DNA from: Negaprion brevirostris
Lineage: Eukaryota
Direction: 5' to 3'
NCBI GenBank assembly: GCA_030324005.1
Contig: JARDVH010000106.1
Coordinates: forward strand, 42,622,077-42,686,076
DNA: 64,000 nt
Below are positions 1 through 64,000 of the stretch, one piece after another; within the stretch, counting starts at the first letter, position 1; every line of letters begins with the position of its first letter. Made by a program: the position numbers and the translations under genes. The notes below the pieces were generated by a model, which saw nothing but the letters and a program-made list of their open reading frames with translations, was not told the DNA's origin and ran no database searches.

Positions 1-777
1 TGCACTTTGGAAGGAGGAATGGAGGCATAGACTATTTTCTAAATGGGAAAATGCTTAGGAAATCAGAAACACAAAGAGACTTGTGAGTCATTGTTCAAGG
101 TTTTCTTAAGGTTAATGTGCAGGTTCAGTCAGCAGTTAGGAAGGTAAATGCAATGTAAGCTTCATGACAGAAGGGCTAGAATACAAGAGCAGGGATGTAC
201 GTCTGAGTCTGTATAAGGCTCTAGTCAGACCCCATTTGGAGTATTGTGAACAGTTTTGGGCCCCATATCTAAGAAAGAATGTGCTGGCCTTGGAAAGAGT
301 TCAGAGAAGATTCACAAGAATGATCCCTGGAACGAAGAGCTTGTCATATGAGGAACTGCTGAGGACTCTGGATTTGTACTTGATGGAGTTTAAAAGGATG
401 AGGGAGGGATCTTATTGAAACTAACAGGATACTGTGAGGCTTGGATAGCGTGGATGTGGAGAGGAGGTTTCTACTAGTAGGAAAAACCAGAACCAGATGG
501 CACAACCTCAAGTTGAAGGGACGATCTTTTAAAACACAGATGGAGTAATTTGTTCAGCCAGAAGGTGGTGAATCTGTGGAACTCTCCCTCAGAAGGCTGT
601 GAAGGCCAGGTCATTGAGTGCCTTTAAGACAGAGATAGACAGGTTCTGATTAATAAGTGGATCAGGGGTTATGGGGAAAACCAGGAGAATGGGGATGAGA
701 AATATATCAGCCATGATTGAATGGTGAAGCAGACTCGATGGGCCGAGTGGCCTAATTCTGCCCCTATGTCTTATGGA
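1..777 (+). mobile_element. CR1 LINE 3' fragment (RT C-terminal region and 3' UTR)
   Basis: ORF 164-418 LYKALVRPHLEYCEQFWAPYLRK...LERVQRRFTRMIP is the CR1 ORF2 C-terminal signature. Tail cctaattctgcccctatgtcttatg. Confidence 0.92.
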
Positions 778-1103
778 TGGGGAACAGCTGTTCTCCTTAG
801 TTGAAGGGTCTCTCATGAGGGGACATAGGTTCAAGGTGAGGGGTAGGAGGTTTAGGAAATGTGAAGAAAAGCTTTTTTACCCAGGCGGTCTGGAACGCGT
901 TGCCTGGGAGGTAAGTAGAGGCGAGTTGTCTCATATCCTTTAAAAAGTATTTGGATGAACACCTGGCACATCATAACATTCAGGGCTATGGGGCAAATGC
1001 TGGGAGATGGGATTAGGTGGAAGTTCAGGTGTTTCTAACGTGTCAGTGTAGACTTGATGGGCTGAAGGGCCTTTTCTATGCTGTGTGATTCTATGATTCT
1101 ATG
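778..1103 (+). mobile_element. Second CR1-type LINE 3' end
   Basis: gggctgaagggccttttctatgctgt followed by a (tgattcta)n tail. Confidence 0.75.
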
Positions 1104-1407
1104 GACAGTAGATGACTTCCTGCATCCTCTAGTGGATTGATGTGGTAACAATTTTTAAAATTTTAGTAATCATTTTCCTTCTCTATGGATAAATTTTGAA
1201 ATTCATCAATAAATATTTTTGAACACTTATGGCTTTTCTGTGAATATTAAATTGAAATGTTCTATTCATAGTAGAATGTTTTGATGCAGGCAAAGCCTCA
1301 CTGATAATTGATGGCAACAGCAAAGGAGGTTTTCTGAGTTCTAACTCTGCACAATTTGCCCTTGAATTTATAGTCCCAAGTGAACACTGAGATAATTATA
1401 GAAACCT

Positions 1408-1740
1408 GAATCATAAAATCCCTACAGTGCAGAAAGAGGCCTTTGACCCATCGAATCTGCACCAACTGTCTGACAGAGCACATTACCCCAGATCCTATCC
1501 CCGTGACCCCACATATTGATCCCCCTAATTTACGCACCTTGGGACACTAAGGGAATTTAGCATAGTCAATCCACCTAATCTGCACAACTTTGGACTGTGG
1601 GAGGAAACCCGAGCACCAGGAGGAACTCACACAGACACAGGGAAAACATACAAACTTAACACAGGCTACGAGACTGGAATCAAACCCAGGTCCCAGGTAC
1701 TGTGAGGCAGCAATCCTAACCACTGTGCCACCATGCCGCC
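1408..1740 (-). mobile_element. tRNA-derived SINE (shark HE1-like)
   Basis: Minus strand begins ggcggcatggtggcacagtggttag...gggtttgattcc (A/B boxes) and ends in a LINE-like tail with (tgattc) repeats. Confidence 0.85.
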
Positions 1741-1949
1741 AACATTTCCACAGAGGTTCTCTTGACCTCTTGCTGTGGCTTGGCAGGGGTCTCAGGAAAA
1801 CGGTACAAATAAGTCTTTAAACTCATTTTGCCAGAGTTCCTGCCAATCTTCAATTAAAGGTACAGTGAAAAATCATGGAATCACTGAAAGCTCTACCCCT
1901 TGATTTCAACCTAGCTCAGGCTCTTTTGTCAGTAAGACTTTTCAAAAAG

Positions 1950-3365
1950 ATCCCAGAAAGGTACCCTGACTCAAAAGACCATAAAATTTAATGTTGTTTA
2001 TGAAAACATGGAGAAACAGAATCACAGGACAGCTAATTAGGTTTAACAAAAATAAAAAATAAACATGAAAAGTTAGTTTATGACAAAATATTTCTTTGCT
2101 CCCCTCCTTAGCCTAACAAATGCACACAGATTTTAAGATTAACATGGATTACGAAGTACATTTTAAGTTACAATGTGCTCAGTAACACAAATCCCTTTTG
2201 AGCACACAGGATGGTTGTGGTCAAATACATTCTCCACTCTGAGCTCATTTGAATGTGCATAGAACTCTGCTCAAAATCCCCCGCAGAAGATTTTTATATG
2301 AGAGTTTCCAAACTCCACTCCGTAAAAAACTCGCTTTAAAATTATCTTTCAGCAGCTCATTCCAAAATCCAGCCCAGGTTTTCCAAACGACCCTTTTAAA
2401 GAGTCTAAAAAGTTTCTGCTCTACTTTTCAAAAGGAATCCAGCATTCAAGATTTTCAACTTCCCCTTCAGGATTTCTTTGTGTTAACTATTGTACAAACT
2501 GTTCACAATTAGTTTAACTACCAATTACCAGATTCTAAGGAAATGGCATCAATTTTTTTGCTCTGAAATCTACTTTTCCACTTCAAATCTAGTTACTGCA
2601 ACTGTCTCTTTCATTCATAACACTTTTATTCTGAACAATACCTTGGTCTCTGTTCTTTTAGTTTCAATTATCTTGAGATATTCTTTCTGTCCCAATTCCC
2701 TAGTTTTCTAGAACTACTTTCCGTTCTTTGGAAAGTCTGCCTCTTTGCTTCTCCCTTTCATGCTTAGTCTTTCTGCATATTCTGCACTCTCTCCTCTCCT
2801 TCTTGTGTATGGTATGCTTCTTCTATATTGCACACAAGAAACATTACTTTTCACTGTATACTAATACATGTGACAATAATAAATCAAATCAAATCAAAAT
2901 CTTCTCNNNNNNNNNNNNNNNNNNNNNNNNNNNNNNNNNNNNNNNNNNNNNNNNNNNNNNNNNNNNNNNNNNNNNNNNNNNNNNNNNNNNNNNNNNNNNN
3001 NNNNNNAAGAAACATTACTTTTCACTGTATACTAATACATGTGACAATAATAAATCAAAACAAATCAAAATCTTCTCCTGGCAGCGTTCAGATATTCACT
3101 CCCTGGTGTCCTTTTTCAACTGCCAACAAATTCAGCAAAAAACTAAACTAAAAATTCTTTCTCCCTTGAAAGGGCCTTTAGTTGCTAAGCAAAGCCCATA
3201 TGCTTCTGCTGGCTTATTTACTGTTCAAGTCATAAGCTTCTCTAAGAACAACAGAGGCACAGTTGGAATTGAAACCAACCTCCATGCATACAAATATCTC
3301 TGAATTTAGTTGTAGTTTTTACCCTTCCTTACACAGAAACATTAAGTTAAAGCAAACTACATTTG
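1950..3365. mobile_element. Long interspersed repeat, LTR-like, related to 55011-56175
   Basis: Collinear diverged blocks shared with 55011-56175, e.g. aagtttctgct...aaggaatccagca and aaaacatgga...gctaattag. Confidence 0.45.
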
Positions 3366-3374
3366 TTTCCCTTG

Positions 3375-3726
3375 CAATTGAAATTATACAATTCTTAGAG
3401 GGCTTGACAAGGTAAATATAGAAAAGCTATTTCCCCTGTTTGGTGAGTCCTGGACACAGAACATGGGTCAATCATTTAGGATTATGATGGAAAACATTCT
3501 TGACTCAGAGGGTTGTGAACCTTTGCAAGTCTCTATCTCAGAGTATTAGGGTTCTCAGTCATTGATCATACTTGAGATTCAACATTTTGGACACTAAGGG
3601 AATCAAAGGATAAAAGGGTAGAATGGAAAAATGGAGTTGAGGAAGGTCAGTTATGACCTTATTTAATACTAAAAAAGGTTTTAAAAAAAACTATATTGCT
3701 CAATCCTACTCCTGTTTCTTATGTTC
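3375..3726 (+). mobile_element. CR1 3' fragment
   Basis: actcagagggttgtgaacctt... and tail cctactcctgtttcttatgttct. Confidence 0.7.
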
Positions 3727-5116
3727 TGCATAAACATTCCAATTGGCCTACACAAAATATAACTGTGCTCATTGATGTTACTCTATTAATCATCTTTTTC
3801 TAAAAGGGAGATTAATAAAAGAATAAATGATATGTAATATATACTGTCACCTGTTATTGTTGTATAGGTAAAGTTCTAATGTTTCATCACGTCTTGCAGT
3901 GGTTACAGCCAAATACTTTTCTAAACCTCAGTTTCCTGTCCACGTGAGGACTGAACTTATTTATTTTTAAATTTCCTTTGCTTATTTTTTTGACTGTCGA
4001 GCTCTTTAAAGCACCTTTTCAAAAAAGCTGGACTAGGATATACAAATCCTTTGCTGCGCTCCTGCCATAATGGTGGCAGAAATATAAAGGTTGTCCTGGG
4101 AAATATACTAGGACTTAGATAAGTTGGGTCTTGGTTTTGTTTGCCATTTCTGGGATACCGCCTCTGGTACAGGTTGAAGACAAGAATCAAAGTTCTGCTT
4201 TCTAGAAAAATTAGACACNNNNNNNNNNNNNNNNNNNNNNNNNNNNNNNNNNNNNNNNNNNNNNNNNNNNNNNNNNNNNNNNNNNNNNNNNNNNNNNNNN
4301 NNNNNNNNNNNNNNNNNNNNNNNNNNNNNNNNNNNNNNNNNNNNNNNNNNNNNNNNNNNNNNNNNNNNNNNNNNNNNNNNNNNNNNNNNNNNNNNNNNNN
4401 NNNNNNNNNNNNNNNNNNNNNNNNNNNNNNNNNNNNNNNNNNNNNNNNNNNNNNNNNNNNNNNNNNNNNNNNNNNNNNNNNNNNNNNNNNNNNNNNNNNN
4501 NNNNNNNNNNNNNNNNNNNNNNAAGGTTAGGTTATGGTTAAGACTAAGCTGAGGGTGTGATTCTCTTACACCCTTTTCTATCCGCATCTCGGTTGCCGGT
4601 GAGTCTTGTCTGCAGTCTTCTTCACTGCGGGTCATGCTGGTTCTTTACCGGGGGTGGCGTCCGTATGTATCCTTATCCCCCTCTTCGTGCCCTTCCAGAA
4701 GGTCGGCTTTCAGCCAATGAGGTTATCGGATGGGGTTGCAGCAGTCAGTGAGGTTGTAAATTCCTTATTTGGAGGATGCTCGATACATCCTGGGCGTCCA
4801 TCACCAAGAATACATATTTCATGTAGCCCCCTCCAAATAAGGTTGTGGCAGGATCTGTAGGTACCATAGAGTCCAGTCAAAACCAGGGATTACACAACTG
4901 TCTGCCAAATATGATCAGCATCAAATCCTTCCGATCTCTGTTGCTGGGGCATGCCCAGGCTTGCCCTGACCTGTATTGCTTTTGGCCTTGGCCTGTCCAG
5001 GTTCCCAGCCATGCTTGCAATTTGCTTCAGCAATTTACTTTAGAGTGTCCAATTGTCCATTGGGCCTACGGTGAAGGCCATTATCCATCTTATGCAAAAA
5101 GGCAGATTTTTTAAAA

Positions 5117-5512
5117 TTCATTCATGGGATACAGGCATCGCTGACTGGCCAACACTTATTGCCCATCCCTAGTTGCCCTTGAGAAGGTGGTGGTGAGCTG
5201 CTTTCTTGACAACTAAGTGATTTGCTAGGTCGATTCAGAGGGCAATTGAGAGTCAACCACATTGCTGTAGCTCTGGAGTCACATTTAGGCCAGACCAGAG
5301 AAGGATGGTAGATTTCCTTCCCTAAGGGACATTGGTGAACCAGATGGATTCTTACAACAATCGACAATGGCTTCACGGCCATCAGTTGATTCTTAATTCC
5401 ACATTTTTTTTATTGAATTCAAATTCCACCATCTGCCATGATGGGATTCAAACCCAAGTCCCCACAATATTAGCTGAGATTCTGGATTAATAGTGTAGCA
5501 ATAATACCACTA
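5117..5512 (-). mobile_element. SINE with LINE-derived tail (SacSINE/DeuSINE-like)
   Basis: Same family as 13495-13820 and 35270-35570: tRNA-like head, ccttaggaaggaaatct core, gggcaataa...catcccatgaatgaat tail. Confidence 0.75.
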
Positions 5513-5780
5513 AGCAGCCCCGCCTCCCTTGTTTCCAGTTGTATAAGAGACCAAGATGAAATGTAAGAATTTTAGATCAGTGCGGGTGATAGACATATTC
5601 ACACATAAAATTGTGAAAGTCTCATGCGGGTCTTGTGCTAAAGCACACACAAGGTCAGTGTTCAAGATGAAATTGAATAGGTGGATAAAGAAAAAGTTGG
5701 ATTTAAGGGACGTGGGAACAGGGTGGGTAAATGTCATTGGAACTATTATCTCACATAGAGTAACCATTGACACAAATTTG

Positions 5781-6066
5781 GGGCAGCACAGTGGTTAGTA
5801 CTGCTGCCTCACAGCGCCAGGGAGCTGGGTTTGATTCTCGGCTTGGGTCACTGTCTACACAGAGTCTGCACATTCTCCCATGTCTGCGTGAGTTTCCTCT
5901 GGGTACTCTGGTTTCCTCCCACAATCTGAAAAAAGTGCTGGTTAGTTGCAATGACAATGCTAAATTCTCCTTCAGTGTACCTGAACAGGCGCCAGAATGT
6001 GGTGACTATGGGATTGTCACAGTAACTTCATTGCAGTGTGACCAATAAATAAACTTTAGACTTTAG
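5781..6066 (+). mobile_element. tRNA-derived SINE
   Basis: ggcagcacagtggttagtactgctgcctcacagcgccagg...gggtttgattctcgg head and aataaataaactt tail. Confidence 0.85.
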
Positions 6067-6369
6067 TTGGGGTGAATATCCTTTGCGTGTATTGTAACTT
6101 CTGTATTTTTCTGCGCATTTATTTTTATTAAGTAATGAAGCAACTGTTCATAGAGCTGTCACATGCTACATGGTGAACTGTAGCCTCTTAAATAAATATA
6201 GCTTCCTAACCTACTGTACAGATTTCCCTCCATAGTCATCGGCTGGACTTAATGTGGAGGCATTGGCCCCCTCTGATGGCTAGATATTAGGAAGAGCTAG
6301 CCTCCTCCAATCCTGGAAGCCAGCACTATTCTATATTATGTGGTACAGCCAATTAGTTGCATGCAGTTC

Positions 6370-7215
6370 AAGGAAAGGAGGAGACTGGAAGCAGGTAACT
6401 ACAGGCTAGTTTAACATCTATCATAGGGAAATTGCAGGAATCTGTTAATGAGGAGGTTATAGTGGGTCACTTAGAAAATCTCAATGCAGTTAAACAAAGT
6501 CAACATGATTGTGTGAAAGGAAAACAAAGGTTACAATGGAAAATAAAAGCTCATGGCAGAGAGAGTAGCATATTAAGATGAACAGACGAATGGTTAACTA
6601 ACAGGAAATAGTAAGGAGAAATGGATCTTTTAGAGATTGGCAATAGTAGAATGTCACTGGGATCAACTATTTACAACTTATATCAACGACTGTTTGTGAG
6701 GCCACATCTAGAGGACTGTTTACTGTTTTTACTTTTTATCTAAGAAAGGATATAAGTGCAATGGAAACAGTTCAGAGAAGATTCACTTGTCTCATACTTT
6801 AGATAGGGTGCTGTCTCATAAGGAAAGTCTCTGCCTGTATCCATTGGCATTTAGAAGATTTAGAGGTGATTTTACTGAAACTGAGGAAACTTGACAAAGT
6901 GGATGCTGAAAGAACACTTTCCCAGTGAGAAAATCTAAAACTAGGAGACACAATTTAAGAAGTAAGTGGCCTCCATTTAAATTGGAGATGAGAAGAACGC
7001 TTTTCTCCCAGAGGATTGTGAATCTCCAGATGGAGGTAGGTTAATTAATCATTTTAAGGCAGAGGTAGATAATATCTTCACTAACAAGGGGGTCAAAGAT
7101 TATCAAACATAGGATGAATCTGGAGTTGAGGCCACAATCAGATCAATCATAATCTTATTGAATAGCAGAGTAGGTTGGAGAGGCCAAATGGCCTACTGCT
7201 GCTCCTCTATGTTTG
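6370..7215 (+). mobile_element. Degraded CR1 LINE (RT remnants and 3' end)
   Basis: NYRxxSLTS-like and RPHLE-like remnants; tail ggccaaatggcctactgctgctcct. Confidence 0.75.
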
Positions 7216-7254
7216 TATACTCAACACATCAGACTGGTCAATTCCCATCTTCCT

Positions 7255-7500
7255 AGGCAGTATCCATATGCCAATAATGCCATGTCATTAATAAACCATT
7301 TGGGTGCTTAAGCAACAATTCTGCTACCTGAATAACCGGAAGAATCCTGAAGCACATGATTTATGTGGTGTGCTGCATCTTGCACAACTTGACCATCATG
7401 AAGGTCCAGAACTTGCCTCCAAGTATGTAGCAAACAGCTGAGAAAGAGAAAGGAGGAGATGAAGAAGAACAAAGGTGGAACACATATCTTTCTGACTGAG
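7255..7500 (+). mobile_element. PIF/Harbinger transposase C-terminal remnant
   Basis: Frameshifted translation TIWVLKQQFCYL...VVCCILHNLTIMK plus an acidic stretch, matching the HARBI1-type C-terminal motifs. Confidence 0.65.
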
Positions 7501-7619
7501 TTTTCTGAAATCTGTTCATCTCGCTATGAAACATATGAATACAATCCTGATTCCTACATTTTACCATTCCCTGTAATAAACCATTGCAGCATCTCTGAAA
7601 TATAATGCTTTTTAAAATT

Positions 7620-8030
7620 TCTTTCTCGTGGTGTGGGCGTTGCTGGTTAGGGGAGCATTTGTTTCCCATCACAAATTGCCATTGAGATGGTGGTGATGAG
7701 CCGCTGCCTTGAACCACTGCAGTCCTTGTGATGTAGGTACATCCACAGTGCTATTAGGGACTGAGTTCCAGGATTTTGACCCTGCAACANNNNNNNNNNN
7801 NNNNNNNNNNNNNNNNNNNNNNNNNNNNNNNNNNNNNNNNNNNNNNNNNNNNNNNNNNNNNNNNNNNNNNNNNNNNNNNNNNNNNNNNNGTACATCCACA
7901 GTGCTATTAGGGAATGAGTTCCAGGATTTTGACCCTGCAACAGTGAGGGAACAGCGATATAGTTCCAAGTGAAGATGGTGTGTGGTTTAGAGGAGCCTTG
8001 GTGGGTTGCTGCAGTGCATCTTGTGTACAT
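7620..8030 (-). mobile_element. LINE 3' fragment (tail shared with the SacSINE-like SINEs)
   Basis: Minus frame GSKSWNSLPNSTVDVPT-type C-terminus and gcggctcatcaccaccatctc tail. Confidence 0.7.
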
Positions 8031-8099
8031 ACTGCAAAGCTGAAATGAAAGCCACCACAGATCAAGCATTCTGACCAACTGTATCAAATAAATCATCAA

Positions 8100-10140
8100 A
8101 TGTTCAAGACAAAAGTCAACTAATTGCCCTCGTTCATTCCCTTAGTGCCTGTCTTCTATGTGCTTTTGCTTTGCCTATGCAGTACTACCCCAATGGCTGG
8201 GAAAGCTGCTAATTTTCATTCTACATGCAGAATGATCTTGAGTAGCTCTAGTATATAGTGATAATATGAGTTGTCCCAGAATGTCCGAATTTGGACTGCA
8301 CCACCTAGGCATGGATGGCAACAGTCTGGGCTTGCCAACAGACAACCAACATTCAGCAAGAGCACACAGGGAGTGACGCTGTTGGGAACCCGAATGTAGC
8401 CTGAGAGAGGACAACAGATTTATTCTCCACGCAGTCAGCGGTCTGTAATGCTAATAGTTTAACAGAGTGCAGATTGCTGGACTTCTGTGAGATTCAGAAC
8501 ACATCTCTTAGAACACAAATATCTACAATCACAATGGCTGCAAGGCAGCCGGTAAGTGTTATTTGCATGATTTTCAGTCTGAACTTCCACTGCAGCACAC
8601 TAACATTGGGTAGCTTCTGCTGGTGAGGCAATGGAAGTTGAGTAATTGGGTTTCAGATGCTGCAGAATGTTTGAGTCTACATGTGTTCTCACGGAGTTGA
8701 CCACCAGTTCACATTGGAAAGGATGGACTCTTAAGCTCTGCACAAAACCCAGTACAAGGTTGGTTCCAGACACATCCTTGCCCTGGGCAATGACAACGGG
8801 TCTGCCTTGCACCAAGTATTTCTGTGTGCTTACCCATCAACATTTTTCTCAATGCTTCCCAATTGAACTAATCATCTGAACACATTACAGCAGAACTCAT
8901 GTGTCACCTTGCTTTCTTATGAGCTAGCAGTTGCCCTACCCTTGCCCCTGCCCTGACAACAGCTCATTCATGCCCAGTGTCTCACTACATGCAGATTCTC
9001 CTCACTACATTACTTTCTAAAGTATACACAGTGTTACTGGATGAATTAGAATGAGCAATGCTGTTACGTCATCATCAGTCTGTTCCTCTCTTATCAATTC
9101 TTACCCTGCCCCACTGCCCAGTTAGTTTGCTTGAGTATCTGAAAGGAAAATGGGCACAAGAATAGGTAGTGTTGAAAGTAGGAAGTAAGAAACGCATGAT
9201 TCGACCAAGTGTAGCTTGTTAATTAAAAGAGATGGATGAAGGGAGCAGTGGGATGTGTCAAGGTAGGTCAGTGGTTTCAGCACCGCCACTAGTTATGGCT
9301 GCTTAAAACATGGTGAATACCTCTCCGCCATCACTGTGAGGACATTCAGCCATCTCGCACTGGGTTAGTTCCTGTTCCTTCCAGTTGGGCATCAACTGGC
9401 ATGCAAGAGAAAGGGAATTGTGTCACCAAGTGCAGTTCAAATTATCTGGGTGATGTGGTCACTGTACATGAAGAGCTGGTTGTCTATGTAAGGTGTGTCG
9501 TGAGTGTGGTGTGTGGGTGTGAAACTTGCAGCAGTGATAAGCTTGATGTGAAGCAAGAAGNNNNNNNNNNNNNNNNNNNNNNNNNNNNNNNNNNNNNNNN
9601 NNNNNNNNNNNNNNNNNNNNNNNNNNNNNNNNNNNNNNNNNNNNNNNNNNNNNNNNNNNNATGTGAAGCAAGAAGTGTGAAGCCCGAGTTGTAGTTCATG
9701 GAGACAGTTGGTAGTGAGTGAAGCGGATGTGGTGCATTGTGCAGAGTGAGGTTAGGGCTTCATTTGTGAGAGACATGATCTTTGAAAATACCACTGATCT
9801 TGACCACTCGTAAGACGTCACTAAATTTCATTTGACACTGCCTACAGATTCTCAGAGTTACACTGCAGACATTGACTTTGACAGCTATCTGCTCCCTTTG
9901 CCTGCTCAAGGTTAGTCTTGAGGGTTGCCTGTGGCTAGATTCTCTTTCTCTCTTCTTGTCTACCTCCTGAACCAAGGACTCCTGTGCTGACTCTGAAGCT
10001 TGGAACATGCTCTCTGCTGTGCTACACCACCAGTTAGTTAGGTCGCCATTCATCCAATTTTGTATCAGACAATCCAGCTTTCTGTTGGTCAGCCTCTGTT
10101 CCAGCACCAGATGGTCTTATATCTGGAATTTTGAATGTGG
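8100..10140 (-). mobile_element. Harbinger-type Myb/SANT-like partner gene remnant
   Basis: ORF 9760-10107 LVQEVDKKR...REQIAVKVNVCSVTLRICRQCQMKFSD resembles the Myb/SANT-like domain. It is convergent with the transposase remnant at 7255-7500. Confidence 0.6.
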
Positions 10141-10478
10141 GAATGTCCACTCAGAGACAACTCCAATAGGATTTTTATTTGTGGGCATTCAATGAGCAAT
10201 ATAAATAATTTTAAATGACATTGATATTAACCAATTATAGGCTGGGCGGTTCCAAATGTTCAACCACCAGCTNNNNNNNNNNNNNNNNNNNNNNNNNNNN
10301 NNNNNNNNNNNNNNNNNNNNNNNNNNNNNNNNNNNNNNNNNNNNNNNNNNNNNNNNNNNNNNNNNNNNNNNNNNNNNNNNNNNNNNNNNNNNNNNNNNNN
10401 NNNNNNNNNNNNNNNNNNNNNNNNNNNNNNNNNNNNNNNNNNNNNNNNNNNNNNNNNNNNNNNNNNNNNNNNNNNNNN

Positions 10479-10605
10479 ACCCGTCTAACCTCCCTCTCAT
10501 ACCGTCTACAGTCCTTCCCTACCCGGGAGCTAATCTCCTCGGTCTCAGTCTCCTCATCTCTGTTCCCTCCCCCCAACCTTTCTAGTTTAAAGTCCCCCCA
10601 GTAGT
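10479..10605 (-). mobile_element. CR1 fragment from the ORF1/ORF2 junction region
   Basis: Minus strand ggggactttaaactagaaaggttggggggagggaac, similar in organisation to 51940-51965 in the long CR1. Confidence 0.5.
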
Positions 10606-11272
10606 GACACTAATAAATAAAACTTCAAAATAAAACTTCAATGAATCTTCATTTTCCCTTTTGGTGCTCAATCCATACCCAGGTGCACATTGATTTGCTT
10701 TTCATTGAGCAAAACAAGACCTTTTATTCTCTTTTGAATAAAAATCTAATAGTTTAATGATGAAACAGAATCTGGTTTAAAACCTAAGCTTTAAGCTCCT
10801 AATCATCATTGACTGTATTTCATGGGGAATGTCCTGTATGCTTAAGTTTCATCAATGACCATTCTATTAGTCAGTCTTCCCAAGCTGTTTCTATTGCTCT
10901 TTCTACACTAAGTGCATCTCCCCTTTTAATAGTGTGAGCTAACTTTTTAAATGGTGCTAACCTCACAGGAGGTTGGGTCTTGAGATGAGGCACTGAACAG
11001 CATGTTGTGGCCAAGCAGGCCATCTAAAATGGTGATTTGCAAAGCACTGTGGGACAATTGGGCAAAATTAAAACGACAGGCTGCAACCTAAAGACAGAGA
11101 CAAACAGACTGCAGCCCTGACGAGTGAATAAACGGGATATGGGTCATCTCCAGGAAAAAAGAGACTTTCTGGTCATACTGCATTTTTACCAGACATAAGG
11201 ATGCCATGGCCCCTTGTTTGGGGGGAAGGTGTGAACTCTATGTGTCTCCAGCATCTACAGGGATGGCCATTG

Positions 11273-11995
11273 GGTACACAGTAAGAAGTCTCACAACACC
11301 AGGTTAAAGTCCAACAGGTTTTTTTGCTAGCAAATGCCACTAGCTTTCGGACCATTGCTCCTTCGTCAGGCGAGTGGGAGTTCTGATCACAAACAGAGCG
11401 TATAAAGACACAAACTCAATTTACATAAATAATGATTGGAATGCGAGTCTTTATAGCTAATCAAGTCTTAAAAGGACAGACAATGTGAGTGGAGAGACCT
11501 TTAAACACAGGTTAAAGAGATGTGTATTGTCTCCAGACAGGACAGTTAGTGAGATCTTGCAAGTCCAGGCAAGTCGTAGGGGTTACAGATAGTGTGACAT
11601 GAACCCAAGATCCCGGTTGAGGCCATCCTCATGTATGCAGAGCTTGGCTATCAGTCTCTGCTCAGCGACTCTGCGCTGTCGTGTGCCGCCTTGAAAAAAG
11701 AATGCTTACCGGAAAATCAGAAGCCGAATGCCCGTGACTGCTGAAGCGTTCCCCAACAGGAAGAGACCAGGAACAAGATGTCTACACACAGTTATTTGTC
11801 CACCATATCAGGAGTAAAACAGATTGTGTGTCAGGCACAACAATGTCTATTGCTGGGCTGCATGTACTATCATGCCTGGTGATTGTCGAGCGGTGTTCAT
11901 TCACCCGTTGTCATACTGTCTGCATGGTCTCCAATGTACCATGCCTCAGGACATCCTTTCCTGCAGCGTATGAATGAGGATGAATGAGATCAACG
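11273..11995 (-). mobile_element. Penelope-like element 3' fragment (GIY-YIG remnant and pLTR)
   Basis: Homologous to 33895-34720. Minus strand carries GHSASDFPVSIL/AEQRLIAK-type endonuclease remnants and the pLTR ...ctggtgttgtgagacttcttac. Confidence 0.85.
11338..11372 (-). ncRNA. Minimal hammerhead ribozyme motif (one stem II mismatch)
   Basis: CGC CUGACGA A GGAGC AAU GGUCC GAA AGCU A GUG. Confidence 0.6.
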
Positions 11996-13494
11996 CACAG
12001 ATAAAGGCCAATATCTGTTTGTGTACTTGCCAGTCACGCAAAGTTAAGGTCTTATATTGGACTTGAACTCTAGTATTCTTTGTAAGATAATTTATTGTTG
12101 GTTGGATGGATGGGTGATTATTGACTGTGTGTCTTAAATGAATATTGGTCGTACTAACAAGATGTCTACTCACGGTTATTTGTCCACCGTATCAGGATTA
12201 GAACAGATTGTATGTCAGGCACAACAATGTCTATTGCTGGGCTGCATGTACTATCATTTAAATTAGTTGCCAGCATCACAGGTAATGGTTGTGAGTGAAT
12301 TGCAATGCACCTTTTTGAGCCATATTCAACATTGCCCCAAAGTATGTTGAGTAAGAGAAACAGAAAAATCTCAATTTCTTGGGGCAGTGTCACAACTGAT
12401 GCATTAATAAAAGCAGGAGTGTCAAATTGATGATGGCAGCTGCAACTCACAGACAAGGCAAAACAATGCAACCACTCTGTTCATCTGTAAAAGGATACAT
12501 TTTTAAAATAGGACCATTGCTATTGCGATACCACATGATATCCCAAATTAGTGAGCTCTGCACATTTACCTGAAATGTGTAAATATGCCATTGTTCTTGT
12601 CATTGCCTGTCAGCCAGCTGACTGATCATGGCACATTAGTACAATCCCAACCCAGGCCCAATCTTCTCGGCCCAGAGCTGTATTGGGTCCACCTGTCATC
12701 TTCTCCTGTCTAAGTCAGTAATCTTCTATAGGCCAGACTACAGTCTCTGGAGTAGTACAATGTGGGCAAAGTTTGAACCACCAATCTATCACCGGCTCTA
12801 CTGGCTAACAACCAACACCACACCCTTACTGTGGGAGAGCCTCTAAGGCCAAGGACTGCACACCCATAGCCAACAATAACATTTCACTTAGGCTCAATCT
12901 CTGGCAAGGAAGAATTACCCTCCAAACAATGGAATGCTGATAGTGAGCACTGTGTGGGAGAAATCAGACAGCCAGAATATAGGCACAAAGGGTGATTAGC
13001 TCAATCATGTATGGAATATTATCGGATTGATTTGGAAGGGTTGTTTGCTGTATTCTGATGGCAAAGTCATTTCTGTCTTAATGACCAGGTTGTGCAGGAT
13101 TCAACAGACCATGATGCCTCATGACATACATGCTGGACAGTAACACCTTGCAAATTGCCTCAGGGAGCTTGGAAGATCCTAATTATCAATCCTTGTTGTT
13201 TTTCTACAAATGTTGCCTGACCTGCTGGGTATTTTCCAGCATTTTTTGTTTTTACAACATGGAAGATGTTCATTGCCATGAACAATCACAGCGCTGTCTT
13301 CGTTCTGCTCAAGTCCGCCCATGAGCGCTGGCATATTTCTAAGACCTTGTCTGGGATTTTCTGGTCCTGCCCAAGGCTCTCAGAAGACCACAAGGTGGAT
13401 AAGGCCTCCTGCAGTGAGTGAACCCTTCTCACCTTCCTCTTTCCTCTTCCAGCAGCTTGTCACTACTCCTTTGTGTCATCTCTGTTAATTCAGG

Positions 13495-13825
13495 AGGAGG
13501 CAGTGGTGTAGTAATATTGTCGTTGAACTAGTATCCAGAAACCCAGGATAATCTCTGGAGACCTGGGTTCAAATCCCACCATGTCAGATAGTGGAATTTG
13601 AATTTAATAAAAATCTTGAAGTCTAATGATGACCATGAAAGCATTGTTGAATGTCATAAAAACCCATCAGGTTTGTTAGGTCCTTTAGGGAAGGAAATCT
13701 GTTATCCTCATCTAGTCTGGTCTAAATGTGACAATAGATCCACAGCAACGTGGTTGACGTTTAACTCCCTACAGGGTTGTACAATAAATGCAGGCTCGCA
13801 TTCCATGAATGAATAATAAAAAAAC
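13495..13825 (+). mobile_element. SINE (SacSINE/DeuSINE-like)
   Basis: gcagtggtgtagt...gggttcaaatcccacc head, ggaaggaaatctg core, catgaatgaat tail. Confidence 0.8.
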
Positions 13826-15629
13826 TCCCTATCATTCTGCACAGCAACGGGGAATAGTGATGACAGCAAAATGTGACAAACAAGTGTTCTGAGCCGAACT
13901 CTTGAAGTCAGAACTAAGGTATTTGCAAAACTACTTCAATTTTAAGCAGCAATAGAAAACACATAGAAAACACTTCAAGAACTCAGAGAAAACAGTAGCA
14001 ATCAATTAGCATCTCAACTGAAAGATCCCTTTAAATCCTGTTGCTGAATGCATGTTTAGCTGCACAAGGTTATAAAAGGGTATTAGCTGTAGCAGTCAAA
14101 ATTGGCATTGCTGGCATCAGATCAGTTATACACTGACCAACATCACATTCTATCTACTCTGTATACCTTCAGAGTGTGCATCTCATGCTGTCACCAAAAT
14201 GGCATTCAGTTCAGCCCACTTCAGGGGTAGGATTATCCAGCTCTTCCCGGCTGCNNNNNNNNNNNNNNNNNNNNNNNNNNNNNNNNNNNNNNNNNNNNNN
14301 NNNNNNNNNNNNNNNNNNNNNNNNNNNNNNNNNNNNNNNNNNNNNNNNNNNNNNCCCGGCTGCGGAATCTTCCAGTCCTGCAGAATCACCCGAGATACGT
14401 GAGCCACATGAAGTACTATAGATTTTGGCGGGACCAGAAGATCCTGCTGCTGGAAAACATGCTGGGGGCGGTGGGGGTAGATTTAGGAAATCCCAACTTC
14501 TTATCATAATTTGAACCTAAAACGGCACCCATATCACTAAAAATGCAAGTGCTATTAGCAGCCTTGTTGTCTCATGCACTAGGAAATCACAACAAATTGC
14601 TAACTTATTTTGTTAACATTTGACTGTACATTTTTCTTTAATTCAGGAGAACATCACCAATTTCATTTTCTCCACCATTGGCAAGTGGTGACAAGATGAC
14701 AAGGCCCTCAGCTCTGGAATTCCCTAAACCAGTCCAGTTCTCTACCTCTCTTTCATTCTTAAGGTGCATCATAAAACCTAGTTCTTTAACTAAGTTCTTA
14801 GTCATCTCTCCCAATGTATTGTCATGTGCTTGGTATTGTATTGTTTGATCACTTTCCTGTGAAACACCTTGGGAATTTTCACATTGTTATTGAGGTTGTT
14901 GTGCAAAACTGTTGTACAAAGTTGTTGTTCTCACTGTTGACACCACCATCATCATCTACTTTTATGGTCCAGAATGTTTTCAAACATCCATGAGCTCAAA
15001 TGAAATGCCTTGTTCCCATTTTGGCCTTCAGGTTTGACCAGCAAAAAGTACCATTGATCACCAGAGAATGTACAATTGACCACAGTACTGAGATTATGAT
15101 CAACTACAATATCCACTCTCATCATAACAGGCAAGAGTAAAAGTTTTGAGTTAGGCTATCTGTTTAATTCTTCCACAACTTTTTCTGTTCATTATCACCA
15201 AAACATGCACTTCTCGTGTATTTTTTCCACCTGAAGCACTGATCTCTCATTCAAATGCACAGACTTGCACACATCTGATTTTATCTTCCAGCATCAGGTG
15301 TAGGCCTCACATTTCTCTATCATACTGTTCACTACTCAAATTTCACCCTTCAAAGATATCTGGCTTCTTTTCTCCATGATCAACTGTACCCTTAACCCCT
15401 CTCCCTGACCTCTTAATCCATAACTCAGCCCTCTCTAACCATTCCTAAATAGCCTTACACCATGCCTTTTCATCCACCATTGATGGCCATACATCTAGCT
15501 TAGTAGCCTGAAATTACTTTGACTCAGCTTAACTGCCTCTCTACCACCTTTTTATTTTATTAATTTGTGGGACATAGGTGTCACTGGCTGGCCAGCATTT
15601 ACTACCCATCCCTAGAGGGCAGCTGAGAC

Positions 15630-15985
15630 AGCAAAGGAGAGATTCTTCCTGCTTAGAAAGGATAGCAGGACTAGAGGACACAGCCTCAAGATAAGGGAGG
15701 GGGGGGCAGTTTAGATCAGAGTTGAGGAGGAACTTCTTCACTCAAAGGGTGGTGAACCTCTGAAATTCTCTGCCAGTTGAAGTGGTGGAGGCTACCTCAC
15801 TAAATATGTTTAAGACACGAGTAGATAGGTTTCTGATAGACAAGAGAATTAAGGGTTATGGGGAGAAAGCAGGAAAGTGGAACTGATCCACTTCAGATCA
15901 GCCATGATCTTATTGAATGGCGGGGCAGGCTCGGAGTGCTAGATGGCCTACTCCTGCTCCTATTTCTTATGTTCTTATGTTCTTA
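15630..15985 (+). mobile_element. CR1 3' end
   Basis: RTRGHSL-like remnant, ggcctactcctgctcctatttc and (ttatgttc)n tail. Confidence 0.85.
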
Positions 15986-16082
15986 ACTCCTCACTCACCT
16001 GAAGAAGGAGCGACGCTCCGAAAGCTAGTGTTACCAAATGAATCTGTTGGACTTTAACCTGTTGTTGTGAGACTTCTTACTG
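15986..16082 (+). mobile_element. Penelope-like pLTR fragment
   Basis: ctcacctgaagaagg...ggactttaacctgttgttgtgagacttcttac matches the other PLE termini in the window. Confidence 0.8.
15996..16030 (+). ncRNA. Minimal hammerhead ribozyme (PLE type)
   Basis: CAC CUGAAGA A GGAGC GAC GCUCC GAA AGCU A GUG: intact CUGANGA and GAAA cores, paired stem II, palindromic AGCU stem III. Confidence 0.75.
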
Positions 16083-17700
16083 GGGAACGAGAGGCAGGCC
16101 ATTCAGGGAAGACGCTAGGAAGCATTTCTTTACGCAAGTGGTGGTAAAAGTCTGGACTGTCTCCCAACAACAGTTAATACGTTTACAATTTTTAATTTTA
16201 AATCTGAGATTGATCAATCTTTCCAGCCAAGGGTCTTAGAGCACATACAGCCAAGCCAGGTGAATGAAGTTAGGAAGTAAGTGGGACAGATTTAAAGAGC
16301 TGTTCTCATGATCCATAATCCACTAGTACTTTATTCCTCCACATTCATTGACAAAAATGAGCATTTTTATTTCATTTATTCAAACGTTTGTACTATTCTA
16401 CACTAATTAGAAAAAGAGAAATGAAAATAGACGCAAAAGGCAATTAATCAAAATAACAAACTCCAGATAACAAAAGACACAGACAATTGTAACAAAGTTT
16501 AAGGTAACTACTTCAGAAACTCATGGAATTTTGTGAATTCATTTGTAGAAGTTGTCGGAAAACATAATAAATTATACTATGCAATGTGCTATGATAAAGT
16601 GATTCTTTTTCACTTCAGCTACCAAGTGTTTAATTTTCTTAAATTAGACAATGGATCTCTTGCTTAACAAACTTTAAAAACTGCACATTGTATTATTTAA
16701 ATGAGGGCTTGAAACAATCATATTTATTATAAGTTCTATACAGTTATAAAACATTTTTCTGCATTAAAATGTCAAATAAACTATTAGTCAACTAATGATT
16801 TCTTTTATTTATGCTGAATAATACTGCTGCTTAAATCATTTATTCTCCAGTTAAACACTTACCAGACAGAAACAGCAAGTAAATGGCAGAAGCATTCAAT
16901 ATCTTCATCACAGCTATTAACCAAAACATCATATAAAGACTGATTCTAGCAAAGATTTATTTCAACAGTCATCCAAACAGCTTAACAATGACACACCCAG
17001 GAAGTTACTGCATNNNNNNNNNNNNNNNNNNNNNNNNNNNNNNNNNNNNNNNNNNNNNNNNNNNNNNNNNNNNNNNNNNNNNNNNNNNNNNNNNNNNNNN
17101 NNNNNNNNNNNNNNNNNNNNNNNNNNNNNNNNNNNNNNNNNNNNNNNNNNNNNNNNNNNNNNNNNNNNNNNNNNNNNNNNNNNNNNNNNNNNNNNNNNNN
17201 NNNNNNNNNNNNNNNNNNNNNNNNNNNNNNNNNNNNNNNNNNNNNNNNNNNNNNNNNNNNNNNNNNNNNNNNNNNNNNNNNNNNNNNNNNNNNNNNNNNN
17301 NNNNNNNNNNNNNNNNNNNNNNNNNNNNNNNNNNNNNNNNNNNNNNNNNNNNNNNNNNNNNNNNNNNNNNNNNNNNNNNNNNNNNNNNNNNNNNNNNNNN
17401 NNNNNNNNNNNNNNNNNNNNNNNNNNNNNNNNNNNNNNNNNNNNNNNNNNNNNNNNNNNNNNNNNNNNNNNNNNNNNNNNNNNNNNNNNNNNNNNNNNNN
17501 NNNNNNNNNNNNNNNNNNNNNNNNNNNNNNNNNNNNNNNNNNNNNNNNNNNNNNNNNNNNNNNNNNNNNNNNNNNNNNNNNNNNNNNNNNNNNNNNNNNN
17601 NNNNNNNNNNNNNNNNNNNNNNNNNNNNNNNNNNNNNNNNNNNNNNNNNNNNNNNNNNNNNNNNNNNNNNNNNNNNNNNNNNNNNNNNNNNNNNNNNNNN

Positions 17701-17760
17701 TGGTGTTGTGAGACTTCTTACTGTGCTTATTCCAGTTCAACGCCGGCATCGCCACATCAT
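17701..17760 (+). mobile_element. Penelope-like terminus at a gap edge
   Basis: tggtgttgtgagacttcttactgtg...aacgccggcatcgccacatcat. Confidence 0.75.
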
Positions 17761-19921
17761 GGCTCTCGTTCCCCAGCCAGTTTATCTCGATCTAACCTAT
17801 CAATTACTTTCAAAGTCCTAAATACCTCAATCAAATCGTTCCTTAACGTTCTATAATCCAGGGAATACAAGGCAATTTAATGTAATCCTGATCACATCCT
17901 GACTGAATCAATGTTGAACCCTTCCAGTATAAGATGTGGTGCCCAGAACTCCAAATGGTATTTCACACTCTGTATGGCAGTAGAAAAACTGTTGGAAGAG
18001 AATTTCTGTTTAGTTTCAAACTCTATTGTGGTGAAAGTTAATAGACTCTAGGCTAGTGATTCTTAAACATACTTTGCAAACTCAGATTTGGCTATCAAGT
18101 GCTTACCATGCTACATTTCCAGCTAAACATTTATCAATCATGAACTGTTACAACACCTTACCTTTACAAGTAATCAATATTCACCAAAACAATAAGATCA
18201 AATTTCCATAATTAAACATGTAATTCTAAACCTGACTAACCATAATGGACCACAACAGAATCCAATTTATATAGTCACTGTAGTAAGGCATTAAGTTGGT
18301 AAAATAACCATGTGTAGAAACAGGTTAAGTGTACTGTCCCTTTTTTTGGTGATTAAATAGTTAAATCAGTCATCTACTCAGCATGCTGACAAATAACCAT
18401 TGCTCAGCTATGTGGTCACTGCATGTATCAACACAAGATAATACTTGATAAAAGACATTGGACATAAGCCATATGCTAAATTTTGTTGCCAGAATGTGTC
18501 CTAAGGAATTGAAAAAAATTAATTCTTGTGTAGGAGAGTTCAGGGATTAGATTTCATGTTAAGTGGCAAAATATACCCACTCAGAAGTTCAGCTGCTCAC
18601 TGCACCAAATTCTTTGGATTGGTGTAAACGTTCTTTAATTAACTTGCCACTGGTGGGCATTTACAACACCAAGGCCAGAATTTTATATCAAGCCCCACCA
18701 TCCTAAAAATTCAGACCCAATGGAGCACCTAGCAAACCCATCAGTCAAAACAGCTGCACTTATGCCTGGTCCATGGGATAACTGGGATCTTCCACAGAAA
18801 GATTATCATTCAACCCCCTTTTGCAAATGAACTACCTCAAATATTTAAAAAATCCTTGCGAGGAATGTTAAACACCAGGCCATAGTGCTAAGTCTGAAGC
18901 CCCAGATGGGGTTCCCTTCTGTATTTTTGGAAAACTTGTGATGATAAGTCAAATAAATGTGAGAAATTGAATGCATCAATTGCTCCCCTCTTACATGTTA
19001 ATATTCCTGTAAGGGTAGACAGAATCTTTGCCTCTTATAAGGCCAGAGGCCACATTTTTAGCCTCGCTGGTAGTTACACTTGAGTTAGAGTGGGAGGGTG
19101 CCAAAAAGGCCATAAATCTTATTCCCATTGCTTCCTTGTTTTGCATTTATTCAAGTGCCCAATTCCTGAAAATTAAGCAAAGGTTTTTTGATCACTATGA
19201 TGAAATACTTTAGCTTTCAAAGCTGTTGAATTAATCAGAGTTGGCAGCTGGAAGGGTTTAATTGACAGTATCCTCACATGGGCGCAGCTTAACCCAATTG
19301 ACATGAACAAAAATGCCCACAGAGATGGGAAATGCAGCCTAATTGGACTCTCAAGTTGTTCTTTTGACCACTCAGAAGGTGGCTGAGCCATTGTGATGCA
19401 GCCATTGTCCAAATGGCATGGCTGTGGAAATCTTCAGGCTCACCTCCAGGTGGCTTAGCTCCTGCCACATAGCTAACGTCCCAGCCTGAGCTCAATGGAC
19501 CTGGCAAATTCATCCCAATATCAGGACAGTGTTCTGGTAGGCACTCTAAGGTGTTCCTACAAAATGTTGAATACATTCAAAAGTTTTAGGACACTTAGAT
19601 ACCACTTCCCCAGAGATTTGGGTGTTCAGCCCCAGTGGACCAGGAGGAGAGTCCTTGTGGAAAATCACCATATTATGAAAAATAACAAGCCACATGGGCT
19701 GCAGTTGCACCACTCCTCTTTGGGAGAACACCCATTAGCCACAGTTAAATAAAGCACTCCACCTACAGTGAGTTCTGAATTACAGAGGAGGATGTGGATA
19801 AAAAGCTGATCGACACCAATGCAAATTCTGTATGCTGAATCCCAGTTTATTCTTTTTTATTTTTGATCTACAAGGGAGCCAAGNNNNNNNNNNGGTCAAT
19901 TCTGTTCCATTTTCATCAATG

Positions 19922-20041
19922 CCGACCACATCCACATCACCTCCATCAACACCGACCACATGAGCACCAGCTCCAGCAGCTCCGTCCACATCTGCGCCAA
20001 CTCCAACAGTCCCAACTACATCCGCCACCTCCACCGTGTCA
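19922..20041 (+). repeat. Degenerate 30-bp tandem repeat (4 units) with a mucin-like Pro/Thr/Ser frame
   Basis: Units start ccgaccacat, ccgaccacat, ccgtccacat and ccaactacat at 30-nt spacing, encoding PTTSTSPPST, PTT*APAPAA, PSTSAPTPTV and PTTSATSTVS. Confidence 0.7.
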
Positions 20042-20094
20042 CAAATACGACCCTACAATTGTAAATGGTTTTAGTGAAAACGCACCTAGATAAT

Positions 20095-21225
20095 AGGGAC
20101 AATTTTACCATTGAGCCGAAACAGTGGTAAAGTAGGCCGTAAAACGCTGAGCGTGATCAGCGCCAGTTTTCGTGGCCAGTGCCTTTTTACAAGTGCTGGG
20201 TATCCAGCACGGTCAACCTCTCACCGGCAATGAGCAAGAGGCAAGCTAATATATCCAAGTTCATTAAAATGGGCATTTATATCTGCTTACTGAACCCAGT
20301 GCTCAATCATCTGACTCAATACCACTTTATGACCTCGCCAGTGAAGGTTCATGCTGGTGAGGAATAGACATGCTCTCCATGAACGCGGAGCAGTTGACTT
20401 GGGCTCGCCAGTGGAACAGGAGGTAATTGAGGCCCCCCCCCACCCCTTAAGGCCATGGGGNNNNNNNNNNNNNNNNNNNNNNNNNNNNNNNNNNNNNNNN
20501 NNNNNNNNNNNNNNNNNNNNNNNNNNNNNNNNNNNNNNNNNNNNNNNNNNNNNNNNNNNNGAGGCCCCCCCCCCCCCCTTCAGGCCATGGGGAAGGCAGG
20601 GTGCCCTGTGGGTAGGGCCAGACTGGCAGTGTCACCCTGGAACCTGGGCAATGCCCACCAGGCAGTGCCAGGGGCTTGGCTAATGATGGAGGGGCCATGG
20701 GGGGCAGGAACTGCTGCCACCCTGCAGGATTGGTGGGGGGGAGGAAGGAGAGGGGACCCGCTGCCACTCTGCAGCAATCGGTGAATGAAGGGCAGTGGCT
20801 TCATGATTGGTGGGGTGAGGGTGGTGGGTCTGCAATCGGCAGGGGAGGGAGTTGCGCGATCAGTCTGGGTTGTGGGAGGGGGGTTGGCGAGGGCTGTATC
20901 TTGGGCTGTGAGCCCCCTAGATTTCAGGAGAGGTAGCTGCTTCAGGCAACCTGCAATAGCTGGGGCCTGACAGTTCTCTCTTGTCTATCAGACTCCTGCT
21001 ACTACTAATGTACATGTGGACAATCTCCCTTTGCATGTGCCTTTGGGTGCATTAAGCCCTGCCCACCAGCTTCCGCAGGATGAATCTGAAGTGCTTTCTC
21101 CGGCTGTTCAGACCCGCAGGATTCTCTATCTCACTGCAGTGAACAGAGATTCAGCTGAGCGCCAAATTCTCCATCCTCGCTTGCAGCGATGGAGGGGTGT
21201 GAACAGCTAGGAATTTCCAGCCAGT
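20095..21225. mobile_element. GC-rich non-autonomous DNA-transposon-like repeat
   Basis: Abrupt GC/CpG-rich block in AT-rich flanks with no coherent ORF. Family assignment uncertain. Confidence 0.4.
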
Positions 21226-21234
21226 TTGTTATTT

Positions 21235-21695
21235 GAATTGTGAGAAGTAGCAGAATTCTTCAGTACTGAAAGATCTGGGTGTCCAAGTACTTGGATCATA
21301 AAATTTTAGTTTGCAAGTACAGCAAGTGCTGAGAAAAGCAAGAATATCCTGAGGGGACTTGACAGAGTGCATGTTGAGATGATGGTTCCCCTGATGGGAG
21401 AGACTAAGACAAGGGTCATTCCAGTTAAATTTCCAGAAAATTCTTTCTCTCAGTGAGCTGTTTAGTCTGTGGAGCTCTCTTCCCCAGAGAGCAGTGGAGG
21501 CAGAGTCATTGCATATTTTCAAGGTTGAGGATTAGATTCTTTATTGACAAGGGAGTCAATAGGTATAGTGGGCAGACAGAAAAGTAGAGCTGAGGCGACA
21601 ATGAAATCAACCATGACCTTATCAAATGGCAGAGCAGGTTCCATGGGATGAATGGCCAACTCTTGCTTCTACTTTGTATCTTTATATGTTTGTAT
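21235..21695 (+). mobile_element. Degraded CR1 3' fragment
   Basis: DLGV remnant, ctgtggagctctcttccccagagagcagtggaggc and a typical 3' tail. Confidence 0.75.
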
Positions 21696-22846
21696 GTATA
21701 ATGTGATCACAACAAAAGGAGGAATCAGCTATGCAAAGCAAAGTTGAAGGTTGTCTCATATTAATAGCTTAGTACACAGAATTTAAGGCAATTGGACAAT
21801 GGAAAGCTCAACAAAGGTGTATGATTAGACTTCTAAAAAGTGGTTGACAGTTCCACACAAAAGACAATAGATGGAACTTTCCAGGTCCTCCCAACATGGC
21901 GGGCTTAATGACAACAGTGTAAAAATAACAGCGGGACTTTGCACTCTCACCTGATCTGTAAGAGACCAGCATGAAACAGGCTTGTATCCCAGAAGGCCCA
22001 ACAGGAATCTTAATCTGCCATCTATTGGATTGTCTGCACTGCCAGTGGGATATCACGCTGGTCAGGAACATATTCGGACTGTGGCTAACATACGTTGGAC
22101 TTACCCCAGGCCTTTTGGCAGCTAAGATGTAACTGGGTTCAAACAGTGCACTAAATTCATAATTACTAACGTAGAGCCTCAATGGTGCTGAGAATCTAAT
22201 TTCACATTTGTGGAATATCACAATTTTCCATTAAGATTTTTAAAAAATACATTTTTACTTTATTTTAGAAGCTCATTATGATATCTCAGCTTTTGCCTTA
22301 AGTCCAGGTGTGTGTCCCAATTATTTATTTCACTTCCTGTAAACTTGTTGATTAAAAATGAAGAATTCAATGGCTTTCACTTCCTTGTGAAAATGTTCCA
22401 AATTGCCTACTTACCATGCCTAGTGACTTCAATGTTACTGGATACATGGAGATCCCCATTAATTGACATCATGAGAAGGGGAAAACCTTGCCAGGGCGAT
22501 CATTAAATGTTTATGGACAATTTCTTCAAAGTCACAGATGAGAGCCATCGCTTTCCTGCTTGCAAAATCTAGGTAATTATATTCCAATTTAAGGTTTTAG
22601 CATCTGACACATTTATTTCATGACTACAAATCAATTGGGCAGGCTGTCAGCAGCAATGATGAAATGAGTATACTATTAGTTCCCAGTTACACCTCATTCA
22701 ACAAGGTGTAACTTTTCAATGTTTTTTTAAAGTGAAACTTGTAGTACAAAGTTCTTAAGTTCAAGTCTGTTCATTGATTTCTTCTTGATGGCAGTCTGGG
22801 GGCAGGTGGGGAAGCCTTCAACAACACATCCTGTGGGGAAGTATTG

Positions 22847-23005
22847 ACAGTAAGAAGCCTCACAACACCAGGTTAAACAGCAGTAGGTTTAATTGGTAGC
22901 ACAATTTTGGCTTATGATCCCAAATAAACCAGTTGGACTTTAAGCTGATGTTGTGAGACTTCTTACTGTTCTTACCCCAGTCCAACACTTGCATCTCCAC
23001 ATCAT
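22847..23005. mobile_element. Very short palindromic Penelope-like insertion
   Basis: acagtaagaagcctcacaacaccaggttaaa is inverted against tttaagctgatgttgtgagacttcttactgt, followed by the usual ...ctccacatcat end. Confidence 0.75.
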
Positions 23006-23379
23006 GGAAAATATTGAGTCAGTGACAGCAATTTCTGCCTTGCTGCATTTAACTGCACATGTGCAGACTTCAGAGCCATTGTCATTTTCGGAGAAGAGCT
23101 GAATAATCAGTGTGCATGCTGACAGTTTTGGTTGCAATATGATTATCAAATTCTGACCATTAGAAAACCAGGAGTGCCAATGGAGTTAGAGGAGGCAGTT
23201 CAGCAATCACAGAATGAGTCGGGTGGTATTTGTAAGTGGGGAAAGAATCAGCAGATGAACGAAAATGAAAATAAGGAAAACAAATAAGAAAAAAAATGTA
23301 CTGACTGAATGTTGCAATGTACTCATGGACAAAGCTAAAAGGGAACTTGGAACCTTACTGGACTTGTCTCTCAACAGTT

Positions 23380-23940
23380 CTAAAGAATGCAAAATGGAAA
23401 TCAACAAAATCAATTGAATAAAAAACCAAAAAGCTAAGTAGTTAAGGAAAACATGACCATATTGTATCATGCTTCTGACTGACCACATATTAGGTACAGC
23501 AGCCACTTAGGATTGTTGATGCAAAATAGTGGCCTTCAATCATTAAAAGGCAGTGCAAAATAGGATCATGACCACAATTGTTAAAGAACTGACATATAAG
23601 GAAAGGTCAGATGGACTGCGGCTTTTCAGCCTATAAAAGGAGACTTATAATAAGTGATCTGAAAGACATGGACAATTAACAAAATTAAAATGGTAAATCC
23701 AAGTATCGCTTTAAATAAAATTAACAGAGTACAGAAGGAGACACATTCAGACTAGCAAAAGTTCAATTTAGAACTGATGTCAAGAAATACTTCTTCATGC
23801 AAATAAGTATATCAAATAATAAGAACAATAGAGGGGAAATCTTAGAATCTTTAAGAAATAATTAGAAACTGAAATGGGAGCACTTTCGGATTTCTATGGA
23901 TGGATGAAATTGATTGGGATAATAGTTTTGCTCATTTGTC
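23380..23940 (+). mobile_element. Old CR1 3' remnant
   Basis: Degenerate RPHLEY-like, LFSLEKRRL-like and FFxQRV-like remnants. Confidence 0.5.
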
Positions 23941-25509
23941 ATTACGTTGTGCTCTCTCTGTGCTGCAGAGAGAATATTAAGATAGGATCTGGAATGATCC
24001 ACATGCTTCCTGGTTGCCAGTCAACAGTAGCTTGGCAACAGGCTATCTAACCTATCCTTTTGGACAATAAGAAATACATTAATGGTCACATGGTATAGCA
24101 ACATTGTAAATAACATTTTCTAGGAATATTAAACAGATGCAATTTTGGCAAATGGAAGAAAAATGAGTGCCAGAAGAGACCCAAAGAGGCTAAGTTTTAC
24201 TCTTTTGAATTTTCTTCTAGGGTGAGCAAGAAAGCACTTTTGGACTTCACAAGAAAAGCTCAGTCTGGCTTTCCTAGGCCAATAGATAAACTCTCCCTTG
24301 TCTGTGATGAGGGGTAGGAGCCATTCTTTGCTCCATTGCTCCTGCCACATAACATTGCATTGCCCCATTACCAGACTGAAACCTGGCATTAAAACCTCCC
24401 AGGCCTCACGTTGCCAAGGTTGAAACAGTTTGTCACCTATCTAATTCTAGTCACACACATAAAGCTGCTATTCTCAGTTAAAATCAGGTCTTGTATATAA
24501 CAATTGAAAATTACTTTGCCTCAGGTTTTACCAGGTAGACTAATAATCTGGACGTGATGTCAAAAAAGTTACCAAGGCATTTAAGCTAGATAAGGAGATA
24601 GATACTATAGACAAACTTAGCAAGGATAAAATCTGCTCTGCACATACTTCTATATGTGAAAATATACATTTTATTGGGAAGGGAATTGTGTCAGAGGGCT
24701 AGGGGGCAGCTAAAATTATTTTATATTCAAAAAAGGGGAGAGTTAAGTATGAGGAATGGAAGTTTAATGCCAATGGTAGCAAAAATATTAGGATCTATTC
24801 TAATAGATGGAATAGAAAAACATCCAGAAATCAAAATAGCCAGCCCAGATTTCAAAAGATTAGACCATGCTTGACCAATCTTACTAAACCCTTTGAAGAA
24901 GTAACAGAATGGGACTAAAGGAACACTGCAATGTTTGGAATACATACACGCGTTCAATGAGGGTTCATTGGACACTTGACTGAGGGAGTCAGGCAAAAGT
25001 ATAGAATGCATTACAAGTCAGCTACAAAACAGAGAACAGAGTCCAGAGTATGAGAAAAAAACAGGTCATTTTATGAAAAATAAAAATTCAATGCAGTCAA
25101 AACTTGCAAGAATATATCAAATATTACATGAAACGTGATGGCCCCAAGTTTCAACATGGTGAGTAACCATGAAACTAGTGTAATAATGTTGAGTTTAGAT
25201 ATTTGTTTTTGTACCCAGAGAAGAATGCACTTCATACAGTTTGAGCGTATGCAGTGCATCTATGTTCTAAGAATATATCTGATGATTATTTTTCTTTAAC
25301 TTCTACTGTTATCTCTGTAGTCTCTCAAGAATCTATCCTTTCCCCTTCTTAATTAGTTGACTTCACTGTTCTTTTTTTTAATAAATTGAACAAACATTAA
25401 AGTAGGAAATGTTTTTCAGACCAGCCTCTGAGCTGTCTCCCTCTCGCTGCTTATTAACTTTCTACATTTAATGGAGCATGTAAGGAAAACCTGTGTAATC
25501 AGAAATCTG

Positions 25510-27520
25510 AGCAGAATTTTACAGTGCCCACCAACACGTTTAAAGCAAAGGCTTCATAAAATGCACTGGCCCACCTGCCATGACCTGTCTACGCCATTAT
25601 GACGGTGGTTGACACACCCACCCTTAGGTCTATTGAGACCCTTAAGAGGCAAATTAATGGCCACTTAAGTACTGAATCTTGCCCCTGCTGCTAATTTACC
25701 TGAAAACATAGGAGGCCCAAGCCAGGGGATAGTACACCAGATTTTATTGGTTGTGGGGCTCCCTTGTGACCATTGAAGGCACTCCATCAAAGGCTATACC
25801 TGCCACTCCCCTCCTGATCTCTCAAACCCAGTCCTCACACGCCATTTGCATTCTCACTCAGGGCCTGCTAACCACTTTCAGTGTCCTGCCCTGTGGCAGT
25901 GCCACCACCTTCAGCCTGCGGAGCTGGACCTGATGTGGTCAGAAGAAAAGGGGATTTGGATAGGCAGGACACTCCTGGAGTCACCTCTATAGGTGTCCTG
26001 GAGTGTGCACCTGCTGATCCTCCCTGTGGGTGTTCCAGGAGTGCTGACTACCACCTTTGGAGGGAGGGGCAGCTGGAGTGAGCTGATATTGACACTGGTG
26101 GATACCAGCAAGTGGATTGCATCTCCTGCAGCAGTGTTGATCTTGGTGCATTGGCCTGTTGAAGCCATCACCTCAGACTGAAGTTGGTCATACTCCTCCA
26201 AGAAGGCTTGCAATCTGAAGAGCGTAGCAGACATTCTGCTCTGATTTTCCCTACCTTGCCTTGCTTCAGAGGCCCATCATCTGATTCGAACTCAGTAGAT
26301 TTCCAGCCTCCAGCAATCCTCTGAGTGCCGGCATCCTGGGATGTCCCTACCTCCATCTGCTGTGGAACAAACAATGCAATGGTTTCACCAGATTGTCACT
26401 CCTAGGCTGCTCTTAACCTAGATCTCACTGTGTCTCTCTGCATTGGTGGAGGGAATGTTGTGATGGTTCTGCTATTTTAGGGTCCGTTAATTCATGACCT
26501 ATGTTGTTGTCAGAAGTAGAGTTGAGGACCTGGCTTGTGGACCCCCACAGCTGCTTCCCAGATGTGCCTGCGACAGAAAGGAGAGGTCATTAGGGCATGG
26601 GAGAGGTGTGAGAAACAGGAGACATCAGTCACAGCCTGGCAGTCTGATGGATGCTGCAATATGGGATTCTCACTGAGTTGAGAGCCACCAACCTCGCTAT
26701 CAACCCAGGAACAGTCTGTGTCCTCTCTGGCCAGCTGGATGGCTCTTTCCTCAATGTCTGTGAGGTCCTTCAGTTCCAAAATCCCTCCACAGTCTCGGAT
26801 CGCTCCCTCTAATTGTGAACCAGCTTGTCCTGCATGAAGACAGATGGAGGGAGGCCAGGCAAAATGATAAGGATCTCTGACATGTGTGAGCATTGAGTGG
26901 TGTATGGATGGGATGTGGACACATCCGCAAGGGAGATTAAGGTGTGTGTGAGAGAGAGAGAGTGAGTGATGGTGAACCTTGTGCTGGCAGTGAGTGTGAT
27001 CCATGTAGATGTGTGATGGAGCTGTGACTGTGAGAGTTGAGAGCGATGAGTGACTTACCTTGATGGAACAAAGGAAATCATTCATCTTCTTGAGGCACTG
27101 ATGGCAGTCCTCTTCTGAATGGCATTCGCACTGACCACTGCTACCATCGCTCCCCAGGTTGGACTGGCAACCTTGCTGGCAGGTTTTCGTCCAGACTACA
27201 AAGTACATCACACACCTCCACTGCAACCAGCAGGCGACCAATNNNNNNNNNNTGAACTTGGGTGCAACAGTTTCCTGAGTCTGGCAGCCATCACTTCCCA
27301 GCAAACTCTGTGCCAGCTGTGTGCAGGGGCAGCCTTTAAATGTGGCACCTGAATCATTGAAGTGTTGAGATGGTGGCTGGGTGAGCAAATCATTGGTTAT
27401 TTGCCAGCAATATGGCATGGAACACAAACCTGCCAATTTGCTTCTCTAAATGCCATACTATATAGCAGAGAAAGCCGCCATTGCCATCGGAGGGCTCAAC
27501 ACCACTTCTCCTGCCCCAAA
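25510..27520 (-). mobile_element. Harbinger-type element with Myb/SANT-like gene remnant
   Basis: Minus strand 27060-27270 with frameshifts reads APKF..GRLLVAVEV..GRKP..WGAMVAVVSANAIQKRTA-QCLKKMNDFL, followed by donor AAG|gtaagt. Confidence 0.7.
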
Positions 27521-27554
27521 TTGGACTTTGCTGATATCATAGACAATTCCACTA

Positions 27555-27790
27555 CGGGAAAACCACCACTTGGAAGCTCCCCTCCAAGCCACTTCCACCA
27601 CGACTTGGAAATATATTGCTATTCTTTCACTGTCACTGAGTCAAATCCTGGAACTCCCTCCCTAACAGCACTGTGGGTGTACCTACACCACATGGACTAC
27701 AATCATTCAAGAAGACAGCTCACTACCATCTTCTCAGGGGCAATTAGGGATGGACATTTTTACTGGTTTGGCTAGTGATGCCAACATGTC
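27555..27790 (+). mobile_element. LINE 3' end
   Basis: aatcctggaactccctcctaacagcactgtgggtgtacct...gggcaattagggatgg, same family as 7620-8030. Confidence 0.75.
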
Positions 27791-28970
27791 TAGAATTTTG
27801 TTTTAAATAAAGATCTATTGAGCATAATGTAGTAGAAAAACACATACCTTTAGGTAGCACCTTTATGATAGATTTTTAAAATCAGAAGGCACAGAATTCA
27901 AAGAAAAAGAAACCAAGCAAAAGGAGATTTTAGGAGCACTAACGAAAAGTTATCAGATGAGTGGTAGAACAAGATAAGCGGTTCCAGAATCAGTTTGAGA
28001 TCCAAACATGCCTCACAATGGTTTGCATTAGATTTTTGTTTGTTACTGTTCAACAGTGAGTAGTTGCACAGATGTATCAAAAAGGTTTATTCAAAAAAAA
28101 TCAGGATGTGGCCATTGTTGATATTTATAGATCATCGCTAACTACCCTGAGGAAATGTTTGTTGTGGACCTTCTCTTTAGATTGCTACCATGCTCAGTCG
28201 CCAAGCTGCTCTCAAAACACTTTAGGTAGCAGATTCAGCAATGCTGATCAATCTTAAATATATTGCTGATTTAGTTCTTCTCAGAAGTAGAGTTTGAAGG
28301 GGAGGAAGGCATTGGTAAAATTTAACCATAGTGTCGGGGGGTTAGCAGGGTAAATGTGTGGGGTTATGGGAGTAGGCCCTGGGTGAGATTATGGTCAGTG
28401 TAGACTTGATAGGCTGAATGGCCTTCTTTTGCACTGTAGAGGTTTCATGATTCTAAGTGCATGTTGTAGATAGTACATATTGGAACTGTTGTGTGCTGGT
28501 GATGAGGGAGGGTAAAGACTGAAAAGTGGCAGGGTGGCTTGACTGAGCAAATTGCTCAGTCCTGGACCATAACCTGGGCCAGTAGTCTAACATGTCAAAG
28601 CAGAAAATGCTTTTGATAGGCTGAAAAAAAAACGATGTGCAAACCATCTGGATTTGTCACTAATTTCCACAATATACATCAATTCACCAGACAATCACTG
28701 GATGTACACCTAGCCAAATCAATTACCTTGGCGTGCAACACCCACAATCCATAATTGTTTTTCAAATTGACACTGGTTGTTTCTGTCAGATTTCAAGGAC
28801 TTCCTTTATCACAGGATTTTTTGATTGCTTCCTTCATTCAAACTTATTTGTCTCTTTTATACATGGAAAATAGGCATGAGAATATGCTAACTTTTTAATA
28901 ATTATCCTACACTTGAACTATTGTTTCCAAAAAATGCAGACTAATCATACCAGCATTGATTAAGTTTCAG

Positions 28971-29031
28971 TTACATTTTTCACAACTTTTCTCCATCTTG
29001 CAGCTTTATTTGAAAATAGGCTTGGTACAAG
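28971..29031 (+). CDS. Weak candidate signal-peptide exon LHFSQLFSILQLYLKIGLVQ(G)
   Basis: Acceptor aagtttcag, hydrophobic frame ending in phase 1 about 460 nt upstream of V exon 1. The donor (gtttcc) is weak and the ATG would need an upstream exon. Confidence 0.2.
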
Positions 29032-29069
29032 GTTTCCATTTCAAATACAGTACTGAGAGTTGGAAGTAC

Positions 29070-29330
29070 TGTCATAAAGTCATAGAGTTTCACAATGCAG
29101 AAAGTGGCCTTTCGGCCCAACACGTCAATGCCGACCATCAGGCACCGATCCATTCTTTATCCCATTTTCCAGCACTTGCTCTATAGCCTCATACGTTGTG
29201 GCATTTCAAGTGCTCACCTAAATGTTTCTCAAATGTTGTGAGGGTTTCTGCCTCCACCATCCTTTCAGGCAGTGAGTCCCAGATTCCAGCCACCTGAGAA
29301 AGTTTTTGCTTCCTGCCCCTTACCTCAAAT
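29070..29330 (-). mobile_element. CR1-type 3' fragment
   Basis: catagagt...ggcctttcggccca tail on the + strand and cttcaggcagtgag...gattccag-type remnant. Confidence 0.6.
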
Positions 29331-29494
29331 TTATTCCAATTCTCTTTGTGGAAATTTTCAATGTGAAATTGTTGCGTCTACATAGGCCATAAACTTCCTC
29401 AGAGCTGGAGCTATTCCACTCTTATGACTTTGCCAAAAGAAACCCATGTACACAAAGGGAATTAATAATACCTTAATTCTCTTTCTCTACCTAG

Positions 29495-29660
29495 GCGTCC
29501 AAACAACAAAACCTAAAACTCAAGGGAATGTAACAGCTGTGGAGGGTGATTCAGTAACCTTACGATGTGACGCTTCTGAAAAAAATGCCAAGATAGTACT
29601 GGTTGAATGGAATAAACTCAGAAACAAAACCACACTTGCTGTTAGCAGTTTAAACAGTAC
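29495..29660 (+). CDS. Ig V-set exon copy 1 (5' part; the rest falls in gap 29661-29760)
   Basis: Acceptor ctctttctctacctag, phase 1. Encodes (G)VQTTKPKTQGNVTAVEGDSVTLRCDASEKNAKIVLVEWNKLRNKTTLAVSSLNS with B-strand Cys and C-strand Trp. Paralogous to 32281-32598. Confidence 0.7.
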
Positions 29661-32600
29661 NNNNNNNNNNNNNNNNNNNNNNNNNNNNNNNNNNNNNNNN
29701 NNNNNNNNNNNNNNNNNNNNNNNNNNNNNNNNNNNNNNNNNNNNNNNNNNNNNNNNNNNNTAAACATAGCCCCTTTCGTAACATCACATAGTGTTTAGCC
29801 AATGAAGTACCCATGAAGTGTCGCTATTATTATAGTTTGGGTATCATGAAGGACAGGCTGCAAGTGTCATGAAAGTGATAGTGATAACATAATCTTCATC
29901 TATTGTGTATATTGGTTGAGGGATGAATATTGATCAGGAAATAATTCCCCTGTTCTTTATTGAATTAGTGTCAGGAGATCTTTTTACGTTCACCTGAGAG
30001 GGCAGATGTGACCTTGATTTAGCATCACATCCAAGAGACAGTGCAGGACTCTCTCACCACTGTATTAGCCTGTTAGCCTAGATTTTGATGTTTGTGGCTC
30101 TGGGATGGAAAATAAACCCACATCTTTTGACTTCAAAGTTGGGCATGCTATTAACTGAGGTACAGCTGAAATACTGGAATGATTTTTTTTGTGCTTTATG
30201 GCCACTGCACGCAAGGCTTTCAACTCTATGTATAGCACAAAACTTTCACATGACCTCTTCAGATATCCACCTGGATGTGTGCAGTTTGCAGCAGGAATCA
30301 CAAGACAGTGATCAGAAGTGTTGATGCTTTTCCTCTCTAAGTCCAGTCTGTAAAATATAATTCAAACTTTTATTGCTCCTTAGTTTTGACCAACTAACTC
30401 AGCACGCACCCGGGTATTGAAATCAGGACATTCAGGCTGACTGATGAGTTATGTGATCGCATTAATTCAAGAAATAAATACCGCATTCCACAACTTCCAG
30501 TCCTATATCCTCTATATAGTCACTGACAGCCTGAGTATCAGCTCGGCTCAAAAGCAGCTCCTTGTCTCTCTCTCTGTAACAAGGTCGTAGATTTAAGTCT
30601 CATGATTTGAATGTACATAATCTGGACTCAAATTTCAGTAGACTGTTGAAGATGCTCTAGCCTGACGGAGGTACTAATTGGAGCCAATCTGTCTCTTTGT
30701 TGATGTATGAACAAATTCAGTTGTGGTTTGGGCTCTGTGCTTTCAATGGGTTCAATTCCCAATCAGGAAACCTAGCTCTGCAGAGCAGGTTTGAGTGGCT
30801 GAATTTTCTGTTCCAGTGGTGTAATTTTTTAAAGAGCATCAAATTATTCTAATGTCTTGACCAACTTTCCATCTCATTACTCTTTGTGGGAACTAGAGTG
30901 TTAAAGTCAGCTTCTGCATTTACCTAGGCTGGAAATTTCCTTGGAGCTGCTCCCACTCCACTGTAATAGAATCACAAAACTATTTCTGCACATAAGGAGA
31001 TCATTGGATCCATTGAGTACATGTCAGGTCTCTGGAAGAACAATTTAGCTAATCCCACTCCCCATTTCTTCCCTCGTAAACCTACTTTTTTTTCCCCTTT
31101 CAAATGCAATTCTCTTTTGAAAGTCACAGATGAATCTCCCTCAAATACACTCTCAGGAAATGCATTCCAGATTCTAACCACTTGTTATGTAGAAAAAGAT
31201 TATGCTTCTGTGTTTTTGTCAATCACTTTAAGTCACTGTTCTTCGGTTACCAGTCTTTCCACCAGTGGAAACAGTTCCTTTATATCAACTCTGGCTTGAT
31301 CCCTCCTGATTTTGAGTCTGATATTCTGTCATCTTTCTCTAAGGTGAACAATCCCAGTTTCTCCAATCCATCCGCTTGACTGAAGTCTTTCATCACTGGA
31401 ATCATTCTTATATTTTTTGTTCTGCACCCATTTAATGCTGCTCTAAAGTGAGATGTCCAGAATTGGACAAATACTTCCAAATGGGGCAAACCTATAATTT
31501 AAAATAGCCCATCATAAACTCTTTGATTATATACTAAATGCAGAATCTATAAACCCCAAGATTTCGTAACTGCTCCCTCATTTTGGGCTACCTCCTTCAA
31601 TGATTGGCACATAAATACATATACATATATTACACATGCACACACACATCCCAAAATCTCTCTAGTATTGTACCTGAGACCAAGTGGTCACATGATGACA
31701 CGGCTACTAAAGGAGTTACACGTTGGGAGTTTTTCCTGGAGCACAGACAGAGTTGCAGCATGCAAGAGCTACTAACTGTACTTAATAAACTGTTGTTGTT
31801 ATAAGTCCTTGGTCACCAGCTGTGGGAACCCAGATTTCTACAATACCCATTTATTTGTTATACTCTTAATTTTGAGAGTACATAATCTGGATTCAAATTT
31901 CAGTAGACTGTTGAAGGTGCCTGAGGGGGTGCTAATTGGAGCCACAGCTATCTCTTTGTTAATGTATGAACAAATTCAGTTGTGGTTTGGGCTGTGTGCT
32001 TTCAATGGGTTGATGGAAATCATTGTTTAGGCAAATAAATGGATTTTCAACAATGTTGTTGCAAAGAAGCAAAAGCAATTCTAAGGAAATTCATAACCCT
32101 ACCAGACATCCTTGTCTATAAAACACTGCAGGACAGCCTAATGATGTGTGAGGGTTGTATACAGGTGCAAATTCTTTCTGGTACATCAGTATTTACTCTA
32201 ATTGTATCCACGTTTATTATAATAAAAACAATTTCAAAGTGAATTGATAATATCTTAATTCTCTTTCTTTCTCTACTTAGGAGTCCAAATATCAAAAACT
32301 AAAGAGAATGTAACGGCTGTGGAGGGGAATTCAGTAACCTTACGATGTGATTCTTCAGAAAAGAATGCCAAGATAGTACTGGTTGAATGGAATAAACTCA
32401 GAAACAAAACCACACTTGCTGTTAGCAGTTTAAACAGTACACATCATTTCAATCAGCGAATAAGAATGGAAGTCAAAGATCAACATTCCACAATCACAAT
32501 CCAAGAAGCTCTCCAATCAGACAAAGGCTGGTATTCCTGCATATTCCAAACCTATCCAAATGGAAAACAGGAGGACCAAATATATTTGGATGTAAAAGGT

Positions 32601-35600
32601 AAAGATAGAGTCTTAGAAAATATTCTACATGTATAAATTGCATATATATGGCAAAAACTAACACAATTGAAGAATCATAGAATCCCTACAGTGCAGAAAG
32701 AGGCCATTCAGCCCCTCTACACCAAAAGCAAACCCACCCAAGCCCTATCCACTTAACATCATGTATTTACCCTGCTAATCTCCCTGACACGAAGGGACAA
32801 TTTAGCATGGCCATTCAACCTATCCATCCATCTTTGCATTGTGGGAGGAAACCGGAGCATCTGGAGGAAACTCGTGCAGATACGGGGAGAAGGTTCAAAC
32901 TCCACACAGGCAGTCACCCAAAGCCAGAATTGAATCAATGGTTAGCACGGTGAGGCAGCAGTGATAACCACTGTGCTGCCCAGTAAATACTCTAACTTAT
33001 AGTTTTCCTTTTAATGTGATGAACAAAAAGATGCTCTCACTCCTGTCCACAGAGCCCCAGGAGTAATTCAACTCTCTCACTCCTATCCAGAGTTCCAGGA
33101 GTATCTCTATTCCATGACTCCTATCTTGAGTCCAGGAGCATCTCTACTCTTAGACTGCTGTCCACAGAGTCCCAGAAGTATCTCTACTCTCTCACTCCTG
33201 TCCACAGAGCCCCAGGAATATCTCTACTGTCTCATTCCTAACCGTTAAGTACATATGATTGCAAGTCCTTGGCCAAAACCTTTGACTTTCACAAGGATCC
33301 CCATTGGACTTATGAATGATGACGACATCTTTTCCTTACTACCCCCTTTGAGTTTCTGTGTACCCATATCTCTTGTACCATTAACACAACCTGTCCTTGC
33401 CTATTCCGGAATCTGTGTGTGACTGCTCCCATTCTTACATGTGGTCACCCATTCACTCCTCGCTTGTCAGCATTCCAGTTTCCCTTATCAGACATTAGCT
33501 TCCCACCACTTGGTCACCCTTCTGCCTGCCATCATTCCACACCATCCCCAACCTCTCCTTAACACTCTTGCAAGTGCCTGCTGCTCTTCTGCCTTCCATC
33601 ATGCCTCCTCCCCCCAAATCCATTGCAAATTCTTCCTGTCCTTCAGGTCCCCAACCTCCTGAAAAGCTTTCCTATCCCTTTGCCCTCCATTCACTTGTTA
33701 TCCTTCTCTTCCACCACCACCTCATTGAAATGCTGATTTCTGAATGTGCAATTCTGCCTGACTGTCTGGATACTGATGCACTGTGCTGTCCTTCAATAAA
33801 AATATAGCATTCCGATGGAGCGGACCCATACACCCCCCCCCAGTGGCAATATCGGTTTCTGTCTAATACTTGAACCCTGTCTGAATGCAACTGTAGTAAG
33901 AAGTCTCACAACACCAGGTTAAAGTCCAACTGGTTTATTTGGTAATAAACGCCACTAGCTTTCGGAACTCTGTTCCTTCATCAGGTGAGTGGGGAGTTCT
34001 GATCACCAATAGGGCATATAAATGCACACACAGTTTGCAGAACACTGATTAGAATGTGAGTCTTTACAGCTAATCAGCTAATCAAGTCTTAAAGGTAAGG
34101 CAATGTGAGTGGAGAGAGCATTAAGAATAGGTTAAAGAGATGTGTATTCTTATGTGTATTGTCTCTAGACAGGAATGAACGGTGAATGAACACCGCTCGA
34201 CAATTACTGGGCAAGACTGTTTCCTTCCTGTTGGCGAGCACCTCAGTGGTCACGGGCATTCGGCCCCTGATCTTTGGGTAAACATTCTCCAAGGCAGCCT
34301 TCATGACATACGACAGTGCAGAGTCACTGAGCAGAAACTGATAGCCAAGTTCCGTACACGAGGACAGCCTCAATCAGGATCTTGGGTTTATGTCACACTA
34401 TTTATAACCCCCATGACTTGCCTGGGATTGCAACATCTCTCTTACTGTCCCGTCTGGAGACAATACACATCTCTTTAACCTATATTTAATGCTCTCTCCA
34501 TTCACATTGTCTGCACCTTTAAGACTTGTTTAGCTGATTAGCTGTAAAGACTCGCATTCTAATCAGTATTCTGTAAACTGTGTGTGCATTTATATGCCCT
34601 GTTGGTGATCAGAACTCCCCACTCACCTGATGAAGGCACAGTGNNNNNNNNNNACTATAACCTGGTGTTGTGAGACTTCTTGCTGTGTTTACCCTAGTCC
34701 AACGCCGGCATCTCCACATCATAAATACAACTGCACAGTTGTGTCCTTGGAACTAAGATGGCAGCTAATGGGAGAAGACCAACCTGTAGCCCAGCATTCC
34801 ACAGGCATGACAACAAGACTAGCACAGCAGTGTGGCAGATAGACTACCTGCATGAAGCACTCATCTCAAAATTGCAAGCAGCGTGACATCCAACCTATGC
34901 ATGCTATCTTTTTCAAATATGATTCGGATCAACATGGTTTTTCACTGATTGGAAGGCAGCACATGATTCTGGCAAGGAGCTAATTTAACAAGCAGCTATG
35001 AGATTGTAATGAATGCATAGGGCGTACACATCACTACTCAGCAAGATGGCCAATTTGCCATTAATCCGCTATCAGGAAAATTACAAACTATTTTTACACC
35101 AGCAGGTTTCTGACTCTTTTGCTCCCATTAGATTCTCTGCTCCCATCCACCACTGGCACGATGGGAAACTTCCACCCATGGCCGGGAATTTAAAGTATCA
35201 GATTAGAATCTTCATTTTTTGTTATAATCATTGATAATTAATAATTGATTACAGTGGACAGAGGAAATTGTGGGGCATAGTGCTATAGGCACCAGTAATG
35301 GTGAAATTTGAATTCAATAAAAAAATTTGGAATTAAAAGTCTAATGAAAATCGTGACACTTGTCAGTTGTAAAAATCCACCTGGTTCACTAATATCTTTA
35401 GGGAAGGAAATCTGCCATCCTTACCTGGTCTGACCGACATGTGACTCCAGATCCATAATAATGGGATTGACTCTGAAATGGCCTAATAAACCATTCAGTT
35501 CAAGGGCAATAAGGGATGGGCAATAAATGCTGGTCCGGCCAACGATATCCACAGCTTGTGAATGAATAGGAAAAAGTTTAAGTAAGTAATTGTTTTGTCA

Positions 35601-38600
35601 TTAACAGATGTTAACATAACAAAGATTAAACAATCTCACATGGAATACTTCCCAATCTACATTTCAGGTGAGAAAGCTAACCAAATCCTCTTCCTGTATA
35701 ATTTGTTTGCTACTTTTTAAATTTCTATAAATAATTGTTAAATGTCCCTTACGCCAAATTATTGTTTTAAAATGGGAGGAATATGATGTAGAAAAGAATG
35801 ATATAGAAAACTTAAATGTATTTTGCAAATGTAAAAGAGAACATGAATATATTGATTATTTGTGAATTTAATTCTTCAGATCCTATATTAGCTATTTGTG
35901 TGTGGATGACTTGTGGCTCAATTGTAGCATCCCTATCTCTAGGCCAGATGCTCTGGGTTCAAGTCCCTCTCAGGACTTGTTGGCTGTGGAAGGAGCATTC
36001 ATNNNNNNNNNNNNNNNNNNTTTTTATAATGCAATGAGCAAGAAGTTGTATGACTGGCTACTTTTTGGGTCAGTTAACAAACAAAACAATTTGTAAAAAC
36101 TGTACTTTTGTGTCAATATTCAAATAAATGCAGCTTACAATCTTTTACTTCTCATGGATATATCTTACAAGATTGCAATTACTATCCATTAAAAGATAAA
36201 AGATACCGAGGCTTTCAATTCTGTATTTTTATTGCAGGCAAAATATTCCTCTGTGCACATATGTGGTGTAACACTGAAATAGAAGAGAATTATTTGCTGT
36301 TCCGTGTTGATGGTGGGAGATTCCAAATATAAATAATCTCAGTTGGTCAAGTTAAAATTCAGGTGGTAAACCAAAATGCAGTTCACAGAATCCCTACAGT
36401 ACAAAAGGAGACCATTCAGCCCATCGTCTGTACCGACCGCAATTCCATCCAGGCCCTATTCCCATAAGCCCACATGTTTACCCTGCTATTTCCCCTGACA
36501 CCAAGGGGCAATTTAGTATGGCCAATCAACCTAACCCACACATTTTTGGACCTTAATTCAGGTCATTGTCAGGAGCCAGCAGTACAAACAAAGCCTGAAG
36601 CCTTAAGCTCCCTCAGAAAGAAGATGCTGCATGCCATGATGCTGCCTTTTGCCTGGGAGATAAGAATAAGTGACAGATTCTAAGACAAGGGCTCTGTACA
36701 GACAGCCATATCCACAACTCATGGAACAATTTTCATGCTGCAACTGCATCAAGGGGCAATGTGAGAAGTACCACTGGATTGCTCTGCATTCCAATAGCTG
36801 ACAACCACAATTGGTATTTACATAGCCCTTTCAAAATAAGAAAGACAACTCAAGACCCTACTATGGAGCCACTATAAGACAAAATATGATACAGACCCTC
36901 TAAAGGGACATTAGGCTTTACAAGAAATGTGGTCAAAGAGGTAGGTTTTAAGGAATCTCTTAAAAGAGGAGAGAGTGGTAAATAGGAAAGAAAGTTCTTT
37001 CTCAAGTTTATTTATTAGTCATAAGTAGTCTTACACCAACACTGCAAATTAAGCTGCTGTGAAGATCCCCTGTTCAGGTACACTATGGAGAGTTTGGCAT
37101 GTTCAATTCACCTAACCTGCACATCTCTGGAGTGTGGAAGAAACTGGAGCACACAGGGGAAACCCACACAGACATGGGGAGAATGTGCAAACTCCACACA
37201 GACAGTGACTCAAGTCAGGAATTGAACCCAGGTCCCTGGCGCTGTGAGCCAGCAGTGCTAACATGCCATCCTAAGGAGGAATGGTTTTGGAAGGGAATTC
37301 CAGAGCTTAGGGTCAAAACAGTTAAAGGCACCATGTTTGATGGAGCGATTGAAATCAGGGATATTCAAAAGATCAGGATTTAATGAGTTTATATTGGAGG
37401 GTTCTGGGATTGGAGTTCACAGAGGTAGGAAGTAGAAAGACAATGCGCTGTTTGGAAAACCAGGATGAGAATTTTATAATTGCGTTTTAAAATGGATTGA
37501 GCAGGAGCCAGTTAGGTCAACGAGAACAGGTGGTGGGTGAATAAGTTTTCATGCAGGTTAGAAAACAGGTAGCAGAGTTTGTAATGACCTCAGAATGACA
37601 GAGGGTAAAATGCGGGAGACCAGGCAGGAGTGCATTAGAATGGCTAACGCTGGACATAACAAAGACACAGTTGAGGATTACAACAAAAGGGGACATTCTT
37701 ACAGAGGTGGAAAGAAGCTATCTTAGTGATGGCACGGATATTTGGTAGGAGGTTCATGTTGGGGTCAAATATAACATGAGGGTATGAGCAATCTGGTTCA
37801 GCCACAAACAATTGCCAGGGAGAGGAGTGAAGTCAGTGGCAAAAGATCAGAGTCTGCGGCGGGGACCAAAACCAATTGTTTCTATTTTCCCAATATTTAA
37901 TCAGAAGAATTTTCTGTTCATCCAGTACCTGATGCCGAACAAGCAGTACGACATTTTACAGAAAGCTATGGTTGAGGAAGGCAACAGTGCAGTAGAGGTA
38001 GGTGACATCTGTGCACTTGTGGAAATGGACATGTTTTTGGAGGAGTGAGGTCTCACCCAGTTAAATGCTGGAGGAGAGGCATTGGAGGAGAATGGTGTAA
38101 CCAACCATGTCAAAAGCTGCAGACAGTTTGAGAAGTGTGATGAGGAATAGTTTATCTTTTGGTACTGTGGCAAGAACGAGAGTCTGATTGGAGGTATTCA
38201 GGGTAGGCCGGACATATATTTGTGAGGTGACAACAGATCCAAGGAACTTAGCGTGAAGAGGTGAGGCAGTAGTTTTCAAGTATAGAGATGTCAAAGGTTT
38301 TTTTTGAGTAGGGGGTGATAAGACAGATTTGAGGGAGAGAATCTGAGGAAAGATAACAGTTAACAATATTAGCTAAAATGGGAACCAGGAAGGGAAGTTA
38401 GATTGGCAGTTTAGTTGGGATTTGCTCAAGAGAGCAAGAGATGTGCCTTATGGACAAGATGAACTCAAAGGGTTTGAGGTAGATAGGAGAGAAACTAGAG
38501 AAAGAAACAAGCTCAGGATTAAGGCCTTGATCTTATTGGAAAAGTAATCTGTGGGTACCTCCCACTTGTTGGGGGTGAGAATAGATGAGACAAGGGAAAA

Positions 38601-41600
38601 GGGTCTAATAAGACAGTTTGCAGTTGGGATAAGAAGCTCAGGGTTTTCTTGGCATTTCTGAATAATCCTGCATTATCATGGAAGGTGTCAACGGGGTTCG
38701 ATAGTGTTTTGTCAGATCTGGCGGTGGATGGCTAAATCATGGAGGCACAGTGCTTAGTACTGTTGCCTCACAGTGCCAGGAAGCATAGTGGAAGACATGC
38801 TCCAGTCTTCATCAGTGGGGATGAAGTGGAAACGGTTGAGTACTTCCAAGTTTTTAGGTGTCCAGATCACCAACAACCTGTTCTGGTCCCTCCAGGCCGA
38901 TGCCATAGTTAAAAAAAAGCCCACCAATGCTTCTATTTTCTCAGGANNNNNNNNNNNNNNNNNNNNNNNNNNNNNNNNNNNNNNNNNNNNNNNNNNNNNN
39001 NNNNNNNNNNNNNNNNNNNNNNNNNNNNNNNNNNNNNNNNNNNNNNNNNNNNNNNNNNNNNNNNNNNNNNNNNNNNNNNNNNNNNNNNNNNNNNNNNNNN
39101 NNNNNNNNNNNNNNNNNNNNNNNNNNNNNNNNNNNNNNNNNNNNNNNNNNNNNNNNNNNNNNNNNNNNNNNNNNNNNNNNNNNNNNNNNNNNNNNNNNNN
39201 NNNNNNNNNNNNNNNNNNNNNNNNNNNNNNNNNNNNNNNNNNNNNNNNNNNNNNNNNNNNNNNNNNNNNNNNNNNNNNNNNNNNNNNNNNNNNNNNNNNN
39301 NNNNNNNNNNNNNNNNNNNNNNNNNNNNNNNNNNNNNNNNNNNNNNNNNNNNNNNNNNNNNNNNNNNNNNNNNNNNNNNNNNNNNNNNNNNNNNNNNNNN
39401 NNNNNNNNNNNNNNNNNNNNNNNNNNNNNNNNNNNNNNNNNNNNNNNNNNNNNNNNNNNNNNNNNNNNNNNNNNNNNNNNNNNNNNNNNNNNNNNNNNNN
39501 NNNNNNNNNNNNNNNNNNNNNNNNNNNNNNNNNNNNNNNNNNNNNNNNNNNNNNNNNNNNNNNNNNNNNNNNNNNNNNNNNNNNNNNNNNNNNNNNNNNN
39601 NNNNNNNNNNNNNNNNNNNNNNNNNNNNNNNNNNNNNNNNNNNNNNNNNNNNNNNNNNNNNNNNNNNNNNNTTCTAGGATTTAATGGTAAATCAAATCTC
39701 AAATCCACAGTGATCTGAATTAAGCAGCAAAAAGTGTATAATCGTATTACTGGGGGTATTCTATAGACCTTCAAAATAATGAGAGAGAGATTTTGAAAGG
39801 AAATTTGGTGGGAACTTGAAAGGAATAAACTCGCAGGGCTGGAGATAGAGGGAAGAAATAGGACTGACCGATTACTCCAGGAAGAGCCGGCATTGATCCG
39901 ATAAGTCAAATAACCTCCTCTTATGCCATAAGAATACTTGGCTAATTGGCTCTTTTTAGATTAAGAAACCCCTGATCACCAGAATTAGCAGTTTCTGTGC
40001 CACACCATTACTACATGTAGATAAAGAGAGACATTCTGTGCAGTTTACACAGTTCGCTTTTACATCAAAACATTAGTTTCCTGTTTTCATGATTGGACAC
40101 ACTGACATAACCACAACATTAAAAGAGATACAGTTGATATTCAACTTGGACAGTCATTGAGGTCAATCGTAAAGAAATTCAGACAGAGTGCAAAATAGTT
40201 TATCAATCACACATTTGTTGAAGCCACCCCACTTTGGACCAGTGCAAAATTTCAAAATGTGCGTTCAGTAGTGCTTTTTCCCAATTCCAAATATAATTGA
40301 TACATACTGCTCCACGCAAACTCAATTACCACACGAGAGGTGAACCTTTTCATCGCTCTTATAATGCAGTGTGTGTCAGGGTACTTGTAATGCAGTAAAG
40401 GTATTTACAGGAGAAATTTGGGTGCAAGTCATTTCCATTGCTAAAGTCCCTTGAAAAAACATCCCCCAAGTTTCCATGTGCTTTTTGGACTTTCACACTG
40501 TGTCCATTCTGGCTTGCCTGCATGAGTCAGCATAAAAACCCATGTAAAATTTACAAATTTCCAGAGCTTGCATCAGTAACGCATTTTGAGTAGCACAGGT
40601 TGAGACTTTGGAAATCAACTGACCAGAAGTGAGAAGCTGCTGAGTTGAAACATAGGAACTTAGGAACAGGGGTAGGCCAGGAGTAGGCCCTTCAGCTCCT
40701 TGAACCTGCTCTGCTATCTGAGCAGCATGGTGGCACAGTGGTCAGTGCTTCACAGCGCCAGCCTTGGGTGACTGTGTGGAGTTTGCACTTTCTCCCTGTG
40801 TCTGCATGGGTTTCGTCCAGTGCTCCGGTTTCCTCTCACAATCCAAAGATGTGCAGGTGAGGTGAATTGGCTATGCTAAACTGTCCCTTAGTGTCCAAAG
40901 GTATGTATGTTAGATGCATAGCCATGGTAAATGCATGGGCCTATGGGGGCAGGGCAGACGGGAGGGTCCAAGCAAGATGCTTTTTTGAGAGTCCTGCACC
41001 ATGGAGTTCACATCCTGCACCACAGAGTTCATGCCCTGCACCATGGAGTTCATGCTATGCCCCATGAAGTTCACGTCCTAATCCATGGAGTTCATGTCCT
41101 ACACCATTGAGTTCATGTCCTGCACCCTGGAGTTCACACCCTCCACTAACCTCACAAAAATATATACCTTAGTGAAGTATGTACCTTGGTCATAGAGAGG
41201 CCTCAAACTTGTGAGCACCTCACTTTGTCTGATCCACAGCATCATCTCCTGGCTCTCTTACCAACCACACTTGCCAGACACCCTGCACTAATGTCTCCAC
41301 TGTTGTCACCACCCTCACAGTGTTCACCTGGCTGCCTCAGTGTGTCAACACGATCTCCTTAGACAGAAAGCACTGGCACTCATCCAGTCAGTCATCATGT
41401 CCCAGGAGTGAAGCTGACATTCTTCCCTGATTTTCCCAAATTTGCCTTTGGAAAGCCAGCAGCTGAGGCATGTCAATTCCAGAGGCATTTCATCTCACTG
41501 GAACTCAATCCTGGCTTTCAGAAAATCTCTGAGTGCCCGATTCCTTGGACATCCCTGCTTTTGTCTGCTGTGGATCAGAGAGAGTGAGGTGCTCACAAGT

Positions 41601-44600
41601 TTGTAACTTTGAGGCCTCTCTATGACTAAGGTATATATTTCACTAAGGTGTATATTTTTGTGAGGTTGTGGAGGCTGTGTTGTCCTCTCCCATCCCCACA
41701 TTGAAAAATTTGTGTGTGGTGGTCTCTAGTCCCTGGCTGGTGGATGCACTGGGCTGCTGGCTGCTCCCTTGATGTACCTGCAAGAGACAGGAGATGTTGG
41801 CAGGGACACAAGAACAGAGAAGATTCACACTAGGTGGGTGTGATGGATGATGGTTTGTGGGTCCGCCATTTTTTTTGGACCCTCCTCATCCTTGGCGCAG
41901 GATTGGTCCTCTTCATTCACAACCAGCTGGAGGGTGCTTTTCTAAAAGGGCAAAGGGATTTTTTTTAGCTTGGGCACCCCTCCACCCATCTCAAATCTCT
42001 TCCACCTATTGTGAGCCAGCTGCGGCAAAGGCAGATAGTAAGGATGTCTGCCACGTGTGGTTGGTAAGAGAGCCAGGGGATGATGAGAAGATACAGGAGA
42101 GATGAAGAAGTGTGTGGGAGAGTGAGTGGTGATGTCCATGAGGTGCCGGTGAGAGAGCTCCCTCTGTACGCGTGATGGGTGGGTGAGCGGAGAGAGGTGG
42201 AGAGAGGTGGGAGTGAGAGTAATGACTTACCCTGGCTGGACGGAGAGCATCATTCACTCCCTTCTGGCACTGGATGCCCATCACCCTCTGAAGGGAGTTG
42301 GCACTTCCCACTGCACCACCGCCTCTCCTGCAGGAGGGTCTTGCTGGAGGATTTCTTCCCTGCCTGTGGGTATAAAATGTTGTGCCTCTCCTCAACAGCA
42401 TTCAGCATTCTGGCCAGGGCACTCTCTGAGAATATTGGGCAGACTTTTTGCAGCCATTCTCTTTGCTGCACTTGGAACAAGTGGTGGGGAGCACTGGGTT
42501 GGTATTTAAATGACATCTCCCACTGATTGAAGCACTGNNNNNNNNNNNNNNNNNNNNNNNNNNNNNNNNNNNNNNNNNNNNNNNNNNNNNNNNNNNNNNN
42601 NNNNNNNNNNNNNNNNNNNNNNNNNNNNNNNNNNNNNNNNNNNNNNNNNNNNNNNNNNNNNNNNNNNNNNNNNNNNNNNNNNNNNNNNNNNNNNNNNNNN
42701 NNNNNNNNNNNNNNNNNNNNNNNNNNNNNNNNNNNNNNNNNNNNNNNNNNNNNNNNNNNNNNNNNNNNNNNNNNNNNNNNNNNNNNNNNNNNNNNNNNNN
42801 NNNNNNNNNNNNNNNNNNNNNNNNNNNNNNNNNNNNNNNNNNNNNNNNNNNNNNNNNNNNNNNNNNNNNNNNNNNNNNNNNNNNNNNNNNNNNNNNNNNN
42901 NNNNNNNNNNNNNNNNNNNNNNNNNNNNNNNNNNNNNNNNNNNNNNNNNNNNNNNNNNNNNNNNNNNNNNNNNNNNNNNNNNNNNNNNNNNNNNNNNNNN
43001 NNNNNNNNNNNNNNNNNNNNNNNNNNNNNNNNNNNNNNNNNNNNNNNNNNNNNNNNNNNNNNNNNNNNNNNNNNNNNNNNNNNNNNNNNNNNNNNNNNNN
43101 NNNNNNNNNNNNNNNNNNNNNNNNNNNNNNNNNNNNNNNNNNNNNNNNNNNNNNNNNNNNNNNNNNNNNNNNNNNNNNNNNNNNNNNNNNNNNNNNNNNN
43201 NNNNNNNNNNNNNNNNNNNNNNNNNNNNNNNNNNNNNNNNNNGATTGTATCAACACGTGGTAACATCGTGACCTCTCACAAGGTAATCTGATAAAGCTTT
43301 CCTCAGTCTTGCATAATTCTTTCAGTGCAGGTAACATTACTACAAATGCTGTGAGTGCCCTTTTAAAAACCAAAAGAAAAGCAAAAAAAGTACTAGAAGT
43401 ATGTTCATATTTGTACAACATGGGCTTTATTAAAAGGGCTTATGCCCTTTCTGAATTATTGAACAATGTTCAGTTAAACATTTAGTGATGTATAGTGTTT
43501 TTAATGTAATGTAATGATTGCAAATCACATCCTATATGTTACAAGTATTCAAATCAAAAGTCTAAAAAGGTTAACCAAGTTTCTGGGTAATCTGTATCCA
43601 TACCCTAATTAAAATGGTATAAAATAGCACTTTTGCAAACTGCAACAAAATGATTAATGATATGACACTACGTTGAATATATATATATATATATAGATAA
43701 CATATTACGTACATTTTCTGTAATTGCTGCATTTACTTCCTGTAACACTTAAGCTGTCACTGATGAAACATAAGGTTTCAGTTATGTAGCACTCCTGAAA
43801 CTAGGGCAAAGGTTTGTTGTTTGAGATACCATTCTAAACCCTTAGGCATAATTTTGACTGACATTTCAGTGTAGCAAGACTGAGGAAAGCTTTATCAGAT
43901 TACCTTGTGAGAGGTCACGATGTTACCATGTGTTGATACAATGNNNNNNNNNNNNNNNNNNNNNNNNNNNNNNNNNNNNNNNNNNNNNNNNNNNNNNNNN
44001 NNNNNNNNNNNNNNNNNNNNNNNNNNNNNNNNNNNNNNNNNNNTTTGATTGCAGTATGTAAAGGAACCAGCCCTAATCTAAGCAGGTGATCAGTTTGGAC
44101 TTCTGCACTGTTGTACTTTAGATAGTTAAGGCATTAGCATCATCTAACCACCTCTATTCTTACTGCATTGTAATACGCCTCTTCTGTCTTTTGCCCTAAA
44201 GGGGTGCAGCATTGTCAGAGATGCCATCTTCAGGTGAGACAATGAACTGAGGCTGCTTCTGCCATCTCAACTGAATAGCAATTCCTATACCACTATTTGA
44301 AATAGAAGACTTGGAGTTCTTTTCCAGTATTTCCCTGATGTCCTGATCATTATTTATTCCCCAATTAAAATCACTAAAACAGATAATCTGCTCATCAGCT
44401 GCTCGAATTAGCTACCATGTTTCCTGTAATAGAATAGTTACAACATTTGAAAACCACTTCATTGACTGTAAACTATTTCAGAATACCATACGATCATGAA
44501 AGATCCAATATAATGAAAGTTTTTCTCAAATCCAATTGTTAAACCAATATATTTTCCAGATCACAACAAACAGTGACAGGGAGATCTCCTAATGCCTCCA

Positions 44601-47600
44601 CATCACTGTATGTGGTGAATTGTGAAGAGGACCAGCTATACTAGGAAAACCACAGATAATTTTTTTCATTCAGGGATGTGGGCTTCACTGGCTACTCCAG
44701 CATTCATTGCCCATCACTAATTACTTGAGAAAGTGGTGGTGAGTTGCCTCCTTGAAGGTACATTCACAGTGCTGTAAGAGAAAGAGTCCCAGGATTTTGA
44801 CCCAGCCATAGTGAAGGGACAGTGTATAGTATGGAAGGTGTAATAACTCCACAGAGACAAAGGTCCCATCACCTAGGTTTCTTTATTTACAAGAGAATTC
44901 TATACAATAGAGCTCTCACACTCAGTTGCTTCCTGCTTCAGCAGGCAGAGAGACTGACACATCTGCTTTAAATAGGATTTTCTGATTGGATCATCAATTA
45001 GGACTCAGCAAGGATATCTTTTGTGTTGAACCAAATAAACAAAATCAAACAGACAAGGACAACTCAAAAAGGGGCAACTCGCCAATAGGTGGGGAACCTT
45101 GTGGAAAGGAAACTTAAAACATCAAATTAAAATGTGATTAAAGGGGTCAACAACACACCCTGGTCCCTGCGGTGCCCAGCAGGCACAGAAGGCATCAGCC
45201 TCTCAGGCACCACATGCTCCTTCTCCAGGGACACCCAGCCACAAGTATAGCTGCGGTAGAGGGGCAGACAGTCAAGTTGGACAACCTCCTCGGTCACCCG
45301 CTGGGTGGACCTGTGGATGGAATGTCTTGCCAGGCCAGGAGCAGGTTAGGACTCATCAAGGAGTTCATACTTGAGCAAGCCAACCTCATTAGCCTGACTG
45401 GGGTCATCACAGAAGGGAATTTCCAGATGGTGGCGTTCCCAAGTACCTGCTGCCTTTGTCCTTCTAGAGAGCTATAGCTGTGTTTGGAAGGTGCTGTCCA
45501 AGGAGCTTTGGTGAGTTCCTGCAATGCATCTTGTAGTTCACACACTGCTGCTGGTATCTATCAGTGGTGGAGTGAATGTTTGTGGAAAAGGTGCCAATCA
45601 AGTGGGCTGCTTTATCCTGGATGGTGTTGAGCTTCTTGAGTAATATTGGAGCTGCACTCATCCAGGCGAGTGGAGGGTATTCCATTACACTCCTGACTTG
45701 AGCCTTGTAGATGGTGGGTAGACTTTGAGAGGGGGAGGGGGATGGTGGGTGGCGGTGGTCAGGAGGTGCATTACCCACTGCAGGATTCATAGTCTCTGAC
45801 CAGCTCTTGTAGCCACTGTGTTTTTATGTCTAGTCTGGTTAAGTTTCTTGTCAATTAATAAAAACTTCTGCATTTTGAAAATAAGTAAAATAAATTTTGT
45901 GAGAGAACCGCATGCATAAAAGATTTTCAATGGCCTTTAATTGTTTAAAACTGCAGTTTACAAGAAATATTCTAATTTTAGCTGTGCATACCACACAATT
46001 TCTTGCAAAGTAGAAATGTTGCCTAATTTCTAACTCCAAACAGAAATCAAGCTACCCCTCTGCAGCAGAATGCAAGATGGTCCATTTTGTTGACCAGTTA
46101 CCAGTGCTGCTCCTCAGTTGGCCCATTGGGAGATTACAATCTAGAACAGAAAGAAATATGGGAGAAGGAACTTAATTCTTTAATCCTTATTATATTTTTT
46201 ATCCTTGTTGATGAATGTGAGTAGGTTTAGCTTTAGCTAAAATTTATAATTTTTCACCAAGCCTTAGCTATGGTAAAAAATTATATGTTTCTTACAGCAA
46301 TGATGTGAACATTTTGACTTTGAGGTATTCAGAGGATGGTAACCAAAACATGGCTAACCTAAATACTTTTTAATTAAAAGTATTGTTAACATGTTTATCC
46401 ATAGTTGTTTAAAGAGAAGCATTTCAGCTCGTTGCCAGGTCTTTGCTTAAACAATTCAATTCTAATCTTACTGCAATGTTTCTGCTTTTTATTCGTTGCC
46501 AGGATGTGGGTAATTCTGCCAATATCAGCTATTGCCCAGCAGACGTGAGGGTTTAACTTATCTGGCCCATGAGGAGCCAGATCCCATCTAGGTCAGACTG
46601 GTCTGAAAGGCATTGTTGAAATAATTAGGTTTTTTTCAATCAAGCTGCAGCTTTTTAACCTCTTCTTCTTTCAGCTGCTCCCATTTTACTTGGGGTCACC
46701 ACAATACTGGCTGATCACCCTTCACCACCTCCTCCTGTCATTCACCCATTCATTTCCAATCCCACTGTGTTAAAGGTTCAAACCATGGCAACTTTCCATC
46801 TGGTCTTAGGTGTTCTGTTTCTCCTTTTTCCTGACAGTGCCAGCTCCACCACATTTCCTCTCTCTCAGCAGCAGCAGACAGTCCCTTTTCAATCTCTTCT
46901 CAGTTACTTTCTTTGGTGCTCCTACAATCTTCACTGTCCAACTGATGTACTGATTCTTGATTTTGATCTTTCTCATCGCGCCACACGTGAGGGGGATCAA
47001 CAGTTTGAACATGTCCTAGATGCGTTCTTTCACCTCCCTCTTTAGCATGCTAATGTCCACATGAACCTCTTAATCGCCTCCCGCAATGTCCGCTCAAAGT
47101 AGCACAACACTGTTCTGGCACTTGTTCAGTGCAAGCAGTCAAGAGTGCAAAGAAGCAGTCAACAGCAAAGAATTCTCTTGGTTGCAATTAGATCAATGAG
47201 ATGACAGCATCAAATTTGCATGCTGCTCACCTCCAAAAGAACTGATTTGGGCAGGTCACACATTCTGACATCTGTGCCCAAAACCTGGGGCAAACTTGTG
47301 ATGGAAAAGTATCGCTGAATCTGAAAAAAGGAATCTGCTGTGAGACTGGTTTTGATATAAGGAGCAGAATCTTGGGCAACATCAGGAGAGAGAGGAGTGA
47401 TGGCTGGACATTAATGAGTTGCAGATATTGAGATGGACATGTGGTCAGTCTGCTCTGAATAAGGTTGCTGCAAGTTAAAACATGGAAAATGGAGGAGCAG
47501 GGGAAAGAGAGGATTCCAGGGGTAGAAATGGGCAAGGGGAGAGATAATATTGTTCCATGTAAGGTCAACACTCCGAGGACTACCCTCAGAAGAGCGTAGA

Positions 47601-50600
47601 AATACATGGTCAAGGAGGTTTATTCCCACAATCTGAATCTTAGCATCTAGCAGCAGTGCCACAAGGAGTCTAATAACCTCACGTGGGTGGTCAAAGTCAG
47701 TGAATCCATCTTCAAATGACTTTTCCTACCACCATGCCACCAACTTCTCAGGCTGCTCAATGCACCATATCCTCAACATTTGTCCAGCAGCACATTGGCA
47801 TTCAGGACTTAACATTCAAAGCTAGATTCGCCCCATTTCTTACAAAATAGTACACTATAGAAAAGAAGTGTCAGGGGACAGGGACAACTTAATCACCTAA
47901 GAAAATGTCTTAGAATCATGGGGTCAGCTACGACAGGGCCTGTGGCATGCATGATCACTAAGAGTANNNNNNNNNNNNNNNNNNNNNNNNNNNNNNNNNN
48001 NNNNNNNNNNNNNNNNNNNNNNNNNNNNNNNNNNNNNNNNNNNNNNNNNNNNNNNNNNNNNNNNNNGCATGATCACTAAGAGTACTGAGGACTCTTGCCT
48101 TGTGGCCCTTCTAAACTCCCAGTTAATTCTCATCTTGCCAACTGGCATACTAAGAAAGTTTTTGATAGTGCAACCATGAATCTCCTGTCCCCATCCTGCC
48201 TCACTTCTCTCAGGCCAACCTTCTCCTTCTGAGCTCTTGCTTTCAGACATCCAGCTCCAAGTTGGCACTAGCCATTTGGCGGAGCCTACCCCCTCTTTGG
48301 TGTTTTCTCCATGTCTCTTTGGTTCTGCAGACTCAGAGGCACTGACACTGTTGCCCTCATATATATGTAGCAGCATTTGTATGGACAGATTGGCTGGTCC
48401 CCTGCCCCCTCTGTGAGGATTCAGCAAAACTGTGCAATAAGTTCAAAACACTCCAGAGTACCTTGCTCAAAGAGAAATTCTTAAAAAGGGCCTTATCAGC
48501 AATTTGAACACATGGATCAGTAAACAATGCTGGAGCAGGTCCCATTTTGTAATTTGTTGTTTGAGGAGTAACAAATTAAAATGTTGCTGGGACTGACATG
48601 GTCCAAATTTTAAACTTTGGCATATTAGAATCACAGAATACTACAGTGCAGAAGAGGCTGTTAGGCCTATCAAATCTATACCAAAGCATGAAAGGCCTTG
48701 GACTGCCCATCTAATCCAAGAGAAAACTACCTAAGTCAAACCAGCCCCTCTTTATAACTTAAGTGTTCCATCCCAGCTAACATCTTGGTGAATCTGTTAT
48801 AGAGGCATCATGTCAGCCATTTGATTCACAGGCTTCTAGGTCACTGTTTTTGCCTGCACAGGCACCTGTCTCTTGATGCAATCCTGTCCACAAAGCTGAA
48901 AGAGAAATTTCTTATCCTTGATTTCCTATCTATGTGGCAGAACAAGCAATGTATATGACCACAATTTTTAGAAAAGATAAAATATCAATCATATCAACAT
49001 AAATGTGTTTTAGAAAATGGTCTCCGACAGATATGGGCAAAAAGAATTCTGCAGCATCTGTATCAAAGGTACGGTAAATACATAAATCTGGCCAGGTTTG
49101 TTATATTCATTGAGTCAACTAAATTTTTTTGTGCTATAATCAGAAATAATTTTCTTTTGGTGACTGGGCAATTTCTCCTTGAAATTTTAATTAGTGGTAG
49201 TCAAATTAATTGGCCTAGATTTTGCAAAGAAATGGAAAGTTTAATGGGTTCCCTGTTATTAATGTGTAAACCATCCAGCAACTTATGGCGAGGAGGAGCT
49301 ACCCCATGAATAGTGAATCACCGAAAGTTATTGTTGACCTCACTGAAAACAACACCTCACCCAACCTCCCTGTTAATTTCATGAAAGCTCTATTTAAAAA
49401 TTAATTTCCAATTGAATTCGCCACATAGCATTAGGGCTGCTAATTAATAGTGTCAGAACCCTTGCGATGATGAGATTTATGTCCCTGCAATGTCCCTCAA
49501 TCTTTTTGGCTCAGAATTTATTTTTATTCCATGGCACATGCTCTTCGCTGGCAAGGTCAGCATTTGTTGCCCATCCATAATTTGTTTTGAGGAGGTGCTG
49601 CTAAGCTGCCTTCTTAAACTCCAGAGTCAATCTATGGGCTGTCAGGATGGAAGTTCCAGATGAAGGAAAGGCAAAAGATTCTAAATTAAGATGGTGCGTG
49701 GCTTGGGTGGCGTTCCCATTNNNNNNNNNNGGGTGGGGGGGAGGAGAGGGGGGAGTTGTTGGTGCTAACATCTCTTGCTCGTATCCATCTAGAGGTAAAG
49801 GTCATGGATTTGGAAGGAGCCTTGGCAGATCCTACATTGCATCTGGTATGTGTAGACGCTGCTGTCACTGTGTGACAATGGTGGTGGGAGTAAATTCAGT
49901 GGATGCAATGCCAGTCGAGCAGACTGTTTTGTCCAGAATGGTGTTGAATTTCAAGTACTGCTGAGCTGCAGTCATTCAGGCAAGTGGAGAGAGTATTCTA
50001 TCACACTCTTGACTTGTGCTTTGTAGATAGTGGACAGATTTTGGATATTGATGGTTACAGATTCAGTGGAATAAATGATGTTAAATGTCAAGAGCAGATG
50101 GTTAGATTTAGATGGTCTTGCCTGGCACAATTCTTTGCAAAATTGTGTGGCATGAATTTTATTTGTCACTTATCAGCTGAAGCCGGAATGTTGTCCACAT
50201 CAATCTGTGTATGGACATAGACTGCTTCAGTATCTGAGGAATTATGAATGGAGTTGAACATTGTGCTTTCATCAATGACCTTATGATGGAAAGAAGATCA
50301 TTGATGAAGCAGCTAAAGATAGTTGGGGTGGGGACATTCACCTGAGGAACTCCTGCAGCAATGTCCTGTGACTGAGATGACTGGCACCTAACAACCACAA
50401 CCATCTTCCATGTGCCTGGAATGGCTCCAACCAGTGGAAAATTTTCTCCAATTCCCACTGACTTCAATCTTTTTGGGGCTCCATGATACCACATTTGGTC
50501 AAATGTGGCCTTGATGTCACAGTTATTCACTTAATTACATTTTCACCGACGGCTATTGCAGGATTTGAACCCAGAGTATTAGTCATAGCATTAACCTCTG

Positions 50601-53600
50601 GATTACTCATCCAATAACATTACTGCTACACTACTTTCCCCCTACTCATTTGAAAGGACTTTTAAATTAAGCCTAAACACAATTTATGATAATGTAATAT
50701 TTACTGCCTTTTGGTCATTGCAATAGAGATCATGGTACAAACTAGTATAGGTGTGAGGTGATTTCTAGCCCAGTGGTATACCATTCTCATAGCAAACAAT
50801 AGTTCATATGTTTTATTTTTGAGAAAATATGGCCTGCACTTGTAAACTGATTTTCAGTCATTTATACCAATCAAAAGTATTAGAGGGAACCTCAATTATA
50901 ATTCATTTCTTCACTTACAGTTTAATGAGAATTGACTAGAAAATGATAATGATCTTTTAAAAATGAACTTTGGTACAGCAAACAAAATATGCCAGCAGGA
51001 CTTAAATAAAAAGCCTGGCAAAATTAATGAAAATTAATGAAGTATACTAAAACAAAACGTTGAATTTAAGAAGTTACAAAAAGTATGGAGTTATGTAAAG
51101 GTGAATGATTGTAATGTGCAGCTCACTTGCCATGAGGTTCACCGCAAATGAAAACAGAGAAACCACACAGAACCTTTCTTACTTCCTTGTCTAATATCAC
51201 TATTCACATTATTGGCAATATTCTCTAATGGAAGGAGGAGGATGTGGTAAACTTTATGATTAGAATCACAGAAAGGTGCATGCAGCTCACCATGTCTGTA
51301 CTAGTGATCCACTCTTCTGTGATCTTAACCCAACTCTATCAATGGAGGAGACTCAGTTCTCAACCTCATTGAACAGGCACAAGGTACTTGCTTCCTGTCT
51401 GGATGAGGAAAAGGACTATAGGGAGGAGGAACTAAGTGACGACTGTACTGTGGTGCAGGAGGTCATTAAAAAGGGAGGAGCAAAAGTAAGAGTGGAGCAA
51501 AAGTAAGGAGACAAATAGCATTTGTAAGCAGGATGAAGAGTCCCACATGGTATGTTGCCTACCTGGTGTCAGGGTAAGGGCGTCTCTAATTGGCTTGAAA
51601 GGATATTGGTGTGGTAAGGGGAAGATCCTATTGTGGTCCATGTTGGGATAAACAACATTGGCATGAATAGGCAGGATGGTCTGTTTGGGGACTATCAGGA
51701 ACTAGGAACCAAATTAAAGAACAGGTCCTCAAGGGTTATAATCTCTGGATTATTATCTGAGCCACATGCGAATTGGCAAAGAGAGATGATTAGGGAGGTA
51801 AACATGCGGCTAAAGGAGTGAGAAAAGGGGGTTCCATTTCATGGGGCACTGGCAACATATTGGAATAGGAGAGAACTCCACCTGAACCGATCTGGGACCA
51901 GGGCCCTAGTGGAAAGGCTACATAGGGAAATCACAAGGACTTGAACTAATTAATGGGGGGACAGGGCTCAGGAAAAGTTGGTAAAGTATCCAGAACTAGT
52001 CTTAGACTACAGAGTATGGAAATTGGCAGAATAAAACTTCAGACACAGCAAATAAAGGGAAACTATGGGAAGCAGAGCAGTCAACACAGCATTGAAGGTG
52101 CTGTACCTAAATGCATGCAGTACACGGAACAAGGTAAATGAGCTGGAAGCACATATTGTAATTGGAAGGTACGATGTTGTGGGCACCACAGAGACATGGC
52201 TGCAAGGAGATCAGAGGTGGGATCTAAATATCCAAGGATATGTGTCTTATCAAAAGGATAGGCAGATGGTAGGAGGAGGTGAGGTTGCCTTATTGACGAG
52301 AAATAAAATTAAATCATTAGCAGGAAGTGACATCAGATCCACGGCGTAGAATCTGAAAGGGTAGAGTTGAGGAATCATAAGGGAAAAAGACCCTGTTGGG
52401 AGTTATGTACAGGCCCCCTAGAAGTAGTCAGGATGTTGGACAGAAAATAAATCAGGAGATAGAAAAGAATGTAAGAAAGGCAGTACTTGGAAATGGATGG
52501 TTTAAGTAGGGCTGAGTAAGCACAACTTTGTCAAAGGGAGGTCATGTCTGACAAATCTGTTAGAATTCTTTAAGGAGGTAATAGGAAATTAAACAAAGGA
52601 GAGCCAGTAGATATGATTTATTTGGATTTCCAGAAAGCCTTTGACGAGGTATCTTACAGGAGGCTGCTAAATAAACTAACAGCCAATGATGTTAGATGCA
52701 AGGACTGGCATGGATAGAAGATTGGCTGACAGGCAGAAGACAGAGAGTGGGGATAAGGGGGTCCTTTTTAGGATGGCAACTGGTGACTAGTGGTGTTCAA
52801 CAGGGGTCAGTGTTAGGACCACAACTTTTCACTGCACATATTAATGATCTGGAAGATGGAACTGAGGGCATGGTTGCTAAATTCATGGATGATATAAAAG
52901 ATATGTAGAAGGACATGTAGTGTTAAGGAAGTGTGGAGGCTGCAGAATGACTTGGACAGGCTAGGAGAGTGGGCGTATAAATGGCAGACAGAATACAATG
53001 TGGGAAAGTGTGAGGTTATGCACTTTGGGAGGAAGAATAGAGGCATAGACTATTTTCTAAATGGGGAAAGGCATCTGAAATCTGAAGCACAGAGGNNNNN
53101 NNNNNNNNNNNNNNNNNNNNNNNNNNNNNNNNNNNNNNNNNNNNNNNNNNNNNNNNNNNNNNNNNNNNNNNNNNNNNNNNNNNNNNNNNNNNNNNCAGAA
53201 TACAATGTGGGAAAGTGTGAGGTTATGCACTTTGGTAGGAAGAATAGAGGCATAGACTATTTTCTAAATGGGGAAAGGCATCTGAAATCTGAAGCACAGA
53301 GGCACTTGGGAGTCCTGGTTCAGGATTCTCTTAAAGTTAACATGCATATTCAGTTGGCAGTTAGCAAGGCAAATTCAATGTTAGCATTCATTTCTAGAGG
53401 GCAGGGACATATGCTGAGGCTGTATAAGGCTCTGATCAGAACCCATTTGGAATAGCGTGCGCAGTTTTGGGCCCCGTAACTAAAGGAGGATGTGCCGGCC
53501 TTGGAGGGGGTCCAGAGGAGGTTCACAAGAATGATCCCAAGAATTAAGGGTATGTCATATGAGGAGCACTTGAGGAGCCTGGGTCTATATTCCATGGAGT

Positions 53601-56600
53601 TTAGAAGGATGGGGTGGGGGGTCTACTGAAACTTACAGAATACTGAAAGGCCTCGGTGGAGTGGACATGGAGAGAATGTTTCTACTAGTAGAAGAGACGA
53701 GGAGGGCATAACCTCAGAGTGAAGGGATGGTCCTTTAAAACTGAGATAAGGAGGAATTTCTTCAGTCAGATGGTGGTGAATCTATGGAACTCATTGCCAC
53801 AGAGGGCTGTGGAGGCCATGTCTCTGCCTTTAAGACAGAGAAAGGTTCTTGATCAATACGGGGATCAAGCGTTACAAGAAGGTGACAGGAAAATGGGGAT
53901 GAGAATATCAGCCATGATTGAATGGCAGAGCAGACTAGAAGGGCTGAATAGCCCAAGTCTGCTCCTATATCCTATGGACTATGACTGAATAAATTTTGGC
54001 TTGCAGGTTTTGCGTCTCCAATTTGTACAGCAAGTATTATGCACAGCCACATGATGTGACATTAGCTGTATTTCATGGGATGATGCATAAAATAAATTGG
54101 AGGCATTTAGGGTGGATGATGGACATAGAAGGGCAGCAACCAGATTCAATAAGGCATCACTGAAATTACTGCTGTCTACAGTCAATATTACAAAGTATCA
54201 ATGGGTAATACACAAGTGAAAAACTATAATTTAAGTAGTTCAATCTGACTTACCTATGATATTGTGAGAATCACTCTTACAGATGACCCAACTTTGGTCT
54301 TTGATTAATTCTGTGGTCTCTTTAATCCAACAACCTTGGAGAAGACTCCTGACAAAATATTCAGCAAAGGAATGAGAAGTTAAGAATCCTCTCCTGCCTA
54401 CCTTTTGTTATATGTGTGAATAATGCAATCAGATAGTATGTCAAATTGTGAGGTCTGTAGTTAAGACTGGTACTGATCTTTTGCGAATATCACACTGTCA
54501 TTAGCCATTGCACCCACTCTTTAGAAATATGCATAACTGTGTGCTTAATACTTTTCCTGCTCCCTATATGGTCTACTTCTGAGAAAGACCCTAAACGATA
54601 CAAAGCACCATGAAGCATTCACACTTCAGACACAATGAATAAAACAAATTGGACAGGATTCCAGATGAAGGAACTTAACTCAAAGTGCTACTGAACAGGA
54701 AGGAAGGAAGGTGCTTTTCTTAATCATCAGATGCCTCAAAGTACTTGACAGCAATGAAGTTTTTTATTAAGGCGTAGTCACTGTTGGAATGTAGGAAACA
54801 TAACAATTAATCTATGCACTGGGTGGGAATGGTAGGAATGCAGTATGCATTAGTGAGGTAGCAATTTCCACAAAACGTGTTGACATGCCCAGACTTGAGG
54901 AGCTAAACACTTACCTTTGATAGTGTGCTATTCTATGATGTTATCAATGAATGGGTTTACCCTAGGATGAGTTTGACTTCAGTAAGTACAGAGTTTGGAT
55001 TTTGGTCAGATGTTAGGGATTGTTAAAATCCCAGTTGATGTTCATACTGGATGGGAAAATTCCAGAATGAAACCCTGGCTCAAAAGATTGTAACTTTTAC
55101 CTTTTTTTAATAAAACATGGAAGAACTGAGTCACAGCACTGCTAATTAGAAAGAAACATTTATTAACCATGTAAAGTTTGATTATGATAAAATACTCCCT
55201 TGATCCCCCCCATAGTTCACAAATGTGTGTAGTTTTCAAAGGTAGCACCCTACTCTGAAACCAAATAGCTGATGTCACTCAACTGATCTTCCATGAATTT
55301 TTCTCATAATCTCCGCAAATAAAACTCCACTCTCANNNNNNNNNNNNNNNNNNNNNNNNNNNAAATGATATTTTCCATCAGCTGTTCGCATTAAAACTGC
55401 ACTCCAATTATCATGTCCATAAAAGCTTCTGCTCCACTTTTTAACAAAGACAAAGTTTCTGCTTCACCTTTTAACAAGGAATCCAGCACCAGGTTTTCCA
55501 CCTCACCTTTCAGATTTATTTTGTATTAAGTGCTTTTACGTAAACACAGGCATACAGTCCTCAATAGAATAATATTGTTTCAGACACCGGGAATAGGAAC
55601 AACAAACCACATGATTGCATCAGATACGTGGCTTGTATGTCACCAATCTCATCAGCTCTCCTCTTCCCAGGTCTGACTTTGACTTTCATAAGCAGTATCC
55701 TGTTTTGAAAGACAATTCTTCTTAGATCCTTTTTACTTCAATATTCCTGGAGCTTCTTTTCCATCCCCTGGCTTCTACAACTTGTTTTCTTGCATCTTAC
55801 TCCATTGTATGGCTTCTCTGCTTCTAGCTGAGCTATGAGTTACTTTCTCTTTAATTCCCAGCTCCAAATGCTATAACTCCAACCAAAACCAAACTCAAAG
55901 AGCCTATGAACCCTAAAGATGCCTCTGGTTACTAAACAATGACTTCATCCTTTTCCCAGTTTGTTTGCATTTTCACATCGTAACCTTCTCTTAGCACATT
56001 AGAAGCATAGTTTGAACCAAAACCAAAAAAAACCTCTGTCTAACATAAATCTAACTATAGGTTTCCCCTTCCTCACAGAGCAACACTAAAATAAACCCAC
56101 TTAAAACTGTACCTGATTTCTAATATTTAGCAATACAAATATAGATCACGTAAAACTACCTCTGTTTTGCTGACAAGGTCAAATTTTACAGAAAATTAGC
56201 CATTACATAAATATATATGTTTGTTCTAAATCAGATAGATTTTTTGTTTGCAACATTTTCAATTCAGTGCATGATGCAAGTGCCTTGGGTTTTATGAAGT
56301 TAAGTCAGAAAATAACTATTTATGTCGAAACACAAGCGTCATTGGTTGCATGAGTTAACAACACTGTTATGCAAACTTGGAATTGTTGAATTTGATAGCT
56401 GTTTACAGTGTAAAGAAACATGATTTATGTCTTTCTAGCACCAACCAAATCCATTGGCTCCTCCAAGCTATCTACACAAATTACCATTGGTGTAGTTCTG
56501 GCAGTGCTAGCCATTGGAATGATTTTTATGTTGCTACGCTATGTTCATGTAAGTAACAAAAAAATTCCTGTGTTTAAACATAATTATACATTTGATATTT

Positions 56601-59286
56601 TGGACTATTTTAAGTAATTTAATAAACATAATAATGTTTTCTTTAGTTTGTTGCCTCAAAGCATTTTTACATTTGTCTAATTAATATGGAATTGATAAAC
56701 TGAATTATGGTTATTCAAACATTTTCTTAAATCTTCAATTCTTCTGGTTTATTAGAAATCTTGCTACTTAAAAATGCAAATTAAACCAATATTTGGAGAC
56801 TGAAAAGCCTAGGTTAGGTATGCATCTCATTCAAGATAACCAACTTTATTAAACAACAACAGCCATTTATGTAATGAAATGTTCCCAGAAGCATTATAAG
56901 ACCATGGCAAGCCACATCAGGAGATATTAGATCAGATGACCAAAAGCTTGATCAAAGAGGTGGGTATTAAGGAGTGCCTTAAAGGGGGGAAGCATGGTAG
57001 AGAAGGAGGGAATTCCAGAACCTGGGGTCTAAGCATCTAAAAGCACAGCCACCAATGGTGGAGCGCTTTATTACTGGAAATGCAAAAGAGACTAAAATTA
57101 GGGGAGGGACATTGTGGGGCTGGGAGAGATTACAGAGATAAAACACAGAAAATAGGAGCAGAAGTAGGTCATTTGGTCCATCAAGACTACTCCGCCATTC
57201 ATTATGATCGTGGCAGATCATCTAATTCAGAAGCCTGTTCCTGTTTACCCTGATGTCCTTCAATCCCTTTAGCCCAAGACCTATATCTAGCTCCTTCCTG
57301 AAAACGTACAATATTTTGGCCTTAACTGCCATCTGTGGCAGAGAATTCCACTCTCTGGATGAAAAAATTTCTTCTCATCTCAAACTGAAATGGTCCATGC
57401 CGTATCCTCCGACTGTGAATCCTGGTTCTGGGCTCCCCTTCTATACAGGTTAGAATTTTATAGGCTAATATGAGATCCCCCCTCATTTTTCTAAATTCCA
57501 GCAAAAATAATCCTAACTGACTCTATCTCTCCTCATGTGTCAGTCCTGCCATTCCAGTAATCAGTCTGCTAAACCTTCAGTACACTCCCTCTGCAGCAAG
57601 AACATCCTTCCTCAGGTGAGGAGACCAAAAATACACACAATAGTCCAAATGTGATGTCTCACCAAAGCCCTGTATAACTGCAGCAAGATATCCCTGCTCC
57701 TGTATTCAAATTATTTTGCTATGAAGACCAACATATAATTTGCCTTCTTCACCGCCTGCCACATCAGCAGGTACAGGCAAGACCATGAAGTGATTTGAAT
57801 GCCAAGATGTGAATTTGAAAGTCAAGATATTGCTTTATCGAGAAGGTCAGTGAGCACAGAGCTGATAAGGGAATTGTACGCTGCAAGTTAAGAGACAAAC
57901 AACAGTTTTGGTTGATCTCAACTTTACAGATGGTAGAATGTGGCAGATCAGCCGGGACAGTGTTGAGTTTAGTGATAATAAAGATAAGAATGAGGGTTTC
58001 AGCAGCAGATGAGCCGAGACAGGGACGAGGTCTTGGGGCATTACTAAGGGAGGTCTTGGGGCATTACTTAATGCATAAAAAGGTTTTATCATGTTGCCTT
58101 TGAGTATTTTGTCAACCACCTCTGTTTCACAGAGGCACAGAATTGTTATGATACCGAATGAGTTTTCATGATGCCATGGATATGAAATTGAAGCTCATCT
58201 CAGGATCAAATGTGAAAAAGCTGGCTTAATCTTAGACTATTGCCAAGGAGGGGGTTGGAGTCAGTAGCTGGAGATCCAAGTTTGGATAAGAGACTGAAAA
58301 CAATGGCTTCAATCTTCCCGATATTTAATTGCACAAAATTTCTGCTCATCCAGCACTGGACGTTGGGTATACATTCTGATAATTAAGAAATGGTGGAGGA
58401 TTCGAGAGAGGTGGTGGTGAGGTAGAGGTGGTGGTGTCGGGAGCATAAACATAATACTGAAACTGCTTTTGGATGATGTCACTGAGAATCAGCATGTAGA
58501 TGAGAAATAGGTGGAGGACCAAGGATAGATCCTTGGGTACCCCAGGGGAACAGGAAGAGAAGCCATTCTAAGTGATTCAATAGCTGTGCTTTGATAGATA
58601 AGGATGGAGCCATGTGAGGGCATCCCATCCATCTAAACAACAGTGAAGAATCATTGGAGGAAAATGGGGTGCTCAGTTGTGTCAAGACTGTAGAGAGATT
58701 GAGAAGGACAGAGAAGAAAAGTTTACCTTTGTGACAGTCACATAGGATGTCATTTGTGACTTTGGTAAGTACAGTTTCAGAAGTGCAACAGGGGATTACT
58801 TTTCAATGGCAGTTACACCATTATATGATGCTTTACTGGAGATGAGGCTGAGATGGGAAAAGGTTTTTAAAAAAGAGTAGACTATTCAGTCCCTTGAGTC
58901 TGTTCAGATACCCAATCAGATCATGAGAAAAACATATCAATCTCTCATTTTTGAATACTTCAATTGATGCAGCATCCAGTCTTTTGGGGGAAGAAAATTC
59001 TAGATTTCTACATCCCTTTGTATATTCCTAAATTAATTTGTAGACAGGTGATGCTTATATCAGAAAACTTTGATGACGATATCAATTCATGTTTTTTTTG
59101 TCTGACTTTCTTGTTTTGCAGCGGAGGAAATCCAGAGTCAATTTACCAAACCAAATCAATATAATCTTGAAAAACACATCTGACATGGATAATCAGGACA
59201 ACAAACAGCAGCTGAACAGGCCAATGGCAACCAACAGCGATTGTGAAGATGTGTGCGATAACTATATAAACGTCTCATTACACTAG
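29495..59286 (+). CDS. Spliced gene for a type-I Ig-superfamily receptor, TIGIT/CD96/CD226-like: V exon(s), stalk, TM, cytoplasmic tail with ITT-like Tyr motif; leader exon not securely located
   Basis: Exons 29495-gap, 32281-32598, 35608-35667, 56439-56548 and 59122-59286 have AG/GT boundaries where visible. Their phases are compatible (1-1, 1-1, 1-0, 0-stop) and join into an open frame V-stalk-TM-tail. Confidence 0.8.
30613..32011 (+). repeat. Diverged ~140-bp direct repeat pair (30613-30752 and 31878-32011)
   Basis: Both copies read gtacataatctgga.tcaaatttcagtagactgttgaag...gtatgaacaaattcagttgtggtttgggct.tgtgctttcaatgggtt. Confidence 0.9.
30968..31500 (-). mobile_element. CR1 3' fragment
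   Basis: Minus ORFs PHLEVFVQFW...LEKLGLFTLEK and VRIWNAFPESVFE. Confidence 0.8.
32281..32598 (+). CDS. Complete Ig V-set exon copy 2, nectin/PVR-receptor family
   Basis: Acceptor ttctctacttag, donor AAAG|gtaaag, 318 nt, phase 1-1. Contains VTLRC...VEW...DKGWYSC and the T(F/Y)PxG motif (TYPNG). The segment DKGWYSCIFQTYPNGKQEDQIYLDV resembles human TIGIT DTGEYFCIYHTYPDGTYTGRIFLEV (recalled, not searched). Confidence 0.92.
32673..32982 (-). mobile_element. tRNA-derived SINE (HE1-like)
   Basis: Same family as 1408-1740. Confidence 0.85.
33034..33240 (+). repeat. Minisatellite, ~38-40-bp unit, ~5 copies
   Basis: Consensus approximately ctctcactcctgtccacagagccccaggagtatctctact. Confidence 0.85.
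33895..34722 (+). mobile_element. Penelope-like element with inverted 5' pLTR and GIY-YIG endonuclease C-terminal fragment
   Basis: ORF 34182-34478 MNEHRSTI...LPVGEHLSGHGHS..DLWVNILQG...EQKLIAKFRT. Arms at about 33895-34173 and 34448-34682 are inverted repeats. Confidence 0.9.
33953..33987 (-). ncRNA. Minimal hammerhead ribozyme (PLE type)
   Basis: CAC CUGAUGA A GGAAC AGA GUUCC GAA AGCU A GUG with fully paired stem II. Confidence 0.78.
35270..35570 (+). mobile_element. SINE (SacSINE/DeuSINE-like)
   Basis: gggaaggaaatctgccatccttacctggtc core and gggcaataaatgctgg...gaatgaat tail. Confidence 0.8.
35608..35667 (+). CDS. Probable short stalk exon (D)VNITKIKQSHMEYFPIYIS
   Basis: Acceptor ttttgtcattaacag, strong donor TCAG|gtgaga, 60 nt, phase 1-1, no stop, carries N-glycosylation sequon NIT. 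Confidence 0.5.
36385..36550 (-). mobile_element. SINE 3' fragment (HE1-like)
   Basis: cagaatccctacagt...ggggcaatttag...caatcaacctaacc. Confidence 0.75.
36800..38500 (-). mobile_element. Degraded L2 LINE with nested SINE (about 37000-37268)
   Basis: Minus ORF LITLLKLSAAFDMVGYTILLQCL matches the L2 RT motif LLDLSAAFDTVDH. Confidence 0.75.
38785..38946 (+). mobile_element. Rex1/Babar-like LINE fragment preceded by a SINE head
   Basis: KFLGVQITNNLFWS...AIVKK resembles the Rex1-type RT C-terminal FKFLG...LSW motif. Confidence 0.6.
40722..40992 (+). mobile_element. tRNA-derived SINE (HE1-like)
   Basis: gcagcatggtggcacagtgg...tgtgtggagtttgcac...tccaaagatgtgcagg. Confidence 0.8.
40993..41139 (+). 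repeat. 21-bp minisatellite, 7 copies
   Basis: Consensus cctgcaccatggagttcatgt. Confidence 0.9.
41148..41667. repeat. ~95-bp inverted repeat (41148-41241 and 41566-41667)
   Basis: aacctcacaaaaatatataccttagtgaa...gatccacagca is reverse-complementary to tgctgtggatc...ttcactaaggtgtatatttttgtgaggtt, with a few mismatches and one indel. Confidence 0.9.
41690..42537 (-). mobile_element. Harbinger-type Myb/SANT-like gene remnant
   Basis: FSESALARMLNAVEERHNILYP..G...QCQKGVNDALRPAR|gtaagt, with the same intron position as the copy near 27060. Confidence 0.7.
43244..43942. repeat. 69-bp near-perfect inverted repeats at both ends of a gap-bounded contig
   Basis: 43244-43312 versus 43874-43942, one mismatch seen. 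The AT-rich spacer contains a short (TA)n near 43677-43695. Confidence 0.9.
44665..45850 (-). mobile_element. LINE 3' region with nested insertions
   Basis: Minus ORF TIYKAQVRSVMEYPPLAWMSAAP..LKKLNTIQDKAAHLIG; tail near 44670-44760. Confidence 0.8.
45020..45420 (-). mobile_element. Tx1/L1-like LINE 3' fragment nested in the LINE above
   Basis: Minus-strand remnants NLLLA...CPSTAAILVAGCPWRRS / RVSLEKEH resemble Tx1 ORF2 C-termini; T-rich tail on the minus strand. Confidence 0.5.
46750..47600 (-). mobile_element. Degraded L2-like LINE (endonuclease-side fragment)
   Basis: Frameshifted remnants and composition like the other L2 copies in the window. Confidence 0.4.
49525..50530 (-). mobile_element. 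LINE RT and 3' fragment
   Basis: Minus ORF DIKATFDQMWYHG...AGVPQ...PTIFSCFINDL contains RT motifs. Confidence 0.85.
51350..53985 (+). mobile_element. Long, internally deleted, inactive CR1 LINE (ORF1 esterase, APE endonuclease, RT, 3' tail)
   Basis: VHVGINNIG...VIISGLL (SGNH esterase); YLNACSTRNK...GTTETWL (APE); QGSVLGPQLF..INDL...KF.DD (RT). Many stops and frameshifts, and a large deletion near 52490. Confidence 0.93.
55011..56175. mobile_element. Solo-LTR-like repeat
   Basis: TGTTAG...CTGACA termini and homology to 1950-3365; no clear target-site duplication. Confidence 0.45.
56439..56548 (+). CDS. Transmembrane exon (A)PTKSIGSSKLSTQITIGVVLAVLAIGMIFMLLRYVH
   Basis: Acceptor tatgtctttctag, donor CAT|gtaagt, phase 1-0. 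A 19-aa uncharged hydrophobic stretch is followed by basic residues. Confidence 0.85.
56850..58800 (-). mobile_element. L2 LINE 3' region with nested CR1 3' fragment (about 57140-57760, minus)
   Basis: L2 remnants QGSILGPP and STIGGCAF...FWNSL; nested CR1 remnant LEFRKMRGDLILAYKIL. Confidence 0.8.
59122..59286 (+). CDS. Terminal cytoplasmic exon RRKSRVNLPNQ...SDCEDVCDNYINVSLH*
   Basis: Acceptor ctttcttgttttgcag, phase 0 matching the TM exon donor. Begins with basic stop-transfer RRKSR, has YINV near the C-terminus and ends at TAG. Confidence 0.85.
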   Translation, partial: RRKSRVNLPNQINIILKNTSDMDNQDNKQQLNRPMATNSDCEDVCDNYINVSLH

Positions 59287-59388
59287 TCTCGCAATTAGTT
59301 ATAAACTAAAAAAATCATGGTTTTTGAAAAACAAATGTCACACAGCTTTACATTGGTGAAGACTGGTAGCAGTGAAGAATAATACTCA

Positions 59389-59762
59389 AATAAAGAAAAA
59401 AACATGAAAGCTCAACACTTGTTGCACATTATACTTCGATTTCCAAAGATGCCACTGTGTAAAAATAATCCAGCTGACACTGTATTGCCCCTCAACTTTC
59501 AAAATATTTTGTGGTTCAACAACATTGTTTTTGATATTTTTATATGTAAAAAACATTGCAGCTGAGTTAAGAAGTTGTTGTGAAGATGATCTGCCACCCC
59601 TTCAGATATTTCAGGGTATTTCCAGGTTATGTACATCATAGAATGATGCAAATGTTTAAATAGTATGGAAATTAGTTGCAATAAATTAACCAGTTCAGAT
59701 TAATGAAGAATGCACAAAAACATTAATGATTAAACATTTATTGTCTTGCTTCAAAAAATAAA
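59389..59762 (+). terminator. Candidate polyadenylation signals of the receptor gene
   Basis: AATAAA at 59389, 59680 and 59757 in the AT-rich region after the stop codon. Which one is used is unknown. Confidence 0.4.
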
Positions 59763-60254
59763 CAAATGTGGAAGAAATTAAGACTTGGAATTATTATACT
59801 TTAATATGTTCTATGGATCTTTATTAGGAGGTGCTGTTTTCAATTCCACAGTTTTGGGCTTTTCATTCTGTCTTGAAAGTAATATGGCTGGATTTCCTGC
59901 CCGTCTCTGGACTTGTTCAGCCTAAATGTATCATGAGTGCTTTTTTGCCCTCGGCTCTCAATCAACTTTACCCCACCAAGATCTTGCATTGCCAAGGAGA
60001 GAGCACCTGAAACATGGCTGCAATTCTGGTGTAATAGACAATCGTGCAGCATACTTGCTGAAGGTACAAATTAAAGCACAGGTCTGTGCTCAGGCACCTC
60101 AATCAAATATGAGGTCTGTGATCAAACACAACCCATGGTGCAGAAAAACTGTATAGAAACAATTTAATTATAGGATACTTGTGAGTTGCTTTATTATTAA
60201 TGCAGGTGTAAACACTTCACATACCTAGTTCTTCATGAAGTTTACTACATCTTG

Positions 60255-60520
60255 CAGGTGGCAAGCACTGATGCTTCACAACACTGGGGATCCAGGTTCA
60301 ATTCTAGCCTTGGGTGACCCCATGTCTGCATGGGTTTCTGCTGACACTCCAAAGATGTGTGGGTTAGGTTGATTGGATGTGGTAAATTGACCCTGGTAAA
60401 GTGTCAGGGGGACTAGCAATGTAAATTAATGGGGTTACCAGGGAGGGATTCTTGTTGGTGCAGGCTTGATGGGCTAAATGGCCTCCTTCCACTCTGTAGG
60501 GATTTTATGATTCTATGATC
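60255..60520 (+). mobile_element. tRNA-derived SINE (HE1-like, degraded)
   Basis: ggttcaattct B box, tccaaagatgtgtgggttagg core and (tgattcta) tail. Confidence 0.75.
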
Positions 60521-62882
60521 TTTCTATCTGAGTGTATACAGTGGGGTGGTTTGGTAGCAGGCTCAAAGGCACCAAGAATTCATAATCTGGCTCAGATTTG
60601 ATTATGAAGTCTAATTTCTTAGTCAGTGGCAAAATGTCCAAAGGAGAAACATTGACAGTTCTTGCCAAACAGCTGCACATCTAGTTTCCTATGAGACAAA
60701 CTATGACACCTCTGCTTTCTACACATCAGGTCTGCATTCTTACTGTATAGAAAAGATAGAGTCATTTTGGAAAAGTTTTTCAATAGCTATAACAAGGTGN
60801 NNNNNNNNNNNNNNNNNNNNNNNNNNNNNNNNNNNNNNNNNNNNNNNNNNNNNNNNNNNNNNNNNNNNNNNNNNNNNNNNNNNNNNNNNNNNNNNNNNNG
60901 GGGCAGGCTCGTAGGGCTAGATGGCCTACTCCTGCTCCTATTTCTTATGTTCTTATTAATTTATTAAGATTTCCCTGTAAGCTTTCACAGAATTGTCTTG
61001 GCTCTTAATTGCCAAATGTTTGTGTGAGGCTGTTGAAGACTGATGAGAAATCTCAGTCTACATCTTTTAGCACAGTTAGACTTCCCATAAATGTTTGAAT
61101 TGTTGCTGAAATTTGGTGTGTATTTTTAATTAGTGTTTTCAAATGATGCAAGTATTTTAGACAGCACGCTTCAATGAAAAATATGAAATGATTGCTGTAC
61201 AGTACTTAAAACTGCTTCTCATAAATAGGCAAGATTAGCATTGTATTCAGTTGATATTATGTGTCTATTAACACACTCTAATACAATTTTAGTTTAAGAA
61301 AGGCAGTTCGTCTACTTGATTTTATGCAGATGAATTAACAGTTTTAAACTGCCTTAATTCACACATTCTGTTCCTGAGACCATCACTTCAGAGGCAGACA
61401 CAATACAAAGTGAAACTAATGCACAGGCCTCTCAAGGAAACAAGTCATCTAAACGAAAGGGAAAGCTTTCCATAATTGCATACAAAACATATTTGTGGAT
61501 AGAATGACAGCTTTACAGAGATTCAACTTAAATAAATATTACAAAATCCATAATTTATAGTGACATACAATAAGATAGCAATAATTACATAATCTGTGCC
61601 ACAACTAGAATCTGATACCCCATAAAATTTGACAGCTTGTACTGTTCCACTCTCCTGAACCAAGATTGAAATTAGCTGCTACCAGCTCTTGGGCTCTGTA
61701 AATAATCCCCAGATTGGAACTGGAGTAATTTCTTAAGTGAGGATGGCACTCTCCTGCTCTTTGAGACCGAGACTTTGCTGTTTGCTGATCTCGTTCGCAG
61801 TTTGATTTAATCTCCATCTGAATTTTCTAGAGGAATTTCCTAGAGGATGTTACATCTCAGTTCAATTAATTAATATTGTGGCTCCCTTCACTAGAATCTG
61901 AATCCCTTACATTTTCTGAGATATTTCCTTAATCTGCTGGCCCTCATCATGCCACATTCAAAAACCGACAGTAGTGATTTCTAGCCAGCTGTTAAACGCA
62001 GGCTACGTACTAACTTGGTGTTGGCTGACGAATGAGACCTTGGATCCTGTTAACTTGTAAATCATCGTTGTATCATTTGATCTTGTGTTGTCTGCTTTCT
62101 ACAGGCAGTAAAAGGTAATAAAAACAAATAAAAATGCCTCGAGGAGGACATCCAACTCCCTTCCACGTGGGACAAAATCAAAACTATGAAATTACAATAT
62201 TATGTAACCTAGGAACGTTAATCTAATTCATTGTGGTTAAAATCATAGTTTTTCGTTATGTATGTCAAGACAGTTAGAATTCCCCCAGCATTTGGGAGCA
62301 CTGCAGTAACAGAAGGGCAGGAAATGGTGAGTGCAGAATCTCTTAAAGAGCTGTTGACGATTAGCTTTCCGCCTGCACAAAGGTGAGGTCTAGAACAAGT
62401 AATAAAACTGACAATGAAAATTCTGCATCTGCTGTGAGAAGAGAGGTAGATTTGAGAGGTTACTATTTTGATGCTGATGCCTCCCATTCAACTGCATCTG
62501 AAGAAAGCATGCAAAGAGATGACCAGTTCTGTTATTGCTGTCTCCTGTCTACATAGGTCAGCAAAGTAAATGAGAAAGATATGTTTTGATCTGGAGATAA
62601 CCATCAAAGTTGGCTGAATAATAGAAAGTCTGTACACATCATTGTTTCCACCAGTTATAACTTGGTAACTGCCAATGGAAAAAGTTTCCTTTACTTCAGT
62701 GGACTGATGGATGCTTTGTTACTGGCAGCTGTGGCTCTTCAAACTGTTCTGTAGCCATTACCATGATTTTTTTTTTTTACTCATNNNNNNNNNNNNNNNN
62801 NNNNNNNNNNNNNNNNNNNNNNNNNNNNNNNNNNNNNNNNNNNNNNNNNNNNNNNNNNNNNNNNNNNNNNNNNNNNNNNNNN

Positions 62883-63062
62883 ACATTAGTGAACCAGATG
62901 GGATTTTCTGACAATTGACAATGGTTTCATGGTCATCAATAGATTCTTAATTCCAGATTATTCTTTTGTTGAATTTGAATTCAACCACCTGCCATGGCAG
63001 GATTCAAACCTGGAACATTAACTAAGTTTCTGGATTAATACCGTGAGGCCATTGCCTTCCCA
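62883..63062 (-). mobile_element. SINE 5' fragment (SacSINE-like)
   Basis: Homologous to about 5330-5500. Confidence 0.7.
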
Positions 63063-64000
63063 TGTGTGTGCGTCTGATATTAATCATTAATTACATTGGC
63101 TAATCAAATATTTTGTGAACTATATTAAAAAGACTTTTAAACAAACAAGACACTGACTTAAGATAGCTGCCAGAGGTCATATCTGTCTGATATGACAAGT
63201 TGGACTTTTTCTGGAAGGTTCCAAATTAATTAAGGTTAATACATGCCAAGACAACTTCCCACAGAAATTCTCATCTGCTGATGTTAAAAACTACTTCAAA
63301 AGATGAACCAAGCCACAGAATTCTTACCACTTGCATTTCTATAAAGCTATATTTCAAGTACAGACAGAGTGTGGAATTTTCCCATCCTGCCCCACCCACT
63401 ACAATTCTCTTGCAAAGGGTCCGTTAACGTTGGATGGAACTTTCCGGTCTTGGGGTGAGCGTGGCCAGAAAATCCCACCCAGAAAGTCTACCAGGACAAT
63501 AGTTATTTAGAGGGCATTCTTCCTATCTCATCAAGGGGGAGTATGAATCATCCAGGAGTTAATGGCTGGTACATTAAAGAATCTAATCACCTAGGACATA
63601 GCAATAATCAAGGTCTGTCCGGACATGAGCTGATAAATTATCTTCTGAAGTTGTGATGGGGAGAGAGACCATGTGACCAGAATAACCGCTTTGAAATGTA
63701 TTTTGTTAAAACACCCAAGCTATTTAAAAAAAAGATTCTGGAAGAAACCTGCCAATGGTATAGAAACATTATTTCTTATATTAAAGACACTTTTTCTAAT
63801 ACATCTTGGAAGCAACTACAGAGGTAGTCAAATTCCATCAAAAAGGAACACGTGATATGACTGCATTGACGATTAGAAAAGATACGTCATGGTTTAAAAG
63901 AGATTGTCTCCAGAAATTGCGGTATACATCTGTCTCAATTCCACTGGAATTCCAAGACCACTATGAAAAGATTCTACCTCAGTGATGGACTCAAACAGTG

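What the first reader, a model, noticed from the sequence alone, without database searches (positions are those of the whole stretch)
29495..59286. Cartilaginous-fish TIGIT/CD96/CD226-family immune receptor hidden as split exons
Seen: four to five exons splice in frame into V domain(s), short stalk, uncharged TM and a tail of about 58 aa. Known: T(F/Y)PxG after the F-strand Cys marks the nectin/PVR family and its NK/T-cell receptors TIGIT, CD226, CD96 and PVRIG. Inferred: this is a shark member of the nectin-receptor checkpoint axis. Its compact layout resembles TIGIT, while the N-terminal strands (WNKLRNKTTLAV) also recall CD96 domain 1, so orthology is unresolved and it could inform the origin of this family in jawed vertebrates.
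Basis: partly seen in the sequence, partly recalled or inferred. Interest (0 to 1): 0.8.

Follow-up and report, generated by a model that had tools for sequence, protein, structure and literature searches.

The report
Twin shark TIGIT receptor genes
This stretch holds real exons of a shark immune receptor that is very likely the counterpart of the human checkpoint TIGIT, mixed with exons of a second copy whose ligand-binding part is almost identical but whose signalling tail differs, so sharks likely carry a pair of receptors that would sense the same ligand and signal differently.

Summary
The exons are real, with canonical splice sites and compatible phases. They are not one 4-5-exon receptor. 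RefSeq shark relatives fall into two one-V-domain types: A (V, TM, tail with one acidic Tyr motif) and B (other leader, V, stalk, other TM, two YENV motifs). The window holds A's TM and tail, B's leader and stalk, and two V exons (one cut by a gap); B's TM and tail lie on unplaced contigs. A is very likely the TIGIT orthologue: best PDB hits, ZBTB20 57 kb downstream as in human, V tree with bony-vertebrate TIGIT (94/95, alternatives not rejected), shared ITT-like tyrosine, separate CD226 candidate elsewhere. RefSeq already labels these genes TIGIT-like, so existence is not new. Not found in my literature searches: A and B V domains are 92-97% identical within species while their post-V parts are 24-31% identical, and V trees group by shark order (AU p 1.5e-62), as in gene-converted paired receptors. 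No ITIM, AX6G lock absent; a nectin complex is predicted (0.81 vs 0.00, possibly from memory). No V-TM spliced read was seen.

The parts
16863..16932 (-). Signal-peptide exon of paralogue B (70 nt, ATG to phase-1 donor)
   Evidence: tblastn to type-B proteins P0005-P0007, 65-75% identity, E 2e-10 to 6e-8; donor GTAAGT. Opposite strand to the other exons: inverted gene pair or mis-oriented contig, not resolved.
29495..29660 (+). V': 5' half of a second IgV exon, cut by an assembly gap; likely the V of one of the two paralogues
   Evidence: 87.7% identical to V over 212 nt incl. acceptor flank; last 77 nt before the gap identical to 32364-32440; only one assembled copy of the V 3' half in the genome
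29661..29760 (.). 100-N assembly gap where the rest of V' would lie
   Evidence: that it is a collapsed repeat is inference
32281..32598 (+). Complete IgV exon (TIGIT-type), 318 nt, phase 1-1; T(F/Y)P key present, AX6G lock absent
   Evidence: contigs of runs guessed to be RNA from related species cover 32280-32598 and stop at the donor
35608..35667 (+). 60-nt stalk exon of paralogue B
   Evidence: aligns to the stalk of type-B P0007 (weak E 1.1) and sits where B proteins have a 19-20 aa stalk; canonical sites, phase 1-1
56439..56548 (+). Short stalk plus uncharged transmembrane exon of gene A
   Evidence: 72% to P0001, E 3e-19; phase 1-0
59122..59286 (+). Cytoplasmic-tail exon of gene A with stop codon
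   Evidence: 81% to P0001, E 5e-35; single copy in the genome
59263..59274 (+). ITT-like tyrosine motif YINV after an acidic patch; no ITIM tyrosine follows
   Evidence: sequence; aligns with Y(F/L)N(V/I) of bony-vertebrate TIGIT-like tails

Best explanation
The window holds interleaved exons of two neighbouring one-V-domain receptor genes: gene A, very likely the shark orthologue of TIGIT, and a paralogue B whose V exon is likely kept nearly identical to A's by repeated gene conversion, so that both would bind the same nectin-type ligand and signal through different tails. Shown: the exons, the two protein types in other sharks, the identity pattern, the ZBTB20 neighbour. Inferred: A is leader-V-TM-tail; its T(F/Y)P key is predicted to dock in a nectin's AX6G pocket; ligation would lead to phosphorylation of the single ITT-like tyrosine and SH2 docking (Grb2-type, with SHIP1 in mammalian TIGIT), most likely damping lymphocytes, with no ITIM. 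B is leader-V-stalk-TM-two 66-nt tail exons, each with YENV; the distal one fits the ITIM consensus in most species, so B would be the stronger SH2/phosphatase recruiter, tuned by isoforms lacking one YENV exon or the TM. Neither TM is charged, so neither would couple to DAP12/FcR-gamma. The near-identical V copies likely broke the assembly here.
For: Two protein types in RefSeq sharks. Complete B exon set in this genome: leader and stalk in the window, TM on C53253, two tail exons on C15008, all open with canonical sites. V identity A vs B within species 96.9, 91.7, 93.9% against post-V 31.2, 24.1, 24.7%; orthologues across orders V 72.9%, post-V about 65%; across all pairs same-order A-B median 88.5% (n=9) vs different-order A-A 64.6% (n=23), B-B 65.3% (n=8); AU test rejects a clade of the 5 shark B V domains, p 1.5e-62. 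V' vs V: 77 identical nt up to the gap. TIGIT: top 9 PDB hits; ZBTB20 exons 57-67 kb past the stop, opposite strand, human order DRD3-ZNF80-TIGIT-MIR568-ZBTB20 (PMC3261728); shark V plus bony TIGIT form one group, 94/95 in 34 rows and 92/72 in 72 rows; 8 of 20 looked-up single-domain hits are named TIGIT(-like), none CD96 or CD226. Complex with a shark nectin-like V: score 0.81, best of 3 controls 0.00, runs agree in at least 92% of contacts, partner pLDDT 86; the mark was reached by 51 of 78 solved and 2 of 108 mismatched microbial pairs (eukaryotes 71 of 105 and 2 of 126); solved TIGIT-nectin complexes exist, so the pass may be from memory.
Against: No read or contig joint from V to TM was seen; the RNA status of the covering runs is a guess. 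A's leader was not found. Which V belongs to which gene and the genes' orientation are unresolved: the assembly links V to the B stalk, while a contig of run X13 leaves the window sequence 4 nt after the V donor and V shares a 2-aa gap with Mustelus A. AU tests do not reject shark V with CD226 D1 (p 0.26) or with CD200-like domains (p 0.26); no verified CD96 or PVRIG domain was in the trees. The window tail scores 8.2 bits on a bony-TIGIT tail profile, above 500 of 500 shuffles (max 8.0) but not above a CD226 tail (8.7). AX6G is absent in 21 of 21 chondrichthyan V domains and the (V/I)(S/T)Q glutamine in 20 of 21; Asn at Y+2 is kept in only 6 of 15 A proteins. DRD3 was not found in the upstream screen. 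No expression, binding or signalling data.
Confidence: 0.78

Rival explanations
1. One receptor spliced from all five + strand exons (two V domains, stalk, TM, tail), CD226- or CD96-like.
For: All five exons are on one strand in that order and their phases are compatible.
Against: 20 of 20 relatives have one V; the stalk occurs only with the other TM and tail; B's own TM and tail exist on unplaced contigs; the two V domains of CD226 fall apart in the tree whereas V' and V are 88% identical in DNA.
Confidence: 0.04
2. A single complex locus in which alternative leaders, V exons and 3' modules are mixed by alternative splicing to give A-type and B-type proteins.
For: In this assembly A and B exons are interleaved on one strand; no read links were obtained.
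Against: In three species A and B proteins carry distinct V sequences with their own leaders; B's leader is on the opposite strand here; the region has 22 gaps.
Confidence: 0.08
3. The V similarity comes from separate recent duplications or exon swaps in each shark order, or from V' being an allelic or dead copy, not from continued gene conversion between two old genes.
For: Protein trees cannot tell conversion from one-off replacement; V' is only half assembled, so its intactness is unknown.
Against: B-type leader and post-V parts are shared by four shark orders and a chimaera, so B is old; homogenised V appears in at least three separate lineages; 12% divergence with a 6-nt indel is too much for ordinary alleles (own knowledge).
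Confidence: 0.12
4. Gene A is not TIGIT but a shark-specific or CD96/CD226/PVRIG-type nectin-family receptor that happens to lie in the same cluster.
For: AU tests do not exclude CD226 or CD200 affinity; two RefSeq models are named CD226-like; lock motif and ITIM missing.
Against: Single V, TIGIT best hits, ZBTB20 neighbour, tail alignable to bony-fish TIGIT, and a separate two-V CD226 candidate on C59. Strict AX6G is also missing in 13 of 16 bony-vertebrate TIGIT-like proteins.
Confidence: 0.06

Closest known systems
TIGIT (human and other bony vertebrates)
   Same: One IgV, short stalk, uncharged TM, short tail; T(F/Y)P key; acidic patch plus ITT-like tyrosine; neighbour ZBTB20; best PDB and profile hits.
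   Different: No ITIM tyrosine after the ITT-like motif; AX6G lock and (V/I)(S/T)Q glutamine absent; N-glycan sequons near the C-C' loop (21 of 21) and the lock loop (19 of 21); present as two paralogues.
[quoted passage not shown] XP_078088121.1 type A, XP_041066634.1 type B)
   Same: Same genes: 86% V identity to the Mustelus model, same exon content.
   Different: Automatic names do not separate A from B (one A model is named CD226-like) and say nothing on the shared V.
Gene-converted paired receptors such as Siglec-11/Siglec-16 (PMC5701461, abstract)
   Same: Neighbouring paralogues whose ligand-binding exon is homogenised within each lineage while signalling parts stay distinct.
   Different: No charged TM residue in either partner (0 of 20), so not the usual inhibitory/DAP12-activating pair; both have tyrosine tails; the pair seems far older than the primate cases.
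CD226 (DNAM-1) and CD96
   Same: Nectin-receptor family, key motif; CD226 also signals by one Tyr/Asn ITT-like motif (PMC9263721 passage).
   Different: Two and three Ig domains; weaker PDB matches; a separate CD226 candidate lies on another contig.

Membership tests
PVR/nectin-receptor family | N-terminal IgV domain | tested here: met
   Pfam V-set E 3.9e-10
PVR/nectin-receptor family | T(F/Y)P key in the FG loop (PMC10486284) | tested here: met
   TYPNG; 20 of 21 chondrichthyan V domains have T(F/Y)P
PVR/nectin-receptor family | AX6G lock | tested here: not met
   0 of 21 chondrichthyan V; strict form in only 3 of 16 bony-vertebrate TIGIT-like proteins, so it is not diagnostic outside mammals
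PVR/nectin-receptor family | (V/I)(S/T)Q motif on the C strand (motif recalled) | tested here: not met
   Gln replaced (Leu in the window) in 20 of 21; kept in 15 of 16 bony TIGIT-like proteins
PVR/nectin-receptor family | Binds a nectin/PVR ectodomain | tested here: inconclusive
   Predicted complex 0.81 vs best control 0.00 with key Tyr91 on the nectin lock, but like complexes are solved; no experiment
TIGIT orthologues | Single V, type I TM without charge, short tail | tested here: met
   (architecture from relatives; V-TM joint not seen in reads)
TIGIT orthologues | Position next to ZBTB20 | tested here: met
   BTB and zinc-finger exons at C106:42.738-42.748 Mb; human order in PMC3261728
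TIGIT orthologues | V domain groups with TIGIT | tested here: inconclusive
   94/95 and 92/72 support, alternatives not rejected, p 0.26
TIGIT orthologues | ITT-like tyrosine motif | tested here: met
   YINV after acidic patch; Tyr invariant in 13 of 13 aligned A proteins, Asn in 6 of 15
TIGIT orthologues | ITIM after the ITT-like motif (mammalian feature, PMC9263721) | tested here: not met
   No second tyrosine in the window tail; also absent in sturgeon, gar, bowfin, bichir tails, so it limits 'works like human TIGIT', not orthology
TIGIT orthologues | Expression on T/NK cells and inhibitory function | not testable with these tools
   No run on record as RNA
CD226 / CD96 | Two or three extracellular Ig domains | tested here: not met
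   One V in 20 of 20 relatives
Gene-converted paired receptors | Ectodomains more alike between paralogues than between orthologues | tested here: met
Gene-converted paired receptors | One partner activating through a charged TM residue | tested here: not met
   0 of 20 TM segments charged
Gene-converted paired receptors | Opposite signals, same cells, same ligand | not testable with these tools
   needs experiments

The most novel reading that the evidence does not exclude
TIGIT dates to the first jawed vertebrates as an ITT-only receptor (the ITIM came later, in tetrapods), and cartilaginous fish have kept it for some 400 million years as one half of a paired-receptor system of an unusual kind: two uncharged-TM receptors with a shared, repeatedly converted nectin-binding domain and opposite tyrosine tails, A activating or neutral and B inhibitory, doing within one locus what TIGIT and CD226 do in mammals.
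Probability: 0.25. Interest if true: 0.75.

Novelty: new variant of a known kind. Interest (0 to 1): 0.52.

Why it matters
A 2026 survey of human IgSF genes places TIGIT, CD96 and CD226 in an amniote group (PMC13262535, Table 1 and Table S2); a syntenic shark gene, plus TIGIT-named proteins in sturgeon, gar, bowfin and frogs, moves TIGIT to the jawed-vertebrate root, as was shown for PD-1 (PMC12151841). The tails give a natural test of the open question whether TIGIT's ITT-like motif or its ITIM carries the signal: fish versions have only the former. The A/B pair offers one binding domain with two natural tails, a clean comparison of signalling outputs, and an old example of concerted evolution in a checkpoint receptor. 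It also warns that gene models at this locus can be chimeric.

Tried and rejected
No RNA holder listed for the V exon (12 rows only guessed as RNA); one search was swamped by repeats and showed no V-stalk or V-TM joint among the 15 of about 1800 joints printed, so splicing is not shown. Type-A leader: profile scans of 264 kb and of 824 kb of held DNA, a degenerate pattern and a short protein query in the whole genome found nothing convincing; a gap or unplaced contig may hide it. No optional A-type stalk exon found. B's post-V part found no relative outside Carcharodon in a word-based search (weak: it missed known B proteins) and no Atlas hit above 0.82. Unplaced B contigs could not be anchored to window gaps. 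DRD3 not found upstream: motif screen of all ORFs of 45 aa or more and Pfam on 121 ORFs (120 of the 223 longest plus one). No Rfam match, including miR-568, in 124 kb. No stand-alone fold was obtained. My 'CD96-like' labels in the trees were guesses and PDB did not confirm the one tested, so CD96 is not tested by tree. A first motif count failed by a regex fault (lock columns) and was redone. Rejected: two-V CD226-like receptor; V' as plain allele. Literature searches for shark TIGIT or the pair listed no paper describing it; the library lacks most subscription papers, and supplements of shark genome or single-cell papers were not searched. Earlier scan notes: one textless note on this window, nothing by words or sequence.
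Full report
OBSERVATION. The window is a gapped draft stretch (22 N-runs) at G000:C106:42622077-42686076. V is a V-set domain whose top 9 PDB matches are TIGIT (E 4e-10 to 3e-9), ahead of CD226 (4e-7) and CD96 (4e-4); a profile of 13 relatives gives 2e-13, 2e-10 and 2e-7. The nearest named protein is Mustelus XP_078088121.1, 86% over V; 7 of 9 first hits are RefSeq 'TIGIT-like', 2 'CD226-like'. The genome is therefore likely a carcharhiniform shark (tree); I did not identify it further.

TWO GENES, NOT ONE. The relatives (23 hits, all chondrichthyan) are of two types. Type A: short leader, V, TM, tail ending in an acidic patch and one tyrosine. Type B: longer leader, V, a 19-20 aa stalk, a different TM and a tail with YENV motifs. 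The window's TM and tail are type A (72% and 81% to P0001). The 35608 exon is the B stalk, and a B leader lies on the minus strand at 16863-16932. A whole-genome search with a B protein found B's TM on the 877-nt contig C53253 and its two tail exons on C15008, open and with canonical sites. None of 14 A proteins has the B stalk, none of 6 B proteins the A TM, and all 20 have one V. Two genes need two V exons; V' matches V at 87.7% over 212 nt and exactly over its last 77 nt before the gap, and only one V 3' half is assembled. I infer that near-identical V copies collapsed. Which V belongs to which gene is open: the assembly ties V to the B stalk, but a contig of run X13 with no mismatch over 31964-32602 continues for 51 letters unlike the window, and V shares a 2-aa gap with Mustelus A. 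A's leader was not found. Contigs from runs guessed to be RNA (related species, 13-18 differences) cover V and stop at or within 3 nt of the donor in three studies, one spanning 32280-32598 inside a 1077-nt record: a weak hint of splicing, not a V-TM joint.

CONCERTED V EVOLUTION. In the three species with both proteins, A and B V domains are 96.9, 91.7 and 93.9% identical, their post-V parts 31.2, 24.1 and 24.7%; between Carcharodon and Heterodontus orthologous V domains are 72.9% and post-V parts about 65% identical. Over 13 shark proteins, same-order A-B pairs have median 88.5% (n=9), different-order A-A 64.6% (n=23), B-B 65.3% (n=8), A-B 66.3% (n=31). The V tree of 21 rows groups A with B in Lamniformes (100/97), Orectolobiformes (100/99) and Heterodontus (94/92), and a clade of the 5 shark B domains is rejected (AU p 1.5e-62). 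The Callorhinchus protein is B-like after V (37.5% to Heterodontus B, 20.7% to A), while A's tail type is shared with bony vertebrates, so both lineages likely predate the chimaera split (about 420 million years in the listed abstract of PMC6238376). Gene conversion is the inferred cause, by analogy with Siglec-11/16 (PMC5701461, abstract); DNA of other species was not available.

ORTHOLOGY OF A. A BTB exon and zinc-finger exon lie on the opposite strand 57-67 kb past the stop; the Atlas cluster sharing most features is ZBTB20 (227 of 256; score 0.90, tied with ZBTB49) and PDB gives ZBTB20 fragments 199 and 143 bits, below or among three multi-finger proteins. Human TIGIT lies in the order DRD3, ZNF80, TIGIT, MIR568, ZBTB20 (PMC3261728 passage). 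Upstream lie two V exons that group together and resemble CD200R weakly, a two-V CD200-like gene, syntaxin and NSUN-like genes; that these match human 3q11-13 is recalled. DRD3 was not found. The A profile's single-domain hits (26 of 150 listed were read, 20 looked up) include TIGIT-named proteins of sturgeon, gar, bowfin, an elephantfish, three frogs and a turtle (8 of 20), the rest unnamed, uncharacterised or nectin-like. Shark V domains join these with 94/95 (34 rows) and 92/72 (72 rows), apart from a PDB-verified CD226; AU tests do not reject grouping with CD226 D1 or CD200-like domains (both p 0.26), so the V tree alone is not decisive. A two-V CD226 candidate lies on C59.

MECHANISM. Family binding uses an AX6G lock and T(F/Y)P key (PMC10486284, PMC9263721 passages). 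The key is kept in 20 of 21 chondrichthyan V domains, the lock in 0 of 21, but strictly in only 3 of 16 bony TIGIT-like proteins too. A predicted complex of V with a nectin-1-like V of this genome scored 0.81 against a best control of 0.00, runs agreeing in at least 92% of contacts, partner pLDDT 86; mark reached by 51 of 78 solved and 2 of 108 mismatched microbial pairs (71 of 105 and 2 of 126 in eukaryotes). Tyr91 sits on the nectin lock and the nectin's tyrosine on Leu33, Val47, His54; since TIGIT-nectin structures exist this may be memory and does not name the true ligand. The A tail ends in DNYINV; 18 of 20 bony hits print Y(F/L)N(V/I); a profile of their tails scores A tails 2.2-27.2 bits, B tails -0.7 to 3.2, 21 other tails up to 8.7 (a CD226), the window tail 8.2, above all 500 shuffles (the bony set was found with an A profile, so this is not fully independent). 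A second tyrosine follows only in some tetrapod and one unnamed sequence. In mammals TIGIT's ITT-like motif recruits Grb2 and SHIP1 and can inhibit alone in mouse cells (PMC12402281 passage), while CD226's similar motif activates (PMC7851444, PMC9263721 passages), so the sign is not fixed by the motif; I put damping for A at about 60%. B has two 66-nt tail exons with YENV, the distal fitting the ITIM consensus in 3 of 6 proteins and in this genome; isoforms lack one such exon (P0029, P0031) or the TM (P0005). No TM is charged (0 of 20).

NOVELTY. That sharks have TIGIT-like genes is in RefSeq. In print, within the library, I found no description: searches (listings read). PMC13262535 (passages, section 8 part 1, two supplement rows) files TIGIT under Amniota; PMC12151841 (listing, one passage) names TIGIT only in a reference; PMC7286890 (passages) reports nectin-1 and -3 in shark and PVR only in placentals; PMC5413580 (passages) covers mammals; PMC3569986 was not held. 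The A/B pair with a homogenised V is the part that looks undescribed. Verdict: new variant of a known kind, interest 0.52.

Noticed in passing
G000:C59:98.01-98.02 Mb (L036:1474-1827 -, L033:1483-1911 -): Two V exons 9 kb apart; the first has AX6G and TFP and best matches CD226 in PDB (E 4.5e-14, nectin-1 close behind): candidate shark CD226.
   Followed up: partly
G000:C121:3.3-6.2 Mb (L026, L027, L030, L037), C160 (L029), C96 (L031), C11760 (L040), C97 (L034): Cluster and singles of nectin/PVR-like V exons, candidate ligands; L026 best matches nectin-1.
   Followed up: partly
G000:C106:42.18-42.53 Mb (L042, L048, L069, L070, L012): Ig cluster upstream: CD200-like gene with two tandem V exons, a CD2/2B4-like V, and two CD200R-like V exons on opposite strands (one with a C2 exon).
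   Followed up: partly
G000:C106:42.04-42.35 Mb (L088, L083, L067): NSUN-type methyltransferase exon, single-exon syntaxin (STX19-like, name recalled) and a fibrillar collagen C-terminal exon within the Ig cluster region.
   Followed up: no
G000:C15008 (L039 3945-3874 and 2299-2243, -): B's two tail exons are both 66 nt with YENV at the same place, suggesting a tandem exon duplication that doubled the motif.
   Followed up: partly
window 43244-43312 and 43874-43942: A 700-nt contig between two gaps has a 69-nt inverted repeat (98.6%) at both ends: orientation ambiguity in the assembly inside the TIGIT locus.
   Followed up: no
window 30606-30752 and 31871-32011: Low-copy 147-nt direct repeat (88%) between V' and V, same divergence as the V'/V flanks; unexplained.
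   Followed up: no
window 32281-32598 and relatives: N-glycan sequons next to the ligand-binding face are conserved in cartilaginous fish (21 of 21 near C-C', 19 of 21 in the lock loop) but rare in bony TIGIT-like proteins.
   Followed up: partly
window 51200-53960 and many short repeats: Decayed LINE (CR1-like, recalled) fragment and abundant SINE-like repeats fill the introns.
   Followed up: no
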